Below are positions 1-64,000 of a stretch of 64,000 nt of DNA, in pieces (position 1 is the first letter of the stretch; every line of letters begins with the position of its first letter). The notes under the pieces were generated by a model, which was not told the DNA's origin, searched no databases, and was given only the letters and a program-made list of their open reading frames with translations. The stretch is from IMG/VR virus record IMGVR_UViG_3300045135_002615, positions 232,643-296,642 of that record; one strand, given 5' to 3'. The translations under genes were made by a program, and so were the position numbers.

Positions 1-105
1 TTGAAGGTGGAGGGTAGAGCCCCCCCACGAGTTGACCCACCCAACTAAGTGGTCAGCATAGAGCGTCAAGCTCACAACTTGAAACATCATAGGAGTTAAT
101 ACTCC
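1..105 (+). ncRNA. Possible 3' end of a structured non-coding RNA, truncated by the window edge
   Basis: No annotated ORF; consecutive hairpins GTGG-A-GGG..CCC-C-CCAC, GTTGACC-CAC..GTG-GTCAGC, GAGC..GCTC, GGAGT..ACTCC, then a terminator. Confidence 0.25.
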
Positions 106-109
106 ACAC

Positions 110-145
110 TAAAGGGCTCCCAATATGGGAGCTTTTAGTTTATTT
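110..145 (+). terminator. Intrinsic terminator
   Basis: AAAGGGCTCCCA-ATA-TGGGAGCTTTT followed by T-rich sequence. Confidence 0.6.
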
Positions 146-162
146 AGGGTAGGGCATCCACA

Positions 163-261
163 ATGGATAAACTCATCTACCTATATGCGTCAGCGATCAT
201 TATTTCTGCTCTCGCTACTCACTACCTGCTAATCTCCCTCTTAATAAAAATCTTCTACTGA
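163..261 (+). CDS. 32-aa hydrophobic micro-protein, not in the ORF track
   Basis: MDKLIYLYASAIIISALATHYLLISLLIKIFY; fills the gap between the terminator and the next gene. Confidence 0.45.
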   Translation: MDKLIYLYASAIIISALATHYLLISLLIKIFY

Positions 262-277
262 AATCTTAAGGAAAAAA

Positions 278-568
278 ATGATTTACTTTATTATTCTTGG
301 GCTAGTCACGCTCGGCGTAGGTCTTTACCACGATGATATTCGCATCTTCTTTGGTATCTTCATCATCGGCATGACTGCGATGGCTCATCGAGCAGAGGAG
401 GTGGTGACCTTCTCTGTGTGTGAGACCGAGGCTCAGAAGTTCGCACCTGTGGAGCGACACGGTCTTGAGGCTCTTAAGAAGGCTTACCCCTCACTTCAGT
501 GTGAGGAGGTGAAACTGAGCCGAAGTGAGGCTGCCCGAATCCGCGAGGCGATCATTAAAACTCGTTGA
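278..568 (+). CDS. Hypothetical membrane protein
   Basis: Two N-terminal hydrophobic segments; AAGGA SD. Confidence 0.7.
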   Translation: MIYFIILGLVTLGVGLYHDDIRIFFGIFIIGMTAMAHRAEEVVTFSVCETEAQKFAPVERHGLEALKKAYPSLQCEEVKLSRSEAARIREAIIKTR

Positions 569-592
569 CAGAGGTGTGCTCCTTAGTATAAT
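565..592 (+). promoter_or_regulatory. sigma70-type promoter for tRNA-Glu
   Basis: TTGACA-N16-TATAAT with perfect hexamers, 42 nt upstream of the tRNA. Confidence 0.8.
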
Positions 593-633
593 AGAGGTGC
601 AGATAACGCCACCTCAAAAGAGGAACACATTCA

Positions 634-705
634 GGTCCCATCGTCTAGTGGTCAGGACATCGGCCTTTCACGCCGAGAACACGGGTTCAAATCCCGTTGG
701 GATCA
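634..705 (+). tRNA. tRNA-Glu(TTC), no encoded CCA
   Basis: Cloverleaf: GGTCCCA/TGGGATC acceptor, TCGGC-CT-TTC-AC-GCCGA anticodon arm, GGTTCAAATCC T-arm. Confidence 0.95.
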
Positions 706-712
706 TTCTAAC

Positions 713-738
713 AAGCCCCTCAGCGGGCTTCTTTTTTT
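713..738 (+). terminator. Intrinsic terminator after tRNA-Glu
   Basis: AAGCCC-CTCAGC-GGGCTT-CTTTTTTT. Confidence 0.75.
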
Positions 739-748
739 GGATTCACTA

Positions 749-931
749 ATGAACAAAGATATTCGATCCCTCTCCTCCATCTTCGGAGGTCTTCCTAACT
801 ACCTCCAAAGGACAAAAGACTTCTCATGGACATGTATTGATAAGAGGGGGTATAAGGTTTCACTGTACTACACCCCTACAAAGCCAGGTGTGGTAGAGGT
901 GTACGAGCCCCCCCTCATGGATGGGTATTAA
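749..931 (+). CDS. Hypothetical protein
   Basis: 60-aa ORF between two tRNAs; no recognised motif. Confidence 0.45.
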   Translation: MNKDIRSLSSIFGGLPNYLQRTKDFSWTCIDKRGYKVSLYYTPTKPGVVEVYEPPLMDGY

Positions 932-1073
932 GGTCGATTCCTTTGGGATTGGCTTTATAGATATCTCCGATCTCCATCTTTTCTTTGAGAACAAAAACTA
1001 CTAACTCTTGGAAGTGAGAGTCTGTAATAATCACTCACTTAGGGTGATTATTACTATAACCTTTTCACATAGA

Positions 1074-1146
1074 GGGTTGTTAGCTCAATAGGTAGAGCAG
1101 CGGACTTTTAATCCGTTGGTTCAGGGTTCGAGTCCCTGACGACCCA
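1074..1146 (+). tRNA. tRNA-Lys(TTT), no encoded CCA
   Basis: GGGTTGT/ACGACCC acceptor, GCGGA-CT-TTT-AA-TCCGT anticodon arm, GGTTCGAGTCC T-arm. Confidence 0.95.
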
Positions 1147-1227
1147 TTACCCCATAGGCTCCGTAGCTAGGAGCATACGTTTTCAGCCACCCATTAGTAG
1201 GTGGCTTTTGTTTAGGAGAACAAACAA

Positions 1228-1482
1228 ATGCAGATCAAGAATCTTACACGCAGTTTCTTTTACTTTGACGGCAACATCACCGAGGCACTTGAGGAGTATG
1301 TTGTCAAGCATCACGGTCTTACCTTTGATGGTGACCTCATCATTGAGGACGAGCAGGGTCTGTGGTTCATCAGCCCAGGTGAGTACATCGTCAAGAGTGA
1401 TGATGTGATCATTGGTGCATGTGACGCAAGCGGTTTCGCAGAGTACTCACTCTACGCCTCACAGATCGAGGTGGCACGATGA
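1228..1482 (+). CDS. Hypothetical phage protein
   Basis: AGGAG SD; PGEYIVK motif of the kind seen in small phage proteins. Confidence 0.7.
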   Translation: MQIKNLTRSFFYFDGNITEALEEYVVKHHGLTFDGDLIIEDEQGLWFISPGEYIVKSDDVIIGACDASGFAEYSLYASQIEVAR

Positions 1483-1760
1483 AGAAGCTCCTCGCTGTAC
1501 TCGCTCTCACCGCTCTTGCCACAGGTTGCACCGATGCCACAATCGGTGCTTATGGGTCTTACGGCTCACGGGGTCACGCCACTTGCTACTCAGGCGGCAA
1601 GGTCACTTTCAACGCGATCTCAACGGGTCGCGTGAAAGACCAAGAGAACTCAGACGGGTTCTCAGCCAAGTGGCAGGACGTGGGGTCTGATGGGAAACCT
1701 CAAGGACCTGTCTACTACGCCACGGTAAGTGGGCAGTGCATCATCAAGTACCTCGACTGA
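1479..1760 (+). CDS. Lipoprotein
   Basis: MKKLLAVLALTALATG-C signal peptide with lipobox; ATGA overlap with the upstream gene. Confidence 0.8.
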   Translation: MKKLLAVLALTALATGCTDATIGAYGSYGSRGHATCYSGGKVTFNAISTGRVKDQENSDGFSAKWQDVGSDGKPQGPVYYATVSGQCIIKYLD

Positions 1761-3126
1761 TGATCACTTCAACACTAGCCAAGCTAGTGGCAACGCTGGT
1801 CGACTTGCGTAAAATACTCGCAAGACGACCCGCAGGGAAAGGCTGATAGAGTTCCTCTCTACTTAAGAGTTGGTCTTCAGTCAAATCCGCATTCCTAGCT
1901 ACGGCTCTTAAGGGCTCTTTAAGAGCTTCATTAAGGGTTGGGGAGCTAGTCTCTATCTTGTATAGAGTTGGCAAAGCCCCCTCTACATATCCGTTCTTTA
2001 AAGCATCGGACATGGAGAGGAGGGCTTTTTCTGTTTGTACTCTCCTCACTCTACCCTCTGCTTCCGTATGACCACCTACTTTGAGCCTGATCAGTGAACC
2101 CGTTAGAGCATTAGCCCTCTGCCTCCACAAATCTTGTGTGTGGGTATGAGGGCTTTCTTGTGCTTCCTTTAAGAGCATCTCAGCTCTCTCTGCTGTCTTT
2201 TCAGCGTGTTCATCATAAGGGTATGTGATCATCTCATTGAAGTTAAGAACGCACTCAAAAGCGGATCCAAAGAACTCGGCTTTGAACTCACCATCAAGGT
2301 TAGGTTGGTGGACATGTCCTCCTGTAAATGCGGCGAAATCCTCCATCCACCCCATTCCCCATATGACTCTAGGGGCTTCTACGGCATGACAGTCGAGTAC
2401 TCCCTTGTGCCTGTTTAGTTGGATTGTCTTGAGAGCCTGACCGCTAATGAAAGGGGCGACGAGGACTAGTGGTCTGCCCTCAAATCCACCCATGAGCTCC
2501 ATGATCGGCACGACCTGCTTCAAGTCTTTGAGGGGTTGGCTTGATAGGGCAAACATAGGTCCTTCTAGGTATGCCTCTTTATCTGTATGTATTCTTACTG
2601 ATGAGTGTAGTGCCTCTGACTCAATGACCTCACACCCGACACCGATACCCTTCTCTAGCGTGATGTGTGTGGCTAGACCTCCACTCAGGTTGAGTGCCTC
2701 AGCGACCTTCTCAACACTTTCCCTATCTAAAGAACTCTCCATACCTATCTTGATAAGGGTATGTTCACTTGAGGGTAATGGTTTGATGTCTTTGATAGCC
2801 TCTAATACCGCATTATCGACTTGGTTAGTGTATGTCGGGTGTGGTGAGTCATACATGCGTGAGAAGCTCTTTAAAAGCCCCGTAGAGAGCAGGCAAGCAG
2901 TTTTAGCACCATCACCATTACCACATACCTCCAGGAGGTTGTATTGGACTATTTTTTGTATGATTGGGTTAGGGTAGTGCCATGCATTGAGTATGGACTT
3001 AGCGGAGGGGTTGTTCCATATTGAACCCCCTCTTTGCATCAATACGGTAGTCCCCTTTGCTTTGTGGGCGGCGAGCAAGATTTGTTCTACCTGTTTGATC
3101 GCGGGTATAAGATTATGGAACGACAT
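1744..3126 (-). CDS. Divergent GroEL/chaperonin-60-like protein
   Basis: GDGAKTA (cf. GDGTTTA), EAP..MEDFAAFTGG (cf. KAP..LEDIAILTGG), LTGSLIRLKVGGHTEAE (cf. LAGGVAVIKVGAATEVE). Confidence 0.8.
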   Translation of the reverse strand: MSFHNLIPAIKQVEQILLAAHKAKGTTVLMQRGGSIWNNPSAKSILNAWHYPNPIIQKIVQYNLLEVCGNGDGAKTACLLSTGLLKSFSRMYDSPHPTYTNQVDNAVLEAIKDIKPLPSSEHTLIKIGMESSLDRESVEKVAEALNLSGGLATHITLEKGIGVGCEVIESEALHSSVRIHTDKEAYLEGPMFALSSQPLKDLKQVVPIMELMGGFEGRPLVLVAPFISGQALKTIQLNRHKGVLDCHAVEAPRVIWGMGWMEDFAAFTGGHVHQPNLDGEFKAEFFGSAFECVLNFNEMITYPYDEHAEKTAERAEMLLKEAQESPHTHTQDLWRQRANALTGSLIRLKVGGHTEAEGRVRRVQTEKALLSMSDALKNGYVEGALPTLYKIETSSPTLNEALKEPLRAVARNADLTEDQLLSREELYQPFPAGRLASILRKSTSVATSLASVEVIISRGT

Positions 3127-3157
3127 CGAGGATCTCCATGTGAAAGGACTATGAAAC

Positions 3158-4102
3158 ATGTCTTCATCCGTTATACAGACTAGATCATCAGCGATCAGCT
3201 ATAATACACGAGCCGCTAATTCAGTAGGTTGGGGTGGGTCTATCCCCCCCGCAGCAATAGAGGCTTTCCCAGGTCTTGCTAAAGACCCTTCAACCAATGA
3301 CTTTGCATTAGCTGTGGAGGCCTTCCAAGAGAAGACTTTTGGTGCGGGTGCTTCAGTAGATGGGAAGATGGGGCGTGGTACATGGTCCGCTCTCCTGAAG
3401 CAGTATGATCGAGTAGATGATACACAGCCCTTTTGGACTATTAACGACAGGCGTGTCAACGTGGAGATTGACCCCTCTGTGGAGGTTGTAAACTTTGATC
3501 AGCCAGGTGGTCTTGATCTACACCGATTTGGTCACTTCTCATCTCGTAAGCGACCCCCACGCTTTATTGTGGTACATTGGGGCGGTCTTGACCCTCATCA
3601 TTGTTACAGGGTATTCTCAAGCCCTGATCGTCAAGTGAGCTCTCATGCGGGTATTGGGGTCTCACCTGAAGGCACCGCTACGATCTATCAGTACCTCGAC
3701 CTCAACCATAAGTCATGGCACGCAGGTTGGGCAAACTCATATTCTGTAGGTATTGATATTTGTCAGCAACCTTCTCTTAGGTGGAAGGATCATTACATCA
3801 AGAATGGTTACAACGTCCAAGAGATGAAGAACATGACGGGCAGGGGCGATGCTAATGTTTTGACCCTTGATCCTAGAGTAGCAATCGCTACTCGTGAAGC
3901 CGTTAAGAGCCTCTGTAAGGTTCTTAACATCCCTTATCAGTTCCCATGTGGTTCAGATGGTCAGAGCTATGAGGGTGGTTTTTATCATGGGGTAGTGGAT
4001 AAGGATTATCTCACTAACTCCTTCACAGGTGTGATTGGGCATCATCATATCACACAGAAGAAGTGGGATTGTGCCTGTTGGTGGGACACTCTCTTTGGTT
4101 GA
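3158..4102 (+). CDS. N-acetylmuramoyl-L-alanine amidase (Amidase_2) with N-terminal peptidoglycan-binding domain; probable endolysin
   Basis: AVEAFQ..VDGKMGRGTW PG-binding motif; IVVHW, SSH, SWHAG..N..SVGIDI, VIGHH..KWDC amidase motifs. Confidence 0.85.
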   Translation: MSSSVIQTRSSAISYNTRAANSVGWGGSIPPAAIEAFPGLAKDPSTNDFALAVEAFQEKTFGAGASVDGKMGRGTWSALLKQYDRVDDTQPFWTINDRRVNVEIDPSVEVVNFDQPGGLDLHRFGHFSSRKRPPRFIVVHWGGLDPHHCYRVFSSPDRQVSSHAGIGVSPEGTATIYQYLDLNHKSWHAGWANSYSVGIDICQQPSLRWKDHYIKNGYNVQEMKNMTGRGDANVLTLDPRVAIATREAVKSLCKVLNIPYQFPCGSDGQSYEGGFYHGVVDKDYLTNSFTGVIGHHHITQKKWDCACWWDTLFG

Positions 4103-4109
4103 TTGATAC

Positions 4110-4415
4110 ATGGCTTCTCTCTTCATTAGTAATGATCTGACGAAGGCACTCAAACTAAAGGTTAGTCTTGGGTGCCCCCACATACACTTTGTAGCTGAAG
4201 AGGATTGTGACTCCTTCACTTCAGAGATTGTTTGGGGAGAGGTCTTATTTAATGGTCTTCAAGTTGCCCTGAATATGGGGGCGTGTATCGTTTCGTATGT
4301 AGACCATCACAGGAGGTCTACATTTATCGACCCTGACGACCTTGACCTATTGCTATCACAACAGAAGAACTTGGAATCATACTTGAGAGAAGTAGATGTC
4401 TATCACGTTAGATGA
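4110..4415 (+). CDS. Hypothetical protein
   Basis: 101-aa ORF in a tight operon. Confidence 0.6.
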   Translation: MASLFISNDLTKALKLKVSLGCPHIHFVAEEDCDSFTSEIVWGEVLFNGLQVALNMGACIVSYVDHHRRSTFIDPDDLDLLLSQQKNLESYLREVDVYHVR

Positions 4416-4968
4416 AGCCTACCAGATGTACATGATGGGTATTGGATACAGAGACATCTGTCAGCATATGGGTCTTGACATGGACCAAGCTAGATGGAAG
4501 GTCAAGAGTTATGCTTTGAAGAACAATCTCTTGTATCCTCGCCCCCCTCAAGATCATACTCTCCTCTACAATCTATACTTGAACAAGATGCCCCCAAAAG
4601 ACATTGCCAGGTATCTAGGGATACGCAGCAATAAGATATGGGAACGCCTTGACAAGTATTGTAGGGAGAACTATCTGCCGATGCCAACAAAAAAGCCCTA
4701 CGAGAGGGCTCAGGTGGCTTATGCTCTTAGGCAACGTGGTTTGAGCTATAGTAAGGTAGCCAAGATGGTAGGCTACTACGACAGGTCAAACTGCTTCAAT
4801 GCGATTAAGGCTTATTGTCGTACTTACGGGGTTGGTGATAGTTCCCATACTGAGGGGGCTGACCATACTGATGACCATACTGAGGAGGTTGTCCATAGTG
4901 ATGTCCATAGTGAGGAGGGGGAGGGGGATACCCATAAGGGGGGTATTGGTGATGATGGCGGGGAGTAG
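4396..4968 (+). CDS. Multi-HTH DNA-binding protein
   Basis: Three HTH-like repeats: GIGYRDICQHMG, MPPKDIARYLG, GLSYSKVAKMVG. Confidence 0.7.
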   Translation: MSITLDEAYQMYMMGIGYRDICQHMGLDMDQARWKVKSYALKNNLLYPRPPQDHTLLYNLYLNKMPPKDIARYLGIRSNKIWERLDKYCRENYLPMPTKKPYERAQVAYALRQRGLSYSKVAKMVGYYDRSNCFNAIKAYCRTYGVGDSSHTEGADHTDDHTEEVVHSDVHSEEGEGDTHKGGIGDDGGE

Positions 4969-5401
4969 ACTCACGGAAGATGTCTCTCTCCCAACGCTTC
5001 CTTTGACGGCTGATGGTAGAGGGGCTTACTTGGTGGACGCATCTCTCTGAGAGTTCTTTATCGTTGAGACCCGCGTCATAGAGATTGATGACATGGATCA
5101 TGTATCCAAACTTTGTACCCATCTCGATGTAAGGGTCTACTTCCCACTTGCGTGAGAAGGTGTTGTGGACAACAACGGCATGCCAGTCATCTTCGAGGAG
5201 ATCTCGTGTCGATTCTTTACACCACTCATGTGCTTCTTTGAGCTTCTCGACATCAAAGTGGTACTCGCCTTTATCGTTGATGAAAAACTCGTCAACGCAG
5301 ATCTCGGTGCGTGTGCTTACATCGCCGCAAATAAGATTCGCCAGCTCTGTCTTACCAGATCCTGATAGTCCTCGGATTAAGATCAGTTTTTTATTCTTCA
5401 A
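4805..5401 (-). CDS. P-loop kinase (AAA_33/N4BP2-like) with a Pro/Gln/Tyr/Gly/His low-complexity tail
   Basis: LILIRGLSGSGKT Walker A, VVVHNTF, RCVHQV..I.RQ..RWE; TTG start. Confidence 0.8.
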   Translation of the reverse strand: MKNKKLILIRGLSGSGKTELANLICGDVSTRTEICVDEFFINDKGEYHFDVEKLKEAHEWCKESTRDLLEDDWHAVVVHNTFSRKWEVDPYIEMGTKFGYMIHVINLYDAGLNDKELSERCVHQVSPSTISRQRKRWERDIFRESTPRHHHQYPPYGYPPPPPHYGHHYGQPPQYGHQYGQPPQYGNYHQPRKYDNKP

Positions 5402-5412
5402 TGTCGTAGCTC

Positions 5413-5589
5413 CTAAAGCTGTATCTCGATCACCCTCTTGGGCTCTTCTTTTTTTCGCTCAACAATCGGGCGATCTTGAAAAGGGTTGTCTTCTAAGGGT
5501 AGGGGTAGTTGAATCCCCCTGTCCCAATCTTCTTGCCACTCCTTAACGCTTGGGGGTGGCTTACGTTCTTTTATATTGATCCAAGTCAT
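5413..5589 (-). CDS. Hypothetical protein
   Basis: Begins MTWINIKERKP, a common small phage protein N-terminus; GGAG SD. Confidence 0.55.
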   Translation of the reverse strand: MTWINIKERKPPPSVKEWQEDWDRGIQLPLPLEDNPFQDRPIVERKKEEPKRVIEIQL

Positions 5590-5663
5590 GTTTGTCAACT
5601 CCTTCCGTGTTCATATCTTATAATAAGAGTATGCCATGCAACACACACAAAGGATATTCACAC

Positions 5664-6008
5664 ATGGACAAAGACGCAATCGCAACACGTTTACTTACTC
5701 TCCGCTCACTCATCCTCCAACTCAAGGAGGAGGAGAACGTCCTTCGCTCTCAGCTTGAGGTAGGGGACAGCATTGAAGTTCCTATGGGTAAGGTCACTTT
5801 CTACACTCAGGTTCGTACCACTTACAATGAGACCGAGCTCTACAGCCATCTTATGGAGGAAGGTATTGACATCGACCTCGTTGGTGAAGCTCGTGTTCGG
5901 GTCAGTCGTGAGAAGGCGGAGTCCGTAAATGAGGACATCGCTACGATCTTGACACAGCATCGCGAGGTTACTGAGGTTCCCTCTCTCAAGGTTACGCCTA
6001 AGAAGTGA
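5664..6008 (+). CDS. Hypothetical protein (coiled coil plus beta region)
   Basis: AAGGA SD before MDKDAIA; phage-like codon usage. Confidence 0.7.
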   Translation: MDKDAIATRLLTLRSLILQLKEEENVLRSQLEVGDSIEVPMGKVTFYTQVRTTYNETELYSHLMEEGIDIDLVGEARVRVSREKAESVNEDIATILTQHREVTEVPSLKVTPKK

Positions 6009-6020
6009 TAGTCTGTTTAT
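6009..6020 (+). promoter_or_regulatory. Putative phage late-promoter motif TAG-N4-TT-WAT (first of 10 exact copies noted)
   Basis: TAGTCTGTTTAT; other copies at 6553, 14540, 14572(-), 16303, 25775, 37751, 39580, 50651(-), 53060. Confidence 0.6.
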
Positions 6021-6066
6021 GGGGGGGCTGATTTATCACAAGCCAACCATGAAGGGTGTTCCCCAT

Positions 6067-6552
6067 ATGAGATACTTGACTTCAAATATGAGCAGGTCTG
6101 TACCGCACATGCCCAATCTTTCCGTAGCACAGAGGAAAGATCTCTTCCGATTAGAGTCGATGCTCTCTTCTACTCAAGAGTATACACAGCTGCCCTCCGC
6201 TTACTCCAAGATGACTCACATATTAAAAAGTAAGGTCTTCACAGACCGGAGTAGCGTAGATGATGCCAGTAACCATATCGAGTCTCTAGGCGTATTAAAA
6301 GATGTCTTTGACAGGGTCAGGAATCACCTCAAAAAAGAGATGGTGAGAGAGTATAAAGAGCTTCTTGCGGATCGTAGGTCTGCGGAGGTGCGTGGTGACA
6401 TTGCACTAGTAGAAGACCTCGAAGATGAGATCTACTTTCATCAGCGGGATTTTAATAAGACTACGGATCGACTCAAACTTATTGATCGTCAATACCGCAC
6501 AGAGATCAATGTACTCGTCAAGCACAAGGTCAGCCTGACCCGTATACGTTGA
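6067..6552 (+). CDS. Hypothetical helical protein
   Basis: Coiled-coil-like ORF; start chosen from SD and leader hairpin position. Confidence 0.65.
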   Translation: MRYLTSNMSRSVPHMPNLSVAQRKDLFRLESMLSSTQEYTQLPSAYSKMTHILKSKVFTDRSSVDDASNHIESLGVLKDVFDRVRNHLKKEMVREYKELLADRRSAEVRGDIALVEDLEDEIYFHQRDFNKTTDRLKLIDRQYRTEINVLVKHKVSLTRIR

Positions 6553-6603
6553 TAGTCTTTTTATAGGTACTCTCTCCTATCAATCCACGATAGGAGAATA
6601 CCT

Positions 6604-8214
6604 ATGTATCCACGTCGCCGTAGGCTGTCTCGCACAGCTTCATTTAATCGCGTTCGCACCGCTTCAACTTCATTACTTCGTCAGCTTCACAAGATTGCGA
6701 GTCCTCAAGAGATTCATCGCAAGTACAAGGGCATCGTCTCTCAGTTCATGTCTGATAAGTATACTGCGATGGACGATGCTATCCATGATACAATCTTTGA
6801 TCCTAATGAAAAGAAGCTAGGGACTCTCAGCCTTCGTGACCTCGTAGAGCTAAAGACTGAGCTCTCAGATGCGGTTGCCGAGCTTAATGATGCTTGGAAC
6901 TCAGCTAAAGCTAATGCTCCTAAGATCAAGGCGATGCTTCAGAGGGAGATGGGTAGTGCCTCCGAGGATGACCTTGAGGTTCTTGAGGGGTACTATGACG
7001 AAATCCAAAGTTTCCTTCGTAATGGACACCCTCTTGCAACATACAACCCTTATGCTGACTTCCTTGTGAAGATTGATGAGGAGATTGAGGAGAGGCGTAC
7101 CGAGGGTGAGGACGATGCTAGGTGGAGACGTGAGCTCACCGAACTAATTGCTGACTTTGAGGATAGCTTGGCAGAGCTTGAGGTCATGGATAGAGAGGTT
7201 CGTAGCTATGCCGATCTTCGCCCTCTTAAGATGGTGAAGGTTGATGTTGATATGCTCCTTGACACTACGGGACTCGGATCAAGTTTCCCTGATCGCTATT
7301 CACGGGGCATACTATCAAGTATAAATATGGACGCCGCTCGTGCTTCAATCGCAAAGAAGAGGCACGAGCTGCTCAACCTCCAAAAGGCACTTCCAAGTGT
7401 CAAGGTCGTAGAGCGTAAGCTCAAGGAGTTTGAGAGCGGTGTTCGTGAGAGACATGATCTCATCCGCCGTGCGAAAGAGGTTGATGCTCACACATGGCAG
7501 ATGAACATTGGTCCTGATGCAGAGAAACTCAAGGGGAAGACCGAACTACTAGAGGCTCGTTCATCAGCTGTCAGAGCTGCAATTACGCTCTATCTGAGAG
7601 ACCTCAAGATTTTCTCCATTACCCTAGCGGGTCAGATTACACGTCTTGAGAAGGTTTATGAGTCATCTCGTGATGTTGAGATCAATGCGAACCTTGCTTC
7701 TGAGAGGAAGATTAAGTATTTGAAGTCTTCTCTCAGAGACATTCAAACTGTCCTCAATCGTGGAGTAAAGTCCTCACGAGACCTTAAGGCTCTTACTGAG
7801 CGGTTTGAAAAGTTAGAGGCTCAGGCACAAGCAGGTGGGTCATCCGTGGTTCGTGAGATTGCACATCAGCTTCGTGATACAAAGGCAGCTCTCAAGTCCG
7901 TTGTGGTCGATGAGGGACTCATGGGTAAGTTTAGAGGTCTCTTCTCTCGCAAGGCTTCTTATGAGTACATGGCAGAGATGGATCGTGTAGCCTCTGATAT
8001 GGGTTACATGGGTTCAGACATAGACATGATGGCAGACGAGTGGATGTCTGACGATCTTGAGGCTGAATTCATGGGAGAGGATCTTGAGGCCGACTTCATG
8101 GCTGAGATGTATGTCGAAGGTGATGACTTCGAGGCTATGGAGGTGATGGCACCTCGCAGGGCTTCAATGAACCGTAGGGCTTCACGCCTCGCCCGTAGAC
8201 ATCTTAGGGGCTAA
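6604..8214 (+). CDS. Coiled-coil protein with Arg-rich R-x-A-S termini and Met/acidic tail; putative virion-internal protein
   Basis: 536-aa ORF; AGGAG SD; RTAS/KIAS at the N-terminus, RKAS/RRAS at the C-terminus. Confidence 0.75.
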   Translation: MYPRRRRLSRTASFNRVRTASTSLLRQLHKIASPQEIHRKYKGIVSQFMSDKYTAMDDAIHDTIFDPNEKKLGTLSLRDLVELKTELSDAVAELNDAWNSAKANAPKIKAMLQREMGSASEDDLEVLEGYYDEIQSFLRNGHPLATYNPYADFLVKIDEEIEERRTEGEDDARWRRELTELIADFEDSLAELEVMDREVRSYADLRPLKMVKVDVDMLLDTTGLGSSFPDRYSRGILSSINMDAARASIAKKRHELLNLQKALPSVKVVERKLKEFESGVRERHDLIRRAKEVDAHTWQMNIGPDAEKLKGKTELLEARSSAVRAAITLYLRDLKIFSITLAGQITRLEKVYESSRDVEINANLASERKIKYLKSSLRDIQTVLNRGVKSSRDLKALTERFEKLEAQAQAGGSSVVREIAHQLRDTKAALKSVVVDEGLMGKFRGLFSRKASYEYMAEMDRVASDMGYMGSDIDMMADEWMSDDLEAEFMGEDLEADFMAEMYVEGDDFEAMEVMAPRRASMNRRASRLARRHLRG

Positions 8215-8785
8215 GCCCAAACTCCCTTCGAGATACAGGCAGGTAGTCAAAGCCAGGTGACACGCTCTCCCCATCGGAGATCTTCTTGCCCTCTTGATCT
8301 ACCTTCATGTTAAAGGTCGCCTTTTCAGCACATGGGCTGAATGTGGCGACCTCTTCTATATTGTCCGCCCACGCCATGAGGTAGGTACTCCCCTCAAATG
8401 GATTACCCTTAAAGTCTGTGCGTAATCCATAAGCAAACACGGGGACTCCGAGTTCATCCGCAACCCGTGTTAAGTCATACACCTGTAGCTTATTCAAGAA
8501 CTGAGACTCATCTACGAATATGACCTTGAGCTCTCTTCGTGCATGCTCTTCAGACACTATCTCAAACAAAGAGCTGTGCTCTTTAAGGGGGGTGGCCTCA
8601 TGCTTAAAGCCCACCCTTGAAGCCACCTGAGCGACACCATCCCTTTTAGCTGCTATAGATGGTATGAGCATCATGAAAGGGATTGATCTCTCATTACAAG
8701 AGTGAGCCCTCATAAGGAGGTTTGCGGTCTTACCCGCATTGACTGTTGAGTAGATAAAGTTTAACAAGGTGACATCTCTCTCCAT
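8204..8785 (-). CDS. tdk: Thymidine kinase
   Basis: FIYSTVNAGKTANLL, IFVDESQF, AYGLRTDFKGNPFEGS..L..AD; true start may lie a few codons downstream. Confidence 0.9.
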   Translation of the reverse strand: MERDVTLLNFIYSTVNAGKTANLLMRAHSCNERSIPFMMLIPSIAAKRDGVAQVASRVGFKHEATPLKEHSSLFEIVSEEHARRELKVIFVDESQFLNKLQVYDLTRVADELGVPVFAYGLRTDFKGNPFEGSTYLMAWADNIEEVATFSPCAEKATFNMKVDQEGKKISDGESVSPGFDYLPVSRREFGLSP

Positions 8786-9387
8786 CCAAAATAGGATGAT
8801 ACTTTGTGGCGAACCTCTTGCACGAGGTTTTTTACTTTTTTACTATCCCACCCATATGTCCTAGCAATGTGTGAAGACTTCATCCCACCCATCATCGCGT
8901 CATACACTTTAAGGGCATCATCGGTGAAGCGACTTCTTACCTCTTCCATGATCATGTCATCCGAGGGGTCTTGGTCATAAGACAAGTCCATAGAGTGTGA
9001 GTGAGAGCTTGAGATGTCCTCCTCAACACCCAACATGGCTTTAGAGCTGTCTTTACGGTGTTTATTGATGACGTTCATTACGATGCAGTTCATCACCATG
9101 ACCACATAGGTTGAGAAAGCTGACTTCTCAGGGTCATAGGGACAAGAACCCTCATTACGGATCATAATCCCTTTGTAGACTTCTTGTAGGACATCTTCCG
9201 GATCAAGTCCTTCCTTAGATACGGAGTGGGCTTGTCTCTTATAGAAGATAAGGCGAACGTCTTGACTTCTTGTATCAAGGTCAATCCCTAGTTTGCGGGG
9301 TTTGACTTGATCAAAACTGAAGGATGCGATAGGAGTGATCCCGATTTGCCATTGACGTGTGGCTTCAATCCCTGAATAACTCGACAT
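8761..9387 (-). CDS. RNA polymerase sigma factor (sigma70 family, ECF/SigH-like size)
   Basis: Region 2-like DPEDVLQEVY..YDPEKSAFSTYV; C-terminal region 4-like HTH GMKSSHIARTYGWDSKKV. Confidence 0.8.
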   Translation of the reverse strand: MSSYSGIEATRQWQIGITPIASFSFDQVKPRKLGIDLDTRSQDVRLIFYKRQAHSVSKEGLDPEDVLQEVYKGIMIRNEGSCPYDPEKSAFSTYVVMVMNCIVMNVINKHRKDSSKAMLGVEEDISSSHSHSMDLSYDQDPSDDMIMEEVRSRFTDDALKVYDAMMGGMKSSHIARTYGWDSKKVKNLVQEVRHKVSSYFGWREMSPC

Positions 9388-9483
9388 GAGAGTCCTTTCG
9401 ATTGGTTCATATTGTCAGCTTCACTCAAGAGCAAGGATTTAGTTGACTTCGAGAACTCGCCTTAAGTGAAAAGCTAGTTGTAA

Positions 9484-9511
9484 ACTATAGTGAATGTATA
9501 AGTGCTGTCAA
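9484..9511 (-). promoter_or_regulatory. sigma70-type promoter for the sigma factor/tdk operon
   Basis: TTGACA-N16-TATAGT on the minus strand. Confidence 0.65.
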
Positions 9512-9536
9512 GTCACAACAAAGATAAAGGATTCTA

Positions 9537-10289
9537 ATGAACTTACTATTGATCGCAACCTTGTCCCTACAATGCATGATCCCTTACGTCCAAGAAGCCT
9601 CAAGGACTGAGATACTTAAGGGGTGGAAGTATTACAGAGGTCGAGCTACCTCATCTTCACGAGCTCTCCGTCTTTTGAGGTATATGGAGGAGGGTGGCGA
9701 CATTGACACCCGTTTACTTGCCCTGTCATGGATTGAAGGGAGACTTCGTACAGGGGTTAAAAGAGGAGACCGAGGACGTGCCTGTGGGATATTCCAAATC
9801 CATGCACGACACTCTTACCCCATGTTCTCTCGTAAGAGGGGCTATGTGGATTGGGATGAAAAGGAGTCTAAGCATCTCATTGAAAGAGAATGCCGTCAGC
9901 TTGAACACACTAAGTATTCTATAACCACCATGAATAGGTACTTAGACTATATGGATAGAAGAGACTTGCACCCCTGCCATCACAACAGCGGACCAAAAGG
10001 CAAGTGCAACACATGGTATAAACAAAGACTCGATTTTTGGATCGGGTTCTTCGAGATCGCTAAGATAGCGTGCGACCCAGAAAGAAGAGAGAACATTATG
10101 GCAATGATGAGAACAGGAAACCCTATCCCTACCGCTCCCGCTCCCTTGATGCAAGGGTACATGGATGCTATCTCTGGTAAGGATGTACAAAGCGAAGACC
10201 CTGTTTACAAGTCAGGTTATGATCTAGCTTTGCTTGTTAAGGAGGGTAAGGCAGAGGCACCCACTTGGGCGGCAGAGGGGAATGGATGA
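9537..10289 (+). CDS. Secreted lytic transglycosylase/lysozyme-like protein with extra C-terminal segment
   Basis: Hydrophobic N-terminus; LLALSWIEG (catalytic Glu), GDRGRACGIFQI, HHNSG motifs. Confidence 0.65.
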   Translation: MNLLLIATLSLQCMIPYVQEASRTEILKGWKYYRGRATSSSRALRLLRYMEEGGDIDTRLLALSWIEGRLRTGVKRGDRGRACGIFQIHARHSYPMFSRKRGYVDWDEKESKHLIERECRQLEHTKYSITTMNRYLDYMDRRDLHPCHHNSGPKGKCNTWYKQRLDFWIGFFEIAKIACDPERRENIMAMMRTGNPIPTAPAPLMQGYMDAISGKDVQSEDPVYKSGYDLALLVKEGKAEAPTWAAEGNG

Positions 10290-10954
10290 AGGACTTATGG
10301 CTCAGGAAAGGGCTAGGTCCACCCTTACCTGAATACCAAAAGTACCTTGATTCACGAGGAGTCACAGATCAGTGCTCCGTATCTTTCCACTCATGGATGC
10401 CACATGATGAAGTTCAATGCCCTAAGTTCAAAGCACACTATGGTGCTCAAGGTGAACGTATCTCACAACACCTTATCGTCCCCGTCACTTCACCAAGAGG
10501 TGAGATACTTGGACTAGAGTGTCGCAAGATCATAGACGGAGAAAAGAAGGTAACCCAATACCGAACCGTCAGTTCACAATGGAACCCGTATATACTCGGT
10601 GCAGAGAAGGCATTTGAAGCACTATGGTCAGGGGGTGACGTATGGGTCGTTGAGGGTATGTTTGATAAAGTAGCCCTTGACAGGATCTTACCCAAGACAG
10701 ATGCAGTTATAGCTACTCTTAGAGCGGGTATGGATGCGATCACCTTAGAGATGCTCACTCAGTTCTATACACCTGCTTCTACTATCTATGTCTGTTATGA
10801 CAATGATGAGACAGGTAGGAAGAAGGCTAAGTGGTTGCATAAGTCGTTTATTGACAGAGGTGTGAGGGCTGTCGTGTGGTCATATAGAGGTAAAGACCCT
10901 AATGATGTATGGACACATGGTGGAGACAAACAACTAATGAGAATGTTCCTATAG
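10286..10954 (+). CDS. DNA primase catalytic/TOPRIM domain protein
   Basis: VWVVEGMFD, VCYDNDETG, GKDPND; no N-terminal CHC2 zinc finger. Confidence 0.85.
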   Translation: MKDLWLRKGLGPPLPEYQKYLDSRGVTDQCSVSFHSWMPHDEVQCPKFKAHYGAQGERISQHLIVPVTSPRGEILGLECRKIIDGEKKVTQYRTVSSQWNPYILGAEKAFEALWSGGDVWVVEGMFDKVALDRILPKTDAVIATLRAGMDAITLEMLTQFYTPASTIYVCYDNDETGRKKAKWLHKSFIDRGVRAVVWSYRGKDPNDVWTHGGDKQLMRMFL

Positions 10955-10963
10955 GAGGGCATC

Positions 10964-11971
10964 ATGATCGCTGAATATATATGGGTAGATGGTAGTGAAC
11001 CTACGGCTCGTTTGAGATCAAAGACCAAGATTTTTCACGAGGAGGTCGAAGAGTGGCCTCTGTGGTCTTTTGATGGTTCTTCCACTAACCAAGCCACAGG
11101 AGATCGTTCGGATTGTATCCTTCAACCCGCCGCGATCATTAATGACCCTCTCAGGGGAGGAGACAATGTCCTCATTCTCTGTGAGGTGTTTAATGCCGAT
11201 GGGACACCCCACCCAACCAACAACAGAGCTAGGCTTCGTGAAGCCCTTAAAGGGCATGAGGACTTAGACGCATGGGTGGGCTTTGAGCAAGAGTATACTT
11301 TGTTCTCAGGTTCTCGCCCATTAGGGTTTCCTTCTGAACGTAGGTTCCCACCTGCTCAAGGTCCTTATTACTGTGGTGTGGGGTCAGATGAGGTAGCAGG
11401 TAGGGCTCTAGTAGAGAAGCACCTTGATATGTGTCTAAAGGCAAAGATACCTCTTACGGGTATTAATGCTGAGGTCATGCCTGGTCAATGGGAGTACCAA
11501 GTGGGTGGTCCCAATGTAGACCCTCTAGCAGGTTCTGACTTTGTGTGGTTGTCTAGGTGGTTGCTTTACCGCTTAGGTGAACACTATGAGTTAACCGCGA
11601 CCCTCGATCCTAAGCCTGTGCCAGGTGATTGGAATGGTGCGGGTATGCACACAAACTTCTCAACTAGGGCGATGCGTGAAGAGGGTGGTATTGAGGAGAT
11701 ATACAAGGCGGTGGAAACCATTGGCACTCACATCAAGAACCACTTGGATCGCTATGGTAATGGGATTGAGTCTCGTCTAACAGGCTTGCATGAGACATGT
11801 AGATATGACGTATTCAAGTACGGGGTTTCAGACCGTACAGCTTCTATCCGCATCCCTCTTGAGACTGTCAGGAATGGTTGTGGTTACTTTGAGGATCGCA
11901 GACCTAATGCGAATGCTGATCCTTATCTTGTCAGTGAGGCACTTATCCGTAGCATCACGGGGACGTGGTAA
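10964..11971 (+). CDS. glnII: Glutamine synthetase type II
   Basis: AEYIWVDG, WSFDGSST, GFEQEY, QGPYYCGVG, NAEVMPGQWEYQVG, DWNGAGMHTNFST, GYFEDRRP; 335 aa. Confidence 0.95.
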   Translation: MIAEYIWVDGSEPTARLRSKTKIFHEEVEEWPLWSFDGSSTNQATGDRSDCILQPAAIINDPLRGGDNVLILCEVFNADGTPHPTNNRARLREALKGHEDLDAWVGFEQEYTLFSGSRPLGFPSERRFPPAQGPYYCGVGSDEVAGRALVEKHLDMCLKAKIPLTGINAEVMPGQWEYQVGGPNVDPLAGSDFVWLSRWLLYRLGEHYELTATLDPKPVPGDWNGAGMHTNFSTRAMREEGGIEEIYKAVETIGTHIKNHLDRYGNGIESRLTGLHETCRYDVFKYGVSDRTASIRIPLETVRNGCGYFEDRRPNANADPYLVSEALIRSITGTW

Positions 11972-12557
11972 GTCGGTATTGTTTTAAATCCTCAATGGAA
12001 AAGTGAGGGTTCAACATAGAGAACTTATGGAAGGCAGACTTCTCCCCACGTCTAAGGACGCCCGAAGCCTTCACTAGATCATCTCGATAGCTCTTTGCCT
12101 CATTGAGTGCCTCTAGGGGTGCTAACCCCGCAATAGTGAATACACCCTCCCCTTCGTGAACCACTACAATCTGACCTTCAGAGATGTAGCACGAAGGGGA
12201 GGGTTTTTTCATGAGAGGGAAGTCGGGTGCGTTTACAGTCTTCACACCTACTCTAAATCCTAGAGGTGACAAGTCAGGTACGTTGTAGTCTTTAGACGCA
12301 CCTATGCTACGATCAGAGAACCTAACACCTAAATGCTTCTCTACTGCTAACTCCCCTGCCCATCCAGTCACCCACCTTTTGAGTACCGATTTAGGGTCCT
12401 CGATGTAGTGTCCTTCACGCTCTTTAACCTCAGCGAGCTTGATCGCCACCTCTGCGATCTCTTTTAGTTCGCTACGTTCTAGAGTAATCTTGGTACACAT
12501 ACTTAGGTGGGGTTCGACAATAGCTTTGTAGCTTGCTTCAATGTCTCCGTATATCAT
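11955..12557 (-). CDS. Hypothetical protein, possible PD-(D/E)XK nuclease fold
   Basis: GWAGELAV..PDL..GVKT pattern. Confidence 0.55.
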   Translation of the reverse strand: MIYGDIEASYKAIVEPHLSMCTKITLERSELKEIAEVAIKLAEVKEREGHYIEDPKSVLKRWVTGWAGELAVEKHLGVRFSDRSIGASKDYNVPDLSPLGFRVGVKTVNAPDFPLMKKPSPSCYISEGQIVVVHEGEGVFTIAGLAPLEALNEAKSYRDDLVKASGVLRRGEKSAFHKFSMLNPHFSIEDLKQYRLTTSP

Positions 12558-12618
12558 GTTACCTCCTCCTTGTTAGATGTTCTATACTAAGTTATATGAG
12601 AGAAAGGGTGGTGTCTAC

Positions 12619-12921
12619 ATGGAAGAAGATTTAGACCTCTTTGGCACGATTGAGATGCTGTTGACATCTTTGTCTTACCACCTTCAGTCTAAAGAAGAAA
12701 TACTGAAGGTGTGGGTTCACTTGGGTGAGAAGATTGGAGTGCAAGACATCTTCCCCCATTCTCAAGTCGTTATCACACAAGACGAAGATGGGAACTATCA
12801 ACCCGTGATGATGGTCTCTTCTCCAACTAAAGAGCTCGTGGACTATATCACCGACTCTGAGTTCTTGACTGATGGTGTGGTAGCCATTTGTCTAGATGAC
12901 ATCAAGAAGCTAGGTCACTAA
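12619..12921 (+). CDS. Hypothetical protein
   Basis: SD before MEEDLDL; TAATG coupling to the next gene. Confidence 0.65.
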   Translation: MEEDLDLFGTIEMLLTSLSYHLQSKEEILKVWVHLGEKIGVQDIFPHSQVVITQDEDGNYQPVMMVSSPTKELVDYITDSEFLTDGVVAICLDDIKKLGH

Positions 12922-13340
12922 TGATCTACAGGAGAGACGGCTTGATCTTCATGTCCATTAAGGACACCTATACGGGCTATTTGAAAGTAGCTAAGATACT
13001 CCCCACTGAGACCTCTTGGGGTGTCTTTGAACCCGCTATAGATGTGATTGAACCTTTGATACCTGAAGCCTCCCCAGAGGCACTGGATCGACTTTTACGA
13101 GGAGACCCGACCCCTTTTAGGAATACAAAGGGGTTGAGAGAGCCTCAAGGGTGTCTCAAGCTAATAGACACTGATCGCTATTGTGATGAGCAAGACACCT
13201 GTCTCTCTTACAACAAAACCTATTGCACTTTAGGACATCGTAAGATGCCTGATTGCTTCTCACCTGTTGCAGGTGATCAAATCCGCCCTCTTATCCTTGC
13301 TTGGAAAGAGGGTTTTTTCATTGTCAGGGAAAGGACATGA
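12921..13340 (+). CDS. Hypothetical protein with Cys cluster
   Basis: Five Cys in the C-terminal half. Confidence 0.65.
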   Translation: MIYRRDGLIFMSIKDTYTGYLKVAKILPTETSWGVFEPAIDVIEPLIPEASPEALDRLLRGDPTPFRNTKGLREPQGCLKLIDTDRYCDEQDTCLSYNKTYCTLGHRKMPDCFSPVAGDQIRPLILAWKEGFFIVRERT

Positions 13341-13996
13341 ACATGTTTAAGAGTGCTTCAAAGACCCCTCGTACCATGCGTAGAATTTATGAGGAGGTAG
13401 ACTCTCCTATGGGTGGTCCAGCTAATGAGAATGCGGACTACTTTGGTGAGATCACTGTCAGTGATAACCACATCTACCTCTATCGAGGGATCACACCTAA
13501 GTCTGTTATGGAGATGGGGATTGCCATCAAAACCATTAGTCAACAGATCGTCAACATGGTGACTGACCTTGACCTACCTTCAGCTCCACCTATCCATCTC
13601 CATATCAACTCAGGAGGTGGGTGTGCTTTCAGTGGACTTGCGGGTGCAAGTCATATTTTAGGTTCAGACATCCCTGTGTTCACTTATGTTGAGGGTTCTG
13701 CTGCATCAGCGGCGACCATTATGTCTTGTGTTGGAGCAAAGCGTTTCATCACCGAGCATAGCTTTATGTTGATCCATCAGATCAGCACTGGTGTGTGGGG
13801 TACATATGAGAACCTGAAGGACGAGAAGGAGTCTATGGATGCACTCATGGCTCAACTTGAGGGGATCTACTTGAAGAACACGAAACTCAAGAAGAAGGAC
13901 CTGAAAGAGCTGTTGAAGCGTGACCTATGGCTCAATGCAGATCAATGTTTAGAGAAGGGTCTGGTAGACGAGGTCATCAAGTACGAGAGGGTTTAA
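13337..13996 (+). CDS. clpP: ClpP-family serine protease
   Basis: IHLHINSGGG, GSAASAA (Ser), FMLIHQ (His), RDLWLNADQCLEKGLVDEVI. Confidence 0.9.
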   Translation: MNMFKSASKTPRTMRRIYEEVDSPMGGPANENADYFGEITVSDNHIYLYRGITPKSVMEMGIAIKTISQQIVNMVTDLDLPSAPPIHLHINSGGGCAFSGLAGASHILGSDIPVFTYVEGSAASAATIMSCVGAKRFITEHSFMLIHQISTGVWGTYENLKDEKESMDALMAQLEGIYLKNTKLKKKDLKELLKRDLWLNADQCLEKGLVDEVIKYERV

Positions 13997-14535
13997 AGAG
14001 GACACGCCTCATGTGAGGGGTCTTTCTCACCTGCGTAATAGACGGTGACCACATTAACCATAGACCCTTCAACTTCAAATACCACAATCAAGTCACCGAG
14101 TGCTTCTGCTCTCCACTTGAGTCTTTGTCCCATAAAGATACGCTCTTTGATCTGCTCGATGACCCTTGATCTCTTGTTGTAGTTCTGTCGAAGGTATCTA
14201 CCAAACAGGTTGAAGTAAGTCTTTAGGTCACCTATAGTCACACCTCTCTGATCCATACGGAACTGAGCGTGTGTGGTGATCTTCATCCTCTTGAATGTCT
14301 TATCCCCAACTCGTTCAAACTCTAGGTCATAGATATTATGAGTGTACGAGTCAGGGATGGCTTGTCCTTCTTGAACGATTCTCACAAGTTGCCTCTTTAG
14401 TTTAGGGTTTCGGATATTATCCTCGATCCTCCTCTTAGTGTGGCATACTCCGCCTGGGTATCCGAGTGGAGGGTTCAAGTCCGAGATACGCTCAAGTCGA
14501 GCGACCCTCATGATTAGTCGGTCTATCTTGTTCAT
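13993..14535 (-). CDS. DUF4258/RelE-like (BECR-fold) nuclease-like protein with N-terminal extension
   Basis: ITTHAQFRMDQRGVT..LIVVFE..VNVVTVYY. Confidence 0.6.
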   Translation of the reverse strand: MNKIDRLIMRVARLERISDLNPPLGYPGGVCHTKRRIEDNIRNPKLKRQLVRIVQEGQAIPDSYTHNIYDLEFERVGDKTFKRMKITTHAQFRMDQRGVTIGDLKTYFNLFGRYLRQNYNKRSRVIEQIKERIFMGQRLKWRAEALGDLIVVFEVEGSMVNVVTVYYAGEKDPSHEACPL

Positions 14536-14539
14536 TTTT

Positions 14540-14583
14540 TAGCTCCTTTATGTACTTAATGTGATGAATTCATAAAGGAGCTA
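14540..14583. promoter_or_regulatory. Symmetric bidirectional control element (13-bp inverted repeat)
   Basis: TAGCTCCTTTATG-N18-CATAAAGGAGCTA between divergent start codons. Confidence 0.75.
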
Positions 14584-14587
14584 TGAC

Positions 14588-16288
14588 ATGGACCCTATCG
14601 ACCGACTAATCTCAAGCCTCAACAAGAAGGTTATCCGTAAACTCGCCGCTGAAGACCTCCCTACCTTTGAGGAAGCGATCAAGGGAAAGACCTTCAAGAA
14701 CCCTAATACGGGTAATGACGTTCAGTTTGGATCACTCCCTGCCGAAGAGCAGAAGAAGATCCGTGCTGAATATGACAAGAAGGTGGAGGAGCTTGAAGGA
14801 GAGGGTAAGGGTAAGGGAGAGAAGAAGCCTCTCAAAAAGATGACCAAGGTTCAATTGCTTGATCAGCTTGAAGGGGATAAGGACTTCTCAGGGGTTGATC
14901 TCACTAAGTTTAAAGACTTTGATTGGTCAAGTGTGGATTTGAGGGGTGCTAACTTCTCAGGTTCAGACCTGACAGGTGCGTACTTTGGTGTTGGTTCTAG
15001 ACTCGAAGGAGCGAACTTTGAGGGTGCTAATCTTTCAGGTGTCGAGTTCAGAGGGAAAAAGGGTTATGGCGTGAGCCCGTACAGCGATACTCCAGATACT
15101 GTCCATAAAAACGTCAACTTCAAGGGTGCTAATCTTGAAGGTGCGGAGATGTCTTTTCTTCGTTTTGAAAATTCAGATTTAAGCGGTGCTAATCTAAAGG
15201 GTGCTGAGCTTGACGCGGTGATGATAGATAGAAAATGCACCGTAAGAGGTGCTGACTTTGAGGGTGCAACCTTTCATGCCTCCCAATTCAATGGCGTCAA
15301 TCTGAAGGGTGTGAACTTTGCGGGAGCAACCATAAAGTCTGGGGGTGGATATAATAACAGTAGAAGAACCTTCGACAGAGCGAACATCTCAGGTGCAGAC
15401 TTCTCAGGTGCAAACTTCGCCTTCGGTGACGCTTTTAGGTTTGGTGGTAACTTTGGGAAACCCGCCAAAATAAATGGAGCTAAGTTTAGATTTGATGTTC
15501 TAGAAAGTGTGGGAACTAAAGAATTTAAAGCATTTGGCTTTGATAAAGACAATCCTCCTGAAGGCTTGTCCGATAAGGTTCTACATAAAATGGTTGGTGG
15601 TAGGGAGTACCTAGAGTATAGGGAGGCTGAAGAAGATAAAGCTGAAGAAGCTAAAGCTAAGGCTGATGCGGAAGCCAAAGCTAAAGCTGATGAGGAAGCC
15701 AAAGCCAAAGCTAAAGCTGATGAGGAAGCCAAAGCCAAAGCTAAGGCTGATGAGGAAGCTAAAGCTAAGGCTGATGCTGAAGCCAAAGCTAAGGCTGATG
15801 CTGAAGCCAAAGCTAAGGCTAAAGCTGAAGCCAAAGCTAAGGCTGATGCTGAAGCCAAGGCTAAGGCTGATGAGGAAGCCAAAGCTAAAGCTAAGGCTGA
15901 TGAGGAAGCCAAAGCCAAGGCTAAGGCTGATGAGGAAGCCAAAGCTAAAGCTGAGGAAGAAGAGAAGATCAAAGAGAACTCAAAACGTCTTAAAGACCTT
16001 GAGTCTAAGATTAAAGCCGTTAAGAAGAAAGATGATCTCATTGACCTTGTGTCTGAGCTAGGTAGGATGAAGGGTCAACTCTCAAACGCTAAGTTTAAGG
16101 ACAAACTAGAGTCTGAGATGAAGGCTGTCGATAAAGCTGTACAAAACGCGAAAGAGAACACGTCTTTCACGGGTAGGATTAAGAGCTTCTTCGGTCTAGG
16201 TAAAAAGGCAAGGCTCAAGGAAGCCCGACTCTTGCTCAATGGACTTCAGGATGAGATCGAGCATCTCAAGAGGGACATCAACCGCTGA
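14588..16288 (+). CDS. Pentapeptide-repeat protein with Lys/Ala/Glu helical repeat
   Basis: Many A[ND][FL]xG pentapeptides; AKAKADEE/AKAKADAE tandem repeats. Confidence 0.85.
   Translation: MDPIDRLISSLNKKVIRKLAAEDLPTFEEAIKGKTFKNPNTGNDVQFGSLPAEEQKKIRAEYDKKVEELEGEGKGKGEKKPLKKMTKVQLLDQLEGDKDFSGVDLTKFKDFDWSSVDLRGANFSGSDLTGAYFGVGSRLEGANFEGANLSGVEFRGKKGYGVSPYSDTPDTVHKNVNFKGANLEGAEMSFLRFENSDLSGANLKGAELDAVMIDRKCTVRGADFEGATFHASQFNGVNLKGVNFAGATIKSGGGYNNSRRTFDRANISGADFSGANFAFGDAFRFGGNFGKPAKINGAKFRFDVLESVGTKEFKAFGFDKDNPPEGLSDKVLHKMVGGREYLEYREAEEDKAEEAKAKADAEAKAKADEEAKAKAKADEEAKAKAKADEEAKAKADAEAKAKADAEAKAKAKAEAKAKADAEAKAKADEEAKAKAKADEEAKAKAKADEEAKAKAEEEEKIKENSKRLKDLESKIKAVKKKDDLIDLVSELGRMKGQLSNAKFKDKLESEMKAVDKAVQNAKENTSFTGRIKSFFGLGKKARLKEARLLLNGLQDEIEHLKRDINR
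15641..15960 (+). repeat. Coding tandem repeat, 24/30-bp units
   Basis: gaagccaaagctaaggctgat(gag/gct) units encoding EAKAKAD[EA]. Confidence 0.9.
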
Positions 16289-16354
16289 CAATCCTCCCTC
16301 GTTAGTCTTTTAATAGAAGCACCACTCTGAGAGACTAATGAAAGAGGGTGCTCT

Positions 16355-19300
16355 ATGGCAGACGTTATTAGCAAGAATTATGAGGTCGTTACCACATTCG
16401 GTATCTATACCTTTACCGTCACCTCAGATGAGAATGGCTATACCTCTGTAGGTAATATCCGTAGGAACGGCTCCGTATGGACAAGCGACTATCCCGCAGA
16501 AGTCCATGCCGCCATCCAAGATGCTATCCTAGAGGTAGAGTCCCTTAACGGCTCAAACCCTCAGAACTACCTCATCGCGGATAACTTCCTATCCGAGATT
16601 GCAGAACTCGGTGCTCAAGCTCAATTCGCAGCCCGCACCAACCTCGGGTTCTCAAATATCTCTATCGGTGATCTCTCCGATGTAGAACTCGGAGGTAACC
16701 TCGAAGAGAATAAGATACTCAAGGTAGTTAATGGTGTCTTTACTCAAGCCGATCTCCCCGCAGGTGTTGGTGGAGGCTTCACGCAAGAAGAGATTGAAGA
16801 CTTCGTAGGGGCTATGCTCACCGATGGTGGTGGGATCACATGGACATACGATGACAATAACTCTCAGATCAGTGGTGCGGTTACAATCTCACACCTGTCT
16901 GTAGGTGGACTCTCAGATGTGTCTCTCAATAATCCTGTAGATGGTCATGTACTCCGCCATAATGGTGCAGGTCAGTTCGTAAACGTACAGCTCTCATATA
17001 ACGATCTCGCAAACCTTCCCACACTAGGAACCGCATCCTCAAAAAATGCAGGTACCGGAGCAGATGAAGTCCTCCTATTGACACAGGCAGGTATTCTCCC
17101 CGCCCTTGATGGTTCAAACTTGACATCTCTACCCGCCATCACAATCGGTAGCCTCTCAGATGTGGATCCTAATGGAGTAGTTAATGGGCAGGTGCTTGTC
17201 TATGATAACGGCTCTTGGGTACCTGGTAACCCTGGTGTCGTCTATTCAGATGAGCAAGCTCAAGATGCCATCAATGACATGCTCAACAATAATGGAGCTG
17301 TCCATAGTGGTATCAACTTCGTCTATGATGACGTAGCTAACTCCATGACAGCCTCCATTGACATCTCCCCCTTCTCTATCGGCACACTAGCTGATGTAGA
17401 CACAGCAGGGGTAGTCAATGGGCAGGTTCTCAAGTATCAGAACGGCTCATGGACACCTTCACAGGATGTCGGGCGTACCGATGAAGAGATACAAGACCTT
17501 GTAGGTGCTATGCTCCTTGATGGTAATGGCATCACATGGACTTATGATGACAATAACGCACAGATCGGTGGCTCTGTTACCATTGATCATCTCTCTGTAG
17601 GTGGTCTCTCTGATGTGACACTTGCCGCACAAGTCAACAAGCAAGTACTCATCTCTAATGGTGTCAACTTTGAGAACAGGCTACTTGACCTATCAGACAT
17701 CTCGGACTCAGGCACACTCGTCACTCTAGCAGGTGCTCAAAACATCATAGGTGATAAGACCTTCTCAAGTGCAGTTACCTTTATTGGTACTGCTGAATAC
17801 GCGACCCCTGCGGGTGCTGTAGCTAATGAGATCGCTTCTGCCGCCTTCGTGATCAACTATGTTGACTCACAGAGTCACGTTGAGGCAGTAGGTGAACTAG
17901 CGGATGTCTCTGTCAACAACCCTCTCATCAATCAAGTCCTTGTATATGACGGGGTCAGTGACTTCGTTAACCGCCTGTTGGCTTCTACAGACTTGAGTGA
18001 TTCCGCTAGTATTGTAAGGGTGACGGACTCTATCAATGCACTTGCCGATGTTGATCTTGGAGGAGCTCTCGTTGAGGGTAAGGTACTTAAGGTAGTTAAT
18101 GGTGTCTTTACTCAAGCTGATGACATCGACACCGACATCTTCTTGACCCAGGAAGCCGTTGAAGACTTCGTAGGTGCTCAGTTTACACATGCTAATCACT
18201 CTACAGGGATCACGTTCACTTATGACGACCCTTCAAGTGAGATCAGAGCGACCCTTGCTACGAGCCTTCAAGACTACACGGCTCTTGTCCCTAATGATGG
18301 GAGCATCATTATTGGTGATGGGCAGCACTTCACCACAGAGAGCGGAGCTGTAGCTAGGGCTTCTCTTGGACTCACTATTGGAACTCATGTCCAAGCCTAC
18401 AACGCCCGCCTCGCTGAGATTAGTGCTCTCAACCCTGACCTCAACAACTTCATCGTGGGTGATGGTGCAGCCTTCTCTTTAAAGACCCCCGCACAGGTCA
18501 TTACAGCCCTTAATCTTGCCAACCTATACCAACCCCTAGAGGCAACCCTTACGGCTCTTTCTGGGGTAGGTACGGCGGCTAATAAGATCATCTACACAAC
18601 AGGGGTTGATCAGTTCGCGGAAACAGACCTTACCGCCTTTGGTAGATCACTCATAGATGACGCAGATGCTCTAACAGCTAGGGCGACTTTGGGTGTCACG
18701 ATTGGTACACATGTACAGGCTTACTCTGCTCAGCTTACTACGTTCTCTAACCTCAACCCCGCAGATGGGAACTTCATCGTAGGTAATGGGGTTTCATTTG
18801 TGGTAGAGAGTGGTGCGACAGCAAGAGCTTCACTAGGTTTGGGTTCAGCGGCACTTAATGATGAAGGTGACTTCTTAGCGAGTGGTTCAGGTCTTGATGA
18901 TCTGTCAAATGTGCAGATCAACGGGTCTGCTAATAGGCAGTTCCTTGTCAATGATGGTACGGGCAACTATGTGAACCGCACGATCAGCTCAACAGACCTC
19001 TCTAACACAGCCAAGATTGTCCTCCTTGATGGTTCTGATGAGCTCGTGCTCACTAACGTAATCAAGCCCAATGGTGGGATCAATGTCAATGGAGGAAACT
19101 TCACAGTAGCCGCTAATGGCGATGTGGTTGTAGGTGGTTCTCTTGATGTCTCTGGTCTAACCGCGACCCAGGCAGGCGTGAGTGTTATCAACACCAATAC
19201 GGGGAATGCCTCTCTTCATATCACGCCTAATGGAGACAACGCCTCTATCAACTCCGCTGGGGGCTCTATTGGGTTCAACCTTGCCACCCTCACAGACATC

Positions 19301-22300
19301 AATAGCATTACCTCCACAGAGGCGAGCTTCTCACTCCTGTCTACTTCTTCAATCACACTCGGTGACAACCTTGCTGTGGCATTGGAGGTCAGAGAGGGTG
19401 CAAATAGCTACATGACCTTCGTCACCACAGATGCAGGTGAGAAGATTGTCATGTCAAAGCCTGTAGAAGTCGCTACTAGCTTGAATGTGGGTAATGTCTC
19501 TATCAACAATGGTGTCATCTCTAATGGTGGTGCAGGGATTGACTTTGATGGTGAGTCACTTGCTACAACTGGCTCTGTCAACATCAATGGTGGGGCATTT
19601 ACAATAGATGGTGCTACGGGTAATGTCTCTACACAAGGCACACTCTCAGTCAACACTACCTCTACATTTACAGGTCTTGCTGACTTCAATGGCGGTGTTG
19701 ATCTAAATGCGGGTACGATTGTTGGTGTCTCTACCCTCACCACGACTACGATTGATGCCACAGGGGATACACTCAACTTAAACCTTAAAGACAACAAGGG
19801 TATTGCTCTTAAGGTTGCTGAAGGTGCCAACTCATACATAGAGGTAGACACCACTGATACTGCTGAAGAGGTTCGTATTTTGAAGCCTCTTGAGATCGAG
19901 GGGACACTTCAGCTCGGTTCAGGTAGCCTTGAGGATACTACGGGTCAGATTGATCTCGGTAGCACAAGTGTAACGACTACGGGTAATCTTACAGTCCAAG
20001 ACTTGACGGTCAATGGTGTTCAGAACATCAACAACCAGAACAACCTTCAAGTCAACGACAGCGTCATTGAGCTTAATGCCAACTTTGTGGGTAATAACGC
20101 TAATGACCTTGGTCTGCTTCTAACACGAGGTGATGAGGATGACGCCCTTATTATTTGGGACGAAGGTCTCTCGTCATTTGTGCTTGCTACTCATAGTGGT
20201 GCTGTCTCTGTAAACACTACGGACTTCTCAGGTGTTGCGGGTCTCACAGAAGCAAACCTAAAGATTGGTGGTCTGACTACAACTGCAAGTGTTACGGTTG
20301 GCACTACACTCTCAGTCACAGGTACAGGCACAATCACGGCACCTGCTCAGATCTCTAATGGTAATGAGATTGTAACTGCCGCATGGGTACGAGGGCTCGG
20401 ACTCAGTGACCTTACGGGCACAACAGAAGCAGTCCAAGACATCTCAGGTGGTCAGTTCACACACGCTAATCACTCTACAGGGATCACGTTCACTTATGAC
20501 GACCCTTCAAGTGAGATCAGAGCGACCCTTGATGCAGGTCTTCAGTCTATTAGCACACTAGGAACTGTGGCGGATCGAATCCTCTACACTACGGGTGCTG
20601 ACACCTATGCAGAGACTGCCATTACCCTTGCGGGTCGTAATCTCATCGCCTCCGCAGACCCTGTAGCTCATCTTGGTCTTGTTATAGGTACTGATGTCCA
20701 AGCCTACAATGCCCGCCTCGCTGAGATCAGCAACATTGCGGTACCCGTTGCTGATAACTTCCTTGCAGGTGATGGCAACGATTTTGTACTCAAGACCCCC
20801 GCACAGGCTCGTACCTCGTTGGGTCTTGATCAAGCTAATGCTAGGGTGACACTTGGTTTCGGCACAGCGGTTACGAATGACACTACGGACTTCTTAGCAA
20901 GTGGATCGGGTCTTAACGATCTCTCTGATGTGGTCATTACTAATGATCTCGTTGCAGGTACACCTCTTGTCAATCAGGTGCTCGTCTACACGAACAATGC
21001 TACGTTTGAGAACGTCCAGCTGACAACAAGTCAGCTCGTTGATGGTTCTTCTCTTATCAAGGACACCGACTCGATCAATCGTTTACATGACGTAGACACT
21101 ACAGGTCATGCCCAAGGTAAGATCCTTGTCTTTAACGCTAATGGTCATCTCGTAGTTGGTGATAAGACCTTGCCCGAGGAGGTTCAAGATACCGTTGGTG
21201 GCATGATCACCGCAGGTAATCAGACGGACATCACGGTCACCTATGACGATGCTAATGACAAGATCGACTTCTCAGTAGACGCTACGATTGCAAGGCTTAA
21301 CAGTCCTGCCTTTACAGGCACACCTACTGCTCCTACTGCCAATCAAGGTGACAACTCGACACAGCTCGCTACCACTAGCTATGTAGACACCGCCGTTCAA
21401 GGTGTGATCATTGGAGGAGGCTTCCAACCCAATAATGATAACCTCACAGACATCAGTGGTCTTACACCTGATGCGGATAACTTCATTGTCGGTGACGGCA
21501 ATAACTTCGTACAAGAGACACCTGCTCAAGTTAGGGCTACTCTCGGACTTGGTACTGCCGCTCAGAATGACACCGGAGACTTCCTTGCAAGTGGATCGGG
21601 TCTTAATGCTCTCTCTGATGTCACTCTAGGGGCTACCGCAAACAAGCAGTTCCTCGTCCATGATGGAGTTAATGGGTTTGCTAATAGAGTAATCTCCACT
21701 TCTGACCTCTCTGATGGGGCAGGGGTTCTCTTCAACACCTCGTCTATCAATGATCTGTCTGATGTTGACACCACAGGTAAGGCTGATGGTAGAGTTCTCA
21801 AGTTCAACGCTCAAGGAGATTTGGTTGTTGGTGACGATCTCGGCAAGACCGAGGAGGAGATACAAGACATTGTAGGCACCATGTTCGTTGCGAACAATGC
21901 AGGTAATACCCATATCACATTTGCCTATGATGACACCGAGGGTGCTAATGACGGCACAATCACCGCTACTGTCTCTCTCAATTCAACTGACCTCGGTGAT
22001 AGTGCTCTCCTTGCACGTCTAGCAAGCCCCGCCTTTACAGGTACTCCTACTGCACCTAAAGCCGATCTTAATGATGACTCAAACAAGATCGCTACCACGA
22101 GCTATGTGCAACAAGAGATACACTTCCTTGCTCAAGATTATCAACCTCTTGATGACCGTCTTACTGAGATCAGCAACATCGCTATCCCTACAGCGGATAA
22201 CTTCCTTGCTGGTGATGGTAACGACCTTGTGCTTAAGACCCCTGCACAGGCTCGTACCTCGTTGGGTCTTGATCAAGTTAATGCTAGGGTCACTCTCGGC

Positions 22301-25300
22301 TTTGGTACTGCTGTCACGAACGACACAGGTGACTTCTTAGCAAGTGGTTCAGGTCTTGATGACCTCTCTGATGTGGTGCTTGGAGCGACAGCTAATAAGC
22401 AGTTCCTTGTCCATGATGGGAACAACTTTGCTAATAGGATTATCTCTACTACTGACTTGAGCGATGGGACTGATATTCCTCTCCTAGATGCACAGGGAGA
22501 CTTGAGCCTAGGCTCAGACCTCTCAGTGACAGGTGTTCTCACCACAGGTAGTCTCGTTACGGACACTTTGACTCTTACAGGTGGAGTCAACCCTGCCTTC
22601 TCTATTGAGGACGGTGCGAGCACTTACCTTCAGATCAACACCCTTGTTGGTTTTGAGAAGGTGTCTGTCACTCAAGACTTTGAGGCAACAGGTGATGTGA
22701 CCCTCTCCTCCATTGAGGTCTCAGGAACTCAAATCACAGCAGGTGGTGCGGGCATCACCTTTGGTGCTGAGAGCCTGACGACCACAGGGACTGTCACGGT
22801 AGGCAACCTCACCGTTAATGGTACGCTCACTACGATCAACACGGATAACCTCTCTGTGAAGGATCGTGTGGTCGAACTCAATAGTGGCATTGGTGCGAAC
22901 AATAACGCAAACGATCTCGGTCTGTTCCTTAACAGAGGTAATGACGCAGACGCTCTCATCTTGTGGGACGAGGGTGAAGATGCCTTTGTCTTTGCTACGC
23001 ACACAGGTGCTGTCGATGGGACAACGGCGGACTACTCCGATGTAGCTCATGGCGGTTCCTTCTCAAGAGCTCCTGTACTCACAGGCAATATGGGTGTCAC
23101 AGGCACTCTCTCAGTAAGCGGGCAAACTACTCTGACAGGGCTTCTCCTTGCTAATGGTGGGGTCAACGTCAATGGTGGGAACTTCATTGTAGATTCAGCC
23201 ACAGGTAATGTCTCAACTATAGGCACTCTTACAGTCACAAGCACAGGTACGATTACCGCACCTGCTCAAGGAGCTAATGCCAATGAGATTGTCACCGCAG
23301 CATGGGTACGAGGCTTGGACATCTTTGACTTCAACGCCACCGCAGAGGAACTTGAAGATGCTGTAGCGGGTCAGTTCACACATGGTAATCATGGTGGTGG
23401 GCTCAGTGTCACTTACATAGACGATGGTGGAGTTAATGATGGTGAGATCCGTATCTCTACTACGGGCAACCTCGCAGACATCGCCACCATCACACACAAT
23501 GCAGGTGACTTCATTGTCGGTGACGGAAACAACTTCACGGCACAAACACCTGCACAAGTAAGAGCTACTCTTGATCTTGAAGTCGGTACGGATGTTCAAG
23601 CGTATGACGCGGGTCTACAATCCATTAGTGGTTTGGTTACAGGTGCAGGTCAGATCATCTACACCACCGCCCCTGATACTTATGCAACCTCTTCCATTAG
23701 TGCATTCGGCAGATCACTCATAGATGATGCTGATGCGGCTACCGCAAGAGCTACTTTGGGACTTGTCATCAACACGGATGTACAAGAGCACCATGAGTTC
23801 CTCACCGAGCTCAGTAACCTTGACCCATTAGGTGCAAACCAAGTCATCTACTCTGATGCTCTTGGTGATCTAGCTACCTCTTCCATTAGTGCTTTCGGTA
23901 GATCACTCATAGACGATGCTGACGCAGGTGTCGCGAGAGCTACTCTTGGTGTTGTGATCGGTACTAACGTACAGGCACAAGATGCAGGGCTACAATCCAT
24001 TAGCGGGTTGGTCACCGCCGCAGATCAGATGATCTATACTACGGCTCTTGACACTTATGCCACTACTTCCCTTACCGCATTTGGTAGATCACTCATAGAC
24101 GATGCTGACGCTCTTACGGCAAGGGCAACTCTCGGAGTGGTCATTGGCACGGATGTACAGGCACAAGACGCAGGTCTACAATCCATTAGTGGGTTAGTGA
24201 CAGGTGCAGATCAGATGATCTACACCACTGCCCTAGACACTTATGCCACCACAAGCCTAACCACCTTTGGTAGATCGCTCCTCGATGATGCTGATGCGAC
24301 TACGGCGAGGGCAACACTTGGCGTGGTGATTGGTACGGATGTACAAGCTCAGAATGGGCTCTTGCAAGAGTTTGCAGACCTAGACCCTGTAGCTGCCAAC
24401 AGGTTGTTCTATACAGACGCAAATGGCAACCTCACTACGTCTGTACTGACAGCTCAAGCGATAGCCCTACTTGATGACTCAACCTCTGCTGCTCAGAGGA
24501 CGACACTTGGTCTTGTGATCGGTACGGATGTGCAGGCTCAAGATGCAGGGTTGGAGTCTATAAGTGGTTTGATCACTGCGGCTGACCAGATGATCTACAC
24601 TACAGGTGCAGATACCTACGCGACTACAAGTCTGACAGCTTTTGGTAGGTCACTCATAGATGATGCCAACGCTCTAACAGCTAGAGCGACTTTGGGCGTC
24701 ACGATTGGTACTGATGTTCAGGCGTATGACCCTGCTCTGCAATCCATTAGTGGTTTGGTGACAGGTGCTAATCAGATCATTTACACGACTGCTCAAGACA
24801 CCTATGCCACGAGTGCGGTTACTGCCTTCGGTCTTAGCTTGATTGATGATGCAGATGCTCTAACAGCAAGGTCTACACTTGGAGTAGTCATAGGCACTGA
24901 TGTGCAAGCATATGACCCTGCACTTCAATCTATTAGTGGTTTGGTTACGGGTGCAGATCAGATGATCTACACTACCGGTGTAGATACCTATGCTACGACC
25001 ACGATCACAGCAGTCGGTAGAGCTTTGCTTGATGACGCTACTGTAGCTGATCAGAGAGCCACTCTTGGTCTTGGTGACGCCGCCCTTGTAAATACTTCGG
25101 TCAATGGTGGTGTGGGTGAGCAAGGTAAGGCTGTTGTGCTTGATGGTACGGGTAAGCTAGGGGCTCTTGACGGGTCTGCTTTGACGGCACTTGGCTCAAT
25201 CAACACCTTGAGTGATGTGGACACAACGGGCTTGGATGCTAATGATGTGCTTACATGGGATGCAGGTCAAGGTAAGTTTGTACCTACGGCACTTCAAGCT

Positions 25301-25774
25301 CAGTCTATAGCGAGCACGGCTCAAGCACTCATTGATGGTAATGGTACGAATACAGGTGCAGACACGATTGACTTCTCTTATGATGCTCAGAACGAGGTCA
25401 TCAATCTAGCACTTGGCATCAGCACATCTAACTTGACGGATGTGAGTGCTGCTCCTGATACGAATAAGCAGGTGTTGAGGTACACGACTGATGGAGGTTT
25501 GAACAAGTATGTCCCTACGGTGCTCGGTACGTCTACTGATTATGATGTGGGTACTGCACCTGGTGAGATCATCTTGCTCAGTGATCCTACACAGGACAAT
25601 GTCAATGCAGTTGCCGACCTTATTGTTCTTGGTCGTGTGATTGAGACGATTGATTATGGTTCAGTTGCGGATGCTTTTGTAGATGGTCAAGACTTCGCAA
25701 CGGATTGGAATGGTACGGGTTTCAATGACACATTGATTTATGCGGCGGAGGACTATGGGGTGTTGGTGAGTTAA
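16355..25774 (+). CDS. Giant repetitive fibre-like virion protein (3139 aa)
   Basis: LxDLSDV, QEEIEDFVGAM, SPAFTGTPTAP and TAFGRSLIDDADA..ARATLG repeat types typical of phage tail fibres; C-terminal DYG motifs. Confidence 0.85.
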   Translation: MADVISKNYEVVTTFGIYTFTVTSDENGYTSVGNIRRNGSVWTSDYPAEVHAAIQDAILEVESLNGSNPQNYLIADNFLSEIAELGAQAQFAARTNLGFSNISIGDLSDVELGGNLEENKILKVVNGVFTQADLPAGVGGGFTQEEIEDFVGAMLTDGGGITWTYDDNNSQISGAVTISHLSVGGLSDVSLNNPVDGHVLRHNGAGQFVNVQLSYNDLANLPTLGTASSKNAGTGADEVLLLTQAGILPALDGSNLTSLPAITIGSLSDVDPNGVVNGQVLVYDNGSWVPGNPGVVYSDEQAQDAINDMLNNNGAVHSGINFVYDDVANSMTASIDISPFSIGTLADVDTAGVVNGQVLKYQNGSWTPSQDVGRTDEEIQDLVGAMLLDGNGITWTYDDNNAQIGGSVTIDHLSVGGLSDVTLAAQVNKQVLISNGVNFENRLLDLSDISDSGTLVTLAGAQNIIGDKTFSSAVTFIGTAEYATPAGAVANEIASAAFVINYVDSQSHVEAVGELADVSVNNPLINQVLVYDGVSDFVNRLLASTDLSDSASIVRVTDSINALADVDLGGALVEGKVLKVVNGVFTQADDIDTDIFLTQEAVEDFVGAQFTHANHSTGITFTYDDPSSEIRATLATSLQDYTALVPNDGSIIIGDGQHFTTESGAVARASLGLTIGTHVQAYNARLAEISALNPDLNNFIVGDGAAFSLKTPAQVITALNLANLYQPLEATLTALSGVGTAANKIIYTTGVDQFAETDLTAFGRSLIDDADALTARATLGVTIGTHVQAYSAQLTTFSNLNPADGNFIVGNGVSFVVESGATARASLGLGSAALNDEGDFLASGSGLDDLSNVQINGSANRQFLVNDGTGNYVNRTISSTDLSNTAKIVLLDGSDELVLTNVIKPNGGINVNGGNFTVAANGDVVVGGSLDVSGLTATQAGVSVINTNTGNASLHITPNGDNASINSAGGSIGFNLATLTDINSITSTEASFSLLSTSSITLGDNLAVALEVREGANSYMTFVTTDAGEKIVMSKPVEVATSLNVGNVSINNGVISNGGAGIDFDGESLATTGSVNINGGAFTIDGATGNVSTQGTLSVNTTSTFTGLADFNGGVDLNAGTIVGVSTLTTTTIDATGDTLNLNLKDNKGIALKVAEGANSYIEVDTTDTAEEVRILKPLEIEGTLQLGSGSLEDTTGQIDLGSTSVTTTGNLTVQDLTVNGVQNINNQNNLQVNDSVIELNANFVGNNANDLGLLLTRGDEDDALIIWDEGLSSFVLATHSGAVSVNTTDFSGVAGLTEANLKIGGLTTTASVTVGTTLSVTGTGTITAPAQISNGNEIVTAAWVRGLGLSDLTGTTEAVQDISGGQFTHANHSTGITFTYDDPSSEIRATLDAGLQSISTLGTVADRILYTTGADTYAETAITLAGRNLIASADPVAHLGLVIGTDVQAYNARLAEISNIAVPVADNFLAGDGNDFVLKTPAQARTSLGLDQANARVTLGFGTAVTNDTTDFLASGSGLNDLSDVVITNDLVAGTPLVNQVLVYTNNATFENVQLTTSQLVDGSSLIKDTDSINRLHDVDTTGHAQGKILVFNANGHLVVGDKTLPEEVQDTVGGMITAGNQTDITVTYDDANDKIDFSVDATIARLNSPAFTGTPTAPTANQGDNSTQLATTSYVDTAVQGVIIGGGFQPNNDNLTDISGLTPDADNFIVGDGNNFVQETPAQVRATLGLGTAAQNDTGDFLASGSGLNALSDVTLGATANKQFLVHDGVNGFANRVISTSDLSDGAGVLFNTSSINDLSDVDTTGKADGRVLKFNAQGDLVVGDDLGKTEEEIQDIVGTMFVANNAGNTHITFAYDDTEGANDGTITATVSLNSTDLGDSALLARLASPAFTGTPTAPKADLNDDSNKIATTSYVQQEIHFLAQDYQPLDDRLTEISNIAIPTADNFLAGDGNDLVLKTPAQARTSLGLDQVNARVTLGFGTAVTNDTGDFLASGSGLDDLSDVVLGATANKQFLVHDGNNFANRIISTTDLSDGTDIPLLDAQGDLSLGSDLSVTGVLTTGSLVTDTLTLTGGVNPAFSIEDGASTYLQINTLVGFEKVSVTQDFEATGDVTLSSIEVSGTQITAGGAGITFGAESLTTTGTVTVGNLTVNGTLTTINTDNLSVKDRVVELNSGIGANNNANDLGLFLNRGNDADALILWDEGEDAFVFATHTGAVDGTTADYSDVAHGGSFSRAPVLTGNMGVTGTLSVSGQTTLTGLLLANGGVNVNGGNFIVDSATGNVSTIGTLTVTSTGTITAPAQGANANEIVTAAWVRGLDIFDFNATAEELEDAVAGQFTHGNHGGGLSVTYIDDGGVNDGEIRISTTGNLADIATITHNAGDFIVGDGNNFTAQTPAQVRATLDLEVGTDVQAYDAGLQSISGLVTGAGQIIYTTAPDTYATSSISAFGRSLIDDADAATARATLGLVINTDVQEHHEFLTELSNLDPLGANQVIYSDALGDLATSSISAFGRSLIDDADAGVARATLGVVIGTNVQAQDAGLQSISGLVTAADQMIYTTALDTYATTSLTAFGRSLIDDADALTARATLGVVIGTDVQAQDAGLQSISGLVTGADQMIYTTALDTYATTSLTTFGRSLLDDADATTARATLGVVIGTDVQAQNGLLQEFADLDPVAANRLFYTDANGNLTTSVLTAQAIALLDDSTSAAQRTTLGLVIGTDVQAQDAGLESISGLITAADQMIYTTGADTYATTSLTAFGRSLIDDANALTARATLGVTIGTDVQAYDPALQSISGLVTGANQIIYTTAQDTYATSAVTAFGLSLIDDADALTARSTLGVVIGTDVQAYDPALQSISGLVTGADQMIYTTGVDTYATTTITAVGRALLDDATVADQRATLGLGDAALVNTSVNGGVGEQGKAVVLDGTGKLGALDGSALTALGSINTLSDVDTTGLDANDVLTWDAGQGKFVPTALQAQSIASTAQALIDGNGTNTGADTIDFSYDAQNEVINLALGISTSNLTDVSAAPDTNKQVLRYTTDGGLNKYVPTVLGTSTDYDVGTAPGEIILLSDPTQDNVNAVADLIVLGRVIETIDYGSVADAFVDGQDFATDWNGTGFNDTLIYAAEDYGVLVS
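23576..25069 (+). repeat. Eight tandem 62/63-codon repeats inside the first giant gene
   Basis: Units VxIGTDVQA..ARATLG; 6x186 bp plus 2x189 bp. Confidence 0.9.
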
Positions 25775-25830
25775 TAGTGCTTTTATCAAGACGCTTCATA
25801 ACAACAGAAGCGTCTTGATAGGAGTAGCCT

Positions 25831-28800
25831 ATGTCAGTCCGTAGAGTCCAACTAAGAAGAGGCACGTCTGCTGAGAACAATGCTTTTACAGGTGCGGTGG
25901 GTGAGATCACAGTCGATACAACTCAGAACACAATCCGTGTTCATGATGGGGTGACGGCAGGTGGTACTGAGACGACCCTTCCCGACTTGTCGAACATTGC
26001 TCCTTCAGCAACCGTAGACTTTAACAACCAACGCATTGAGAATGTCCTTGACCCTGTAAATGATCAAGATGTTGCCACTAAAGCATATGTGGACTCAGGT
26101 GGTGGTATCGAGCTGGGTGAACTCATCAACGTCACCCTCAATGCTCCCGCCAATGGTCAGATCATTGTTTATGACTCAGATGGCGGTGCAGAGGACAATC
26201 AATGGAAGAACGTCACTCTCAGTGGGGACATCTCCATTGACAACGCGGGTGTGGCATCTATCGGTTCAGAGGTCATCGTCAACGACGATATCGCTAATGG
26301 GACCATTCAGAATGTTAAGCTCGTCAACGATAGCGTGACCATCGGTGCTACTGAGGTTGTTCTCGGCACCACCGAGACATCATTCAGTGGGCTAACAGGT
26401 CTTGACTTCACAAATGCCGATGCAACTATCGGTGCTTCTATGACCGATGATGGGGCGGGAACCCCTACTGTCCTTACTCTCGGAGGTAATGGCTCTAGAG
26501 TTAAGGTCGCTAATGAACTCCTCGTTGTAGGTGACCTGACAGTTCAAGGTACGACCACTACAGTGGACTCAACTAATGTAGCCGTAGCGGATCGCGTGGT
26601 TGAGCTCAATAAAGACCTGGCGGTAGCTAATGCTAATGACCTCGGTCTGTTCCTCAATAGAGGTACTGAAGATGATGCTCTCATCTTGTGGGACGAGGAC
26701 CTCGGTGGATTCCTTCTCGCTACACATAGTGGTCTTGTAGATAGTTCCACCCTAGACTACTCAAGTGTTGTAGGACTCACACGAGGTGACCTCTACATCG
26801 GCAACCTTGATGTCGAGACTAACACCACTCTCGGTGGTACCCTCGGAGTTACAGGTGTCACGACCCTTACAGGTCTACTCAATGCTAATGGCGGTATCGC
26901 TGTAGATACCAACGCATTTACTGTTGCGGACACTACAGGTAACACCAACATTCAAGGTACTCTTGATGTTGTGGGTAAGTCCACCCTCGCTTCTACTTCT
27001 ACTATCGGTGATCTTGAGTTCACCAATGGTCAGATTCAGACTACGGCTGTAGACAATAACCTGAGCTTCAATGACAACAACCTGTCTACTACAGGTACTC
27101 TCGCTGTAGGCTCAACCACCGTACAAGGTAATAGCTTCATCTCCGTAGAGAAGGGTGCTACACATAGCCTCCTCCTCAACTCAGATGTTGTGGGTGATAA
27201 CACACCCGCCAATGCCTCTATCGGTGTAGCCCTCTCTGATGGTCCTTCATACGCCACGATCACATGGACACAAGCCGATACTACATGGGATGTCTCTCAT
27301 AACATGAGCGTGGCAACTGACCTCACCGTTGGTCAAGACCTCATCGTTACAAGGAACATTGTTCTTACTGATTCTGCCACTCAAGGCATCACCTTCCAAC
27401 ATGACGTTGTTGCAGGTGCAGATGAGACCCTTCTCCGTGTAGACAGAGGGGCAACCTACTCAGTTCTTTCATGGGACGAGAGCTCCGCTTACTTCTCAGT
27501 TAGTCATGGTCTCAATGTTGTTGGTGCTATCTCACAAGGTCCCGTTGATGGTCCTGAGAACTTCAGTGTCTCAAACGCAGGTGTGATCACCACTGATAGC
27601 GATGGACATCGTATCGCAGGTCTTACCTTTAATGGGACTACGATTGAAGCATTCACCAATGGAGCAGGTATCGACTTTGGCGATGAAGACGTAAGCACCA
27701 CGGGTGACTTCTCTGCCGCTAACATCACGTCTACTAGTGACATGACGATCAACACCGCTACCTTCAGTGGGTTGCTCACCGCCAATGGTGGCATCACGGC
27801 TGATGGGGGTGTGTTCACTGTAGCAGATACCACAGGTAATGTCGCTACTACGGGTACACTCTCAGTGACCGGTGATGTTGCAATCAACACCAATAAGTTC
27901 AACATCACAGGAGCTACGGGTGCCGTCAGCCTTGATGGGACTACAGGTGTAATCACCGCCTCAGCAGAGGGTCACTTGATTGCTGACTTCTCTATCTCTG
28001 ATGGTTCTTTCACATCTGCTACTCAGATCATTAACATGGGTACTAATGATGTCACCACAACAGGCGACATCTCCGCTACGGACATTACATCCACTGGCGA
28101 CATGACCATCAACACGGCTACTGCGACAGGGCTTGTCCAAGCAGATGGTGGTCTAAATGTTAATGATGCGTTCACTGTGGCTGCTAATGGTGATGTTGTC
28201 ACAAGTGGGACAGCCGATCTAGGTGCAACCACCGTAGATAGCCTCAATGTGAGCAACGCTAACATCACCTCTGTTGGTGCGATCCAACTTGATACGATCC
28301 AATCAGCAGGTGATGCGGTCTCTTTCGACATCCTCCTTGATGACAACCAAGCAACCGCTCTTGAGATCAAAGAGGGAGCTAACGTCTATCAGACCTTCGT
28401 CACTACGGACGCAGGTGAGAAGGTTGTCTTTGGCAAGCTCATTGAAGCACCTGATAGCTCAGTGGTGGCTAACTTCACCTTTAGTGGTAGCACCATTAGC
28501 TCAAGCACTGACAGCATGGACATTGGTAATGATGCTCTGACTACTACAGGTACGGGTACGTTTGGCTCTCTTGATGTAAGTGGTGGCAACATTGTAGACG
28601 CTGGTGATGTGGCTCTTGATACGATCTCACCTGCGGGTGCTTCAGTGGTCGTTGATCTTCCTGATAATGGCGGGGTTGCGTTCTCTATCGTAGATGATCT
28701 TGGTGGAGCTAATCAGACCAACTACTTGCAGGTCACTACAACAACAGGTCTTGAGGAGGTCACTCTCCCTCAGCGTACTCGTGTACAGGGTCAGTTCCAT

Positions 28801-31800
28801 GCAGACGGAGGTATCACTGTAGATGCAGGTGTGTTCACGGTTGATGGTACTTCAGGTGCAATCGCTACGACTTCTACAATCAGTGCTCGTAGCAACCTCA
28901 CTCTCGATGACACAACCAACACCACATCACCTAACTTCTTCATCAAAGAGCACACAGCTAACGTAACAACCTTTGAGGTTCTCGGTGAGACAGGTAACAC
29001 CTCTATCTCAGGGACACTTGATGTCACAGGTGCTACAACACTGAACTCAACTGTGACCGCTACAGGTGAGACTACCATTAGTGGTGCTGATCTCATTGTA
29101 GATGACGGCAACGTCACAGATGTGTTCTCGGTTGCAAACGCTACAGGTAACACCAACGTAGGTGGTACTCTCGATGTTGGTGGGGTCACAACTCTAGGTG
29201 CTAACCTAGACCTCGACAGCAACAGCATTGTGAATGCAAACGATGTGGCGATCACTACCCTTAGCGGTGTGGGCTCTACCTACGACCTTGTACTCACAGA
29301 CAATCAAGCAACCGCTCTTGAGATCAAGGAAGCGGGTACTGCCTACCAGACCTTCGTCACTACGGACGGGGGTGAAAAGGTGACGTTCGGTAAGCTCATA
29401 GAGGCTCCAGAGAGTTCAAAGCTCGCAAACCTTACGTTCACTAATGGTGTGATCACCTCTGCTACGGGGGCTTTGAGCCTCGGTACAGATAGCCTCACCA
29501 CTACGGGTACTGCTGATCTCGGTGCGACTACTGTAGATAGCCTCAATGTGAGCAACTCTAACATCACCAATGTTGCGGACATCGCACTCGATACAATCTC
29601 TGCTAATGGTGGAGATGTGGTGAAGGTTGATCTTGTAGACAACCTTGCTCTTGCCTTTGAGATTGTAGATGATCTCGGTGGTGCTAATGAGACTTCATAC
29701 CTTCAGATATCATCAACTACGGGTGCTGAGAGCGTCACTCTACCACAGGCTACTATCGTAGACGGGTCCTTGACCGCCAATGCAGGCGTGACCGCTTCTG
29801 CTATTGCTTCCCTCGGCAATGTGGTTCTTGATGACACGACTAACACCACATCACCTAACCTGACCATTAACGAGCATGTGGGCAATACCACGACCTTCCA
29901 GGTGCTTGGTGCTTCAGGTAATGTCTCTACAGAGGGTACGCTCAGCGTAGCTTCTACCTCTACCTTTAGTGGAGAGGTGACAGTAGCCAACGTGAATCTT
30001 GTAGTTGAGGACGGAGCTAACCAAGAGAACTTCAAGGTACTCCCATCAGGGAACACCACGATTGCAGGTACTCTTGATGTCACAGGTGCGGTGACTGTCT
30101 CTAGTGGTGTTGACCTTAACAACTCGGACTTGACTGAGGTCAATGCACTTAAGGTCACAACTATTCAGAGCCAGGCGGCAGCCACCTCTTTTGACATTGT
30201 TCTTGATGACAATCAAGCCTCTGCTCTTGAGATCAAAGAGGGTGTCAACGTCTATCAGACCTTCGTCACTACGGACGCGGGGGAGAAGGTAGTCTTTGGT
30301 AAGCTCATCGAAGCTCCTAATAGCTCTAAGGTGGCAGGTATCACCTTTAGTGGTGATGGCTTCACTTCTGCTGGTGGTACGATCAGCCTCACATCAGATG
30401 ATCTCACCACGACAGGTTCTATCACTGTTGGTGATGGTAATGGAGGTACGAGCATTGACGCACAAGAGGGCGACATCATCAATGTCAACGACATTGCTCT
30501 TGATACGATCTCCTCTAACAACTCAACCGTACAAGTCCTCATGGATGACAATGTAGCGGGTGCGTTTGAGCTTCTTGAGGGTGCTAACTCATACATCAAG
30601 GTAGACACCACTGATGGCTCAGAGATCATCACGATCTCTACGGATGTTGAGTTCACGGGTACTGCAAGCTTCACAGCAGGTGCGATTGGGCTTAGCGGTG
30701 GTAATGTCGTAGTTAATGAAACGGGCAACCCTAACTATGACTTCCGTGTAGAGGGTGACACTCAGACCCACTTGATCTTCACAGATGCTTCTGCTGACCG
30801 TGTGGGCATCAACAACGCGACACCTAGCGTACAGCTCGATGTTGTAGGTGATACGCTCATCACAGGAGACACAACTCTTGATGGTGCTGTGACACTTAAG
30901 GGTGGTGCTGTTGTCATCAATGAGGATGCTGAGAACTTTGATCTTCGAGTAGAGGGTGTGTCTGACACCAACGTGCTTGTAGTTGATGCGTCAGCGGACT
31001 CTGTGGCTATCGGTAAGGCGGTCGCTTCTGCGAAGCTAGATGTAGCGGGTGACGTTGCGATCTCAACAACTCTTGATGTGACAGGTAAAACAACCCTTGT
31101 TGGTTCTCTTGATCTGACGACAGCTTCAACTGATGGCATCACTTTCCGTAGTGAGATCATCGCTAATGATGGAGATGCGGATCAGACACTTATCAGTGTA
31201 AATAAGGGAGACGCAGGAGCTAATCAGTCTACGATCTCATGGGACGCTTCTGAGGGTCACTTCACGATCACTGATGGTTTGAACTCTGAGGCAGACTTCA
31301 CCGTAGGTGCTAATGATGGTGCTAAGGTGTTCACGATTGCTTCGGCATCTGGTAACACTGAGCTCAGTGGTGTTCTCTCCGTCAAGTCTGCGGACTTGGC
31401 AGGTGACGCTAATGTACAATCTGCGATTGTCCTTCTGAACTCAGACGCTACCGCACTTGGTGCTGAGAGAGATGCCCGTGTTGAGGTTGAGCGTGGTACT
31501 GCTACCAACGCTTACATCTTGTGGGATGAGAGTGAGGACGAGTGGGCGATCTCTAACGCACTCAAGTCAGAGGGTAACTTCTTCGTAGGTGCGGACACAT
31601 TCACCGTCACAGCTTCTAATGGCAATACTTCAGTAGGCGGTACACTTGGAGTGACGGGGGCTATCACAGCTACGGCACAGAACCATACGATCTCAGACTT
31701 TACGATTGCGGATGGGTCGATCTCATCAGCTACGGCTACGATTGACTTCAACGCGAACAACTTGACGACTACAGGTTCTATTACCTGTACGAACATGACG

Positions 31801-34800
31801 GTCAATGGGACACTGACTACGATCAACTCAACTGATCTTGAGATCACAGATGCTGTCATCAGGCTGAATAAGGGGGTTGAGGGTGCTGCTAATGCTCGTG
31901 ACATTGGCATCATCATGGAGCGTGGTACTACAGGTAATGATGCGATCTTCTTCTGGGACGAGACTGATGACATCTTCAAGATGGGTCTTACCAATGTAGC
32001 TGCGGATCAGACTGACTTCACCGACCCTGTGACTTGGGGTGACTTGAAGATTGGTACGCTCACGACCACAAGCACGATCACTTCTACGGGTGTGGTCAAC
32101 GCTAATGGTGGCATTGCGATTGATACCAACGGGCTAACGATTGACGGTGCTACCTATAAGATCAGCTCTACGGGTGAGGTGCTTGTCAACAAGGCATCTA
32201 CAGCGGCGTTCCTTGTTCAAGATGGGTCCGCTAATCCAATCTTCAACATTGACACTACAGGGAGCAAGGTAACGATCACCACCGCTCTGTTTGAGCCTGA
32301 TGCGGGCATCAACGTAGGAGCGGATGTGTTCTCAGTGAGCAACACAGGCGTAACCTCTATCTTGAACACCGCTAATGTGACCATCACAGATGCCAACGCC
32401 TTTGTAGTTGAGGATTCAGGCAATACCGCAGTGCTGAATGTGGATACCGCTCAGTATATCACATCACTTGAGGGTCAACTCAAGGTTAATGATGTGAGAC
32501 CATTTACGGCTAATAGTGGTGACTTCAAGGTACGCATGACGGACAACGTGGCTAATGGTCTTGAGATTGTTGGCATCGGTGGAACGTCTTACATGACGTT
32601 CACCTCTACTACGGGTAGTGAAGCCATCACAGTCAATCAAGATACCACAATGAACGAGACACTGAGCGTGACAGGTCTTGTGACGCTCTCTGATGACTTG
32701 AACATTGAGAACAGCCATACGAGGGGTATCTTCTTCAACTCTAATGGTTCAGCCATCGCGGGTGCAGATGCTACCTTGATCACGATTGAGCAGGGTACGA
32801 CTTACGCTTCTGATGTTGTCCTTTCATGGGACATCAGTGATAAGTCACTCAACTTGAACAATGAGGCGAGCCTTCATCTACAGGGTCGTGCAGGTTCTAA
32901 CGCCTTCACGGTAGGTGGTACGACTTCAAGTTCTGCTAATGCAACCTTGACGACAGCGGGTGCTCTCACACTTGCTTCTACGATGACAGCACCTACGGTC
33001 ACACTTGATGAGATGACTGACCGCACGGGTGACGGCATGGTGTTCTCAATGACCGCAGGTCAGACAGCGGGTCTTTTGATCCGTGAGGACACAACCAACT
33101 ACATCACCTTGAATACGACTGCTGAGTCAATCACACTCCATCGTCCTACGACACTTGGTTCAACTGTAGCCATCACGGGTGTCACTACGCTTTCTGATAC
33201 CCTCGCCCTTACAAAGAGCGTGGCGGATACGGGTATTGTGTTCAACTCGAACAGGCAAGCGGCAGATACACCTAATGGTGTGGACTTTGATGCTCTCTTG
33301 CTCCATGTTGAGAATGGAGGGGCTGTTGGTGCAGTAGACGCTTATCTCAAGTGGGACGACTCAGAGTCTAGCTTTGTTGTAGAGGGTGGTAAGCTCCATG
33401 CTTCTACTGCGTTCTCAGTGGGGACTAACATCTCTACTAAGAACTTCAATGTGACGACAGCGGGTGTTGTGACACAGAGTGGTTCGTTGACGCTTGATGA
33501 CATCGGTAATGCCGTTAACCCTGACTTTAGCATTGTGAACACCGCAGGTACTACGACCTTTGAGGTTTTGGGTGCTACGGGTAACACTAGCATTGAGGGG
33601 ACTCTTGCGGTCACAGGTATCTCAACCTTCGATCAGAAGATCAACGTACTCAGCGGTTTCTCTGATTCGGCTCTTGTTATCAACTCTGATCTTACAGGTG
33701 TCGGTCAAGAAGCTAATGCGAACATCCTCATGGTGGAGCGAGGAACAGGTACAAGGGCACGCTTCAACTGGGATGAAGCCGATAACACCTTTGAGTTCTA
33801 TGCAGGAGTCACGGGTGGTAATGGAGGCATTAAGCTAGGAGTCAACACCGTATACTCTGACAGTGGTTCATTGAGCTTCAGCGACAATGATCTGACAAAC
33901 TCAGGTAGTTTGAGCCTCACGGGTACAGCGACCTTGAGTGTTGCAGGTACGACTACGCTTTCAGACAATGTCACTATTGCAACCACTAAGAGCCTTACTC
34001 TGAATGAGGGCGTTGCGAATGCGGCGGCAGATGTAGACGCTACGATCTTTGTTGATCGTGGTACTGATACGGATGTGTTCCTCCGTTGGGACGAGGGTGA
34101 TGATCGTTGGAAGATCACTAATGATGGTGTGACGGCATACAACGTGTTGCATGAGAATGACGCTCTCTTGAGCTTGACACTTGCGGCTTACTCAGGTGCG
34201 GCTACTTCGAGCCATACTGTGAGGCAGAACGCGAATACGTTGACCCTTCAAGGTACAAACGAGCAGGTTCAGGTCGGCTACAATGCGGGTGTGGTTACGC
34301 TCAGTTTGCCTAACACCGTGACCATACCTGGTGACTTGAACGTGACCTCGATCACATCACTTGGTTCGGTGTTGCGTATTCAAGACCCCTTGATCTTCTT
34401 GGGTCAGTCAGTAGCCGCACAGAAGGACTCAGGCTTCTATCAGCAGTATCGTAATGACTCGCTATCTATCCGCTTCAGTGGTCTTGTTTATCGTCCTACA
34501 CAGAGCCGTTGGGCATTGTTTGATGATAACTCTACCTTGAGCTCAGCGGGTAGTGATGAGACGATTGCCGCACCTGACTCAGAGTTGGCACTCTTGGATG
34601 TGAGTTCACTTCGTGGTGGTCTTGCTACGGGTACGGATACAGCGGGTAGTGATCTTGCTATCATTGGTGGTGCGAGTACGGGTGCAGGTGCAGGTGGTAA
34701 GATACTGCTTCAGACCACACCCACAAACATCAGTGGGTCTACTGCTAATATACCTTCAACCGCACTTGAGATTGATGCTACTCAGAAGGCTACCTTCAAG

Positions 34801-35172
34801 GCAGACGTTGAGATTGAGCGTGATGGTATTGGCTTTGCTGTTGTCACGGCTAAGACATCTGAGGGTAGTCGTTATGAGATCACTGAGGACACGGGTGCTT
34901 CGCTGAGCGTGACTGCACCCTCATCGGCTCTGACCAACAAGGATGCTTACTTTGTGGACAATAGTGGTACGGACTTCGATGTTGATCTCTTTGCTTTGAC
35001 GAGCAACAACCAAGACGGCTATGTTCTGACGATCTTCAACACGGACTCAACTGCTAATGCTACGGTGAACGCTGATGGCACGGAGACGATCAGTGGTAGT
35101 GCATCTAAGGTGATTGCACCTAATGGTAGTTTGAGCCTCATGGCAAAGGGGAACAACTGGTACGTCATGTAA
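25831..35172 (+). CDS. Giant tail-fibre-like protein (3113 aa) with Mtd_N-like N-terminus
   Basis: VQLRRGTSAENNAFTGAVGEITVDT..RVHDGVTAGG N-terminus; DPVNDQDVATKAYVD; Thr/Gly/Asp-rich beta repeats. Confidence 0.85.
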   Translation: MSVRRVQLRRGTSAENNAFTGAVGEITVDTTQNTIRVHDGVTAGGTETTLPDLSNIAPSATVDFNNQRIENVLDPVNDQDVATKAYVDSGGGIELGELINVTLNAPANGQIIVYDSDGGAEDNQWKNVTLSGDISIDNAGVASIGSEVIVNDDIANGTIQNVKLVNDSVTIGATEVVLGTTETSFSGLTGLDFTNADATIGASMTDDGAGTPTVLTLGGNGSRVKVANELLVVGDLTVQGTTTTVDSTNVAVADRVVELNKDLAVANANDLGLFLNRGTEDDALILWDEDLGGFLLATHSGLVDSSTLDYSSVVGLTRGDLYIGNLDVETNTTLGGTLGVTGVTTLTGLLNANGGIAVDTNAFTVADTTGNTNIQGTLDVVGKSTLASTSTIGDLEFTNGQIQTTAVDNNLSFNDNNLSTTGTLAVGSTTVQGNSFISVEKGATHSLLLNSDVVGDNTPANASIGVALSDGPSYATITWTQADTTWDVSHNMSVATDLTVGQDLIVTRNIVLTDSATQGITFQHDVVAGADETLLRVDRGATYSVLSWDESSAYFSVSHGLNVVGAISQGPVDGPENFSVSNAGVITTDSDGHRIAGLTFNGTTIEAFTNGAGIDFGDEDVSTTGDFSAANITSTSDMTINTATFSGLLTANGGITADGGVFTVADTTGNVATTGTLSVTGDVAINTNKFNITGATGAVSLDGTTGVITASAEGHLIADFSISDGSFTSATQIINMGTNDVTTTGDISATDITSTGDMTINTATATGLVQADGGLNVNDAFTVAANGDVVTSGTADLGATTVDSLNVSNANITSVGAIQLDTIQSAGDAVSFDILLDDNQATALEIKEGANVYQTFVTTDAGEKVVFGKLIEAPDSSVVANFTFSGSTISSSTDSMDIGNDALTTTGTGTFGSLDVSGGNIVDAGDVALDTISPAGASVVVDLPDNGGVAFSIVDDLGGANQTNYLQVTTTTGLEEVTLPQRTRVQGQFHADGGITVDAGVFTVDGTSGAIATTSTISARSNLTLDDTTNTTSPNFFIKEHTANVTTFEVLGETGNTSISGTLDVTGATTLNSTVTATGETTISGADLIVDDGNVTDVFSVANATGNTNVGGTLDVGGVTTLGANLDLDSNSIVNANDVAITTLSGVGSTYDLVLTDNQATALEIKEAGTAYQTFVTTDGGEKVTFGKLIEAPESSKLANLTFTNGVITSATGALSLGTDSLTTTGTADLGATTVDSLNVSNSNITNVADIALDTISANGGDVVKVDLVDNLALAFEIVDDLGGANETSYLQISSTTGAESVTLPQATIVDGSLTANAGVTASAIASLGNVVLDDTTNTTSPNLTINEHVGNTTTFQVLGASGNVSTEGTLSVASTSTFSGEVTVANVNLVVEDGANQENFKVLPSGNTTIAGTLDVTGAVTVSSGVDLNNSDLTEVNALKVTTIQSQAAATSFDIVLDDNQASALEIKEGVNVYQTFVTTDAGEKVVFGKLIEAPNSSKVAGITFSGDGFTSAGGTISLTSDDLTTTGSITVGDGNGGTSIDAQEGDIINVNDIALDTISSNNSTVQVLMDDNVAGAFELLEGANSYIKVDTTDGSEIITISTDVEFTGTASFTAGAIGLSGGNVVVNETGNPNYDFRVEGDTQTHLIFTDASADRVGINNATPSVQLDVVGDTLITGDTTLDGAVTLKGGAVVINEDAENFDLRVEGVSDTNVLVVDASADSVAIGKAVASAKLDVAGDVAISTTLDVTGKTTLVGSLDLTTASTDGITFRSEIIANDGDADQTLISVNKGDAGANQSTISWDASEGHFTITDGLNSEADFTVGANDGAKVFTIASASGNTELSGVLSVKSADLAGDANVQSAIVLLNSDATALGAERDARVEVERGTATNAYILWDESEDEWAISNALKSEGNFFVGADTFTVTASNGNTSVGGTLGVTGAITATAQNHTISDFTIADGSISSATATIDFNANNLTTTGSITCTNMTVNGTLTTINSTDLEITDAVIRLNKGVEGAANARDIGIIMERGTTGNDAIFFWDETDDIFKMGLTNVAADQTDFTDPVTWGDLKIGTLTTTSTITSTGVVNANGGIAIDTNGLTIDGATYKISSTGEVLVNKASTAAFLVQDGSANPIFNIDTTGSKVTITTALFEPDAGINVGADVFSVSNTGVTSILNTANVTITDANAFVVEDSGNTAVLNVDTAQYITSLEGQLKVNDVRPFTANSGDFKVRMTDNVANGLEIVGIGGTSYMTFTSTTGSEAITVNQDTTMNETLSVTGLVTLSDDLNIENSHTRGIFFNSNGSAIAGADATLITIEQGTTYASDVVLSWDISDKSLNLNNEASLHLQGRAGSNAFTVGGTTSSSANATLTTAGALTLASTMTAPTVTLDEMTDRTGDGMVFSMTAGQTAGLLIREDTTNYITLNTTAESITLHRPTTLGSTVAITGVTTLSDTLALTKSVADTGIVFNSNRQAADTPNGVDFDALLLHVENGGAVGAVDAYLKWDDSESSFVVEGGKLHASTAFSVGTNISTKNFNVTTAGVVTQSGSLTLDDIGNAVNPDFSIVNTAGTTTFEVLGATGNTSIEGTLAVTGISTFDQKINVLSGFSDSALVINSDLTGVGQEANANILMVERGTGTRARFNWDEADNTFEFYAGVTGGNGGIKLGVNTVYSDSGSLSFSDNDLTNSGSLSLTGTATLSVAGTTTLSDNVTIATTKSLTLNEGVANAAADVDATIFVDRGTDTDVFLRWDEGDDRWKITNDGVTAYNVLHENDALLSLTLAAYSGAATSSHTVRQNANTLTLQGTNEQVQVGYNAGVVTLSLPNTVTIPGDLNVTSITSLGSVLRIQDPLIFLGQSVAAQKDSGFYQQYRNDSLSIRFSGLVYRPTQSRWALFDDNSTLSSAGSDETIAAPDSELALLDVSSLRGGLATGTDTAGSDLAIIGGASTGAGAGGKILLQTTPTNISGSTANIPSTALEIDATQKATFKADVEIERDGIGFAVVTAKTSEGSRYEITEDTGASLSVTAPSSALTNKDAYFVDNSGTDFDVDLFALTSNNQDGYVLTIFNTDSTANATVNADGTETISGSASKVIAPNGSLSLMAKGNNWYVM

Positions 35173-35273
35173 GTTTGGCACAAGTAATCCCTTTGTCGGT
35201 ATAGTGAGGTAGCCATTTGGCACACTCACCGCGAGGCAACCTTTCCAAGCCTCCTCAGACAAAGGGATTACTT

Positions 35274-35837
35274 GTGAAGATTAAGACTCTTCTTTTGACC
35301 TTAGCTCTTTCACTTTCTTTTACGGTGGCTCAAGCAACTCCGACTTGCTCAAGCACAAAGTATAAGCTCGTGTATGATGGCGTGTCTTTCAATGACACGG
35401 AGGATGCTGCGTACCGCAAGTTGAAGCGTACCTTTGGACGCAAGGCGAGAGTCCGTAAGATTAATGGCAACATCATGGTTGACTTTAAGAAGCCATTTAA
35501 GAACCTTGACACGATTGCATACAGTATCAAGGGCGGGCGTGTGACCCGTATCATCTTCAGCTACCACAATAACTTCATCGCAAGTCTTGGAGGTCTTAAG
35601 GATGCTCTCATGACTCTCTTGAAGGCGAGTGTGGACAAGTATGGTAAGGCTGATAATGTAGACACCTCAGAGGCTAAGTCATCAGGTAGAATCTCTGCGG
35701 TGTGGGCTGAGGACAATGGTGGTCAACTGATCATTGTAGGTAAAGACCCTTCCACCTTGATTGTCCGTGTAGATTGCAACTCTCTTGAGAAGCATCTCAT
35801 TGATCAGGTAACCAAGTCAGCTAACTTCGGCTTCTAA
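35274..35837 (+). CDS. Secreted/periplasmic hypothetical protein
   Basis: GTG start; signal peptide MKIKTLLLTLALSLSFTVAQA. Confidence 0.7.
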   Translation: MKIKTLLLTLALSLSFTVAQATPTCSSTKYKLVYDGVSFNDTEDAAYRKLKRTFGRKARVRKINGNIMVDFKKPFKNLDTIAYSIKGGRVTRIIFSYHNNFIASLGGLKDALMTLLKASVDKYGKADNVDTSEAKSSGRISAVWAEDNGGQLIIVGKDPSTLIVRVDCNSLEKHLIDQVTKSANFGF

Positions 35838-36295
35838 GGCCACACATACTCAAGACCTGCCTGATCATCAGGGAAATGGGTCTTGTAGTGTGTAGGGCTC
35901 TTTTCTAAGAGCTTAGACCTATGGCTCTTATGGATACTTTCATTACCCCACCAACTCGGTGGGGTTTTGTTTGTATGGGGGTGTAGCTCTCTCCACTTTT
36001 GGAAGCGAGGGAGCATGGTGTCTTTGTATCCTCTAGATATCCATTCTCTACAGATGGCTTCTGAGTAGAGGCATAGGAACCACTCATGTCCTTGCCACAT
36101 CAATACGGCGGGGTGGTTGATCCAACCTCTTTTACGTCTTCTGCCGAGTTTATCGGTGGTGTAGAGGTTGTTGTCTTTGAGGTGGGTAAGGGTGTTTAGG
36201 ATTTGCCAAGATTCTACTCTTTGCTTGCCTAGTCGCTTTACGTCTAGTGATTGAGCGATGTCTTGGAAATTGGTGTGTGGGATAAATGTTTGCAT
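35834..36295 (-). CDS. Pyrimidine-dimer DNA glycosylase/endonuclease V-like protein (MSMEG_6728-like)
   Basis: MQTFIP..LDVKRLGKQRVE..QIL, GWINHPAVLMW.G, HKSHRSKLL. Confidence 0.85.
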   Translation of the reverse strand: MQTFIPHTNFQDIAQSLDVKRLGKQRVESWQILNTLTHLKDNNLYTTDKLGRRRKRGWINHPAVLMWQGHEWFLCLYSEAICREWISRGYKDTMLPRFQKWRELHPHTNKTPPSWWGNESIHKSHRSKLLEKSPTHYKTHFPDDQAGLEYVWP

Positions 36296-36363
36296 TTGCT
36301 TTCGTTGGACATTTATGTCTATAGTTGATGTCACTCAACATTTGATCTAAGGAGGCTAAGTCC

Positions 36364-37062
36364 ATGACTTATCGAGTAGATTCTAACTTGTCTATAACTA
36401 GGGTTGGGAATGGGGAGTCAACGGTGAACCTGAAACCATCAGATCATCACTTTGTGGCACACAATGGTCAGACGTTAGTCTTGCCTACCTTGGTTGGTAA
36501 TCTTGACCGTGAGGTGTGGTGTAAGCTAGGCGATGTCTACACCACTGGTGTGACTATCAACACCGCAGATCCCTCTGAGACAATCGAGGGGGATGCGAGT
36601 GTTACAATCGACACCGACTATGGCTATGTTGCACTATTGGCTACCTCATCAGGTTGGGTGGTAACTTCCTCTACAAAGGTAAAGCCACCTTCAATAGGGG
36701 ACGAGTCAAGGAATATCGCTACTACCTCTTATGTGAAAGGGAACATGAGAGTGGGATTAAATGAGGTGAACGCCTCACATACTCTTACACTCTCTGATGA
36801 GGGGTCTCTTATATTGTTTACGGGGCTCACCGCTGATGCTGTGCTTACAATACCTTTAGAGGCATCCGTGAACTTCCCTCTTGGGACACAAATGATGGTG
36901 ACGAATGCTACCTCTTTCAACTTGTCGATCACTCCAACCGCAGGGGTGAACCTTAACAGCAGTGGTGCAACAGGCACACGCACGCTTTCAGCTCAGTACT
37001 CAGGAGCGAGCTTGATTAAGACCGCTACAGATACTTGGTATCTCTTTGGCGACTTAGGTTGA
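36364..37062 (+). CDS. Tail fibre adaptor-like protein (paralog 1)
   Basis: MTYRVDSNL N-terminus; C-terminal FPLGTQ..QYSGASLIK..WYLFGDL domain. Confidence 0.75.
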   Translation: MTYRVDSNLSITRVGNGESTVNLKPSDHHFVAHNGQTLVLPTLVGNLDREVWCKLGDVYTTGVTINTADPSETIEGDASVTIDTDYGYVALLATSSGWVVTSSTKVKPPSIGDESRNIATTSYVKGNMRVGLNEVNASHTLTLSDEGSLILFTGLTADAVLTIPLEASVNFPLGTQMMVTNATSFNLSITPTAGVNLNSSGATGTRTLSAQYSGASLIKTATDTWYLFGDLG

Positions 37063-37069
37063 GAGACTG

Positions 37070-37750
37070 ATGCTTAAAGGAATGATGGGTTCAGTCTCTA
37101 GTGCCTTCTTCCCCTTGAAGCTCGTGGGTGCGATGTCTTATGACGGGGCTTCATCAAGTAACTTGTTAGTCTCTGATGTGACCGACTTAAAGATGAAAGG
37201 AAAGGACTTTACAATCGAGTGGTACCAATACCAAACAGACACCAACCCTAACCCCCGCATCTTCTCAAAGGGGACTTACCCTAACGCTGATGTTGCCGTC
37301 TCAATCGAGTCAAATGTTTTCTACTATTGGGAAGGAGGGTCTGCCATCTCAATCGCTACCTTGAGTAACTACAAGAACCGATGGGTTCACTTCGCAGTCA
37401 CTAGGGCTAGTGGAGCCATCAGGGTCTTCATGGATGGGGTTCTCTTAAACACATTCTCCTCAAACCATAACTACAACTCAAACTCTCAGCTAAGGATTGC
37501 TAATGAAGAGGTCTTGAGTTCGGGTTCTTATTTTGGAGGTCATCTCACCAACTTCCATTGGGCGGTGGGTCTTGCGAAGTATACCTCAAACTTTGAGAGA
37601 CCCTCCTCCCCAATATCACCTATTGCTCAAACGGACTTACTGCTCTTGGCTACGGACCTAGCTAACGTAACCACTGACTCAAGTGTTAACTCTTTGACTG
37701 CGGTCAACAACAATGTCACATGGTCAGCTTTCCGTAAGGTTATGAGTTAA
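37070..37750 (+). CDS. LamG/concanavalin A-like lectin protein
   Basis: DFTIEW, NRWVHFAVTR, IRVFMDG, YTSNF..P. Confidence 0.8.
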   Translation: MLKGMMGSVSSAFFPLKLVGAMSYDGASSSNLLVSDVTDLKMKGKDFTIEWYQYQTDTNPNPRIFSKGTYPNADVAVSIESNVFYYWEGGSAISIATLSNYKNRWVHFAVTRASGAIRVFMDGVLLNTFSSNHNYNSNSQLRIANEEVLSSGSYFGGHLTNFHWAVGLAKYTSNFERPSSPISPIAQTDLLLLATDLANVTTDSSVNSLTAVNNNVTWSAFRKVMS

Positions 37751-37799
37751 TAGACTTTTAATGGGAGAACTCCTTATGTGCCTACAGAGGAGTTGTGCC

Positions 37800-38426
37800 A
37801 TGTCTTATAGAGTTGACTCAAACCTAGTCGGTGTAAAGGTAGCCGCAGATGCGACCTCTTACACACTTGCTGTTACAGATGATCACTATGTTGCCTATGT
37901 AGGTCAAACGATCACCTTGCCTTCTTTAGCAAGTAGTTTAGGGCGTACCTTCTTCATTAAGCTTGGCTCTGTTGCAACCTCACCTGTCACAATCAACGCA
38001 GGTGGTTCAGATACAATAGAAGGTGCAAGCTCCTACACTCTAGAAACAGACTATGACTTCGTTGAGCTTGTAGGTGGTAGTTCCACATGGCTCATATCTA
38101 AGGAGTCGAACACTAGAATCCCTGTGAGCTCATGGACAACGAGTGCCACTCTCTCAAGGAGTGATGAAGGTGGCTTGATACAGAGCAACTCAACATCCGC
38201 GATTGTGGCTACCGTGCCACCTAACAGCTCAGCTGCTTTTCCTGTAGGCACTCAGATTATTCTTGCTCGTAAGAACACCGGGACGTTCTCAGTGACACCG
38301 GGTAGTGGAGTTACGATTAACTCTGTAGGGAGTAATCGCTTCATCTCAACACAATACGGGGCAGCGACACTCGTCAAGGTAGCCACTAACGAGTGGTATC
38401 TCTTTGGCGATCTCTCGGCATCGTAA
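37800..38426 (+). CDS. Tail fibre adaptor-like protein (paralog 2)
   Basis: MSYRVDSNL N-terminus; FPVGTQ..QYGAATLVK..WYLFGDL C-terminus. Confidence 0.75.
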   Translation: MSYRVDSNLVGVKVAADATSYTLAVTDDHYVAYVGQTITLPSLASSLGRTFFIKLGSVATSPVTINAGGSDTIEGASSYTLETDYDFVELVGGSSTWLISKESNTRIPVSSWTTSATLSRSDEGGLIQSNSTSAIVATVPPNSSAAFPVGTQIILARKNTGTFSVTPGSGVTINSVGSNRFISTQYGAATLVKVATNEWYLFGDLSAS

Positions 38427-39004
38427 TGATTGCTACAATTCATGGGGTTGCATCATCTCGGAGGAAGTATATCTCTTCATCTCTAGATGTAAGGGTTTTC
38501 AGTATTCACGCAGGTACGGGCAGTCAGACCCAGTACTTAAACTTCCCGACTACCAAGACTACCTTTGATCGTTTGTTTGATACGGGATATTCAAACACCT
38601 CTTTGTCTTGGACAGGTACGCTCAGTCCTAGTGTGGCTTTGAACCACTCAAATTATACGACACTCACTTCAGCGGGAGTGAGTGTACCCAATGCAGGTAA
38701 CTACTTCTCTTTAGAGGCAACAGGGGTATTCATCCCCAAAGAGACTGGCACTTACACGTTCTACATCGACTCGGACGATGGTAGTGATTTGTATATCGGG
38801 GGCAACCTTGTAGTCTCTTACTATGGTGGTCATGGTATTGGGACGAGCGTGAGTGGCACAATAAGCCTCATCTCAGGGAGAGCGTATACCTTCGTTGCAA
38901 GGATGCAAGAGTATCAAGGTGGTGAAGGTCTTATCTTGAAGTGGAGGAGACCTTCACAGGGTACTCAGACATTACAATCTGACGAGGTGTTCAGGACTCC
39001 GTAG
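38426..39004 (+). CDS. PA14-domain carbohydrate-binding protein
   Basis: FSLEATGVFIPKETGTYTFYIDSDDGSDLYI..QEYQGGEGLILKW; TAATG coupling. Confidence 0.85.
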   Translation: MIATIHGVASSRRKYISSSLDVRVFSIHAGTGSQTQYLNFPTTKTTFDRLFDTGYSNTSLSWTGTLSPSVALNHSNYTTLTSAGVSVPNAGNYFSLEATGVFIPKETGTYTFYIDSDDGSDLYIGGNLVVSYYGGHGIGTSVSGTISLISGRAYTFVARMQEYQGGEGLILKWRRPSQGTQTLQSDEVFRTP

Positions 39005-39046
39005 TTCTTCATCGGCACAACATTTGAACTAAGAAAGGTGGTAAAT

Positions 39047-39574
39047 ATGGAGCTAAATGAAAGAGTCGCAAAAAGGTACTTGTCTGCCTACCGCAAAGGG
39101 GACATTGAGATCAAAGTGGATACTCCAGAGGATCGTGATGCCAACTTTTCGGTGGGGCTTTATCGAGGTGACTCTCATGTGGGGTGGTGCGAAGCACATG
39201 TGGAGGCATACACAATACATGAACTCGAAGATTTTAATTGTTACAAGGACATCATGTCTGTGACCGCAACATGGTTAGCGGACATGGAAGAAGCGACCAA
39301 CGCAGTGACGGGTGTCGAAGGTATCTTGGTTGTAGAGGTTGTCTCTAGTGAATTAGAGGAGTCTCTTCAAGGTAAGAAGTGTGGCTATCAAATGTACCTG
39401 AAACTCATCCAAGAGGTATACAAAGAGTACGGCAGAATACCTTTTGTGTTCATCCCGAACTACTGTCACAATAGGTCTACCTCTGATGAGGCTCTAAGGG
39501 TATGGGCATCATTCGCCCGTAAATACCCTTCTGAAGGGGACGTTATTCTGATCACTCGTTACCCGAACCGATAA
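39047..39574 (+). CDS. GNAT-fold-like protein with RVAKRY N-terminal leader
   Basis: VVSSELEESLQGKKCGYQMY (motif A-like Q-G-x-G) and STSDEALRVW. Confidence 0.55.
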   Translation: MELNERVAKRYLSAYRKGDIEIKVDTPEDRDANFSVGLYRGDSHVGWCEAHVEAYTIHELEDFNCYKDIMSVTATWLADMEEATNAVTGVEGILVVEVVSSELEESLQGKKCGYQMYLKLIQEVYKEYGRIPFVFIPNYCHNRSTSDEALRVWASFARKYPSEGDVILITRYPNR

Positions 39575-39626
39575 AGTTTTAGATCGTTAATAGAGCCCCT
39601 TCTCAGACAACACAACAGGAGGGGTT

Positions 39627-40859
39627 ATGTCATATAAGGTCGATACCAATCTAACACAGATCAAAGTAGCTACAGACGCTACCTCATATACTCTCACACC
39701 GACAGACGAGGTGTATGTAGCATATGAGGGTCAGACCGTCACGCTACCTTCATTAGCTAATAGTCTTGGCAGGAGATACTTCGTAAAGTTAGGTTCTGTT
39801 GCCACTACAGGTTTTACGCTAACCGCAGGTGATGGTGACAACATTGAAGGTTCTTCAAGTGTCTCTGTCACTACAGACTTTGGGTCTGTAGAGGTCATCG
39901 GTGGCAGTTCTGCATGGTTGATTGGACAAAAGAGTTCCAAGCTCGAAGGTACTGGGTCGGAGGTCTCTGTGTCTGACGCGGGTGGGACTGCAACAATAGG
40001 CTTGCCCGATAGTGTGAGTGTTACGAGTAGTCTGACCGTAGCTGGATTAACATATCCCACTACGGACGGTACTACGGGTCAAGTGATCTCTACTAATGGT
40101 TCAGGTACATTAGGGTGGTCATCAGCAGGTGGTGGAGGGAGTACGACAGAGACACTATTCAAGATCGCTGATGGCAACACCACTTCCGATGGGACACTTG
40201 ACTTTGGTTTTTATGTGGAAAGGAACGCAACATCATGGGCGGGCTTTGTGTGGGACGAGAGCCAAGATCGTTTTATCCCCTTTGTGACAACAACAGAGCC
40301 GACAACTACTCTAACAGGAACTACCGCGAACATGGGTGCTAATATCCTGTACGCCACCACTGTCTCGGCTACTAACGTATCAAGCAGCTCTATCCTTTCG
40401 ACCAACGATATTCAAGCTGACAGCAACATTGTTGCTATTGCGGATGTCGCTGCATGGGGGACTCTTTTAGAGAGGTCTTACCCAACGACGTATAATAATG
40501 GGAGTACTTCTTCGGGTACTCCGACCGTACTGAATACGAACGACGTGTTGAGGTACTACCTCACCCTTGATGCAAACAATGCGGATCGGTATTACCAGTT
40601 CCCTACTGCTTCTGATCTCTATACTCAGATGAATAGCAGCAAGCCTACTTCAAACGTAGAGTTCAAGACTACCAACTTGATGAGGGCTGTTGATACGGCA
40701 GGTGTGAGTTCGGTCACTGTCCAAAACAACACGGGGGTGACTTTTTATGAGTCAGGTTCAAGCCTCCCTGTGACTGAGTTCGCCATGTTCCCAGGTACTG
40801 TGAGGGTGATGCACATCATCACTACGTCATCCACAACTGCGGATGTCATCTTGATCTGA
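39627..40859 (+). CDS. Tail fibre-like protein sharing the adaptor N-domain (paralog 3)
   Basis: MSYKVDTNL N-terminus; YPTTDGTTGQVISTNGSGTLGW fibre motif; GFYVER..WDES shared with the giant proteins. Confidence 0.75.
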   Translation: MSYKVDTNLTQIKVATDATSYTLTPTDEVYVAYEGQTVTLPSLANSLGRRYFVKLGSVATTGFTLTAGDGDNIEGSSSVSVTTDFGSVEVIGGSSAWLIGQKSSKLEGTGSEVSVSDAGGTATIGLPDSVSVTSSLTVAGLTYPTTDGTTGQVISTNGSGTLGWSSAGGGGSTTETLFKIADGNTTSDGTLDFGFYVERNATSWAGFVWDESQDRFIPFVTTTEPTTTLTGTTANMGANILYATTVSATNVSSSSILSTNDIQADSNIVAIADVAAWGTLLERSYPTTYNNGSTSSGTPTVLNTNDVLRYYLTLDANNADRYYQFPTASDLYTQMNSSKPTSNVEFKTTNLMRAVDTAGVSSVTVQNNTGVTFYESGSSLPVTEFAMFPGTVRVMHIITTSSTTADVILI

Positions 40860-40914
40860 TTTTTTATTCCTTTTATTGTGTCCTTCTATGGCAACTTCCA
40901 TTTGGAGAATGTAT

Positions 40915-41295
40915 ATGAGAAGAACAGCTAGTGAGATGATTAACGACCTTGAGATCAGGGTAGCCCGACTTGAGTCAAAGAAGGCTTTTTTTGGACTCTT
41001 CAGGAAGAGAGACGTAGTAGACGAACTGGTTGAGCAGATACTTAAGACTCAAGGAGTGGAGATCAATAAGATTAAGAGAAAGGAAATCAGTAGAGACTCT
41101 ACTTTGGTGAAGGGTAGGCTTGTCAATGGCGTAGAGTTCGAGATTTATCATGTTTTCCACCCTGTAGACTATGATATGGGTAGGTTTGAAGTTAAGTTCG
41201 ATGGTCGCATGGTCTATAGAGACGTATATAAGAATGGGCTTGGTAATTTCCTAGATCATAATGACATCGAGAAGGATATAAAGCCTTTTAAATAA
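40915..41295 (+). CDS. Hypothetical protein with RRTAS..RVARLE leader
   Basis: MRRTASEMINDLEIRVARLESKKAFFGLFRKR; GGAG SD. Confidence 0.7.
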   Translation: MRRTASEMINDLEIRVARLESKKAFFGLFRKRDVVDELVEQILKTQGVEINKIKRKEISRDSTLVKGRLVNGVEFEIYHVFHPVDYDMGRFEVKFDGRMVYRDVYKNGLGNFLDHNDIEKDIKPFK

Positions 41296-41746
41296 GAGTG
41301 AGCATCTTGATGTAGAGGATCAAGGCGGCGAAGAACATCTGTGTGATGGCTAAGTCAAACACCGGTATCTTGAAGCCCTTTGAATAGCGACATATGTCGG
41401 AAGTCTCCCTTAAGGGTAATGATCCTCTAATGAGATCCACTACCGCCCCCGCGAAGAATATGTCCCAATACATGCTCCCTGTGTCCACACAGAATAGTAC
41501 ACAGCCGATTAGATTGGGTACTCTTGGGGCGATACTTACAAGGGCGTCTTGCTTGAGTGTAAGATTGCCCTCGTATAGATAGCTAACTGACCCATATACG
41601 AACCCAAGTTTAGGGTGTTTATGGGGATAAGGTTTAATACTCCATGAGGTGACCTCTTTGAATCTTTTAAGGGCGAGGAGGTGAGCACCTTCATGGATGT
41701 ACGTCCACGAGATGTATGTGATAAGTGCCATTAGGGTATAGAACAT
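41288..41746 (-). CDS. Membrane zinc metallopeptidase-like protein (M50/DUF3267-like)
   Basis: IHEGAH (HExxH) within a hydrophobic helix, VSIAP, further TM segments. Confidence 0.7.
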   Translation of the reverse strand: MFYTLMALITYISWTYIHEGAHLLALKRFKEVTSWSIKPYPHKHPKLGFVYGSVSYLYEGNLTLKQDALVSIAPRVPNLIGCVLFCVDTGSMYWDIFFAGAVVDLIRGSLPLRETSDICRYSKGFKIPVFDLAITQMFFAALILYIKMLTLI

Positions 41747-41827
41747 AAGCTCTCCTTGTGGTATAAGGCTTTACTATCGGGGGGCTTGGTATAAATAAAC
41801 AACCCCCACAAACCTATGGAGAAACGC

Positions 41828-42832
41828 ATGAGCGATTTTACATTCACAAGAGGCACTTTCATTAAGCTCCGTGCCAACTCAGTCATCCACCTTGGTCGCC
41901 TTGAGCGTAACATCTATGAAGGTGATGTTGTTGAGTTTGACGGGCTTTCACTTAAGTTCAATGGTCAAGACATTGATATGCCAGAGCTCAAGGCGGGCAT
42001 CAAGCGTGGTTGGCTCTCTATCGTTGAAGAAAATGCCCAACCAGAGATCAAGAAGCCCGAAGTCAAGAAGGCTACCGAGATGCCTGTGCAGAAGGTGTAT
42101 GACGAGGAGAGGTCTGTAGCTGAGGTCACTGAGACCAAGCCATCGGAAGAGCCTAAAAAATTCCCCGTTGTGGTTCGTCAAGATGAGGATGGCATTGCTG
42201 TCGCCTCTATTGAGAGCAAGTCAGGTGCTGAGGTTTCCTCAGCTTCTTCTGCTTCTGACGGCATCTCAGAGTCACAGGGTGCTGATCCCGTAAGTACAAT
42301 CAAGCTCAAGACCGCTTCTAAGCAGAAGACTGTGATTAGTGAGGGTAGTCAAGCCTCTGCTGAGATCAGTCGTCTTGAGAACATCGAGGCTTCCGTGACA
42401 TCTCGTAAGGTTGAAGAGGGCATTGACCCTGTCCCCGTAGAGGAGGCTGTTCAGATCAATGATGAGGTAGACATTATTGAGGCACTCGCCACTCCTGAAG
42501 AGACCCCTTCTGAGGAGAACACCTCTCTTGAGCTCGAAGATGAGCCCACGTCTACTCCCGAAGAGGACGCGGCACTTGAGACCGCACAGCTCCTTCAAGC
42601 GATTGAGGGTGATGTTGACCCCTCTGTCGGTGCTGTAGCGATTGGTAAGGATGACTCCAAGATCAAGGTTCTCCCTGGTGGTATCGAGTGGGACACCTCA
42701 AAGCATTGGAGTAAGAGGGCTAAGATCGCTATGGACCTCTATGGTAACGATCCTGAGACCCTTGAGGCAATCAAGGCTGTAGAGACTAAGGGTGTGGTCG
42801 CTGCTATTGAGAAGGCAGTCGAGGAAGCCTAA
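41828..42832 (+). CDS. Acidic, largely disordered hypothetical protein
   Basis: Glu/Ser/Pro-rich centre with small folded ends; strong codon bias; own terminator. Confidence 0.75.
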   Translation: MSDFTFTRGTFIKLRANSVIHLGRLERNIYEGDVVEFDGLSLKFNGQDIDMPELKAGIKRGWLSIVEENAQPEIKKPEVKKATEMPVQKVYDEERSVAEVTETKPSEEPKKFPVVVRQDEDGIAVASIESKSGAEVSSASSASDGISESQGADPVSTIKLKTASKQKTVISEGSQASAEISRLENIEASVTSRKVEEGIDPVPVEEAVQINDEVDIIEALATPEETPSEENTSLELEDEPTSTPEEDAALETAQLLQAIEGDVDPSVGAVAIGKDDSKIKVLPGGIEWDTSKHWSKRAKIAMDLYGNDPETLEAIKAVETKGVVAAIEKAVEEA

Positions 42833-42862
42833 AAAAACACACCCCATAGTTCGATTTGATAT

Positions 42863-42903
42863 AAAGAGCCATAGGGTCATCAGACCTTGTGGCTCTTTTT
42901 TTT
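42863..42903 (+). terminator. Intrinsic terminator
   Basis: AAAGAGCCATAGGGTC-ATCA-GACCTTGTGGCTCTTT plus T-run. Confidence 0.8.
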
Positions 42904-42953
42904 CTGTTTATGAGCCACACCTTCATGACAAGCACACCATGAAAGAGTTACGC

Positions 42954-43379
42954 ATGAATAAAATTTTTGATCAATACGTCACCCCCACTCGTAGGGCTTT
43001 CTACAAACTTGAGCAAATGGGAGAGATGCCTGAGTTTGTACTAGAGGCAGAACGCATCTTTGAGCGTCATGTCCGTGAGATGGAGCGTCTAATGAGAATC
43101 CTCAAAATGGGTCAAAGGTACACGCTGTCTGAGCTAGATCAAATGGTCGAGTCAGTTATCTCGGACCCCTCGACACTTTCAAGAGCGAGGATTGTTATCA
43201 TCCGAGGTCAGCGTAAAATCCAATTAAGCTATGAGGCTGAACAGCTCCTTGTCCAAATTAAAAAGAACATCTTGGCTATTAAGGCTGTTCGAGAGGCTCA
43301 GTTTAAAAACCTAATGGATCTCCGTGAGCATCTCATCTCCGTTCTCAGCATCCTAGATCAGTTGTCTAGTTCTTTTTAA
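42954..43379 (+). CDS. Hypothetical helical protein
   Basis: Leader resembles that of gene 6067 (TCTGTTTATG..ACAAGC..ACCATGAA). Confidence 0.6.
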   Translation: MNKIFDQYVTPTRRAFYKLEQMGEMPEFVLEAERIFERHVREMERLMRILKMGQRYTLSELDQMVESVISDPSTLSRARIVIIRGQRKIQLSYEAEQLLVQIKKNILAIKAVREAQFKNLMDLREHLISVLSILDQLSSSF

Positions 43380-43755
43380 GGCTACGCCAAACCGAGCGAT
43401 ACGCTTCTAGATAAGTATCAAGGCGGTCTGTTAGACATGAGGCATCTCCGAAGTATATCGGGATGTCTAGTCTCAGACCGCCTTCTTCGTTTTCTGGGTG
43501 GATTATGATGAGGATCATCTTGATCTCTAACTTCAAAGTGATCCGAACATCCTCATGTATCCAATAGGGGTTGCCTTCATCAAAGACCCCCTCCGCCATA
43601 CCGCACTCAAAGTTGATCTGATCTACAATCCTTATGAGTGGGTTGTAGCTCAGGGGAGTATTTTGACTACCTTGATTGTGTTGGCTCTGTCTCCACTCGT
43701 CAAAGACGTTGGGGATGACCCTACGCTTGCCCTCAATCTTTTTTGTCAGATACAT
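43366..43755 (-). CDS. GKR-family paralog (hypothetical)
   Basis: TKKIEGKRRV N-terminus; LDTYLEAYRSVWR C-terminus. Confidence 0.7.
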   Translation of the reverse strand: MYLTKKIEGKRRVIPNVFDEWRQSQHNQGSQNTPLSYNPLIRIVDQINFECGMAEGVFDEGNPYWIHEDVRITLKLEIKMILIIIHPENEEGGLRLDIPIYFGDASCLTDRLDTYLEAYRSVWRSLKKN

Positions 43756-44086
43756 GGGCTAACCATACTTCTCTAAAGTCGTCCATGAACTTAGTGCAGA
43801 AAACTTTGAAGGAGGTAGAGTCGGACCCTTTGATGTGGTTCTCATAGCTAATCGACCATCTCCATGTGATGTCTCGATCTATGGTCACCTGCCAATTAAG
43901 AGGGTAAACCTTCCCCCTGAAGATAACACCTCCAACATGGTGTTCAGGAGATTGAAGGGTGAGGTTAAGTTCCTCTAAAAAGGTCTTAGTCTCTTCCCTT
44001 GCATATTGGTGGTTCTTGTAGACTTCATTACAATCTCTTGTAGTGAGTACTCTTACCCCATCTTCCATTGTAGTCCACTTACTCAT
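43733..44086 (-). CDS. GKR-family paralog (hypothetical)
   Basis: MSKWTTMEDGVRV N-terminus; FMDDFREVW C-terminus. Confidence 0.7.
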   Translation of the reverse strand: MSKWTTMEDGVRVLTTRDCNEVYKNHQYAREETKTFLEELNLTLQSPEHHVGGVIFRGKVYPLNWQVTIDRDITWRWSISYENHIKGSDSTSFKVFCTKFMDDFREVWLAHVSDKKD

Positions 44087-44519
44087 CTACGAACCCTAGT
44101 CCTCTCCTCGTGTTGTGGATCACGGGGAAACATCGCTCACCGATCAAGATGAGTGTGCCTAAGAGGGAAGGGTCTTTAGGGTGAGCGATGAGCCCATCTA
44201 CAACGCCCTCTTCAATCCCCATGTTCTCAAGGCTCTTTAAGGCATCTTCCTCTGAGCGATGATGTATCTCCCACTTCTCTTGGTCACCTCTCTCCTTAAC
44301 CATATCAAGCATGGCTTTGATGACTTCTTCGGGGGTAGCTTCCATACCCCATGTGAGTACAGTCTCTCGGTTAGAGGGTTCCTCTACCCATTTGAGTAGC
44401 TTCTCACCTTTAGGGTCTCCTACGAGGAGGGGCTTACACAGAGGAGGTACGTTGACTTCAAGGAATAGGGGGGTGTTCTTATTCCCCGTCATCTTCACGA
44501 TCTCTAACATCTTCATCAT
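44079..44519 (-). CDS. Hypothetical protein
   Basis: ORF in a tightly overlapping operon. Confidence 0.65.
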   Translation of the reverse strand: MMKMLEIVKMTGNKNTPLFLEVNVPPLCKPLLVGDPKGEKLLKWVEEPSNRETVLTWGMEATPEEVIKAMLDMVKERGDQEKWEIHHRSEEDALKSLENMGIEEGVVDGLIAHPKDPSLLGTLILIGERCFPVIHNTRRGLGFVDE

Positions 44520-44895
44520 CTTCTTCTTGTGAGAGCACCCATAGCAGAGCGGCTACATCAGGGTACTTGGTTGCGATCTGACCCAGGTCTCCCTCATTTA
44601 GGAGCTTGTCAAACTCTTCTTCAAAGGAGTTCTCAATCTCCTCTTTTGAGCGGAAGGGTTTGAAGAAGGGGCATGTGTTGGGTACGGAAGGGTCACAGAT
44701 AGTACCTTCCCATTCTCTAGGTTTATCTGCTTCAAGCAAACAGACATGAAACAAAGGCTCTGAGGCGTTACCCCTAACGAGTCCTGAGTGTTTGCAGTTG
44801 CAAGGTTTCTTAGACGTGCCTGTCCTCACCGCCTTCTGTAAGAGTCGGTGTCTGACTTGCTTGAGCTTGTGTTTGATAGCACCGATCTTTTTCAT
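44479..44895 (-). CDS. Hypothetical Cys-rich protein
   Basis: PCNCKH..VC..ICD..TCPFF. Confidence 0.7.
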   Translation of the reverse strand: MKKIGAIKHKLKQVRHRLLQKAVRTGTSKKPCNCKHSGLVRGNASEPLFHVCLLEADKPREWEGTICDPSVPNTCPFFKPFRSKEEIENSFEEEFDKLLNEGDLGQIATKYPDVAALLWVLSQEEDDEDVRDREDDGE

Positions 44896-45512
44896 TTGAT
44901 TCTCTTTAGCTTAGCTCCATGCTTGGAGGGGCTGATGCGATAACCTATATCAGCACCTTCAGCAATACTGCTGTCGTGTGTGATACATAGGATGTCCATC
45001 TCTAATCTCTTACAGAGTACCTTTAGGAAGTCAACCAAGATGTCTACACGATCCCCATCTACGGCAGGGAACGTCTCATCGAGGATAAGCAAGGGGCGGA
45101 GACCCCTCTTTAAGATCAGCGACACACGCAGTAAGAGACTTTGGATTGTTGTGACTGCTCCGCCAAAGGCATCCAGCCCATCGCCTTCAATCTCTAACCC
45201 ATCTTTACCTTTAAAGGTAGTACGCAACTTGACCGCGACCTTACCCCTCACCTTTGTCACCTCTGCGGTCAAACCCACCTCTTGCTCTGGGAAGATCGCT
45301 TTCAAACCTTCTTCCAACAAAGAGATATAGGTCTTAACCCCACGCTCTACTTCATCTTCCGCTAGGGTATCGAGAATAGCCCCTGCTTCTGTTTTTTGGT
45401 CTAGGTCTATGTCAAGGTATGCGATCTCTTTTTCGAGGTCTTTAATGCGTGCTTCTGTGGCTTCTTTAAGTGTCTGTAAACGATATAGTCTTGATGACAG
45501 GTTGTGGCTCAT
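44892..45512 (-). CDS. C-terminal half of an SbcC/Rad50 (SMC-like ABC) ATPase
   Basis: Coiled coil then FGGA signature, LLILDE Walker B, AVD D-loop, CITHD H-switch; no Walker A. Confidence 0.8.
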   Translation of the reverse strand: MSHNLSSRLYRLQTLKEATEARIKDLEKEIAYLDIDLDQKTEAGAILDTLAEDEVERGVKTYISLLEEGLKAIFPEQEVGLTAEVTKVRGKVAVKLRTTFKGKDGLEIEGDGLDAFGGAVTTIQSLLLRVSLILKRGLRPLLILDETFPAVDGDRVDILVDFLKVLCKRLEMDILCITHDSSIAEGADIGYRISPSKHGAKLKRIK

Positions 45513-45550
45513 AGGGACTCCGATTTAGTTGTGTCCCTCTGTTATACAAT

Positions 45551-45889
45551 CTATCCAACACCATAGGCGTATGTGTATGATCGACAAGCCAATACGCCCT
45601 GCTCATTCTCATACAAGTGAGTCGTGTCATCCCAATCTTCAATATTGAAGTTGCTCTCAATCACTTGATAGTCAGGACTCAATAACAACCGAGCGTCCTC
45701 ATCGTTCTCGGCTTCAATATACGCATGTACACAGAGTCCTGTACCCTTCAAGTAGATCAGCTCTACGAGTACAAGGAACTCTGATTGTGGGAAGCTAGAC
45801 TTGATTGCACTTTTGAAAGTAGACTCAAGTTCTCTAAGCCTCCCTTCATACTCAGTTAGGGCGGCGTCTACAAAAGCTGAAGGGTTCAT
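45551..45889 (-). CDS. Hypothetical protein
   Basis: TAAGGAG SD; 112 aa. Confidence 0.65.
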   Translation of the reverse strand: MNPSAFVDAALTEYEGRLRELESTFKSAIKSSFPQSEFLVLVELIYLKGTGLCVHAYIEAENDEDARLLLSPDYQVIESNFNIEDWDDTTHLYENEQGVLACRSYTYAYGVG

Positions 45890-45959
45890 GCCTCACTCCT
45901 TATTAAGTGACATATGAGTAACACATGCTAAGGAGGTCGATATGAATAGATCAAGTAAG

Positions 45960-45992
45960 AAAAAAAAAGGTGTCCGCAAAGACACCTTTTTT
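45960..45992 (-). terminator. Intrinsic (bidirectional-looking) terminator after the clamp gene
   Basis: A-run, GGTGTC-CGCAAA-GACACC, T-run. Confidence 0.8.
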
Positions 45993-46015
45993 CTATGCTT
46001 GACAGATGGTGGTTT

Positions 46016-47227
46016 TTACATCATCCAACCGATAACCGCTACTGTCTGAACACCTGCGGTAGAAGCACCCTTGAAGACCATGTAACCCTTGTTGCCCTCT
46101 TGGTTGCAACCAATGACCACATTGTCACCCATTGTCTCAATAGCACGCTTCATGTTCAAGTAGTTGAACTTGAACTCAGGGATGTCATCGCCCTCTGCTT
46201 GAGTATTGAGGCGAGAGTGGTACATGAGATCACCTGGATCAGTAATGTCCTCAGCGTTCTCAACATTGAACTCAGGAACCTCAAGTGTGTACGAGAGAGT
46301 ACCCTTGCCACTATTGGGCTTCATCTCCAAGCAAGGAGCACCCATATCACCCTCTGCATGTGAGAAGGTGACCCTAAGGTCGGTGGCGTCAGCACCGGCG
46401 GACAAGAAGTTAATCCCTGTCATGATGCTGTTCTTGCTAACACGCCATACACGGCGAGGAGTCCAATCAAAAGCCTCTGCATACTGAGTCATCATAGCGG
46501 GGAAGGTGTGAGGGAGATCCATTGTCCCAAACACAGCACCATCCTCTGCACGATAGAACGTAGCAGAACCGCCCTTAAGAACCTCAATCACATTACCCTC
46601 ATAAGCCTTCAAGAACTTCATAAGAGGGGCGATGTCCTTGTGGTGGAGCTTAATGTCAAGACCTTTGAACTCCTCATGGCGAGCAACAGAGAGTGAAAAC
46701 CCATCACAGGCGAACGCATCCCCGCTCTCTTGAATGACGAGCATGGCGAGCTCAGGGCGGCGATTGTCGTCTTGTGAAACATAACCCTTCAAGTTGTTGA
46801 GTGTGTCATAGAGCACAGATGAGGAGATGTCCTTAACCTTCTCCGCCTCTTCGAGCTTCTCCATCCATGAAGGGAATGCCTCTGGGTCAAGACTGCTCAG
46901 AGTAAGAGAGCCGTTCTTGCTCTTAATACTCACCTCGCCCTGCTCATCCTCCTCCTCGCTGTGGGTGATCTCAAGGACACCGCTCGTAGCGGAGATCGCC
47001 TTCAAGATACGCTTACCATCAAGGCTGAACGAACTGCTGTCTTGAATGGTAGCCCCCGAAAGAGGGATCTTTGAGAAGATACGAGGAGGAGAACAAGAGA
47101 GTACTGACGCCCCGCTCCCTTCACGGACAAAAACAAAGTGTGACGTGATGTCTGAAGAAGTACCGAGTGTGCTTTGGCTGATCCCAAGTGTCTCTTTGAG
47201 ATCGGGTGTTGAAATGGTGACCTTCAT
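46016..47227 (-). CDS. dnaN: DNA polymerase sliding clamp, beta (DnaN)-like
   Basis: ~400 aa; LDPEAFP, SQDDNRRPEL, AFACDGFSL, FNYLNM motifs colinear with DnaN. Confidence 0.75.
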   Translation of the reverse strand: MKVTISTPDLKETLGISQSTLGTSSDITSHFVFVREGSGASVLSCSPPRIFSKIPLSGATIQDSSSFSLDGKRILKAISATSGVLEITHSEEEDEQGEVSIKSKNGSLTLSSLDPEAFPSWMEKLEEAEKVKDISSSVLYDTLNNLKGYVSQDDNRRPELAMLVIQESGDAFACDGFSLSVARHEEFKGLDIKLHHKDIAPLMKFLKAYEGNVIEVLKGGSATFYRAEDGAVFGTMDLPHTFPAMMTQYAEAFDWTPRRVWRVSKNSIMTGINFLSAGADATDLRVTFSHAEGDMGAPCLEMKPNSGKGTLSYTLEVPEFNVENAEDITDPGDLMYHSRLNTQAEGDDIPEFKFNYLNMKRAIETMGDNVVIGCNQEGNKGYMVFKGASTAGVQTVAVIGWMM

Positions 47228-47317
47228 GTGAGGTGATTCCTTTCCATTTGGTTAAAGTCAGAACCCGCGTCAGTGTACCACATCAACGGGCATGTCTCGC
47301 TTATATTAAGCAAGCAC

Positions 47318-47347
47318 AAAAAAAGCCCCTCATCTCTGAGGAGCTTT
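47318..47347 (-). terminator. Intrinsic terminator
   Basis: Minus strand AAAGCTCCTCA-GAGA-TGAGGGGCTTTTTTT. Confidence 0.7.
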
Positions 47348-47349
47348 GC

Positions 47350-47742
47350 TCATTGGGTGACCCTGTGCCTAAGAATCTTGGTCATTTCCATGACCCGCTC
47401 AAGATTGTGCATGAGTCTTATTCGCCTGTGTCTTGTCTCTTCTTTCAGTCCTTCGTGACTTTCCCTCATCAAGATGGAGATGAAGGCTCTGTTCACTTCT
47501 TTGGTCTCCAACCATGTCTGATAAATACCATCATACAAGAGGCGGTGTTTGTTTCGGTCAACTACACCCATTAATGTCTCAAGGGTTTTTACTGTCTCTT
47601 TAATCTTCGACTCAATGTCCACATTATACGGGTATTCATTAAGAAGGGGAGAGGCTTGGGGGTGATGGTAAGTGTCTTTTGAAGGAGTGAGTGACATGGC
47701 ACCGATCAAGGTCAATGCCGTTAAGCAGTAGACCCATCTCAT
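47350..47742 (-). CDS. Hypothetical protein with signal peptide
   Basis: MRWVYCLTALTLIGAMS N-terminus. Confidence 0.65.
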   Translation of the reverse strand: MRWVYCLTALTLIGAMSLTPSKDTYHHPQASPLLNEYPYNVDIESKIKETVKTLETLMGVVDRNKHRLLYDGIYQTWLETKEVNRAFISILMRESHEGLKEETRHRRIRLMHNLERVMEMTKILRHRVTQ

Positions 47743-48002
47743 AGGTTCTCAATCCTTGACTCAATCCTTGAGATCACTTCATCAGCTTCGTTAAGTGCTA
47801 CCTTAAGTTCCTCAACCATGCGGTTACGCTCAGAGGTCAACCTCTCAATCTCTTCCTTCAATCTATCAGGGTCGATGCCTTTACCCCTTAAGCGTTGGTC
47901 TAGCTGGGCTAGATTTGCAGTCGCGGCTTCTAGCTTTCCGAGTAGGCGTTCTTTACGCCTTTCGAGGTCAGCCTTCTTTTGAGCGAGTTCTTGCAGGTTC
48001 AT
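47739..48002 (-). CDS. Small coiled-coil protein
   Basis: Heptad pattern with central GIDP turn; AAGGAG SD. Confidence 0.75.
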   Translation of the reverse strand: MNLQELAQKKADLERRKERLLGKLEAATANLAQLDQRLRGKGIDPDRLKEEIERLTSERNRMVEELKVALNEADEVISRIESRIENL

Positions 48003-48042
48003 GTTAGCTCCTTTGTTGGGTGTTACCTGTACACACCTTATA

Positions 48043-48573
48043 CTAAGATGCCCGATACCCTTCGCGGAAGAAATCTAACACCATGTCCAACAAGGTTGTG
48101 AAGCTCCTCGGAGAGTCTACATTTAGAATCAGATGGTTTACGATCTCGCCCTTGCTGTACTTATGGAAGGTAGCGGTGAACCTCGCATCGTTCGGTGAGT
48201 GAGATGGGACTAGAATCAAAGCGGTGGGGTCGAAGTACAAGCAAAGGGTATAGACATCCGACCCCTCAGCGTGTCGAGCTACTCCGACCACAGTCAAGTC
48301 CTCATCTTTGTAGATATCCTGGTCGAACTCAAGTACCTTGTCTCGTCCCGTTTCGTCTTTAAGTTTGCGTCCGTATGGGTGTGCGAGGGTAGGGGAGAAC
48401 CCTGTGTAGGTTGATAGGTTACACTCAACCATCGCTTCCCACCACGCTTGTTGGAGGTTCTCTGACATTTTATTTGTTTGACAGAAGACCTCGTAGTTGT
48501 CGAACCTATGCCACCAAGAACCTTCACGGGCGACTCTCTTACCCTCTACAATCTCAGTCCAATTGTTTGACAC
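48043..48573 (-). CDS. GKR-family paralog
   Basis: WTEIVEGKRVA N-terminus; SFTTLLDMVLDFFRE C-terminus. Confidence 0.75.
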   Translation of the reverse strand: MSNNWTEIVEGKRVAREGSWWHRFDNYEVFCQTNKMSENLQQAWWEAMVECNLSTYTGFSPTLAHPYGRKLKDETGRDKVLEFDQDIYKDEDLTVVGVARHAEGSDVYTLCLYFDPTALILVPSHSPNDARFTATFHKYSKGEIVNHLILNVDSPRSFTTLLDMVLDFFREGYRAS

Positions 48574-48991
48574 TCTTTTGCTCTCCTAAGTAGTATTGTC
48601 TAAACCCATCAAGTATCTCGTCTAGTAATTTTGAACCCACCCACCCATTGTGTTTGATTCGGTGTATACGAGTGTGTGATGACTTTCGAGCTCCTTGGAC
48701 CCACTCCATTCGGAGCTCTACATCAAGTTGATGCTCATACACTCTCATGAAGTAGGTCGTTCCTTCTGAATGTATGAGCATTGCCCCTACGATCTTTGCA
48801 TTAGGTATGAAGATATAGTCATTCTTGAGCAAGTCGCTTTTCTCGGATAGCTCAACCGTGAGCTTTTGAGGGAACTCAATCCCTATAAACAAGGGTACGA
48901 AGTGAGCCTCAGCTAGTGCATCAGGGAGTTCCTCCCATCTTGAAAAGTTTATGGCTCTCCTCTTACCGTCTATGATTTTAGTATACGTCAC
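48554..48991 (-). CDS. GKR-family paralog
   Basis: GTG start, YTKIIDGKRRA; LLDEILDGFRQYY. Confidence 0.7.
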   Translation of the reverse strand: MTYTKIIDGKRRAINFSRWEELPDALAEAHFVPLFIGIEFPQKLTVELSEKSDLLKNDYIFIPNAKIVGAMLIHSEGTTYFMRVYEHQLDVELRMEWVQGARKSSHTRIHRIKHNGWVGSKLLDEILDGFRQYYLGEQKSVKQLD

Positions 48992-49451
48992 TTGACTCAA
49001 CCTCTCTCCAATAGTCTCGGAAGATTTCAAGCAGCTCATCTAGGTACAAGGTGAACGACCCGTCAGAGAGGACGAATGTTCTCTCCATGTACATCATAGA
49101 CTCTCGCTCAGGTCTCCAACTGAGTTTGATCAGTCTGCCCTGACCTAGATATACTCTCAGCAAGAACACCTTTTTATTGTGTGTCAGCTTCATTGCTGCA
49201 AATATCCTTTGACTTGGATCAAGTGTCATCGCATCAACATGAGCCCATAAATACCTTTTACTGAGGTCAGCCAGCTTAATAGGGAACTCGATGTCAGGTG
49301 TAATGATCTTAAAGTTGGCTTCTTCAAGGGCTTCTTTTAGAGCGATGTGGATTCTAATTGCCACACCTTTCCTGAACACTTGATGGCTGTTCCACAGTAG
49401 TCCTTGGATGGCAACCCGCTTACCATCTACAATCTCAGTCCACTTACTCAT
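48978..49451 (-). CDS. GKR-family paralog
   Basis: MSKWTEIVDGKRVA; SFTLYLDELLEIFRDYWR. Confidence 0.75.
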   Translation of the reverse strand: MSKWTEIVDGKRVAIQGLLWNSHQVFRKGVAIRIHIALKEALEEANFKIITPDIEFPIKLADLSKRYLWAHVDAMTLDPSQRIFAAMKLTHNKKVFLLRVYLGQGRLIKLSWRPERESMMYMERTFVLSDGSFTLYLDELLEIFRDYWREVESSDVY

Positions 49452-49867
49452 TGGTTAGCTCTCCAAAATGTCCTGATTGAGTCAAGCAACTCGTTCATGT
49501 ATGATGTGAAAGTCTCTTCACGATAAATAGTAGCCTTATACGCCTCACTGATTGGTCTTCCTTTGTCCCACTCATCCATGATCATTGAGTGACGTTGACC
49601 CCCTCCGAAGTAAACTCTGATTCGATAGTCACGTCCCTCATGCATGAGTTGTCCATAATAGATTAGAGTCCCGTACTGACTCTTCTCCTCGTTGAGTGTC
49701 TGACCCTCAATAAGATCTCGGAAGTGACACTCTGCCAATGCCCCCCTAACCGACTCATGGAAAGAGTACTGCCAATTGCCAATACTGACCGAGAACATGT
49801 CACTATCCCAATCAAGATACTTTTTGGCTCTCCGCTTCCCGTCTACAATCTCAGTCCACTTACCCAT
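49448..49867 (-). CDS. GKR-family paralog
   Basis: MGKWTEIVDGKRRA; TFTSYMNELLDSIRTFWR. Confidence 0.75.
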   Translation of the reverse strand: MGKWTEIVDGKRRAKKYLDWDSDMFSVSIGNWQYSFHESVRGALAECHFRDLIEGQTLNEEKSQYGTLIYYGQLMHEGRDYRIRVYFGGGQRHSMIMDEWDKGRPISEAYKATIYREETFTSYMNELLDSIRTFWRANQ

Positions 49868-50300
49868 TGATCTTCCTCCAAAAGTCCCTAAAAGTCTCAA
49901 AGGTCGCGTCCAACAGCTCCGTTAAAGAGTCATAGTTCCCAACTACAATCAAAGAAGACCCCTCCTTCCTCGTGTAGACTAAGATGGTATGGGTGTCCCC
50001 ATTAGGATCGTAAAAAATACAGACCCTGTATACGATATGCTCAATGATCCTCTGATTGTAGGAGACCATGATTAAGTCGTTGTAGTTTGGTGCGTCTGCG
50101 ATCTCTTTGCGATACCAATCTACCTGCGATACTCTTTCGGCTTCAAAAAGGTACGCATCAAAACCCAACTCCTCAAAGGCTTGGTTTACCCACCAAGTGG
50201 TGTCGTGGATATAGCTATCTTTAGACACCTGTAGCTTCCCGCCCTCCCACTTTAGGTCGCACACAGCGACCCGTTTTCCGTTTTTTATTTGTGTGTACAT
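49860..50300 (-). CDS. GKR-family paralog
   Basis: MYTQIKNGKRVA; SLTELLDATFETFRDFWR. Confidence 0.75.
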   Translation of the reverse strand: MYTQIKNGKRVAVCDLKWEGGKLQVSKDSYIHDTTWWVNQAFEELGFDAYLFEAERVSQVDWYRKEIADAPNYNDLIMVSYNQRIIEHIVYRVCIFYDPNGDTHTILVYTRKEGSSLIVVGNYDSLTELLDATFETFRDFWRKING

Positions 50301-50353
50301 GTGTTCATCCTTTCATATGTTCTTATATGAAAGGGGGTGGGGGGTGAGTCGTC

Positions 50354-50620
50354 TTACCCCAATAAGATGCCTAGATTGGGGGCATAACCTATCCATCTCC
50401 AATCAAGCGTCCATGTGCGATTGAAGTCCTTGTCATAGATCATAATGGGTTGCTTCCTGTACGCACTACGGTTCAAAGCCTGTATGTCTACCCATACAGC
50501 CCCCCTGTATATCTTGCCATCAATCCTTAGACGCTTGACTGGGAAGTATACGTTCTCTAGGTATTCTACGAAGAGGTCAAAGTTCCTAAACCTCTTCCAT
50601 CGAGTTGCTTCTTTTAACAT
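50354..50620 (-). CDS. Hypothetical protein
   Basis: AGGAGG SD; preceded by TAG-N4-TT-WAT motif. Confidence 0.65.
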   Translation of the reverse strand: MLKEATRWKRFRNFDLFVEYLENVYFPVKRLRIDGKIYRGAVWVDIQALNRSAYRKQPIMIYDKDFNRTWTLDWRWIGYAPNLGILLG

Positions 50621-50659
50621 GGGGACACCTCCTGGTAGAAAAGCGACCCCATAAAACGA

Positions 50660-50866
50660 CTACTGATCCCTCTCAGCTTCCTTCAACCACTCACCAATGA
50701 GCTGAGGATATAGGTACATATAGTCAGGGGAAGTCCGACCCCTCAGCCCCTCCATTAGCTCTTGTCTCTCTTGGGCATCAAGAGGGACGCCTTTTTCTAG
50801 GTCGCGGATCATCTCATGTGCTCTTAAGCATAGAGCTCTGAGCCGGTACTCCTCGTTGTGTTCCAT
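50660..50866 (-). CDS. Hypothetical protein
   Basis: 68-aa ORF; GGAG SD. Confidence 0.55.
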   Translation of the reverse strand: MEHNEEYRLRALCLRAHEMIRDLEKGVPLDAQERQELMEGLRGRTSPDYMYLYPQLIGEWLKEAERDQ

Positions 50867-51149
50867 CTTTATCTACTCCAATGTAAATCTCATATCCGTA
50901 CTTCACAGGCATACATGAAACCATTTTCATTGTCTTACCCTTTGGTAGCGTTAAGACCACCTTGTTGAACCTCATGTCATCATCTGAGAAGATGAGGGTG
51001 ATCTCTGTCCCGTACTCTGTCTCTTGGGTGTATTCATTGACAGAGCATGACTTGTCGTGAGTCTCGACTTTAAACGTGTAAAGGTCAATGCTCTCACTTG
51101 TGCTTTCAACTGAATGGATTAGACCTTTACCGATCACTTCTAGTTCCAT
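50814..51149 (-). CDS. Hypothetical protein
   Basis: AAGGAGG SD. Confidence 0.65.
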   Translation of the reverse strand: MELEVIGKGLIHSVESTSESIDLYTFKVETHDKSCSVNEYTQETEYGTEITLIFSDDDMRFNKVVLTLPKGKTMKMVSCMPVKYGYEIYIGVDKDGTQRGVPAQSSMLKST

Positions 51150-51204
51150 ATATCCTCCTTATAGGTTTGGTGTGTAAACCCTATACGAGGTCTTCCCACA
51201 AAGC

Positions 51205-51248
51205 AAAAAAAACCCCCTCTCTGTCCATTTCGGTAGAGAGGGGGCTTT
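51205..51248 (-). terminator. Intrinsic terminator
   Basis: CCCCCTCTCT..AGAGAGGGGG stem; plus-strand A-run gives a U-tail on the minus strand. Confidence 0.75.
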
Positions 51249-51253
51249 AGGGT

Positions 51254-51679
51254 TTACCGCTTCAAGGTGTCCCCCGTAGGGGTTCCATCATCAGGGGGAG
51301 GTGGGCAATGCTCAAAGTTAGGCTCTGCCACTACATCCTGGCAGAGATTAGCATCGAGCTTGACTACATCGTTACCCTTTACGAAGGTGATATAGCCTTC
51401 TTTGTCCTCACCTGTTGAGGTGTAATGTTGAAAGGTCACAAACTGACCATCTAACATACACACTTGAGTGACCTGTGGGCAGACAGGACACTCTTTCTCA
51501 ACGATGATGACTTTAGGGTCTTCGTCAGCGGGTGCCCCTGCCGTGATAGAGGAGCTTTCCTCCTCGTAGGTGTCTACGGGAGGTGCTTCCTCTACACCTC
51601 CATTAAGGAGGTACATCGCACCTGCGAGGAGGGTCGCGTATGCCACGAAGGATAGTCCGTATGTTGTTAAATCTTTCAT
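51254..51679 (-). CDS. Membrane-anchored protein with Cys pairs
   Basis: N-terminal TM helix; CPVCP..C..C..C. Confidence 0.7.
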   Translation of the reverse strand: MKDLTTYGLSFVAYATLLAGAMYLLNGGVEEAPPVDTYEEESSSITAGAPADEDPKVIIVEKECPVCPQVTQVCMLDGQFVTFQHYTSTGEDKEGYITFVKGNDVVKLDANLCQDVVAEPNFEHCPPPPDDGTPTGDTLKR

Positions 51680-51849
51680 GGCATAGCCTTTCCGAGATGA
51701 TAACCTGCCGTAGTCGTGAGTATGGAACAGATCATAAATGAGATGAAGCTCTTCTTTGCCATGGCAAAGAGGAGGACAATGGTGCCACCGAGCAACCCGA
51801 TAAAGATGATTGCTAAGAGAATGTTTACAATGAGGTCGAGGGTCTTCAT
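51676..51849 (-). CDS. 57-aa two-TM micro-protein, not in the ORF track
   Basis: MKTLDLIVNILLAIIFIGLLGGTIVLLFAMAKKSFISFMICSILTTTAGYHLGKAMP; GGGAG SD; ATGA overlap. Confidence 0.65.
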   Translation of the reverse strand: MKTLDLIVNILLAIIFIGLLGGTIVLLFAMAKKSFISFMICSILTTTAGYHLGKAMP

Positions 51850-51859
51850 AGCTACTCCC

Positions 51860-51982
51860 TTATTGACAGCTTAGGGAGAAGATGAGACAGGTATACCCTG
51901 TGACCACCGTCATCGCTAGAACCGACAAGAACGTCATCACATATGCAATGGTGATGATGATTGTTTGTCCGAGTGTGTCCAT
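51860..51982 (-). CDS. 40-aa TM micro-protein, not in the ORF track
   Basis: MDTLGQTIIITIAYVMTFLSVLAMTVVTGYTCLIFSLSCQ; AAGGA SD. Confidence 0.6.
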   Translation of the reverse strand: MDTLGQTIIITIAYVMTFLSVLAMTVVTGYTCLIFSLSCQ

Positions 51983-51994
51983 GTTAATTTCCTT

Positions 51995-52090
51995 TTAATT
52001 AATAAATGATAGTGAAAAGATTAAGAACTCTGCGAAGCAGATAGCACCGCAGATTGCGAGACCTAAGATGAAGATGAGAGACTGAGACAT
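51995..52090 (-). CDS. 31-aa TM micro-protein
   Basis: MSQSLIFILGLAICGAICFAEFLIFSLSFIN; starts 2 nt after the upstream stop. Confidence 0.55.
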   Translation of the reverse strand: MSQSLIFILGLAICGAICFAEFLIFSLSFIN

Positions 52091-52092
52091 TT

Positions 52093-52464
52093 TTAGGCAC
52101 CTAGAGAGAGTGTCTTGAGGATGAACCTCGTGGGCTTCCAAGAGAAAATCTTGAAGATTGCCTCTTGGGGTCCGAGCTTGCCGAGTGCCAAGAAGGGCCA
52201 AATGATGCAACCCAGAAGGAAGATACCCGTCTGTGAGAGAAGCTCTAAGAAGCCGAGCTCACGGTCACGCTTCTTGGGGAAAGCCCTCTCCCAACGGAGT
52301 TGCCACCAAAGGAAGAAGATCCACCCGCCGATGAGGGCGAACTGCGGGTTGGCAAGCAAGAACCCGATCCAAAGATCAAGACCCTCAGTCCCCAAGTTCA
52401 AAAGACTCTCACCCCAAGCGATGGTGCTGTCGATGCCTGCTTCAATAGTATTTAAGATAGACAT
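52093..52464 (-). CDS. Membrane protein
   Basis: Two hydrophobic helices; GGAG SD. Confidence 0.7.
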   Translation of the reverse strand: MSILNTIEAGIDSTIAWGESLLNLGTEGLDLWIGFLLANPQFALIGGWIFFLWWQLRWERAFPKKRDRELGFLELLSQTGIFLLGCIIWPFLALGKLGPQEAIFKIFSWKPTRFILKTLSLGA

Positions 52465-52548
52465 TTTGTTACTCCATGTGTAAGTGTGTTTGTTTTTATA
52501 TATATCAACAGCTTAGACGGGTGACTTTTTAATAAAAAAGGGTTTTAC

Positions 52549-53055
52549 ATGAGCCGTAAAAAAATAGATGTTTCTCAACAAGACATTGAACTGTCTTTTG
52601 TGCGTGATCTGATCACAAGGTCTTTTTTTCAAAGTGATGGGGTTGCTCCTCTGTATCAAAAACACTCAGAGGTACTCGATCATTGGGCGTTAAGGGGGTG
52701 GGTCAATATGGGTGAACTCACATCTCAAGGCAAAGCGAGAGTGCGAGAGCTCCAATATTATTTTGACCGACCCTCAGACCGCACAGGTAAGCTGCTATTC
52801 TTACTCGATAAAGCAATACCCTTGATGAAGGTCACTCCACGAAACCGAACCTTCATACGCAAGGTCGCTAGGGTTTTAAACTTCCACCCTCGTGATCCTA
52901 GAGACTTATTGAAGCCTTCCGATGTGACGAGACTCAGGAACTTGCTCATTAAGCATCTTGGTGATTATGAGTCACGCTTACCCACACTGCCCGCTGACTA
53001 TCCATTTGAGTGGGAGATTCAGAGACTATTGACTAATGGACCAGTGAGGTATTGA
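52549..53055 (+). CDS. Hypothetical protein
   Basis: 168-aa ORF; no recognised motif. Confidence 0.6.
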   Translation: MSRKKIDVSQQDIELSFVRDLITRSFFQSDGVAPLYQKHSEVLDHWALRGWVNMGELTSQGKARVRELQYYFDRPSDRTGKLLFLLDKAIPLMKVTPRNRTFIRKVARVLNFHPRDPRDLLKPSDVTRLRNLLIKHLGDYESRLPTLPADYPFEWEIQRLLTNGPVRY

Positions 53056-53104
53056 GCCATAGTTCCTTTATAAAGGTCGATATAGGTCTAATAAGGGGTT
53101 GACT

Positions 53105-54481
53105 ATGATCGCAACACTACATGGGATAGCATCTGCTTCAAGGGGGCTCTCAAGAGTTATTACAAATAACCTAGTCCTTCACTACAACACCTTTAACCCT
53201 AGCTCATATGTTAAAGGTCAAGGGACCACAATCAACGACCTCTCAGGGAACGGACTACATGGGACAATCGTTGGAAGTCCTCCATGGTCTACCAACTACT
53301 TTTCGTTCTCTAATGACTACATCACCTCCGCGAACTTAGCACCTTCTCTGACTGAAGTACACACCGCAGAACTATGGGTTTACCCTACAGGTAATGGTGT
53401 ACTCTTACAAGCTAATGCTCAAGCTACACCGAACACTAGCTACCATCACTCCACCATAGAGATTGTAGCAGGCAAACTAGAATTCGGTCTGTGGAACGGC
53501 TCAGGTATCACCTCTACAGGTCCAACCTCTACTATCTCTTTCAATCAATGGCATCAAGTAGTCCTTACTTACGATGGCTCAATCATCAGAGGATATCTTG
53601 ATGGTTCGTTCGCGGGTTCCGTCAATGTCACATGGGACTCTCCAGAGGACAGCACGGGTGTTTTCTACTACAACTTCGGTTATAGAGACACCACATCTCA
53701 AGGTGATGGGACTGACTTTGATGGTCGTTTTGGGATTATGAGGATCTATAGTGTTGCCTTCTCCCTACAGGCTATCCAACAGAACTACAATGCGGTCACA
53801 GGAAACGTCAGTGACTTAGTGTCGGATACCCTCAGACTCTATTATGACCCTTCTCTCTCAGCGTCATATAGCTCACCGAGTAGCCTCATTTATAATCTTG
53901 CTCCCAATACAAACACAGGCACTCTCTCTAATGTCTCCGCCAATGGTACTTACCTCACCTTTAACGGCTCAAGTTCTCAAGTCTCTGTCCCTGACTCTTC
54001 TATCTTAGAACCTGGTTCATCTAACTTCACAATAGAAGCATGGGTAAGGATACATAGCTTTGGGAGTACAATGGTGATTGCAGGTAAGTTTGATAACGGG
54101 GGCTTGGCAGCGGATGTCTCTTATTCACTACGGGTCAACGCATCAGGTGTCTTAAGATGTGAGGTAGGAGATGGCACAGGCTCACTAGATAGTCCTCTCT
54201 ATCAGGCTACAACCAACACATGGTATCAAGTCGTAGGTGTGATAGATAACACGAACAATCAGCTCAAGCTCTATATCAATGGTGTATCTCAAGGCACACC
54301 TACCACCATGAGCTATACGAGTATCTTGAATAGTGCGAACAATCTGTATCTAGGTAGCTACAACAACGGGGAATATTCTCAGTACCTTGATGGGGACTTA
54401 GGGGTAGTGAGGGTCTATCAAAGGGCTTTGACTGATGCGGAGGTGTTGGCGAACTACAACTACGACAGATCCAAGTATTGA
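53105..54481 (+). CDS. Tandem LamG/concanavalin A-like lectin protein
   Basis: LVLHY..DLSGNGLHGT, NQWHQVVLTYDG, FTIEAWV, NTWYQVV, VRVYQRALTDAEVLANYN; two LamG repeats. Confidence 0.85.
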   Translation: MIATLHGIASASRGLSRVITNNLVLHYNTFNPSSYVKGQGTTINDLSGNGLHGTIVGSPPWSTNYFSFSNDYITSANLAPSLTEVHTAELWVYPTGNGVLLQANAQATPNTSYHHSTIEIVAGKLEFGLWNGSGITSTGPTSTISFNQWHQVVLTYDGSIIRGYLDGSFAGSVNVTWDSPEDSTGVFYYNFGYRDTTSQGDGTDFDGRFGIMRIYSVAFSLQAIQQNYNAVTGNVSDLVSDTLRLYYDPSLSASYSSPSSLIYNLAPNTNTGTLSNVSANGTYLTFNGSSSQVSVPDSSILEPGSSNFTIEAWVRIHSFGSTMVIAGKFDNGGLAADVSYSLRVNASGVLRCEVGDGTGSLDSPLYQATTNTWYQVVGVIDNTNNQLKLYINGVSQGTPTTMSYTSILNSANNLYLGSYNNGEYSQYLDGDLGVVRVYQRALTDAEVLANYNYDRSKY

Positions 54482-54521
54482 GGGTAAAAAAAAGGGAGGG
54501 TGGGGCTCACTTCAAAAAAAA

Positions 54522-54662
54522 AACACCCCCTAAGTAAATCACATTAAGGTGGGAGAGTGGGCAGTCAGGGGCTTGAACCCTGGACCGTCGGTTTATGAGA
54601 CCGATGCTCTGACCAACTGAGCTAACTGCCCATGTCTTAATGTGATTTACTTAGAGGGTGTT
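54522..54662. repeat. 27-bp inverted repeat enclosing the tRNA(CAT) gene
   Basis: AACACCCCCTAAGTAAATCACATTAAG (54522-54548) and CTTAATGTGATTTACTTAGAGGGTGTT (54636-54662); 1 mismatch. Confidence 0.9.
54558..54631 (-). tRNA. tRNA with CAT anticodon (Ile2 more likely than elongator Met), no encoded CCA
   Basis: GGGCAGT/ACTGCCC acceptor with C4-G69, TCGGT-CT-CAT-AA-ACCGA; no initiator features. Confidence 0.9.
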
Positions 54663-54742
54663 ATCAACCCTATACGAGCCTGCATCCTAACCGAGTATGA
54701 CAAGCGGAAGACCATGCAGGGAACTTCCTTAGAGTTGAGTAG

Positions 54743-54815
54743 TACACTCAGCAGGGCTCGAACCTGCGACCTACACGTTAGGAATGTGTTGCTCTTCCTA
54801 CTGAGCTATGAGTGC
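54743..54815 (-). tRNA. tRNA-Arg(CCT), no encoded CCA
   Basis: GCACTCA/TGAGTGT acceptor, ACACA-TT-CCT-AA-CGTGT, GGTTCGAGCCC. Confidence 0.9.
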
Positions 54816-54819
54816 TTAG

Positions 54820-54892
54820 TACACCAAGTAGGGCTCGAACCTACGACCTACGGTTTAGAAGACCGTTGCTCTTCCGACTGAGCTATTGGTGC
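54820..54892 (-). tRNA. tRNA-Arg(TCT), no encoded CCA
   Basis: GCACCAA/TTGGTGT acceptor, ACGGT-CT-TCT-AA-ACCGT, GGTTCGAGCCC. Confidence 0.95.
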
Positions 54893-54907
54893 GTCTGTAA
54901 CAACCCC

Positions 54908-54936
54908 ATTATACTAATGTAAGGTTGGCTTGTCAC
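54908..54936 (-). promoter_or_regulatory. sigma70-type promoter for the tRNA-Arg pair
   Basis: GTGACA-N17-TATAAT on the minus strand, 16 nt upstream of the tRNA. Confidence 0.75.
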
Positions 54937-54938
54937 AT

Positions 54939-55187
54939 TTATTTGCTGAAAATTGGTGTATAGGCGGCAGCTCTCAGCTCAGCTGTAACCAAACCAATGT
55001 CATTGGTGTTAGAATTGAAGTTTAAGATCACAGACTTAACTACATCACCAAAGGGGGCAGATGAGGACACCATGTTGTAACCAAGACTCTCTATGATCAT
55101 CTGAATGTTTTGTGCATCCCATAGGGGGCAGATGATCTGGGTCTTCTTGTACGAATGTGAGATGAGGATAGGGGCTCTGACTTCCAT
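54939..55187 (-). CDS. Hypothetical protein (paralog of 55259-55534)
   Basis: Shared I.MI.E.LGY..S.P.G..AEL.A pattern. Confidence 0.7.
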   Translation of the reverse strand: MEVRAPILISHSYKKTQIICPLWDAQNIQMIIESLGYNMVSSSAPFGDVVKSVILNFNSNTNDIGLVTAELRAAAYTPIFSK

Positions 55188-55190
55188 TTT

Positions 55191-55259
55191 TTACTCCATG
55201 CTTAGGGTAAGGGCGATGGTTATGATAATAGTGACACCAAATGTGTATAGTAATATCAT
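55191..55259 (-). CDS. 22-aa hydrophobic peptide, not in the ORF track
   Basis: MILLYTFGVTIIITIALTLSME; TAATG coupling; fills the gap between the paralogs. Confidence 0.45.
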   Translation of the reverse strand: MILLYTFGVTIIITIALTLSME

Positions 55260-55534
55260 TAGTTATTCTTCTTAGAAATGATGACTGAGAACCCTCGTGC
55301 AGAGAGCTCTGCTTCAAGATCATGCTCACTTAGGTCATCGTTCTTGTTAGAGGAGGTCAACAGGAGGGCTACATATTTGAGCTCTCCGATAGGGTTAGAA
55401 CGCTTTACTCGATAGCCGAGGTCCTCACCGATCATCTCTATGGTATGGGCTACCTTACTTTCTCTACAGACCACTTGGTATCCAAGCGAGACTTTGTCTA
55501 GAAACAATGGGTTGTTTAAGTGGCATACAGACAT
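55259..55534 (-). CDS. Hypothetical protein (paralog of 54939-55187)
   Basis: AAAGGA SD; shared pattern. Confidence 0.7.
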   Translation of the reverse strand: MSVCHLNNPLFLDKVSLGYQVVCRESKVAHTIEMIGEDLGYRVKRSNPIGELKYVALLLTSSNKNDDLSEHDLEAELSARGFSVIISKKNN

Positions 55535-55584
55535 GCGTTGTCCTTTCTTTAGATTATTTGTTTATACCAGAGCAACTTGGTTAT

Positions 55585-55612
55585 ATTATTTGTGACCATG
55601 GTCACAAATAAT
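55585..55612. promoter_or_regulatory. Perfect 28-bp palindrome with CRP-type TGTGA-N6-TCACA core
   Basis: ATTATTTGTGACCATGGTCACAAATAAT between divergent genes. Confidence 0.7.
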
Positions 55613-55634
55613 CTTTGTATACAAGGAGGTTATC

Positions 55635-55982
55635 ATGTCCACATACACAACCATTCAAGAAGGTGAGCGTGTTTGGGTTTTAGACAACTCAGAGGTTCTG
55701 AGCTTCTTCTTGTTGCAAAACACTTATGAGAGAGATGGTGGTTTAGGTATTTCACCCTTCGTCTACCGTTGGTTGAAGGACGTGCTCTTAGAGATCGGGT
55801 TTAAGAGGTCTCTGACCTCAAGGTTCATACTCTATATTGGAGACCTTGAGGGAGTGCGTGTAGAAGCGGATTTCACAGACAAAGGGGTGTTTTTACGAAA
55901 CGAGACTAGGACTATAGAGCTAGTCAAGTTGGAAATGTTGTTTTCATTGATAAGGCTTTTATGGAGGGAGTATGCTATGTGA
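55635..55982 (+). CDS. Divergent GKR-family paralog
   Basis: YTTIQEGERVW, VLLEIGF, LIRLLWRE; AAGGAGG SD. Confidence 0.65.
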   Translation: MSTYTTIQEGERVWVLDNSEVLSFFLLQNTYERDGGLGISPFVYRWLKDVLLEIGFKRSLTSRFILYIGDLEGVRVEADFTDKGVFLRNETRTIELVKLEMLFSLIRLLWREYAM

Positions 55983-56012
55983 CTCTATAAGAGACATGAA
56001 AGGACTTCCTAT

Positions 56013-57392
56013 ATGGCAACAAGAGCACAAAGACTAAAAAAGATACATGACCTACATGAACAAATCGCAAGAGAAACACCTCAGACAGAAAGTCAGCTTG
56101 TGCGTCGGCTCATGTTCGCCAATGGGATGACTGAGGCAGATGTCAGGGCAACTTCTAACTCTTCACTGACTGAGTTTGGTCGTCTAGTTTATAGGGCGTA
56201 CCCTGACAATAAGTACTACTTTAGGTTGGTCTTCACCTTCGGTGTTAAGATCGGGTTCGCCCCCGAAGGTAGATATGGAGGCATCCCTTCACTATCTTCG
56301 ATCAACACTCTTTACTACAAGCTCAAGCGGGAGTCCAAAGCTCAGACGAAGAAGGCTTCTATAGATTTGTTCTACGCAGTAGATTCATGGATGGAGATGA
56401 ATGCCCAAGACATTGACTACATGTTAGTGAAAACACCCCTTTCTTCGTCATCCGGTAAGATTGTCACACATGGTCTACTTAAGCCCATGGTCATTGCTTT
56501 ATGTGATAATCTCAACCAAGCGTTCCCTCAAGGGGTATTCAGTGTTGTCTTATCTACCATTTATTTTGACGCTTCTGAGGGTCATGAGCGTATCGCGTCT
56601 AAAAAAAAAAGTGAAGATGAGGTAGAGGAGGAGGCACTAGAGTTGTTGGCTGACAATGTCCCTAGTTTGCCTATTCCTTCTTCTTTAAAGTCTGATCTGA
56701 AGAAGGACGTAGTAGGTAATAAGAACCTAGTGTCAAAGGGTGTAATCCACACATGGAAACCGTTGAAGGTTCGTGTTGTCAAGGACACCTGGCTCATCCT
56801 TTTGAATGGTACTCCTGAAGAGAAAGCGGCATTTAAGAGAGGCTTTCTAAAATCTGAAGAAAAAGACGAGATGTCTCACGTCCTTGAGGGTTTAGACGCT
56901 CAGCTTGCACTTGCTATTAAGAAAATGCAGGGTCTTCAAACGAGTGATAAAGAGCTAAAAATCAAGAGGGCAGAGCAGGCAGGGTCACTGTTGAAGGGTA
57001 GCCTTCAAGCATCCGGGATGATTGTTTTATTTGCGTTTATTTTCTTGTACTTTAAAGGCGATCCCTACGCAGAGAGTGTTGTAGGGGGTGTGAGTGGAGG
57101 TCTCACGTTTATCTTTAAAGCTATTATCATGGCGGTAAAAGGGATTTCAGGTCCCTTTTCGATTTACTTTTTAGCCTCCACCTTCTATATACCTTTCAGT
57201 AAGACACTCGGCTATCGAGAGGGCACACTCAAGATGCTGAGAGACCTTAAAGATAAGCTCAAGACCAATACCTTTGGGCTCATGCACTACTTGTCAGACA
57301 AGTTTAATATGTTCAAGGGAGGGGTGGTGAAACTCGTAGGGAACGTGTACGAGAGGGTAGTTCGTAAGTTCAGGCGAGCTTCTTATTGCTAA
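56013..57392 (+). CDS. Hypothetical membrane protein with KKAS/RIAS/RRAS motifs
   Basis: Hydrophobic helices in the C-terminal third; AAAGGA SD. Confidence 0.7.
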   Translation: MATRAQRLKKIHDLHEQIARETPQTESQLVRRLMFANGMTEADVRATSNSSLTEFGRLVYRAYPDNKYYFRLVFTFGVKIGFAPEGRYGGIPSLSSINTLYYKLKRESKAQTKKASIDLFYAVDSWMEMNAQDIDYMLVKTPLSSSSGKIVTHGLLKPMVIALCDNLNQAFPQGVFSVVLSTIYFDASEGHERIASKKKSEDEVEEEALELLADNVPSLPIPSSLKSDLKKDVVGNKNLVSKGVIHTWKPLKVRVVKDTWLILLNGTPEEKAAFKRGFLKSEEKDEMSHVLEGLDAQLALAIKKMQGLQTSDKELKIKRAEQAGSLLKGSLQASGMIVLFAFIFLYFKGDPYAESVVGGVSGGLTFIFKAIIMAVKGISGPFSIYFLASTFYIPFSKTLGYREGTLKMLRDLKDKLKTNTFGLMHYLSDKFNMFKGGVVKLVGNVYERVVRKFRRASYC

Positions 57393-57437
57393 GTCGTTTA
57401 TCATCTCCTTGTGTCAGTTGAGACATAAGGAGGTCAT

Positions 57438-59072
57438 GTGTCCTACTCTAATATGCAAGCTCTGCAAAAGGCAATCGTTAAAAAAAAACAAAGAGAGGTC
57501 ATCTTACCCCCCCAAGAACCACCTCTTATCTCATCGAGCGAGGGTGGTACCGGACTCTACTTAGTAGGGGGTAATAATGGTGAAATATACTCTAGTGGTG
57601 ACATCACGATAGGTCCCTTAGCGAGGGGTGTCTATAATGAGAACTACTCTAAAAACACCATCCTACATGGGCAGGATGATGAGTTAAGCCATGTGGCAGG
57701 TTATGTCTCCATAAGAGGTGGACACATAGCTAATGATGGTTTTCCTGGTTTTCAAGGGGGCACTGTTTATGTTCTTGGAGGAAGGGCGAATGGTGGGTTA
57801 GATGGAGCTGGAACATCCACATGGGGTGGGGACGTAAATGTTATAGCCCCTGGCAGGGGAGTGACCCGTAATTCGGGTCATACCGTGAATATGACCCCTT
57901 ACTCGGGTGGTCTTCAAGTTGGGACACTAACTACCGAGGGAGAAGTCAACTCAGGGGATGTGGTCATTGGAACAGGGGCAGGGACAGAGGCAGGTCATTT
58001 AAGTGGGGATATGACTCTCTCGACAGGGGGTACGGTTGATGGTCAAGTAGGTAGTGTTTTCATTAGTACAGGAGAGACCGCAAGTGGCTTGAGTGGGGAC
58101 ATTGAGATGTCTACCTCTGCTCTAGATTCTGCATCTAGTTCGGGGTATATTATTTTAGAGACAGGTGAGAACCCATCAGGGGATGTAGGGGCTATTGTTA
58201 TCAGAGGAGGTGCTTCTTCACTTAATAATGCACCAGGTAATGTAAGTATCGCAGGAGGTGATCTTGTAGATTATGCAGGAGGGGGTATGGGCTTAGGTGG
58301 GGATGTGTTAATTAGAGGTGGTAGTGTTGAAGGCACTGTTACATCTTCCGCAATCGCAAATGCCGTCAATATCTCAGGTGGTGATGTTTATCCTGATAAT
58401 GCAGGAGACCCCACATATACATGGACAGGTGGTAGTGTCACCATTGAGGGAGGTCTTGCCATAGACTTAACAGGGGCATCCACTACAAGGCGTGGGAATG
58501 TCACTCTGCGGGGTCACTACCTGTTTATGGAAGTCGAAGAGCCTGTAGATTTCTCGTCGTCAGGTATCCAAGCCTTTGCCCCGGACACGCAGGATAGAAG
58601 GCTACCTTTGATTGGGGCAGATGGAATACTCTCTGCTTTGGGCGTGTCCGTCTTAGGTGTGGGGAAATTCAATGTGACTATCCCAGCGGGTAGTCACATC
58701 TACCATCTCTATATGGGGATGAGGAACTACACACTTAATGCAAGTGGCCCTGTGGCAGTACTAGGTGAAGATGCTACAGGTACCCCCATCTACCCTATTT
58801 GTGCAGAGACGTACACAGGGTATGGAGCTACCTATCCTGCATACCTTTACTATGAGCCTAAAGTGTTCTTCTCCATTAGAACCATTTCTAATGGAGCGTT
58901 TGTTGAGATTGCATCAACCCCTATAGCTACAGAAACCTTCACAACCATTTCAGGGGTATATTTAAATCTCATCCAGTTCTCATCACAGGCACCAAATAGC
59001 CAGGTAGATGGACTTAAGAACTTAGGTAACTTTGATGCTGAGGTAGAGATAAACTACTTAGTCTTAGGCTAA
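57438..59072 (+). CDS. Gly-rich beta-repeat virion protein (fibre/spike-like)
   Basis: Repeated G[DNS]V.I.[GT]G units; GTG start after AAGGAGG. Confidence 0.7.
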   Translation: MSYSNMQALQKAIVKKKQREVILPPQEPPLISSSEGGTGLYLVGGNNGEIYSSGDITIGPLARGVYNENYSKNTILHGQDDELSHVAGYVSIRGGHIANDGFPGFQGGTVYVLGGRANGGLDGAGTSTWGGDVNVIAPGRGVTRNSGHTVNMTPYSGGLQVGTLTTEGEVNSGDVVIGTGAGTEAGHLSGDMTLSTGGTVDGQVGSVFISTGETASGLSGDIEMSTSALDSASSSGYIILETGENPSGDVGAIVIRGGASSLNNAPGNVSIAGGDLVDYAGGGMGLGGDVLIRGGSVEGTVTSSAIANAVNISGGDVYPDNAGDPTYTWTGGSVTIEGGLAIDLTGASTTRRGNVTLRGHYLFMEVEEPVDFSSSGIQAFAPDTQDRRLPLIGADGILSALGVSVLGVGKFNVTIPAGSHIYHLYMGMRNYTLNASGPVAVLGEDATGTPIYPICAETYTGYGATYPAYLYYEPKVFFSIRTISNGAFVEIASTPIATETFTTISGVYLNLIQFSSQAPNSQVDGLKNLGNFDAEVEINYLVLG

Positions 59073-59416
59073 GACTTCCACCACTCATCAAATGCACCAC
59101 AATCAATACGCTCATAAATGTCATCGGGTATTGACCCTACACAGTCATGATGGAACCACTCCCCGTTCTTCCTGATACGCCATTGCTTGAGGTCTTGATG
59201 GATACTAGGCTCTCTCCACCCTAAGCCTTCAAATGCCGCGATTAAACGTAGCTTATATGTGCTACCTGTCTGTAGTTGCTTAAGTCTCTTCTCAGGGTGT
59301 TTTGACCGACCAATCTTGATCATGCCCGTGTCACTAGACTGAATGAAGTACAGCCAGTCACCCTTCTGCTTCTGAATTTGTATCTTGTATCTTTCTAGTA
59401 TCTCTTTAGAGTCCAT
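59069..59416 (-). CDS. GIY-YIG (T5orf172-like) nuclease
   Basis: LYFIQ..IKIGRSKHPEKRLKQLQTG..E..IH..GEWF. Confidence 0.85.
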   Translation of the reverse strand: MDSKEILERYKIQIQKQKGDWLYFIQSSDTGMIKIGRSKHPEKRLKQLQTGSTYKLRLIAAFEGLGWREPSIHQDLKQWRIRKNGEWFHHDCVGSIPDDIYERIDCGAFDEWWKS

Positions 59417-60930
59417 TATAGCACATCGTCTAAGGGGTTATCGTTTGTCTTGTTGCCCCCTGCCTTCTTAGTCACAGGCTTGAACTGAAGGGGCATATTG
59501 AGAATACGACCATAAGGCCATACGAGCTGAGCTTCAAAGTCTTGGAAAGGTGCTTGGTCACGAGACTTGAGGCACTGATACTTCACTTGTGAGTTCTCAC
59601 GTTGATCGTCTCCATACCAGTTGGAGATCACCACATCCGCTGAACGCTCCGCTTCATTAGCGTAGCTCAAGTGAGTAAGGTTGTATGACCCACCATTCTT
59701 CTCTGCTGCCTTGTAGCCTTCACGACTGATCTGAAACAAACAGAGGATAGGTACACCTTCACCCCTATTGAAGCCCAAAGCTGTCTTCTTCAAGTCACGG
59801 ATCACCTCGTTGAGGCGATCAGTAGTAGAGGCTACCCACTTACGGGGAGAGACAAGCAAGGCGTGGTCAACCACAATCATCTTGATCGGCTCCGCTTGAG
59901 CAAGCACCTCAGCTCGGCTACGCAAGTTCTCAACTGTGAAGTCGAGTGTATTAGGGTCAGCTACCTCAAAACGGATTGACCCGTACTTGCCCGCCTTCAC
60001 ACCATCATCAAGGTCTTTGATGACCTCTTTCATGAACGCGACCTCATCGGTGTTCAAAAGACCATTCTTGATCTTGTGGGGCTCAATGCCCACATCGGGA
60101 CTTTGTGAAGGTTGGATACCTAGAGCCATACGCTTAGCACGGAACTTAGGGTGCATGGAGTGATAGGTGTAGATGATACGCCTACACTGAGAATAGTGCA
60201 TCTCAAGGGAGAAGTAGAGAGTATTAGTCCCACCATAGACAGCCTGGTTGTAAACCCAGTTCATCGCAGAGGTAGACTTCAAGTGACCTGTAAACGCGGC
60301 TAAGATGTAGAGCTCCTTTTTACGGAAGCCTCCAAGAGCTGTGTCGATCATCTCCAACCCTGTGACGGGCAAGATGTCGAGCTTAGAGTCTTTAGCCCTC
60401 TCGTACTCCTCCCAAAAGTCCTCACCATCAGTGAGTGCTTCACCTCCGATGCGAGAGCCAAAGGTAGGGGTGTTGATCTTAGCAACCTCATTAACAAGGA
60501 AGTTGCCCGCATCACGAGAGCCTTTAAGGAGCTTCTTAGAGCGACCCTCCTTCATCTCTAAGCCTGTCTTTGCGATGACCTTTGCGTCAGCCATAGCGGA
60601 GGCGAGCTGAACCATGCGGGACTCTTCAACAGTACGCTCAACGAGAGCCATGAAGTCGCCGCGATAGTAGATGTTCTTATTAGAGATCTGTTGGATGCGG
60701 TCAGCTTCGTCAAACTGCTGTGCTTGCTCGAAGTGATCAATCACACCTGTCATCTCAGGTAGGTGTCCATGCTTGAGGGCGAAGTCTTTGATATACTCGT
60801 AGATGTTGACCTCAGTTGGGAGATCAAAGCGGAGTACGGACTCTCTCAACGCACAGTAGTTGTGGAACATCATGTCTGCATTGTCGCCACGAGCAGGGTC
60901 GGGTAGGATGCTTCTTAAAATCTCACTCAT
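59416..60930 (-). CDS. dnaB: DnaB-like (SF4) replicative helicase
   Basis: TGL..ID..LGGF..ELYILAAFTGHLKS, YFSLEM, IVVDH, LFQISR, ERSADVV, CLKSR. Confidence 0.85.
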   Translation of the reverse strand: MSEILRSILPDPARGDNADMMFHNYCALRESVLRFDLPTEVNIYEYIKDFALKHGHLPEMTGVIDHFEQAQQFDEADRIQQISNKNIYYRGDFMALVERTVEESRMVQLASAMADAKVIAKTGLEMKEGRSKKLLKGSRDAGNFLVNEVAKINTPTFGSRIGGEALTDGEDFWEEYERAKDSKLDILPVTGLEMIDTALGGFRKKELYILAAFTGHLKSTSAMNWVYNQAVYGGTNTLYFSLEMHYSQCRRIIYTYHSMHPKFRAKRMALGIQPSQSPDVGIEPHKIKNGLLNTDEVAFMKEVIKDLDDGVKAGKYGSIRFEVADPNTLDFTVENLRSRAEVLAQAEPIKMIVVDHALLVSPRKWVASTTDRLNEVIRDLKKTALGFNRGEGVPILCLFQISREGYKAAEKNGGSYNLTHLSYANEAERSADVVISNWYGDDQRENSQVKYQCLKSRDQAPFQDFEAQLVWPYGRILNMPLQFKPVTKKAGGNKTNDNPLDDVL

Positions 60931-61643
60931 AGCTTAACTCTCTTGTGTGTTCCAATGGGGGTGGTGCTTGCTTTTCCGTTGCTGGTATTCTGCATACGAA
61001 TCTTCTCTTGTTGCTCGGCTGTAGGTAGGAGCTTAATACGCTCCCACCCATCAATGCACTCCTCTACAGATCGGCTCCAAGCGAGGTGACCTTCTTCTAG
61101 TGGCTTGTCGGGTGACTCTACGATCCATGTAGCTTTATTGAGGTGTTGTCGCATTTCAATGGTCTCGACAAGTACTTCGGGCATGGCAGAGTTACGAGCC
61201 ATCTTAGTACCAAGCCTCACAACAAGAAGATAAGGTGCCTCGGCTAAGTCCTCTAGAGAGTAGACCTTCAAGTCACGTTGGAAGTCAGGGTCCGCGATGT
61301 CCATACCTTGTACTTGCATAGAGCCGAGCCATGCAGACATTAATGTATGGTCACCTACCACCTTTACAAAGAGATTTGGCTTCCTCAAGTGAGCTAAAGA
61401 AGACCTGAGATGGAGTTGGAGGAACCCCTTATCGGCAGTAAGGACGAGGTTCTGATTAGTCTTTCCGTTAAGAGGTGACCTCTTACGGGGTGTTGCTATA
61501 CCGAGATTTGTCCAAGCACGATTGGCTTGGTTAATAAGAGCTTTTTGAACCATACACTCACATGGTATGGCGTTGGGGATGCCGTAGTGTCCGTCATCTT
61601 TTTGGACGAAACCGTAGCCCCCACAGATAGTACAAGTAGTCAT
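60927..61643 (-). CDS. DnaC/DnaI-like helicase loader homolog with degenerate ATPase motifs
   Basis: N-terminal CxxCGG.G..PCEC zinc motif; LLVVRLG at the Walker B position; IEMR..LNKATWI; directly upstream of the helicase. Confidence 0.6.
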   Translation of the reverse strand: MTTCTICGGYGFVQKDDGHYGIPNAIPCECMVQKALINQANRAWTNLGIATPRKRSPLNGKTNQNLVLTADKGFLQLHLRSSLAHLRKPNLFVKVVGDHTLMSAWLGSMQVQGMDIADPDFQRDLKVYSLEDLAEAPYLLVVRLGTKMARNSAMPEVLVETIEMRQHLNKATWIVESPDKPLEEGHLAWSRSVEECIDGWERIKLLPTAEQQEKIRMQNTSNGKASTTPIGTHKRVKL

Positions 61644-61745
61644 GTTCCTCCTTTGTGTTAGATAGGGTTCTTATATAAGCGACTCTCTACATGAACTAGT
61701 TATACTACTATGCCTTCATATAACAGGGACACGAAAGGAGCTATC

Positions 61746-63827
61746 ATGTATTATGCAGCTAAAGTACTAGGGCAAATCTTTGCCAACCCCCCTTACTATA
61801 TCTTGCGTTGCCTTGTCACCTCGCGGGACGGATCAGAGCCGATTGTTGTTAAGGGTAACATCGCGGGTCCCGTTGCTCGGGGTACTGTGTTTACGTTTCA
61901 AGGCAAGAGGTCTCTAGATAAACGAACAGGTAAGTACAACCTCGATGTGGTTCGTACCCCTATTAACCCTAAATACCTAGAGGGCTCTGCCCTGACCCAT
62001 TGGGCAGAGTGGTCTTCCCCTGAGATGGAGGAGAGTGTCTCAATCCTCTCTTCTCTCAGTGAAGCTGGTGTTCCTGTGAGTATCATCAACTCCGTGTGGG
62101 GTGAGATCGAAGGTTCAGCTACGTCCATTAAAGAGAACCCTTGGCTACTCGTATATAAGGGAGTCACTTTTAAGGGTGCTGATGAGATCGCTAAAACCTT
62201 GCTCAAGAATGACTACAACCCCCATGCACCTCAAAGGGTAGAGGCGGCGATCTTTTGGTCACTCTTACAAGGGGTCTATCAAGGGCATTGTCACCTCGAT
62301 AGTAATACGATCTTCCAAGACACCTTTATCCTTACGGGTCTCTCCGACCCGAAGGATATTGTAAAGACCATTAAGGGCATGGTGGACTCTGTACCTGCAA
62401 AGCTCGTTATTGAGTCCGGTGAGGATAAGGCGAAGGCTCTCTTCCTCCCTTCATATCATCGTATGGAATCTGAGGTGGCGGAGTATATCCAATCACCTCT
62501 CAGAGGTGGTTGGGAGATCGAGATCACTGATGATGAAGTGAGAGACTATACGAGATATGACCTCACTGAGAAGCAGATCGGTGCGATTCGTCAAGCTCTC
62601 AAAGAGCCTTTCTCAATCATTACAGGTCTACCGGGTACAGGTAAGACAACGATCTTGAACACTCTCTGTAAGATCTTGAAGGAGCGTAAAGAGAACATAC
62701 TCCTTGTAGCCCCTACGGGTATTGCAGCTAAGAGGGCTTCAAGTCTTACAGGTCTTGAAGCGATGACCATTCACCGAGCCTTTGGTGCGGGTCAGCCTAT
62801 GGAGGAGAAGTCAGAGACTTCAGACTATGAAGGAATCAAGAAGGATGAGGAGACTAGCAACCTAAAGCCCGTCTTTGGTGCGAGTGACCCAAGTAGAGAG
62901 GTATGGAAGCACAGCCCTAATAGTCCTCGTGATGAGAGCGTAGTGATTGTAGATGAAGCCTCTATGGTTGATCTTCACTTGATGTGGAGGATGATGAGAG
63001 GTATCTCCCCTAAGTGTCGTGTGATCATGGTTGGTGATATTGCACAGCTCCCACCTGTAGGTGCGGGGTTTGTTCTCTCAGAGTTGATTGCCTCTAATCA
63101 TTTACCCCGAGTCCACTTGACTGAAGTGTTCCGTCAAGGTGCAGACTCAGAGGTTACGATGGCAGCACATAAGATTCATGCGGGAGACATCCCACATAGT
63201 GGGGAAGACTTCAAGTTGATTGAGGCGTACACCGCTCGTGACGCTACGGATACGATTTTGAAGTTAGCTAGAGATCTCCATATGGATGAGGTAGACTTCC
63301 ATGTGATGTCGCCCACACATCATGGTCAAGCGGGGGTCACTAACCTCAACAAAGAGCTGAGGGCTACTCTCAACCCTGATGTTGGCGGGGTTAGCTTTAA
63401 GATTGGGGGTGACTCTATCCGTGTAGGGGACAAGGTGATGATCACTAAGAATGAGTATGACCTTGGAGTGTTCAATGGTGATGTGGGTAAGATCCGTAAC
63501 ATTGACAAGACCTCTATAGAGGTGGTCATCAAGGGTGTACGCGACATGGTCATAGACATACCTAAAGACGCCGTAGGGAAACTTTTACGTCTTGCCTATG
63601 CTACGACAGTCCACAAGTCACAGGGTCTTGAATATGACGTGATTTTGATGCCTGTTATGAGTACACATGGTAGCAATCTACTTCAGAGATCATTGCTGTA
63701 TACTGCGGTGACGAGGGCGAAGAAGAAGGTGATCTTAGTGGGTGAGCCAGACGCTATCGCTGTATGTGTAGCGAATAAGACATCAGGTGTGAGATACTCT
63801 AGGTTACACACTAGATTTGATGGGTGA
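61746..63827 (+). CDS. recD2: RecD2-like SF1B helicase
   Basis: ENPW.L..GVTFK.AD, TGLPGTGKTT, IVDEASM, VGD..QLPPVGAG, LTEVFRQ, AYATTVHKSQGLEY, LYTAVTRAK. Confidence 0.92.
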   Translation: MYYAAKVLGQIFANPPYYILRCLVTSRDGSEPIVVKGNIAGPVARGTVFTFQGKRSLDKRTGKYNLDVVRTPINPKYLEGSALTHWAEWSSPEMEESVSILSSLSEAGVPVSIINSVWGEIEGSATSIKENPWLLVYKGVTFKGADEIAKTLLKNDYNPHAPQRVEAAIFWSLLQGVYQGHCHLDSNTIFQDTFILTGLSDPKDIVKTIKGMVDSVPAKLVIESGEDKAKALFLPSYHRMESEVAEYIQSPLRGGWEIEITDDEVRDYTRYDLTEKQIGAIRQALKEPFSIITGLPGTGKTTILNTLCKILKERKENILLVAPTGIAAKRASSLTGLEAMTIHRAFGAGQPMEEKSETSDYEGIKKDEETSNLKPVFGASDPSREVWKHSPNSPRDESVVIVDEASMVDLHLMWRMMRGISPKCRVIMVGDIAQLPPVGAGFVLSELIASNHLPRVHLTEVFRQGADSEVTMAAHKIHAGDIPHSGEDFKLIEAYTARDATDTILKLARDLHMDEVDFHVMSPTHHGQAGVTNLNKELRATLNPDVGGVSFKIGGDSIRVGDKVMITKNEYDLGVFNGDVGKIRNIDKTSIEVVIKGVRDMVIDIPKDAVGKLLRLAYATTVHKSQGLEYDVILMPVMSTHGSNLLQRSLLYTAVTRAKKKVILVGEPDAIAVCVANKTSGVRYSRLHTRFDG

Positions 63828-63999
63828 GTAGTTGGTGTCTTACACCAACTAGGTCTCCATTGTAGTCGTACTCAATAGTTCCCCTATCCTTAACTTTTTT
63901 GACCCTCTCCCTTGAGACCAGAACGACTTTGTCCGCATTGGTCTCTCGGAGTATAGCCGCTAAGTGGCTAAAGCTAGGTGCGTTAGTCATCTTTTTAAG
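63811..63999 (-). CDS. Partial CDS running off the window end
   Basis: Open minus-strand frame ..LKKMTNAPSFSHLAAILRE..HQI* ending at 63811. Confidence 0.5.
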   Translation of the reverse strand, partial: LKKMTNAPSFSHLAAILRETNADKVVLVSRERVKKVKDRGTIEYDYNGDLVGVRHQLLTHQI

Positions 64000-64000
64000 A

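What the first reader, a model, noticed from the sequence alone, without database searches (positions are those of the whole stretch)
6009..57438. Regulon-wide promoter motif paired with a ribosome-site-hiding hairpin
Seen: exact TAG-N4-TT-(T/A)AT copies at 6009, 6553, 14540, 14572(-), 16303, 25775, 37751, 39580, 50651(-) and 53060, with near copies at 36305, 40865, 55951 and 57390. Each lies 30-50 nt before a start codon, mostly of structural-type genes. In nearly every case the leader pairs with its own SD or start region, using a different sequence each time. Examples: TCTCCTATC/GATAGGAGA (6573-6597); AGCACC.CTCT/AGAG.GGTGCT (gene 16355); TATCAAGACGCTTC/GAAGCGTCTTGATA extendable over GGAG (25784-25824); AACTCCT/AGGAGTT (gene 37800); AGCCCCTTCT/AGGAGGGGTT (gene 39627); ATCTCCTTGTGTC/GACATAAGGAGGT (57403-57434). 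Established: T4 uses a late promoter inside an RBS-occluding hairpin for a few genes (e, 49, soc, I-TevI), so read-through early mRNA is not translated. Inference: here the trick is generalised to the whole late regulon, in a genome where early and late genes are interleaved; the encoded sigma factor (8761-9387) is one candidate reader of the motif.
Basis: partly seen in the sequence, partly recalled or inferred. Interest (0 to 1): 0.85.

Follow-up and report, generated by a model that had tools for sequence, protein, structure and literature searches.

The report
Phage late promoter with ribosome-site hairpins
An uncultivated 297-kb marine phage puts one short promoter-like motif in front of about 78 mostly structural genes, and at 40% of them the leader folds into a hairpin that hides the ribosome-binding site; this resembles a known phage T4 trick but is used far more widely and mainly between neighbouring late genes.

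Summary
The motif is real. TAG-N4-TTWAT occurs 12 times in the window against 3 expected. A refined matrix, tTaATA(G/a)-N4-TTTAT, marks 78 of about 327 genes in the 296,642-bp phage genome, always 39-62 nt before a start codon. It is a single element with no -35 box. It precedes tail-fibre, baseplate and virion genes, and it recurs in metagenomic relatives that share the phage's sigma2-sigma4 sigma factor.

The hairpin claim is only partly right. 31 of 78 motif leaders (8 of 14 in the window) fold far better than shuffles, against 13 of 249 other leaders. That is a real excess, but not "nearly every case". These hairpins begin 0-2 nt after TTTAT, end at the ATG, cover the SD, lack a T-run and show compensatory changes in orthologues.

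They concentrate where another copy of the motif lies upstream on the same strand (17/27 vs 14/51), not at non-late-to-late junctions. The T4-like mechanism, in which the promoter's own transcript loses the 5' arm, remains the best reading. Its likely purpose is to insulate late cistrons from read-through, not to gate early against late expression. No start site could be mapped, and the sigma-to-motif link is inferred.

The parts
6009..6020 (+). Motif copy (17.7 bits). Start at 6067, or 6019 in the JGI call of the orthologue. No significant leader hairpin (z -0.3).
6553..6564 (+). Motif copy (21.5 bits) abutting the TGA stop of the upstream gene. Precedes the 536-aa gene that starts at 6604.
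6565..6603 (+). Leader hairpin, -18 kcal/mol, z -5.9. The SD GGAG lies in the 3' arm. With the motif included, UAU (6562-6564) pairs with AUG (6604-6606). Compensatory change in orthologue L033.
12574..12585 (+). Start at 12619. No hairpin.
14540..14551 (+). Motif copy of a divergent pair. Start at 14588. No hairpin. Its complement supplies the SD of the opposite gene.
14572..14583 (-). Motif copy of the divergent pair. Start at 14535. No hairpin.
16303..16314 (+). Motif copy before the 3139-aa tail-fibre gene that starts at 16355.
16315..16354 (+). Leader hairpin, -14.7 kcal/mol, z -3.3. Flush with both the motif and the ATG.
25775..25786 (+). Motif copy abutting the TAA stop of tail-fibre gene 1. 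Precedes the 3113-aa tail gene that starts at 25831.
25787..25817 (+). 11-bp leader hairpin (leader fold -21.2 kcal/mol, z -6.5). The helix can be extended into the motif, so the SD is paired only in RNA that contains the motif.
37751..37762 (+). Motif copy abutting a TAA stop. Precedes the tail-fibre-like gene that starts at 37800.
37763..37799 (+). Leader hairpin, -17.2 kcal/mol, z -3.4. Covers the SD.
39580..39591 (+). Motif copy (TTAAT variant) before the 410-aa gene that starts at 39627.
39594..39626 (+). Leader hairpin, -13.9 kcal/mol, z -3.4. Kept in the 96%-identical relative L035 despite a 5-nt insertion, with one A-U to G-C double change.
40865..40876 (+). Weaker motif copy (TAT instead of TAG, 12.6 bits). 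Start at 40915. No significant hairpin.
50651..50662 (-). Motif copy. Start at 50620.
50621..50650 (-). Leader hairpin, -15.4 kcal/mol, z -3.1. Flush with both the motif and the ATG.
53060..53071 (+). Motif copy before the Laminin_G_3 virion-protein gene that starts at 53105. First of its run. No hairpin.
55951..55962 (+). Motif copy (TAA variant, 15.7 bits). Start at 56013.
55965..56010 (+). Leader hairpin, -13.3 kcal/mol, z -2.2.
57390..57401 (+). Motif copy (TAA variant, 12.5 bits). GTG start at 57438.
57403..57434 (+). 13-bp leader hairpin, -19 kcal/mol, z -4.3. Covers the SD.
8761..9387 (-). Phage sigma factor with sigma2, a disordered linker and a sigma4 helix-turn-helix. It is the only sigma-like ORF found in the genome and the candidate reader of the motif.
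9484..9511 (-). Near-consensus host-type promoter (TTGACA-N16-TATAGT) in front of the sigma gene. One of only two such sites in the genome.

Best explanation
The motif tTaATA(G/a)-N4-TTTAT is a single-element promoter with no -35 box. It serves the late, mostly virion-structural gene class of a 297-kb uncultivated aquatic phage and its relatives. The most likely reader is host RNA polymerase carrying the phage's own sigma2-sigma4 sigma factor, whose gene sits behind a near-consensus host sigma70-type promoter.

At about 40% of these promoters the whole leader is one hairpin. It begins 0-2 nt after TTTAT, ends at the ATG, holds the SD in its 3' arm, and in RNA that still contains the motif pairs UAU of the motif with AUG. 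The hairpins are mostly at internal promoters, inside runs of same-strand late genes.

Proposed mechanism: RNA that reads through from an upstream promoter carries the full hairpin and is translated poorly at that cistron. RNA started at the cistron's own promoter lacks the motif part. If it starts 7-10 nt past TTTAT, as at phiEco32 single-element phage-sigma promoters, it also lacks half or more of the 5' arm and is translated. The effect is to make each late gene's output depend on its own promoter, which is insulation rather than early/late timing.

Shown here: motif, position, gene class, hairpin enrichment, geometry, context dependence, conservation in relatives, sigma fold. Inferred: promoter activity, late timing, sigma as reader, start-site position, effect on translation.
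For: MOTIF STATISTICS AND POSITION. 29 of the 78 copies sit at junctions where my gene calls put a divergent neighbour, with gaps as short as 52 nt, where a promoter is needed. No -35 element: maximum information upstream is 0.13 bit.

GENE CLASS: downstream genes with any PHROG hit are baseplate, tail-fibre or virion proteins. Large genes without the motif are helicases, methyltransferases, RNR, PhoH and primase.

HAIRPINS: 31/78 vs 13/249, p = 1e-12. 25/31 start <=2 nt after the motif, 26/31 end within 3 nt of the ATG, and 0/31 have a T-run.

PREDICTED PAIRING IN THE STRONG-HAIRPIN LEADERS:
- P(AUG paired) is 0.75 with the motif in the RNA and 0.20 without it.
- P(SD paired) is 0.88 with the motif, 0.69 for a start at +7 and 0.50 at +10. 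The background in other leaders is 0.48.
- In a separate fold of the first motif set, mean dG goes from -18.7 (start at +0) to -9.2 (+7) and -5.9 (+10) kcal/mol.

CONTEXT: hairpins are commoner when a long same-strand ORF ends <=40 nt upstream (21/39 vs 10/39, MWU p = 5e-4). They are commonest after another copy of the motif (17/27 vs 14/51, p = 0.003).

RELATIVES: contigs with sigma 33-95% identical carry the same motif-leader units. Orthologous leaders keep the helix through A-U to G-C double changes.

SIGMA. Its sigma70-type promoter.

PRECEDENTS: T4 e/soc/49/I-TevI (PMC3014915). phiEco32 gp36 single-element promoter with starts 6-8 bp downstream (PMC8948821).
Against: - No transcription start, no RNA data and no host; no RNA run was listed.
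- 60% of motif leaders have no significant hairpin.
- With a start only 7 nt past the motif, 39% of the strong hairpins would still keep the SD >0.8 paired, so relief would be partial.
- An alternative register (TAG as T-12/A-11, start right after TTTAT) cannot be excluded. It would leave the hairpin intact on every transcript.
- One orthologue (L034) has two uncompensated changes in the outer helix.
- The sigma has a sigma4 domain but the motif has no -35 box. A second promoter class (nTATAA, 53 genes by the rule) also needs a reader.
- Gene calls and start choices are my own simple caller's.
Confidence: 0.5

Rival explanations
1. 5'-terminal stabiliser. Transcription starts right after TTTAT, so every promoter-initiated mRNA carries the hairpin flush at its 5' end. 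That protects it from 5'-end-dependent decay (RNase E/RppH or RNase J). Overlap with the SD is then a by-product of a 35-45-nt leader.
For: 25/31 hairpins start within 2 nt of the motif's end. The first base after the motif avoids T and is A or G in 68%, as expected of a start. 5' hairpins are known to stabilise mRNAs, for example T4 gene 32 (cited in PMC8948821) and ompA (my own knowledge).
Against: - Hairpin presence depends on what lies upstream, which a 5'-end function does not predict.
- The helix is also flush with the ATG and continues into the motif as UAU.AUG.
- An SD locked in a -14 to -27 kcal/mol helix on every transcript would cripple structural-gene translation.
- A start immediately after a -10-like element is unusual for sigma70-family holoenzymes.
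Confidence: 0.17
2. Intercistronic processing or 3'-end stabiliser. The hairpins are double-strand RNase (RNase III-type) sites or exonuclease blocks that cut or protect polycistronic late RNA between cistrons, as with the promoter-plus-RNase III site units of phage T7.
For: Enrichment at late-to-late junctions directly after a stop codon. Stems of 10-16 bp reach 13-21 bp with the motif extension. The T7 arrangement is from my own knowledge.
Against: - The 3' arm covers the SD in nearly all strong cases (P 0.85-0.88) and ends at the ATG, which a stabiliser does not need.
- Stems are shorter than typical RNase III substrates and have no conserved internal loop.
- 10 of 39 promoters without a nearby upstream same-strand ORF also have hairpins.
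Confidence: 0.13
3. Constitutive translational throttle. The hairpin stays on all transcripts and simply sets a low translation rate, or awaits a phage factor, for low-copy virion parts such as the giant tail fibres.
For: Both giant tail-fibre genes and several tail-fibre-like genes carry hairpins. Hairpin strengths span a continuum.
Against: Does not explain the dependence on an upstream same-strand promoter or the helix abutting the promoter. Most products are unannotated, so copy number could not be compared.
Confidence: 0.12
4. The motif is an RNA-level signal (binding or cleavage site) and not a promoter.
For: It lies inside the transcribed intergenic space of co-directional genes, often directly after the stop codon.
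Against: It occurs in divergent intergenic regions of 52-53 nt, where both genes need a promoter and nothing else is conserved. It is AT-rich and -10-like. A comparable second motif class (nTATAA) occupies the same position at other genes.
Confidence: 0.05

Closest known systems
Phage T4 genes e, soc, 49 and I-TevI: late promoter combined with an RBS-sequestering hairpin (PMC3014915)
   Same: The SD and/or AUG is locked in a helix with upstream leader sequence. A short single-element late promoter sits at the 5' strand. Transcripts from farther upstream would carry the whole helix.
   Different: - T4 has a handful of genes; here there are 31 of 78 promoters, conserved across a clade.
- In T4 the promoter lies in the DNA that encodes the 5' strand. 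Here the 5' strand starts just after the motif, and only UAU is shared.
- The T4 logic is early versus late. Here hairpins cluster downstream of other late promoters.
- The start sites here are unknown.
Single-element phage-sigma promoters: T4 gp55 (TATAAATA) and phiEco32 gp36 (tAATGTAtA, start 6-8 bp downstream; PMC8948821)
   Same: A short AT-rich element with no -35 box, upstream of middle or late genes, in a phage that encodes its own sigma-family protein and no RNA polymerase.
   Different: The sequence differs: it is bipartite within 12 nt (TA..., 5 nt, TTTAT). phiEco32 gp36 lacks region 4 (PMC8948821), and so does gp55 (my own knowledge), whereas this sigma has a predicted sigma4 helix-turn-helix. 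Recognition has not been tested.
Phage T7 internal promoters followed by RNase III hairpins (my own knowledge)
   Same: Promoter-then-hairpin units repeated between co-directional late genes.
   Different: The T7 hairpins are longer, have a conserved internal loop, do not contain the SD, and follow promoters for the phage's own single-subunit polymerase.
'Moraphages', aquatic 200-307-kb phages with a core sigma factor, some with glutamine synthetase, and no RNA polymerase (PMC12619734)
   Same: Genome size, aquatic origin, a sigma factor, a glutamine-synthetase-like gene next to the sigma locus in a close relative, and no RNAP domains found.
   Different: Membership was not tested phylogenetically. 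That paper predicts Bacteroidota hosts, whereas this phage has strong SD sequences before nearly all genes. A term search of that paper found the word 'promoter' only once.

Membership tests
T4-type promoter-in-hairpin translational control | The SD and/or start codon is sequestered in a helix with upstream leader sequence. | tested here: met
   31/78 leaders have z <= -2. P(SD paired) is 0.85-0.88. Compensatory changes occur in orthologues.
T4-type promoter-in-hairpin translational control | Transcripts from the stage-specific promoter start inside or beyond the 5' strand. | not testable with these tools
   No RNA run was listed. The geometry allows it only if the start is >=7-10 nt past TTTAT.
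T4-type promoter-in-hairpin translational control | Longer EARLY transcripts read through the site. | tested here: not met
   By proxy only. Hairpins are associated with same-strand upstream ORFs, but chiefly after another late-type promoter (17/27) and rarely after the other promoter class (1/9).
Single-element (-10-only) phage-sigma promoters | A short conserved AT-rich element with no -35 box, upstream of one gene class. | tested here: met
Single-element (-10-only) phage-sigma promoters | Recognition by the phage sigma holoenzyme. | not testable with these tools
   Only co-occurrence of the sigma and the motif in relatives.
sigma70 family, two-domain (ECF/SigH-like) sigma factors | A sigma2 and a sigma4 domain joined by a linker. 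| tested here: met
   All 29 of 29 family members hit TIGR02937, below its cut-off, across both domains. PDB 3mzy sigma-H matches at 1.4e-5. The AF2 model has pLDDT 84, and all Foldseek hits are sigma factors.
sigma70 family, two-domain (ECF/SigH-like) sigma factors | A bipartite -35/-10 cognate promoter. | tested here: not met
   Nothing is conserved 5-45 nt upstream of the motif.
Intrinsic (rho-independent) terminators | A GC-rich hairpin followed by a U-tract. | tested here: not met
   0 of 31 strong hairpins have >=6 T in the next 10 nt.
5'-terminal stabiliser hairpins (ompA type) | The hairpin lies within a few nt of the mRNA 5' end, irrespective of upstream genes. | tested here: inconclusive
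   The 5' end is unknown. Dependence on upstream context argues against it.
Multisubunit-RNAP jumbo phages (phiKZ/AR9 type) | Phage-encoded beta/beta' homologues. | tested here: not met
   PF00562 and PF00623 gave no match in the genome. Very divergent homologues could be missed.

The most novel reading that the evidence does not exclude
A clade of huge aquatic phages uses a promoter-coupled translational insulator. Internal late promoters are each fused to an RBS-occluding hairpin that the promoter's own start site trims away. Every late cistron in a terminator-less run is therefore translated only from its own promoter's transcripts. This would generalise the T4 e/soc device from a few genes to dozens, and turn it from a timing device into a stoichiometry device.
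Probability: 0.35. Interest if true: 0.7.

Novelty: new variant of a known kind. Interest (0 to 1): 0.55.

Why it matters
It gives a precise, testable promoter consensus and a candidate sigma factor for a widespread group of uncultivated phages of 200 kb and more, whose gene expression is otherwise a blank.

If the mechanism holds, it also shows that the textbook T4 device of a promoter inside an RBS hairpin can be a general design principle. It would decouple the translation of neighbouring genes that are transcribed without terminators. Such a natural insulator would interest both phage biologists and designers of synthetic operons.

The motif itself is a practical annotation tool. It fixes start codons (for example 6604, where the collection's gene call is 48 codons shorter) and flags structural genes among ORFs with no homologues.

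Tried and rejected
- RNA evidence: no RNA run was listed for the 410-aa gene region, so start sites could not be mapped.
- Read laying on four estuary or aquatic DNA runs holding a relative about 94% identical: it showed the relative, but the variant list was cut before the leaders, so it added nothing to the covariation question.
- The search for related loci with the 410-aa protein (viral contigs) and with the 536-aa protein alignment (metagenome contigs): no relatives. Homologue searches for those two proteins gave only 2-3 orthologues.
- No cultured relative: the sigma hits only one uncultured 485-kb phage record in the phage collection, and megablast of 8 kb found nothing.
The giant ORFs are tail fibres, not N4-like virion polymerases.
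- Bipartite sigma70 promoters as a general class: not enriched, 19 against 23-42 in shuffles.
- A -35 box for the motif: none.
- A start-site signature after the motif: no clear one.
- Terminator reading of the hairpins: rejected.
- Ranking hairpin strength against virion copy number: sheath, capsid and terminase Pfam models gave nothing usable.
- 36305 as a motif copy, and 41611 and 61026 as functional copies: rejected.


Full report
SETTING. The window is the last 64 kb (232,643-296,642) of a 296,642-bp IMG/VR virus record. The record is 47% G+C, uses the standard code and is 95% coding by a simple ORF caller. Its best DNA holder is a seawater metagenome, and relatives occur in estuary and aquatic runs. 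It has no close relative among 50,697 deposited phage records. It has no detectable beta or beta' RNA-polymerase domains. The two giant ORFs in the window (3139 and 3113 aa) are tail-fibre or tail proteins, not virion polymerases.

THE MOTIF IS REAL.
- The exact pattern occurs 12 times in the window against 3.06 expected, and no shuffle reached 12. Genome-wide it occurs 50 times against 9 for a reversed control.
- 38 of the 50 copies sit 40-70 nt before a start on the same strand, nearly all at 40-58 nt.
- The aligned sites extend the consensus to t-T-a-A-T-A-(G/a)-t-y-y-t-T-T-T-A-T-a. The invariant core is TA, then 5 nt, then TTTAT.
- An iterated matrix restricted to upstream regions finds 78 genes at >=9 bits. 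About 1.6 are expected from shuffled upstream windows, and 0 of 224 coding windows score that high. The TAG-to-start distance is 39-62 nt for 76 of the 78.
- In 30 of the 78 the three bases before TAG are TAA or TGA. By an ORF-based test, a long upstream ORF's stop abuts the motif in 19, and in 7 more the motif's own TAG is that stop.
- Nothing is conserved 5-45 nt upstream (maximum 0.13 bit), so this is a single-element signal.
- In the window 14 sites pass.
- 36305 fails. The exact matches at 41611 and 61026 are not near starts.

WHY I READ IT AS A PROMOTER FOR THE LATE CLASS.
- The motif is strand-specific and keeps a fixed distance from starts.
- It is present on both strands of divergent intergenic regions as short as 52 nt, where each gene needs a promoter and nothing else is conserved.
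- At 14540/14572 the two copies are reverse complements 20 nt apart, and each one's complement supplies the AAGGAG of the opposite gene.
- Motif genes with any PHROG hit are baseplate wedge, baseplate, tail fibre, minor tail or virion proteins.
- Large genes without the motif are helicases, DNA methyltransferases, ribonucleotide reductase, PhoH and primase.
- A second promoter-like class, nTATAA 25-50 nt before starts, precedes 53 other genes by the rule.
- Classical bipartite sigma70 promoters are not enriched. The only two near-consensus ones drive a tRNA pair (565-592) and the sigma gene (9511-9484, minus strand).

THE SIGMA FACTOR.
- ORF 8761-9387(-) is weakly sigma-like on its own: PF04542 at 1e-3 and phrog_1740 at 2e-6.
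- It heads a family of 81 metagenomic proteins, some on contigs of 100-500 kb.
- The family has an almost invariant region-2 block and a C-terminal helix-turn-helix.
- All 29 aligned members match the sigma70/ECF superfamily model across both domains, though below its cut-off.
- The family profile hits sigma-H structure 3mzy at 1.4e-5.
- The AlphaFold model has pLDDT 84, with two helical domains and a disordered linker at 120-138. Its Foldseek matches are all sigma factors: SigH, ECF sigma L/K/E/H, sigma32 and sigmaS.
- It is the only sigma-like ORF in the genome.
- Its link to this motif rests on co-occurrence only. There are two phage-specific promoter classes and one detected sigma, and a sigma4 domain with no -35 box to read. 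I give the link about 0.5.

THE HAIRPINS.
- I folded each leader from the base after TTTAT to the start codon. 31 of 78 motif leaders have z <= -2 against dinucleotide shuffles, compared with 13 of 249 other leaders. Other leaders were taken at matched length, and the excess also holds against those with >=35 nt of non-coding sequence upstream. Odds ratio 12, p = 1.2e-12 (earlier versions).
- Several 'non-motif' hairpin leaders in an earlier pass had TAA variants of the motif. The refined matrix then captured them.
- Anti-SD tetramers are enriched in the first 20 nt of motif leaders, 32% against 12%.
- Geometry is regular. 25 of 31 helices start within 2 nt of the motif, 26 of 31 end within 3 nt of the ATG, and 9 are flush on both sides. 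In the flush cases UAU of the motif continues the helix onto AUG.
- None is followed by a T-run.
But 60% of motif leaders, including six in the window, are ordinary.

RELATIVES.
- Contigs encoding sigma orthologues of 33-95% identity come from lakes, estuaries and other waters. They carry the same motif at the same distance from starts, with the same mix of open and hairpinned leaders. One example is a 13-bp helix flush with both motif and ATG in L030.
- Orthologous leaders keep the structure. The leader of the 536-aa gene (6553) differs from L032 by a C to U change that keeps a G.U pair. It differs from L033 (protein 45% identical) by a rebuilt outer helix, including an A-U to G-C double change. 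The UAU.AUG closure persists in both.
- L034 has two uncompensated changes in the outer helix but keeps the SD helix.
- The 39580 leader in L035 has a 5-nt insertion and an A-U to G-C double change, and still folds at -14 to -19 kcal/mol.

WHAT THE HAIRPINS ARE FOR. Three observations bear on this.
1. What is paired depends on where the RNA begins. The dG row comes from the first motif set (21 strong leaders); the pairing rows come from the 31 strong leaders of the refined set.

| Strong-hairpin leaders | RNA includes motif | starts at +0 | starts at +7 | starts at +10 |
|---|---|---|---|---|
| P(AUG paired) | 0.75 | 0.20 | 0.28 | 0.40 |
| P(SD paired) | 0.88 | 0.85 | 0.69 | 0.50 |
| mean dG (kcal/mol) | not run | -18.7 | -9.2 | -5.9 |

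   The genomic background for P(SD paired) in other leaders is 0.48. At 25775 the SD is paired only with motif bases, so any promoter-initiated RNA frees it.
2. Hairpins depend on upstream context. 21 of 39 promoters with a long same-strand ORF ending within 40 nt upstream have one, against 10 of 39 without (MWU p = 5e-4).
3. The decisive upstream feature is another copy of the same motif. Hairpins occur in 17 of 27 when the nearest upstream same-strand promoter is class B, in 1 of 9 when it is the nTATAA class, and in 13 of 42 when the strand switches first. B-to-B against the rest gives p = 0.003.

In the window the first promoters of runs (6009, 14540, 53060) are open. The following ones (6553; 16303 and 25775; 55951 and 57390) are closed.

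WHAT FOLLOWS FROM THIS. Context dependence argues against a pure 5'-end stabiliser. SD and AUG coverage and the lack of T-runs argue against terminators and, less strongly, against mere processing sites.

The reading that fits all three observations is insulation. Read-through RNA from an upstream late promoter carries the closed leader, and the cistron's own transcript carries an opened one. This needs a start 7-10 nt past TTTAT. That is what phiEco32 gp36 promoters show (6-8 bp, PMC8948821), and T4 late promoters are similar (my own knowledge). It also fits the register in which the TAT of TTTAT aligns with the TAT of the nTATAA class, since both classes then have similar distances to the ATG. 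It remains unproven, and the sequence after the motif shows no clear start signature.

COMPARISON WITH WHAT IS KNOWN.
- T4. The mechanism class is that of T4 e, soc, 49 and I-TevI (PMC3014915). The differences are scale (31 promoters, clade-wide), placement (the 5' arm lies after the promoter element and does not overlap it) and context (within late runs).
- Promoter type. It resembles the single-element promoters of T4 gp55 and phiEco32 gp36, but with a different sequence and a sigma that keeps region 4.
- T7. The repeated promoter-hairpin units recall T7's promoter-RNase III units (my own knowledge).
- Moraphages. The phage may belong to or lie near the recently named 'moraphages': aquatic, 200-307 kb, core sigma factor, glutamine synthetase in some, no RNAP (PMC12619734). 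I did not test this. Its near-universal strong SD sequences sit oddly with the Bacteroidota hosts predicted there.

VERDICT. It is a new variant of a known kind: a well-defined late-promoter consensus for an uncultivated huge-phage clade, coupled at 40% of sites to RBS-occluding leader hairpins whose distribution points to insulation between late cistrons. Confidence by claim:

| Claim | Confidence |
|---|---|
| Motif is a promoter signal | about 0.9 |
| Hairpins are real and under selection | about 0.9 |
| Motif genes are the late class | about 0.75 |
| The phage sigma reads the motif | about 0.5 |
| Start-site trimming mechanism | about 0.45-0.5 |

LIMITS. Gene calls and start choices come from my own simple caller, although orthologue N-termini support it at 6604. 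Folding is prediction only. There is no expression data of any kind.

Noticed in passing
window 565-592 (+) and 9484-9511 (-): These are the only two near-consensus TTGACA-N16-TATAAT/TATAGT promoters in the whole 297-kb genome. One precedes tRNA-Glu and tRNA-Lys and the other precedes the sigma-factor gene. This suggests the host holoenzyme first makes the phage tRNAs and the phage sigma.
   Followed up: partly
whole genome; in the window e.g. before 9537, 41828 and 3158: A second promoter-like class, nTATAA with no -35 box, lies 25-50 nt before 53 mostly non-structural genes. Only 7 of these 53 leaders have a strong hairpin. Its reader is unknown.
   Followed up: partly
window 14536-14587: A 52-nt divergent intergenic region holds two reverse-complementary motif copies. 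The complement of each promoter (ATAAAGGAGCTA) is the Shine-Dalgarno region of the opposite gene. A similar pair lies at genome 41050/41071.
   Followed up: partly
window 634-705, 1074-1146, 54557-54631, 54742-54815, 54819-54892: Five tRNA genes: Glu-TTC, Lys-TTT, Met-CAT, Arg-CCT and Arg-TCT.
   Followed up: no
window 25831-35172: The 3113-aa tail protein begins with an Mtd_N (major tropism determinant N-terminal) domain, E 1e-10. I did not look for a diversity-generating retroelement. The genome holds about ten further ORFs of 1000-2900 aa.
   Followed up: no
window 14588-16288 and several genomic paralogues: Pentapeptide-repeat proteins form a multi-copy family: 3 of the motif genes and 4 of the large non-motif genes. 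They are also present next to the sigma locus in relative L030.
   Followed up: no
genome 5004, 76524, 81662, 83007, 104954, 220300 (outside the window): At least six paralogous genes start MRHLT(A/T)SQKIA. Each has its own motif promoter and an open leader.
   Followed up: no
window 6604-8214: The public collection's copy of this protein is 488 aa, about 48 codons shorter than my call. Orthologues in L032, L033 and L034 conserve the N-terminus from the ATG at 6604, which is also where the motif and SD point.
   Followed up: yes
window 10964-11971; L032 404-1414: A 335-aa ORF near the sigma locus corresponds in position and size to a glutamine-synthetase-like gene (Gln-synt_N/C) in the 95%-identical relative. 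This is an auxiliary metabolic gene also reported for 'moraphages' (PMC12619734).
   Followed up: no
genome 1-60 and 296431-296490 (window 63789-63848): The first 60 nt of the record recur 212 nt before its end. The contig ends therefore overlap, from terminal redundancy or a circular assembly, though the overlap is not identical over its whole length.
   Followed up: partly
window 37800 and upstream: In the estuary relatives (runs X2-X4) homology to the window breaks exactly at the start codon at 37800. Upstream they carry different sequence, which suggests modular exchange of tail-fibre-like genes at promoter-leader junctions.
   Followed up: no

What the first reader, a model, noticed from the sequence alone, without database searches (positions are those of the whole stretch)
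6604..57392. Unrelated proteins share [RK]-x-A(S) motifs next to MinD-like amphipathic helices: candidate protease-matured capsid cargo system
Seen: gene 6604 has N-terminal SRTAS/VRTAS/HKIAS and C-terminal GLMGKFRGLFSRKAS..RRAS..RRAS. Gene 14588 has DPIDRLI..RKLAA and SFTGRIKSFFGLGKKA. Gene 14535 begins NKIDRLIMRVARLE; gene 40915 MRRTAS..RVARLESKKAFFGLFRKR; gene 39047 ERVAKRYLSA; gene 56013 has KKAS, RIAS and a terminal VVRKFRRAS. Their cores differ completely (coiled coil, pentapeptide repeat, RelE-like, GNAT-like, membrane), and most carry the late motif. Established: large-phage inner-head proteins (T4, phiKZ) have propeptides removed by the prohead protease at short motifs; the B. subtilis MinD membrane-targeting helix ends ..AKIKSFFG... 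Inference: basic propeptides target diverse effectors into the head, and cleavage after [KR]-x-A would leave the FFGL/FRGLF helix at a free terminus for membrane binding after ejection.
Basis: partly seen in the sequence, partly recalled or inferred. Interest (0 to 1): 0.8.

Follow-up and report, generated by a model that had tools for sequence, protein, structure and literature searches.

The report
Phage capsid-cargo leader and cleavage motif
In this uncultured 297-kb phage and its close relatives, dozens of unrelated proteins share a roughly 25-residue helical N-terminal leader bounded by [RK]-x-A-S motifs; these motifs are most concentrated in the head scaffold and head protease, so they are probably a tag-and-cut system for loading proteins into the capsid, though no cleavage or packaging has been shown.

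Summary
The window is the last 64 kb of a 296,642-bp IMG/VR jumbo phage related to Bacillus phage G.

**Motif.** [RK]xAS is enriched genome-wide (118 observed, 52.7 expected, z 8.8). It is the top gapped motif not derived from repeats. Two sister genomes repeat the result (z 10.4 and 12). Within the window the signal is marginal and rests on gene 6604.

**Carriers.** The four richest proteins are the acidic scaffold, an unstructured 781-aa protein, the head-module protease (T4 gp21/herpesvirus assemblin fold) and window gene 6604. Across 53 scaffold orthologues the count is 320 against 33.5 expected. Three sites are fixed just upstream of an invariant C-terminal tail.

**Leader.** The tetrapeptide belongs to a helical leader (consensus MRR[ST]ASE..R.LE.R[IV]ARLE[RK]QA[SAG]) on 18 to 35 otherwise unrelated proteins per genome. 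Window gene 40915 carries it clearly; the minus-strand gene starting at 14535 carries a degenerate copy. LR745208 and phage G have different leaders that also end in [KR]-x-A plus a small residue.

**Reading.** The best interpretation is a capsid-targeting leader cut by the prohead protease. The MinD-like membrane helix is not supported statistically, and ClpP is an unlikely protease. Nothing has been shown biochemically.

The parts
6604..8214 (+). 536-aa coiled-coil protein. It is the fourth most [RK]xAS-rich protein of the genome and a candidate scaffold-like or internal head protein.
   Evidence: It has 7 sites against 0.69 expected, Poisson p 8e-6. Its acidic Met-rich C-terminal repeat matches the scaffold's repeat (BLASTP E 6e-7; DNA similarity). 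No homologue was found in four relatives, and no PHROG or above-cut-off Pfam family.
6631..6702 (+). Three N-terminal sites of gene 6604: RTAS (aa 10), RTAS (aa 18) and KIAS (aa 30).
7930..8184 (+). C-terminal block of gene 6604: FRGLF (aa 443-447), RKAS (449), RVAS (461), an acidic repeat, RRAS (518) and RRAS (524).
40915..40986 (+). Canonical N-terminal leader of gene 40915-41295: MRRTAS, an amphipathic helix and RVARLESKKA.
   Evidence: Leader HMM i-E 3.4e-9. The G001 orthologue keeps the leader and the MRRSAS site.
40987..41295 (+). Cargo body of gene 40915. It begins FFGLFRKR directly after the presumed cut site.
   Evidence: No Pfam family.
14488..14535 (-). Degenerate leader helix MNKIDRLIMRVARLER at the N-terminus of gene 13993-14535.
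   Evidence: Leader HMM i-E 0.012. The G001 and G002 orthologues carry ..LERRVADLE.. and ..LMQRVAMLERQAD...
13993..14487 (-). Body of that gene, a possible RelE-superfamily-like domain.
   Evidence: Pfam DUF4258, E 8e-4, 20.1 bits, below the cut-off of 25.
14588..16288 (+). Pentapeptide-repeat protein with a weak leader-like N-terminus (MDPIDRLI..RKLAAE) and IKSFFGLGKK near its C-terminus. It is not a demonstrable member of the leader family.
   Evidence: Pfam Pentapeptide E 3e-27. It is not hit by the leader HMM. Its C-terminal helix is paralogous to genome ORF 133255-134568, whose N-terminus is MRQRKAS.
56013..57392 (+). 459-aa protein with hydrophobic segments. It has KKAS (aa 113), RIAS (aa 193) and a terminal RRASYC.
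   Evidence: 3 sites against 0.38 expected, p 0.007. No orthologue and no Pfam family.
39047..39574 (+). 175-aa protein with MELNERVAKRYLSA. It belongs to a different small N-terminal family and is not part of the leader/[RK]xAS system on present evidence.
   Evidence: It clusters with three G001 proteins that begin MK.Y[QE]RVA.RY. No Pfam family.
13301..13996 (+). ClpP-family protease. It is the rival candidate protease and lies outside the head module.
   Evidence: Pfam CLP_protease E 6e-26. ClpP-type PHROGs E 1e-40. No ClpX in the genome.

Best explanation
The motif and the helix belong to one system that loads proteins into the phage head and then trims them.

Shown:
- A clade of uncultured jumbo phages puts a conserved amphipathic leader of about 25 aa on 18-35 otherwise unrelated proteins per genome. 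The leader is usually N-terminal and occasionally C-terminal. Its consensus is M-R-R-[ST]-A-S-E-h-h-x-x-L-E-x-R-[IV]-A-R-L-E-[RK]-Q-A-[SAG]. This genome mostly uses the flavour MRHLTASQKIAQLE.RIA.LEKQA.
- The leader is bounded by [RK]-x-A-[S/A/G].
- The same tetrapeptide is massively over-represented in the acidic scaffold, in a disordered 781-aa protein, and in linkers on both sides of the catalytic domain of the head-module protease.

Inferred:
- The leader helix docks cargo onto the scaffold core or inner capsid surface during procapsid assembly.
- The prohead protease (T4 gp21/herpesvirus assemblin fold) then cuts at [RK]-x-A|S. This detaches cargo from the leader, trims itself, chops the scaffold into exportable peptides, and releases the scaffold from its capsid-binding C-terminal tail, as the herpesvirus M-site cut does.
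- The freed cargo stays in the head and is presumably ejected with the DNA.

In the window:
- Gene 6604 is a scaffold-like substrate.
- Gene 40915 is a canonical leader cargo.
- The gene starting at 14535 is a degenerate leader cargo.
- Gene 56013 is a possible substrate.
- Genes 14588 and 39047 are unproven.
For: 1. The motif is real and clade-wide: own genome z 8.8, G002 z 10.4, G001 z 12.
2. It is linked to head assembly.
   - A PHROG head-maturation-protease hit (E 6e-15) lies between a portal-sized gene and the scaffold, in synteny with Tunturi_5 and phage G.
   - Its model's best PDB matches are T4 gp21 (Z 8.8) and VZV protease (Z 8.5), then HCMV and KSHV proteases.
3. The top four carriers are the scaffold (9 vs 0.51), the 781-aa protein (8 vs 0.81), the protease (6 vs 0.37) and gene 6604 (7 vs 0.69). 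The orthologue of the 781-aa protein tops the list in G001 and G002.
4. In 53 distinct scaffold orthologues there are 320 sites against 33.5 expected. Three sites are positionally fixed 15-50 aa before the near-invariant tail LSKLWESAPDVSKFFG, while the acidic middle diverges.
5. The protease has R[VIT]A[SA] at aa 25 in 32 of 35 orthologues. It has K.AS sites just after the catalytic domain, and a comparable VA-S position is present in phage G and Tunturi_5. All of these sites fall in low-pLDDT linkers.
6. Leader census and behaviour:
   - Hits: 22, 35 and 18 in the three genomes, and 12 in G003.
   - Of 65 cargo proteins scanned against Pfam, 5-7 match any family, and only 10 pairs show any similarity between their bodies.
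   - Conserved residues use many synonymous codons, so selection acts on the protein.
   - [RK]xA[SAG] follows the helix within 14 aa in 36 of 66 cases, against 2.1 background.
7. Leaders are more alike within a genome than between genomes (0.74-0.77 vs 0.47-0.64). An 80%-identical cargo carries each genome's own leader type, which implies a common partner.
8. Leader genes lie directly downstream of the capsid gene in all three genomes.
9. More distant relatives have different leaders with the same ending. LR745208 has TLRSKLIRLAHENPALRPQLLPLLKEA[AG] on 8 proteins, one of them inside its head module. Phage G has MKRLIKK[AS][SN] on 6 proteins, including head-module gp17.
10. Precedents are the T4 capsid-targeting sequence with gp21 (PMC9026906) and the herpesvirus R and M sites ending A|S or A|T, with a capsid-binding scaffold tail (PMC4498786).
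Against: - No virion proteomics, N-terminal sequences or protease assays exist for this clade. Cleavage, the scissile bond and packaging are all inferred.
- An [RK]xAS only 2-6 residues from the initiator Met (MRRSAS) is an odd place for a cleavage site. It may be a binding determinant instead.
- Site conservation between orthologues is only modestly above controls: 33% against 11-25%.
- The structural Z-scores lie in the range the tool calls 'middling'. Foldseek gave nothing significant, and a PDB profile search found no protease.
- Leader genes share an upstream CTTTTAT-like motif in 11 of 18 cases, against 49 of 310 for other genes. The head genes lack it, so co-expression with head assembly is unproven.
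- The internal scaffold copy of the helix (RLARLERLAS) is weak (HMM E 0.012) and is not conserved in G002.
- Several motif-bearing proteins look like membrane proteins or enzymes (PhoH, exonuclease), where the sites may be incidental.
Confidence: 0.6

Rival explanations
1. The motif or leader is a degradation or processing signal for the phage ClpP-like protease encoded in the window (13301-13996). It would control protein turnover in the infected cell rather than head maturation.
For: - A well-conserved ClpP homologue is present (Pfam E 6e-26; 80% identical in G001).
- ClpP-family enzymes serve as prohead proteases in some phages, as the PHROG labels show.
- Several carriers end in basic tails.
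- The main text of PMC12484599 (read) reports ClpP and ClpX in phage G particles.
Against: - No ClpX is encoded.
- The ClpP gene sits among nucleotide-metabolism and replication genes, not in the head module.
- The motif peaks in the scaffold and in the other protease, flanking its catalytic domain. A cytoplasmic degron would not predict this.
Confidence: 0.1
2. [RK]-x-A-S is a basophilic Ser phosphorylation (R-x-x-S) or other modification site. The leader would be a regulatory coiled coil unrelated to packaging.
For: The register R-x-x-S fits basophilic kinases. RRxS strings occur in genes 6604 and 56013.
Against: - No Hanks-type kinase is found in the genome.
- RR.S is barely enriched (z 1.9).
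- Ala before the Ser looks required. In the distant relatives [RK]xSS and [RK]xGS are not enriched; these two patterns were not counted in this genome or in G001/G002.
- After leaders, the position following Ala can be G or A, which cannot be phosphorylated.
- Distant relatives keep [KR]-x-A but not the Ser.
Confidence: 0.07
3. One reading: cleavage exposes an FFGL/FRGLF amphipathic helix that targets ejected effectors to the host membrane, as the MinD membrane-targeting sequence does.
For: - About six leader proteins across three genomes start their mature part with G[LI]FD[FI]F[KR] or FFGLFRKR.
- Gene 14588 and its paralogue carry IKSFFGLGKK.
- Several carriers have hydrophobic segments.
Against: - The helix is not enriched: 10 of 66 against 7.0 +/- 2.4, and FFG z 1.75.
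- Most leader cargo lacks it.
- The best-conserved copy is the scaffold's extreme C-terminus, and scaffolds are not ejected.
- It could equally be a capsid-binding peptide.
Confidence: 0.15
4. The leader is a generic coiled-coil oligomerisation or recombination cassette that spreads among accessory genes without any link to the capsid. The motif enrichment in head proteins would be a separate phenomenon.
For: - Leader genes are scattered over the genome.
- They share a promoter-like motif that head genes lack.
- Within-genome homogenisation could come from gene conversion.
Against: - Conservation is at the protein level, with abundant synonymous change.
- The leader is bracketed by the same tetrapeptide that marks the scaffold and protease.
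- Leader genes flank the capsid gene in three genomes.
- Unrelated leaders in LR745208 and phage G end in the same [KR]-x-A.
Confidence: 0.08

Closest known systems
T4 capsid-targeting sequence (CTS) on internal proteins IPI-III and Alt, removed by prohead protease gp21 at (L/I)-x-E
   Same: - A short terminal propeptide is shared by otherwise unrelated proteins.
- The propeptide ends in the protease motif.
- The protease itself and the scaffold carry multiple sites.
- Propeptides can be N- or C-terminal.
- Cargo genes turn over quickly (PMC9026906).
- The protease fold match to gp21 has Z 8.8.
   Different: - The leader is about 25 aa with a heptad helix, not 10 aa.
- The motif is [RK]-x-A-[SAG], not (L/I)-x-E.
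- There are 18-35 tagged genes per genome rather than a handful.
- The capsid protein shows no propeptide; it is 292 aa with no site.
- Nothing has been shown experimentally.
Herpesvirus assemblin / scaffold system (R-site and M-site cuts, scaffold C-terminal tail binding the major capsid protein)
   Same: - Same protease fold class: VZV Z 8.5, HCMV 6.2, KSHV 6.1.
- Candidate cut after Ala before Ser, with a specificity residue two positions upstream.
- One site immediately after the catalytic domain.
- Sites a few tens of residues before a conserved hydrophobic scaffold C-terminus (PMC4498786).
   Different: - The protease and main scaffold are separate genes.
- The P3 residue is basic, not V/L/I.
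- There is no cargo leader system in herpesviruses.
- The scissile bond here is assumed by analogy.
phiKZ / 201phi2-1 / SPN3US head proteins processed by gp175/gp245 at (S/A/G)-x-E
   Same: Jumbo phage with many head proteins carrying propeptides that contain redundant sites (PMC9026906, PMC10052503).
   Different: Different lineage (phage G-like, small HK97-type capsid protein), a different motif, and a single conserved leader sequence instead of diverse propeptides.
Encapsulin cargo-loading peptides
   Same: A short terminal peptide on diverse cargo, recognised by the interior of an HK97-fold shell.
   Different: Encapsulin peptides are not removed by a protease. There is no sequence resemblance, and here a scaffold and a protease are present.
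MinD membrane-targeting amphipathic helix
   Same: The resemblance was recalled, not tested.
   Different: The helix is not terminal in 14588, not enriched, and absent from most carriers.

Membership tests
Prohead (capsid maturation) protease of the gp21 / HK97 gp4 / herpesvirus assemblin fold (genome 213912-215354, outside the window) | Sequence-profile match to a head-maturation protease family | tested here: met
   phrog_18299 'head maturation protease', E 5.8e-15 over aa 108-262. tblastn hits to the annotated proteases of Tunturi_5 and Gordonia phages. No Pfam protease family reached threshold.
Prohead (capsid maturation) protease of the gp21 / HK97 gp4 / herpesvirus assemblin fold | Assemblin-type fold | tested here: inconclusive
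   The VIA-align wide search puts T4 gp21 (Z 8.8) and VZV protease (Z 8.5) first, with HCMV and KSHV proteases also listed. However, Z is near the tool's noise ceiling, and Foldseek's best protease hit was E 0.21.
Prohead (capsid maturation) protease of the gp21 / HK97 gp4 / herpesvirus assemblin fold | Gene placed between portal and scaffold/capsid genes | tested here: met
   The order is a portal-sized 829-aa gene, a 180-aa gene, the protease, the scaffold, the decoration gene and the capsid gene. The same order holds in Tunturi_5 and phage G.
Prohead (capsid maturation) protease of the gp21 / HK97 gp4 / herpesvirus assemblin fold | Catalytic Ser/His residues and proteolytic activity | not testable with these tools
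   Invariant or near-invariant H130, S181, S247 and H207 exist in 35 orthologues. They were not mapped onto a catalytic triad, and no activity was measured.
T4-type capsid-targeting propeptide system | One terminal peptide shared by otherwise unrelated proteins | tested here: met
   66 N-terminal leader proteins in three genomes. Only 10 pairs show any similarity between their bodies, and of 65 scanned against Pfam 5-7 match any family.
T4-type capsid-targeting propeptide system | Propeptide ends at the motif that also marks the scaffold and the protease | tested here: met
   [RK]xA[SAG] lies within 14 aa after the helix in 36 of 66 cases, against 2.1 background. Scaffold orthologues have 320 sites against 33.5 expected. 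Protease sites are conserved.
T4-type capsid-targeting propeptide system | Tagged proteins are found in heads with the propeptide removed | not testable with these tools
   The clade is uncultured. The supplementary proteomics tables of the phage G paper are not held, and the phage G structure paper is not held.
Herpesvirus-type scaffold release (M-site) | Conserved capsid-binding C-terminal tail preceded by protease sites | tested here: inconclusive
   The tail ..LSKLWESAPDVSK[FYIV]F[G] is near-invariant in 53 orthologues and is preceded by three fixed sites. Binding to the capsid protein and cleavage were not tested.
MinD-like membrane-targeting sequence | Terminal amphipathic helix that recurs with the motif more often than chance | tested here: not met
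   FFG z 1.75. 10 of 66 against 7.0 +/- 2.4 after leaders. In 14588 the helix is about 30 aa from the C-terminus.
ClpXP degron | Cognate unfoldase present and motif located on turnover substrates | tested here: not met
   No ClpX match in the genome. The motif peaks in head-assembly proteins.

The most novel reading that the evidence does not exclude
A widespread clade of uncultured huge phages devotes 6-9% of its genes to proteins carrying one genome-specific, co-evolving helical address tag. The tag would load them into the capsid, and an assemblin-like protease with herpesvirus-like (x-A|S) specificity would remove it. On this reading the virion delivers dozens of fast-evolving effectors with the DNA: pentapeptide-repeat DNA mimics, toxin-like domains and membrane proteins. 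Related lineages (LR745208, phage G) would have swapped the tag but kept the cut site. This would be the largest known phage protein-delivery repertoire and a ready-made encapsidation tag.
Probability: 0.4. Interest if true: 0.85.

Novelty: new variant of a known kind. Interest (0 to 1): 0.7.

Why it matters
Propeptide-guided loading of proteins into phage heads is known in detail only for T4 and the phiKZ group. In both, the cut follows a glutamate, and the tag is either 10 aa long or not conserved.

Here sequence statistics alone reveal three new things in the phage G-like lineage, which includes the largest cultivated phage and many environmental huge phages:
- a different cut motif in the herpesvirus register;
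- a long, conserved, genome-specific helical tag;
- an unusually large set of tagged genes.

If confirmed, the finding would have several uses:
- It gives a simple rule for predicting virion-packaged and ejected proteins (likely anti-defence effectors) directly from metagenomic genomes.
- It ties phage and herpesvirus maturation closer together at the level of substrate specificity and scaffold release.
- It offers a candidate tag for packaging foreign proteins.

It can be tested now in phage G, where six proteins begin MKRLIKK[AS].

Tried and rejected
**Chance or composition.** Rejected by per-protein shuffles, zone-preserving shuffles and an unbiased pattern scan.

**A DNA-level repeat or restriction-site artefact.** Rejected. 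Ser, Arg and Ala codons vary freely at conserved leader residues.

**Homologues of gene 6604 and of the scaffold by single-protein scans of IMG/VR.** Nothing found. Gene 6604 was also absent from four related genomes and from Tunturi_5, phage G and LR745208.

**PHROG and Pfam scans of about 70 proteins.** Almost all motif carriers are orphans.

**PDB profile search with the protease alignment.** No protease found.

**Foldseek against PDB.** Nothing significant.

**ESM Atlas for the 781-aa motif-rich protein.** Its model is essentially disordered and uninformative.

**Literature.** No paper describing this leader or motif was found. The phage G structure/proteome paper and the megaphage paper's supplements are not held.

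**The same motif genome-wide in distant relatives.**
- Weak in LR745208, Tunturi_5 and phage G (z 2.5-2.8).
- Tunturi_5 instead over-represents K.AA (89 vs 40.6).

**The leader HMM in those three genomes and in four subclade-external IMG/VR contigs.** No hits.

**The idea that the scaffold carries a conserved copy of the leader helix as its docking partner.** Only weakly true in this genome, and not conserved.

**First structure job.** I reran it without them.

Full report
**What the window is.** The 64-kb window is bases 232,643-296,642 of a 296,642-bp IMG/VR virus record. The record has 47% G+C and is estimated about 95% complete. Megablast of a 10-kb stretch of the window found no near-identical GenBank phage. 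By capsid protein and protease its relatives are:
- the uncultured 485-kb phage LR745208 (capsid protein 88% identical);
- Tunturiibacter phage Tunturi_5 (47%);
- Bacillus phage G (38%);
- cluster-C-type mycobacteriophages.

IMG/VR holds hundreds of contigs whose capsid protein is 87-97% identical. I laid the whole genome in the Python box and called 328 ORFs covering 95% of it.

**Checking the observation.**
- Across the proteome [RK]xAS occurs 118 times against 52.7 +/- 7.4 in per-protein shuffles (z 8.8). R.AS alone is 61 against 23.7.
- The reverse pattern is not enriched. [RK]xAA is depleted, and [RK]xAT and [RK]xAG are near expectation.
- In an unbiased scan of all a.bc patterns, R.AS ranks directly behind the patterns produced by pentapeptide repeats, and K.AS is also high.
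- Enrichment holds in the first 60 aa (32 vs 11.6), the last 60 aa (28 vs 9.8) and the interior (58 vs 30.4), using shuffles that preserve each zone's composition.
- It survives removal of the four richest genes and of paralogues (88 vs 49.2 and 81 vs 48.2).
- In the window alone the excess is marginal (18 vs 9.4). It disappears without gene 6604 (11 vs 8.7).

**The amphipathic 'FFG' half of the observation does not hold statistically.**
- FFG occurs 17 times against 10.6 expected.
- Independent cases are few. The 14588 helix is a paralogue of one in genome ORF 133255-134568.

**Where the motif concentrates.** PHROG scans located the head module outside the window, in genome coordinates:

| Genome coordinates | Product | Evidence |
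|---|---|---|
| 210857-213346 | portal-sized gene, 829 aa | position and size only |
| 213368-213910 | 180-aa gene | none |
| 213912-215354 | protease, 480 aa | phrog_18299, E 6e-15 |
| 215369-217036 | acidic scaffold-like protein, 555 aa | composition, position |
| 217188-217775 | decoration-like gene | position |
| 217796-218674 | capsid protein, 292 aa | phrog_2522, E 1e-51 |

The same gene order is seen in Tunturi_5 and phage G.

Ranked by Poisson probability, the four most motif-rich proteins are:
- the scaffold, 9 sites against 0.51 expected;
- a 781-aa protein at 138126-140471, 8 against 0.81, whose Atlas model is essentially disordered;
- the protease, 6 against 0.37;
- window gene 6604, 7 against 0.69.

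Gene 6604 also shares the scaffold's acidic, methionine-rich repeat (DNA similarity).

**Comparative test on the scaffold and protease.**
- From the 80 IMG/VR loci I extracted 53 distinct scaffold orthologues that share 30-50% identity with this genome's scaffold. They hold 320 [RK]xAS sites against 33.5 expected.
- Their last 50 residues follow a fixed plan: KKAS-[YF]-RP, then R[QK]A[SA]-VKTLG, then IS[RK].AS, then the near-invariant tail LSKLWESAPDVSK[FYIV]F[G].
- In 35 protease orthologues, R[VIT]A[SA] at residue 25 is kept in 32. K.AS sites recur just after the catalytic domain. A VA-S at the corresponding place is present in phage G and Tunturi_5.
- The AlphaFold model is confident for residues about 40-265. 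It is disordered exactly where these sites lie: residues 1-33 and 266-332.
- Its best structural matches among 48,161 PDB representatives are T4 gp21 (Z 8.8) and varicella-zoster protease (Z 8.5). HCMV and KSHV proteases are also listed.
- Foldseek alone was not significant.

This layout has one site right after the protease domain and further sites shortly before a conserved hydrophobic scaffold terminus. It mirrors the herpesvirus R- and M-sites, which are cut after Ala before Ser or Thr and which release the scaffold from the capsid protein (PMC4498786).

**The larger unit: a shared leader.** The contexts of the terminal sites showed a recurring R[IV]A.LE. That regex occurs as follows:

| Genome | Observed | Expected |
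|---|---|---|
| Own genome | 25 | 1.0 |
| G001 (375 kb) | 36 | 1.4 |
| G002 (290 kb) | 19 | 1.0 |
| LR745208 | 3 | 1.3 (chance level) |

- A profile built from these segments finds 22, 35 and 18 copies in six-frame translations of the three genomes. It finds none in LR745208, Tunturi_5 or 300 kb of phage G.
- It finds 12 copies in G003 and none in four contigs whose capsid protein is only 88-91% identical.
- The copies sit at the very N-terminus, directly after a Shine-Dalgarno-like AGGAG, on 66 proteins. A few sit at the C-terminus of small proteins encoded next to the head module (genome 209404-209811 and 218962-219216).
- Consensus in G001: MRR[ST]ASE[VI]IRNLE.R[IV]ARLE[RK]QA[SGA]. In G002: MRTASEVLRSLE.RIARLE. 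In this genome mostly MRHLTASQKIAQLE.RIA.LEKQA. Window gene 40915 uses the G001-like form.
- Hydrophobic residues fall at a 3-4-3 spacing, as in an amphipathic coiled-coil helix (read directly from the sequence).
- After the final LE, the next residues are R/K (46 of 66), then any residue, then A (38 of 66), then S/A/G (39 of 66).
- A [RK]xA[SAG] lies within 14 aa in 36 of 66 cases, against 2.1 in control windows. 41 of 66 have such a site in the first eight residues.
- Conserved residues use many synonymous codons, including both serine codon families, so conservation acts on the protein.
- The cargo bodies are almost all orphans. Of 65 scanned against Pfam, two have pentapeptide repeats and one a WGR domain. 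Only ten pairs show any similarity between their bodies.
- Leaders are more alike within a genome than between genomes. An 80%-identical cargo pair carries each genome's own leader flavour. This points to co-evolution with one partner per genome.
- A degenerate DNA pattern for the leader hits at least 120 stretches in IMG/VR. The protein database holds unnamed relatives only.

**Other lineages.** Unbiased clustering of N-termini found two further leaders, requiring similarity in the first 50 aa with unrelated remainders:
- LR745208 has TLRSKLIRLAHENPALRPQLLPLLKEA[AGM] on eight proteins. One of them lies between its scaffold and capsid genes.
- Phage G has a short MKRLIKK[AS][SNE] on six proteins, including gp17 in its head module and gp38. 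The composition-based expectation is 0.0015.

The leaders differ, but each ends in [KR]-x-A plus a small residue. This is what one would expect if the protease specificity is the conserved element. Tunturi_5 over-represents K.AA instead.

**Mechanism proposed.** The shown and inferred steps are set out under the best explanation. In brief, the leader helix would dock cargo to the scaffold core or inner shell. The head-module protease would then cut at [RK]-x-A|S. This would free the cargo, trim the protease itself, fragment the scaffold and the disordered 781-aa protein, and detach the scaffold from its capsid-binding tail.

The T4 CTS/gp21 system is the closest functional precedent (PMC9026906), and the herpesvirus scaffold is the closest for the site layout (PMC4498786).

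**Verdict on the six named genes.**

| Gene | Verdict |
|---|---|
| 6604 | Strong substrate candidate, scaffold-like |
| 40915 | Canonical leader cargo; its orthologue keeps the leader |
| 13993-14535 (minus strand) | Degenerate leader; orthologues also carry the helix |
| 56013 | Possible substrate (p 0.007) |
| 14588 | Pentapeptide protein with only a weak leader-like start; its paralogue begins MRQRKAS |
| 39047 | Belongs to a different small N-terminal family, not demonstrably part of the system |

**Rivals.**
- *ClpP.* The window's ClpP-like gene is a real protease. It lies among thymidine kinase, sigma factor and primase genes, has no ClpX partner, and would not explain the motif pattern in the head module.
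- *Phosphorylation.* Ala is needed before Ser, G or A is accepted after leaders, and there is no Hanks-type kinase.
- *Membrane helix.* It lacks statistical support, but it remains possible for a handful of proteins.

**Limits.**
- Nothing here shows cleavage, the scissile bond, packaging or ejection.
- Orthologous site conservation is only moderately above controls (33% vs 11-25%).
- The fold match is borderline.
- Leader genes share a CTTTTAT-type upstream motif in 11 of 18 cases, against 49 of 310 for other genes (Fisher p 4e-5). The head genes lack it, so the timing relative to head assembly is unknown.

Noticed in passing
window 16355-25774 and 25831-35172 (+): Two adjacent giant ORFs of 3139 and 3113 aa. 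The second starts with a Pfam Mtd_N domain (major tropism determinant N-terminus, E 1e-10), so these are probably huge tail-fibre or receptor-binding proteins. Orthologues in G001 and G002 are 32-60% identical.
   Followed up: partly
window 48043-48573, 48978-49451, 49448-49900 (-); genome 24933-25391 and 25388-25873: A second N-terminal family, M..(K)WTEIV[DEN]GKR.A.., on five small proteins whose remainders did not match each other. It may be another shared N-terminal module or a small paralogous family.
   Followed up: no
upstream of many genes, e.g. window 6535-6603, 14536-14587, 40840-40914: A promoter-like heptamer family (CTTTTAT / TTTTATA / TTTATAG) is 8-13-fold enriched 25-75 nt upstream of starts. 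It precedes 60 of 328 genes and 11 of 18 leader genes, but not the portal-to-capsid genes.
   Followed up: partly
genome 138126-140471 (locus L013:3126-5471), outside the window: A 781-aa protein predicted to be largely disordered, with a conserved N-terminus and a conserved C-terminus ..LFGGFEV. It and its orthologues are the most [RK]xAS-rich proteins in G001 (9 sites) and G002 (10 sites). It is possibly a second scaffold or internal core protein.
   Followed up: partly
genome 1078-3981, 227325-229325 and 229884-230993 (outside the window): A different N-terminal pattern, M.[DN]FL..P..F...R[IVLY]AS, followed by ..L.[KR]IA..Q[FY], on five proteins with hydrophobic segments. It may be a second leader type for membrane-active proteins.
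   Followed up: no
LR745208 (loci L039-L063) and phage G (loci L064-L078): Lineage-specific leaders: TLRSKLIRLAHENPALRPQLLPLLKEA on 8 LR745208 proteins and MKRLIKK[AS] on 6 phage G proteins. Tunturi_5 instead shows K.AA as its most enriched pattern apart from one rare Cys pattern (89 vs 40.6).
   Followed up: partly
whole proteome of own genome, G001 and G002: [RK]xAA is significantly depleted (z -2.7 to -3.8) while [RK]xAS is enriched, as if near-cognate sites were avoided.
   Followed up: no
window 13301-13996 (+): A ClpP-family protease (Pfam E 6e-26) with no ClpX in the genome. It is 80% identical in G001. Its role is unknown.
   Followed up: partly
genome 224336-226252 (locus L018:14336-16252), outside the window: A DNA methyltransferase ORF with a central insertion of about 250 aa that matches PHROGs otherwise seen inside ribonucleotide reductase genes. 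It starts with Cys and ends ..SHNT, so it is possibly an intein. The RNR large subunit (genome 192434-195031) also matches in two separated stretches.
   Followed up: no
window 1744-3159 (-), 8761-9387 (-), 53099-54481 (+): A GroEL-like chaperonin (PHROG E 4e-24), a sigma-factor-like gene, and a protein with two Laminin_G/concanavalin-like lectin domains (E 8e-43).
   Followed up: no

What the first reader, a model, noticed from the sequence alone, without database searches (positions are those of the whole stretch)
14533..14590. 52-bp symmetric intergenic element in which each arm is SD for one gene and promoter motif for the other
Seen: TAGCTCCTTTATG and CATAAAGGAGCTA are perfect inverted arms. 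Read one way an arm is TAG-CTCC-TT-TAT (the late motif, 36 nt from the far start codon in both directions); read the other way it is the AAAGGAG SD of the near gene. A read-through RNA on either strand would pair the arms and hide the SD. Inference: a very compact bidirectional switch that keeps a RelE-like nuclease and a pentapeptide protein untranslated until late transcription starts.
Basis: partly seen in the sequence, partly recalled or inferred. Interest (0 to 1): 0.62.

Follow-up and report, generated by a model that had tools for sequence, protein, structure and literature searches.

The report
Double-coded divergent promoter and ribosome-site palindrome

Summary
TAGCTCCTTTATG (14540-14552) and CATAAAGGAGCTA (14571-14583) are perfect inverted arms. 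Each gives AAAGGAG 7 nt before the near ATG. Each read the other way ends 36 nt before the far ATG.

The "late motif" is real. TAG-N4-TT[TA]AT has 50 genome hits, and 35 lie 20-60 nt upstream of a co-oriented start, against about 1 expected. Downstream genes include tail-fibre and virion genes. Homologues of both genes in related phages carry the motif. Only 5 of 328 ribosome-site antisenses match it, all at divergent junctions. One other junction is palindromic in the same way.

Most likely these are two crossing, overlapping promoter and ribosome-site modules. The palindrome would then be a by-product of double coding.

RNA spanning both arms folds stably (-18 kcal/mol for the 13-bp stem, -45 for the 100-nt hairpin) and buries the ribosome site. 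RNAs starting after the motif are unstructured. This parallels T4 genes e, soc, 49 and I-TevI. It is untested, and only the plus-strand gene has a plausible read-through source.

The palindrome also extends in frame to 41-nt arms. The gene pair is a 2.17-kb indel among roughly 90%-identical relatives. "RelE-like" is only weakly supported. I rate this a new variant of a known kind.

The parts
14540..14551 (+). Left arm, read on + as TAGCTCCTTTAT. It is a motif instance (TAG-N4-TTTAT) for the plus gene and ends 36 nt before ATG 14588.
   Evidence: Full model score 17.5 and core score 15.6, rank 23 of 71 accepted sites. Regex hit.
14543..14549 (-). Shine-Dalgarno AAAGGAG of the minus gene (reverse complement of CTCCTTT). 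GGAG lies 7 nt from ATG 14535.
   Evidence: The genome-wide ribosome-site signal lies at -13 to -7.
14572..14583 (-). Right arm, read on - as TAGCTCCTTTAT. It is a motif instance for the minus gene and ends 36 nt before its ATG at 14535.
   Evidence: Full model score 19.4. Regex hit.
14574..14580 (+). Shine-Dalgarno AAAGGAG of the plus gene. GGAG lies 7 nt from ATG 14588.
   Evidence: The start at 14588 is confirmed by homologues that begin at the same ATG.
14553..14570 (.). 18-nt spacer or loop between the arms. Inferred transcription starts flank it, at G14552 (+) and at the G opposite C14571 (-). On that inference the two mRNAs would overlap by about 20 nt at their 5' ends.
   Evidence: Inference from motif geometry: T/A at motif positions 1-2, T-depletion right after TTTAT, and hairpins elsewhere that begin 0-8 nt after the motif. 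Not mapped.
14512..14611 (.). Extended imperfect palindrome: 41-nt arms, 33/41 complementary, covering the ribosome site, ATG and codons 1-8 of both genes.
   Evidence: RNA folds of -45.3 (+) and -44.9 (-) kcal/mol, z -9.1 and -8.5. The hairpin is retained in a 300-nt context.
13993..14535 (-). Minus gene, 180 aa. It has an N-terminal 'RVARLE' leader helix and a C-terminal domain with a RelE/ParE-superfamily-like fold (weak DUF4258 match).
   Evidence: Homologues: L003, P0002, L019-L022.
14588..16288 (+). Plus gene, 566 aa. It has a conserved N-terminal 75 aa, pentapeptide repeats, a KAKADEEA low-complexity coil, and a conserved C-terminal end.
   Evidence: PF00805, 94 bits. Homologues P0003 and P0004 share only the ends.
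14021..16190 (.). 2,170-bp segment that holds almost all of both genes and the palindrome. It is absent from contigs of roughly 90%-identical relatives.
   Evidence: Joint 14020->16191 in one contig each of runs X2 and X3, with 2-nt microhomology (junction sequences).

Best explanation
The 52-bp gap holds two complete, overlapping expression modules that cross each other.

Each 12-nt arm TAGCTCCTTTAT is an instance of this phage clade's conserved TAG-N4-TTTAT element. I take that element to be a phage-specific promoter for structural or late-class genes. On that reading T/A sit at -12/-11 and transcription starts on the base right after TTTAT, at about 14552 on + and 14571 on -. The reverse complement of the same arm supplies AAAGGAG 7 nt before the neighbouring gene's ATG.

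The double coding costs little. GGAG falls in the motif's variable N4 block. The motif's fixed bases (TAG, TTTAT) fall where a ribosome site has no constraint. So once the gap is 52 bp, both arms are driven to the same 12-mer, and the palindrome follows as a by-product.

Shown from sequence: the anatomy, the motif statistics, conservation of the motif upstream of homologues, and the RNA thermodynamics. Inferred: that the motif is a promoter, where transcription starts, and the timing.

One consequence is that any RNA entering from outside, which realistically means plus-strand read-through from the protease operon, pairs the arms and hides the plus gene's ribosome site. Motif-initiated RNAs have open leaders. 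I treat that gating as a possible side benefit, not as the reason the palindrome exists.
For: - Motif reality. The regex TAG....TT[TA]AT gives 50 hits, and 35 lie 20-60 nt upstream of a co-oriented start. Such windows cover about 2.3% of strand positions, so about 1 hit is expected. The weight-matrix model gives 76 sites 25-50 nt upstream of starts, 28 of them at divergent junctions where a promoter is required.
- The arms score 19.4 and 17.5, which is mid-rank.
- Genes downstream of the motif include tail-fibre giants and virion proteins.
- Homologues of both genes in other phages all carry the motif 40-47 nt upstream despite different neighbours: L003, L017 and L018, L021 and L022.
- Only 5 of 328 ribosome-site antisenses match the motif core. 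All 5 are at divergent junctions. They include a second palindromic pair at L008:16526-16539 / 16565-16578.
- Back-to-back motif pairs sit in the middle of other divergent gaps, for example genome 1032/1038. In 4 cases the motif follows an intrinsic terminator.
- Leaders starting at 14552 and 14571 are unstructured: -7.1 and -4.6 kcal/mol, z +0.9 and +0.6.
Against: - There is no transcript evidence of any kind and no cultured relative.
- No phage RNA polymerase was found by Pfam. The only candidate factor is a weak Sigma70_r2 hit, 19 bits against a cut-off of 24.
- The motif is statistically tied to ribosome-site-burying hairpins placed right after it: 21/66 motif-bearing against 7/110 other 5' regions fold at -12 kcal/mol or better, p = 2e-5. 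Its spacing to the ATG is also tight. Both features would fit an RNA-level element as well.
- The plus gene's close homologue in L017 has its ribosome site locked in a -31.5 kcal/mol hairpin even in a motif-initiated leader. The open leader seen here is therefore not conserved.
- A 375-kb relative has TATCTCCTTTAT as a ribosome-site antisense at a non-divergent junction, so such matches can arise without function.
- The gene models and starts come from my own simple ORF caller. The weight-matrix model was refined on sites chosen by position.
Confidence: 0.58

Rival explanations
1. The hairpin itself is the selected feature. Upstream-initiated early or middle RNA pairs the arms and blocks translation. 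Only RNA started at the motif inside the 5' arm is translated. This is the mechanism of T4 genes e, soc, 49 and I-TevI, here in a form that serves both directions.
For: - The stem is 13 bp at -18 kcal/mol and extends to -45 kcal/mol.
- The ribosome site has an unpaired probability of 0.00 in read-through constructs, against 0.49 (+) and 0.75 (-) in motif-initiated ones.
- The structure survives in a 300-nt context.
- No terminator lies on + between the protease gene end (13996) and 14588, so read-through into the plus gene is plausible.
- The palindrome extends beyond what double coding requires. Our plus gene has GAC CGA where the close homologue has AAC AGA, and those two differences match the opposite arm.
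Against: - The minus gene has no visible read-through source. Upstream on its strand lie about 20 kb of plus-strand genes.
- Any divergent pair with strong ribosome sites carries a CUCC...GGAG complement, and the 12-mer identity follows from double coding alone.
- The upstream operon includes the head protease, itself likely late, so a temporal contrast is not evident.
- Elsewhere in the genome the anti-ribosome-site arm lies 5-13 nt downstream of the motif. Those hairpins persist in motif-initiated RNA and therefore do not work as read-through switches.
Confidence: 0.25
2. The motif acts in RNA rather than as a promoter. It could be an operator for a translational activator, as in the Mu Com/mom system, or a processing site next to the ribosome-site hairpin. 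In this element the motif is itself the anti-ribosome-site arm, so a factor bound to it would directly free the ribosome site.
For: - The motif-to-ATG distance is tight: 25-50 nt, median about 38.
- The motif abuts hairpins that bury the ribosome site, and this association is significant.
- It often overlaps the upstream stop codon in 41-56-nt gaps, where a separate promoter for every gene is not obviously needed.
- L017 and this locus implement ribosome-site burial differently but keep the motif next to or inside the stem.
Against: - 28 sites are at divergent junctions. Several of those gaps (42-59 bp) leave no room for another promoter.
- Back-to-back motif pairs centred in divergent gaps fit promoters better.
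- Four sites directly follow intrinsic terminators.
- There is no strand-specific avoidance inside genes, though the counts are too small to decide.
Confidence: 0.13
3. The palindrome is a relic of an inverted duplication or gene conversion of one gene's 5' end. It has no regulatory meaning beyond giving both genes a ribosome site.
For: The arms match at 33/41 in frame, including 12/12 identity that uses the rare codons CGA (9%) and CTA (13%). This ranks in the top 19 of 53,956 gene pairs.
Against: - Each N-terminus is ancestral to its own family. P0003/L017 begins MDSINRLIS with a different upstream region.
- P0002 begins MQSKLNRLMLRVARLE.
- Metagenome contigs match from exactly ATG 14588 onward and differ upstream of it.
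- Duplication therefore cannot have created either gene start. At most, local conversion added 2-3 matches.
Confidence: 0.03
4. The palindrome is a DNA operator for a dimeric repressor, as in toxin-antitoxin autoregulation, or a bidirectional terminator.
For: It is a perfect inverted repeat between divergent genes, one of which has a toxin-like fold.
Against: - The half-sites are 31 bp apart centre to centre.
- No antitoxin or helix-turn-helix gene lies in the 2.17-kb cassette.
- There is no GC-rich stem with a U-tract, and the terminator scan found none.
- Terminators are not expected between divergent starts.
Confidence: 0.01

Closest known systems
T4 translational gating of genes e (lysozyme), soc, 49 and I-TevI: a late promoter inside the DNA that encodes the 5' strand of a hairpin burying the ribosome-binding site (review PMC3014915)
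   Same: The ribosome site pairs with an upstream complementary arm in longer transcripts. A phage late-type promoter element coincides with that arm, so promoter-initiated RNA lacks it and has an open leader.
   Different: - The motif is TAG-N4-TTTAT, not TATAAATA.
- The anti-ribosome-site arm is at the same time the neighbour's own ribosome site.
- The design is symmetric for two divergent genes.
- Nothing has been tested experimentally, and only one direction has a plausible read-through source.
phiKZ late promoters, T(-3)ATG(+1), overlapping the transcription start (PMC7598289)
   Same: Both are short phage-specific elements that end in TAT followed by a purine, with no -35 element and a likely start right after the motif. 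Both arms here read TTTATG.
   Different: No phiKZ-type multisubunit RNA polymerase was detected by Pfam. The motif here is longer and far more informative, and it can be found by sequence analysis alone, unlike phiKZ late promoters.
Overlapping divergent promoters in compact bacterial and phage intergenic regions (general knowledge)
   Same: Two divergent genes share one short gap, with promoter elements interleaved with the partner's leader.
   Different: Here the promoter-like element and the partner's Shine-Dalgarno site are the same 12 bp on both sides, which makes a perfect palindrome. I know of no described case with that exact double use; this rests on my own knowledge, not on an exhaustive search.
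Mu Com/mom translational activation (own knowledge)
   Same: A conserved single-stranded RNA site lies immediately 5' of a hairpin that occludes the translation start. This resembles the genome-wide motif-plus-hairpin modules seen here.
   Different: No Com-like protein was identified. The divergent-junction data favour a DNA-level promoter.
PeSL 'promoter-early stem-loop' mobile regulatory cassettes of T4-type phages (own knowledge, Arbiol et al. 2010)
   Same: Short promoter-plus-stem-loop modules travel with individual accessory genes and flank variable regions. Here the motif, with or without the hairpin, accompanies homologues in different contexts, and the gene pair is an indel.
   Different: The order is motif then stem-loop, not stem-loop then promoter. 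The observed deletion joint lies inside the two genes, not at motif copies.

Membership tests
Clade-specific TAG-N4-TTTAT motif regulon (putative late/structural promoter) | Sequence match to the motif model | tested here: met
   The arms have full scores of 17.5 and 19.4. The core score of 15.6 ranks 23 of 71.
Clade-specific TAG-N4-TTTAT motif regulon (putative late/structural promoter) | Co-oriented with a start codon and 25-50 nt upstream of it | tested here: met
   36 nt on both strands. The genome range is 25-50 nt with a median of about 38.
Clade-specific TAG-N4-TTTAT motif regulon (putative late/structural promoter) | Homologous genes in related phages carry the motif | tested here: met
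   L003, L017, L018, L021 and L022.
Clade-specific TAG-N4-TTTAT motif regulon (putative late/structural promoter) | Transcription initiates at or next to the motif | not testable with these tools
   No RNA runs hold this phage and no cultured relative exists.
T4-type late-promoter-in-hairpin translational gating | The ribosome site or AUG is sequestered in a helix in upstream-initiated RNA | tested here: met
   In silico only. Stems of -18.4 and -18.0 kcal/mol, and -45 kcal/mol when extended. Ribosome-site unpaired probability 0.00. The structure persists in 300 nt.
T4-type late-promoter-in-hairpin translational gating | A late promoter lies in the DNA encoding the 5' strand, so late RNA lacks that strand | tested here: inconclusive
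   The motif coincides with the 5' arm, and leaders from 14552 and 14571 are unstructured. The start sites are inferred, not mapped.
T4-type late-promoter-in-hairpin translational gating | Earlier read-through transcripts enter the gene | tested here: inconclusive
   No terminator lies on + between 13996 and 14588. On the minus strand no upstream same-strand gene occurs for about 20 kb. There are no RNA data.
Shine-Dalgarno translation initiation region | A GGAG-type core 5-10 nt upstream of the start codon | tested here: met
   AAAGGAG with 7-nt spacing on both sides. The genome-wide signal lies at -13 to -7.
Intrinsic (bidirectional) terminator | A GC-rich stem followed by a U-tract | tested here: not met
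   The scan found none in 13900-15000. The stem is AT-rich and has no 3' T-run on either strand.
Known RNA families (Rfam 15) | A match above the gathering score | tested here: not met
   Only sub-threshold microRNA-precursor hits, which reflect a generic long hairpin: 26.7 bits against a threshold of 74.
RelE/ParE-superfamily toxin (DUF4258) for the minus gene | Family profile match above the cut-off | tested here: not met
   PF14076 scores 20.1 bits against a cut-off of 25, E = 8e-4.
RelE/ParE-superfamily toxin (DUF4258) for the minus gene | RelE/ParE fold | tested here: inconclusive
   The AlphaFold2 model has pLDDT 74.7. Nearly all top matches are RelE/ParE/HigB/YoeB/YafQ/BrnT over residues 78-172, but they are weak: Foldseek E 0.1-1 and Z 4.3-5.7.
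RelE/ParE-superfamily toxin (DUF4258) for the minus gene | A cognate antitoxin gene adjacent | tested here: not met
   The only neighbour within the cassette is the 566-aa pentapeptide-repeat gene. No small antitoxin-like ORF is evident.
Pentapeptide-repeat protein (plus gene) | Pfam PF00805 above the cut-off | tested here: met
   94.3 bits against a cut-off of 20.2, plus PF13599 and PF13576.

The most novel reading that the evidence does not exclude
The palindrome is a selected two-way gate. One 13-bp (extendable to 41-nt-arm) helix silences translation of whichever gene is reached by foreign or read-through RNA on either strand, and each gene is translated only from its own motif-started transcript. 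More broadly, TAG-N4-TTTAT plus an anti-ribosome-site/ribosome-site helix would be a coupled transcription-translation control module used on dozens of late genes in an uncharacterised clade of marine jumbo phages.
Probability: 0.2. Interest if true: 0.75.

Novelty: new variant of a known kind. Interest (0 to 1): 0.5.

Why it matters
If the reading holds, it shows how far regulatory information can be compressed. The same 12 bp would serve as a promoter on one strand and a ribosome-binding site on the other, twice within 52 bp.

It also exposes a previously undescribed promoter-like motif, with about 70 sites per genome and conservation across several uncultivated marine jumbo phages. That motif is usually coupled to a 5' hairpin that buries the ribosome site. 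This gives a concrete, testable handle on late gene control in a phage group that has no cultured member.

It would also extend the T4 rule of translating only from the late transcript to a distant lineage and to a bidirectional layout.

If the palindrome is only a by-product of double coding, the result is still useful. It is a caution against reading regulatory hairpins into every divergent pair of strong ribosome sites.

Tried and rejected
- DNA similarity to GenBank phages found only low-complexity hits in the KAKADEEA repeat region. A tblastn search with the protease found only distant ClpP-type matches and no cultured relative.
- An exact-palindrome scan of IMG/VR gave 0 hits. By my rough estimate that is near chance expectation for a collection of this size, so it was not interpretable.
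- No public RNA run holds the locus. Read laying returned DNA contigs only.
- The sigma-70 promoter and terminator scan found nothing in the gap. Rfam found nothing above threshold.
- Pfam searches of the genome for multisubunit and T7-type RNA polymerases found nothing. The T7-type control rang nowhere, so that blank is uninformative.
- PHROG annotation of motif-driven and large genes returned mostly no family.
- I tested whether the motif is avoided on the sense or antisense strand inside genes. Observed counts were 5 and 2 against 3.9 and 5.9 expected, which is inconclusive.
- I tested whether motifs follow terminators. Only 4 of 71 do, which is supportive but weak.
- A PDB sequence-profile search for the minus protein gave no meaningful hit.
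- An inverted-duplication origin was considered and rejected, because relatives keep each N-terminus with different upstream DNA.
- A word search for relatives of the minus protein found only itself and one 24%-identical protein.
- The large representative-protein search and the complex predictor were not used, because no claim here rests on them.
Full report
**Setting.** The window is the last 64 kb of a 296,642-bp IMG/VR virus record rated 95% complete, at G000:C1:232643-296642. The best DNA holder is a seawater metagenome. No cultured relative was found.

The finding lies between two genes.
- The minus-strand gene, 13993-14535 (180 aa), converges on a ClpP-type head-maturation protease gene (13301-13996, +).
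- The plus-strand gene, 14588-16288 (566 aa), is followed by two tail-fibre-like genes of about 3,100 aa.

**The observation.** reads CAT-TTTT-TAGCTCCTTTATG-(18 nt)-CATAAAGGAGCTA-TGAC-ATG.
- The arms (14540-14552 and 14571-14583) are 13/13 complementary.
- GGAG is 7 nt from each near ATG.
- The 12-mer read the other way ends 36 nt from each far ATG.

The palindrome is larger than reported. The arms 14512-14552 and 14571-14611 match at 33 of 41 positions without gaps and in frame, through ATG and codons 2-8 (MNKIDRLI and MDPIDRLI; GACCGACTAATC is identical). That in-register identity uses the rare codons CGA (9%) and CTA (13%). It ranks in the top 19 of 53,956 gene pairs, and nearly all the other top pairs are evident paralogues.

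As RNA, the 13-bp stem is worth -18.4 (+) and -18.0 (-) kcal/mol. The 100-nt hairpin is worth -45.3 and -44.9 kcal/mol, with z of -9.1 and -8.5. It survives in a 300-nt context.

**The "late motif" is real.**
- The regex TAG....TT[TA]AT has 50 hits in the genome. Of these, 35 lie 20-60 nt upstream of a co-oriented start codon. Those windows cover about 2.3% of strand positions, so about one hit is expected.
- A weight matrix (consensus t-n-A-TAG-T-Y-Y-n-TTTAT) finds 76 such sites, 25-50 nt from the ATG with a median of about 38. Of these, 48 follow a co-directional gene and 28 sit at divergent junctions.
- The two arms score 19.4 and 17.5, which is mid-rank. Only 32 12-mers on both strands score as well as TAGCTCCTTTAT on the core.
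- Genes behind the motif in the window include both tail-fibre giants and virion-structural proteins. DNA-metabolism genes in the window (thymidine kinase, Toprim, RecD-like helicase) are not among the window's motif sites. "Late/structural" is therefore a fair label, but it is an inference.
- The motif is conserved across a clade. Homologues of the minus gene (L003, L021, L022) and of the plus gene (L017, L018) sit in unrelated neighbourhoods, yet each has the motif 40-47 nt upstream.

**Is it a promoter?** There are no transcript data.

Points in favour:
- Twenty-eight sites are at divergent junctions. Several of those gaps are only 42-59 bp and leave no room for another promoter.
- Some divergent gaps have back-to-back motif pairs in the middle.
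- Four sites follow intrinsic terminators.
- The geometry is sigma-like if transcription starts on the base after TTTAT: near-invariant T/A at -12/-11 and T-depletion at +1. phiKZ late promoters likewise overlap the start as T(-3)ATG(+1) (PMC7598289), and both arms here read TTTATG.

Points against:
- No phage RNA polymerase was detected by Pfam. The only candidate factor is a sub-threshold Sigma70_r2 hit, in the ORF at 8761-9387.
- The motif is tied to RNA structure (next section).

I put the promoter reading at about 0.7.

**The usual module, and how this locus differs.** In many sites the motif is followed at once by a strong hairpin whose 3' arm contains the ribosome site. Examples are window 6553 (-18.0 kcal/mol), window 37751 (-17.2), genome 204908 (-25.0) and genome 134620 (-26.7).
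- Motif-bearing 5' regions reach -12 kcal/mol or better in 21 of 66 cases, against 7 of 110 for other genes (Fisher p = 2e-5).
- In those hairpins the anti-ribosome-site arm lies 5-13 nt downstream of the motif. They would therefore persist in motif-initiated RNA.
- The plus gene's close homologue in L017 is of this type, with a 17-bp hairpin of -31.5 kcal/mol.

At the locus under study the leaders after the motif are unstructured: -7.1 and -4.6 kcal/mol, no better than shuffles. The anti-ribosome-site arm is the motif itself. The ribosome site is fully paired in read-through constructs (unpaired probability 0.00). It is open in motif-initiated ones (0.49 for +, 0.75 for -).

**Why the palindrome exists.**
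- With a 52-bp gap, 36-nt leaders and 7-nt ribosome-site spacing, each motif must overlie the partner's ribosome site.
- GGAG falls in the motif's variable N4 block.
- The motif's fixed TAG and TTTAT fall on positions where a ribosome site has no constraint.
- The two requirements together specify TAG-CTCC-TTTAT on both arms. Twelve of the 13 paired bases therefore need no further explanation.

The same solution recurs. Only 5 of 328 ribosome-site antisenses match the motif core at a score of 10 or more, and all 5 are at divergent junctions. They are the two arms here, both arms of a 59-bp gap (L008:16526-16539 / 16565-16578, 14 nt, 93% complementary), and one at genome 204900. A further half-case at genome 155342-155353 uses the identical 12-mer.

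One caution applies. A 375-kb relative has TATCTCCTTTAT as a ribosome-site antisense at a non-divergent junction, so such matches can occur without function.

**Origin of the extension into the coding sequences.** This is not an inverted duplication.
- P0003 (L017) begins MDSINRLIS, with ATC AAC AGA CTA ATC and a different upstream region.
- Metagenome contigs match from exactly ATG 14588 onward and differ upstream of it.
- P0002 begins MQSKLNRLMLRVARLE.

Both N-termini are therefore ancestral and merely similar. Our plus gene differs from L017 at two bases (GAC CGA against AAC AGA), and both match the opposite arm. That is compatible with local conversion or with selection for pairing. I cannot tell which.

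**The switch hypothesis.** The architecture is that of T4 genes e, soc, 49 and I-TevI. [quoted passage not shown]
- For the plus gene, read-through is plausible. The minus gene overlaps the protease gene's 3' end, and no terminator lies on the plus strand before 14588.
- For the minus gene, no same-strand gene lies upstream for about 20 kb.
- The upstream operon includes a morphogenetic protease, so a temporal contrast is not evident.

I rate a selected, functional gate at about 0.25 and a by-product at about 0.58.

**The genes.**
- The plus protein is a solid pentapeptide-repeat protein (PF00805, 94 bits).
- The minus protein has a sub-threshold DUF4258 hit (20.1 bits against a cut-off of 25) and an invariant H-x-QFRMD-x-RG-x-T motif across six homologues.
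- Its model (pLDDT 74.7) has residues 78-172 matching almost only RelE/ParE/HigB/YoeB/YafQ/BrnT toxins, but weakly: Foldseek E 0.1-1 and Z 4.3-5.7.
- No antitoxin-like neighbour is evident. The fair description is a RelE/ParE-like fold with unproven activity.

**The pair is dispensable.** In two other metagenomes, contigs roughly 90% identical in the flanks join 14020 directly to 16191, with 2-nt microhomology. This removes 2,170 bp, which is nearly all of both genes and the palindrome.

**Caveats.**
- The gene models outside the listed ORFs come from my own simple caller, which prefers starts that have a Shine-Dalgarno site.
- The weight matrix was refined on position-selected sites. The regex statistic is independent of that refinement.
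- IMG's own gene call starts the minus gene at Met9 (172 aa). I prefer ATG 14535 for two reasons: its ribosome site is canonical, and P0002 aligns to residues 3-8.

**Verdict.** The double-use reading is well supported by sequence statistics and comparative data. The regulatory-switch reading is plausible but unproven, and probably relevant to one direction at most. This is a new variant of a known kind.

Noticed in passing
window 6553-6603, 25775-25830, 37751-37799, 39580-39626, 57390-57437; genome-wide via L005-L016: The TAG-N4-TTTAT motif is usually followed within 0-8 nt by a strong hairpin (-14 to -27 kcal/mol) whose 3' arm holds the Shine-Dalgarno site. Motif-bearing 5' regions reach -12 kcal/mol or better in 21/66 cases against 7/110 for other genes (p = 2e-5). 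It is unexplained why about a third of presumed late mRNAs would start with a stem that buries the ribosome site.
   Followed up: partly
L008:16526-16578 (genome 76526-76578); L012:15342-15353 (genome 155342-155353): A second double-coded palindrome (TGTACTCCTTCTAT / ATAAAAGGAGTACA) sits in a 59-bp divergent gap. A half-case elsewhere uses the identical 12-mer TAGCTCCTTTAT both as the motif for the minus gene and as the ribosome site for the plus gene.
   Followed up: partly
window 14021-16190: The whole divergent gene pair is a 2,170-bp indel. Contigs of roughly 90%-identical phages from two other metagenomes join 14020 to 16191 with 2-nt microhomology.
   Followed up: partly
window 14588-16288; P0003 (L017:5001-7382), P0004 (L018:5001-7400): The plus protein belongs to a family with a conserved N-terminal region of about 75 aa and a conserved C-terminal end (..KSFFGLGKKA..), but an entirely swapped middle: pentapeptide repeats here, acidic coiled-coil in the roughly 800-aa homologues. 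One metagenome contig has 825 unrelated bases between the conserved ends.
   Followed up: partly
window 40915-41295 and 13993-14535; genome 81282-81662, 148676-150665, 196104-196670, 203044-203460, 220300-221243 and others: At least a dozen otherwise unrelated proteins share an N-terminal leader such as MRHLTASQKIAQLE-x-RIARLE-K/R. Relatives have it too, for example MRRSASEIIRELEGRIARLERQ in L003. It might be a virion-targeting or protease-cleaved propeptide, but I did not test that.
   Followed up: no
window 8761-9387 (-): A 208-aa ORF has a sub-threshold Sigma70_r2 match (19 bits, cut-off 24). It is a candidate phage sigma-like factor for the motif. A relative (L017:9322-9894) has a faint Sigma70_r4 hit.
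   Followed up: partly
window 16355-25774 and 25831-35172: Two adjacent giant genes (3,139 and 3,113 aa) are each preceded by the motif. The first has multiple tail-fibre PHROG matches and internally repeated segments.
   Followed up: partly
window 41790 (TATAAATA); genome 4048, 109272, 183700, 220256, 1044: The T4-late-like octamer TATAAATA lies 34-80 nt upstream of several starts, often just after G/C-tract hairpins. TTATATGAA is confined to intergenic DNA (7 of 7 occurrences). These may be further promoter classes.
   Followed up: no
window 13993-14535 (-): The database gene call for the minus gene is 172 aa, starting at Met9. The upstream ATG at 14535 has the canonical ribosome site and matches homologues' N-termini, so the start is probably mis-called in the source annotation.
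   Followed up: yes
window 634-705, 1074-1146, 54557-54631, 54742-54892: Five tRNA genes (Glu-TTC, Lys-TTT, Met-CAT, Arg-CCT, Arg-TCT) lie in two clusters.
   Followed up: no
genome 133255-134568 (L011:13255-14568, -) and 190873-192492 (L014:10873-12492, +): Two further proteins hit the same PHROG families as the pentapeptide-repeat plus gene (for example phrog_923, phrog_15350, phrog_7713). Both are also motif-driven, so the plus gene may have paralogues in the same regulon.
   Followed up: no
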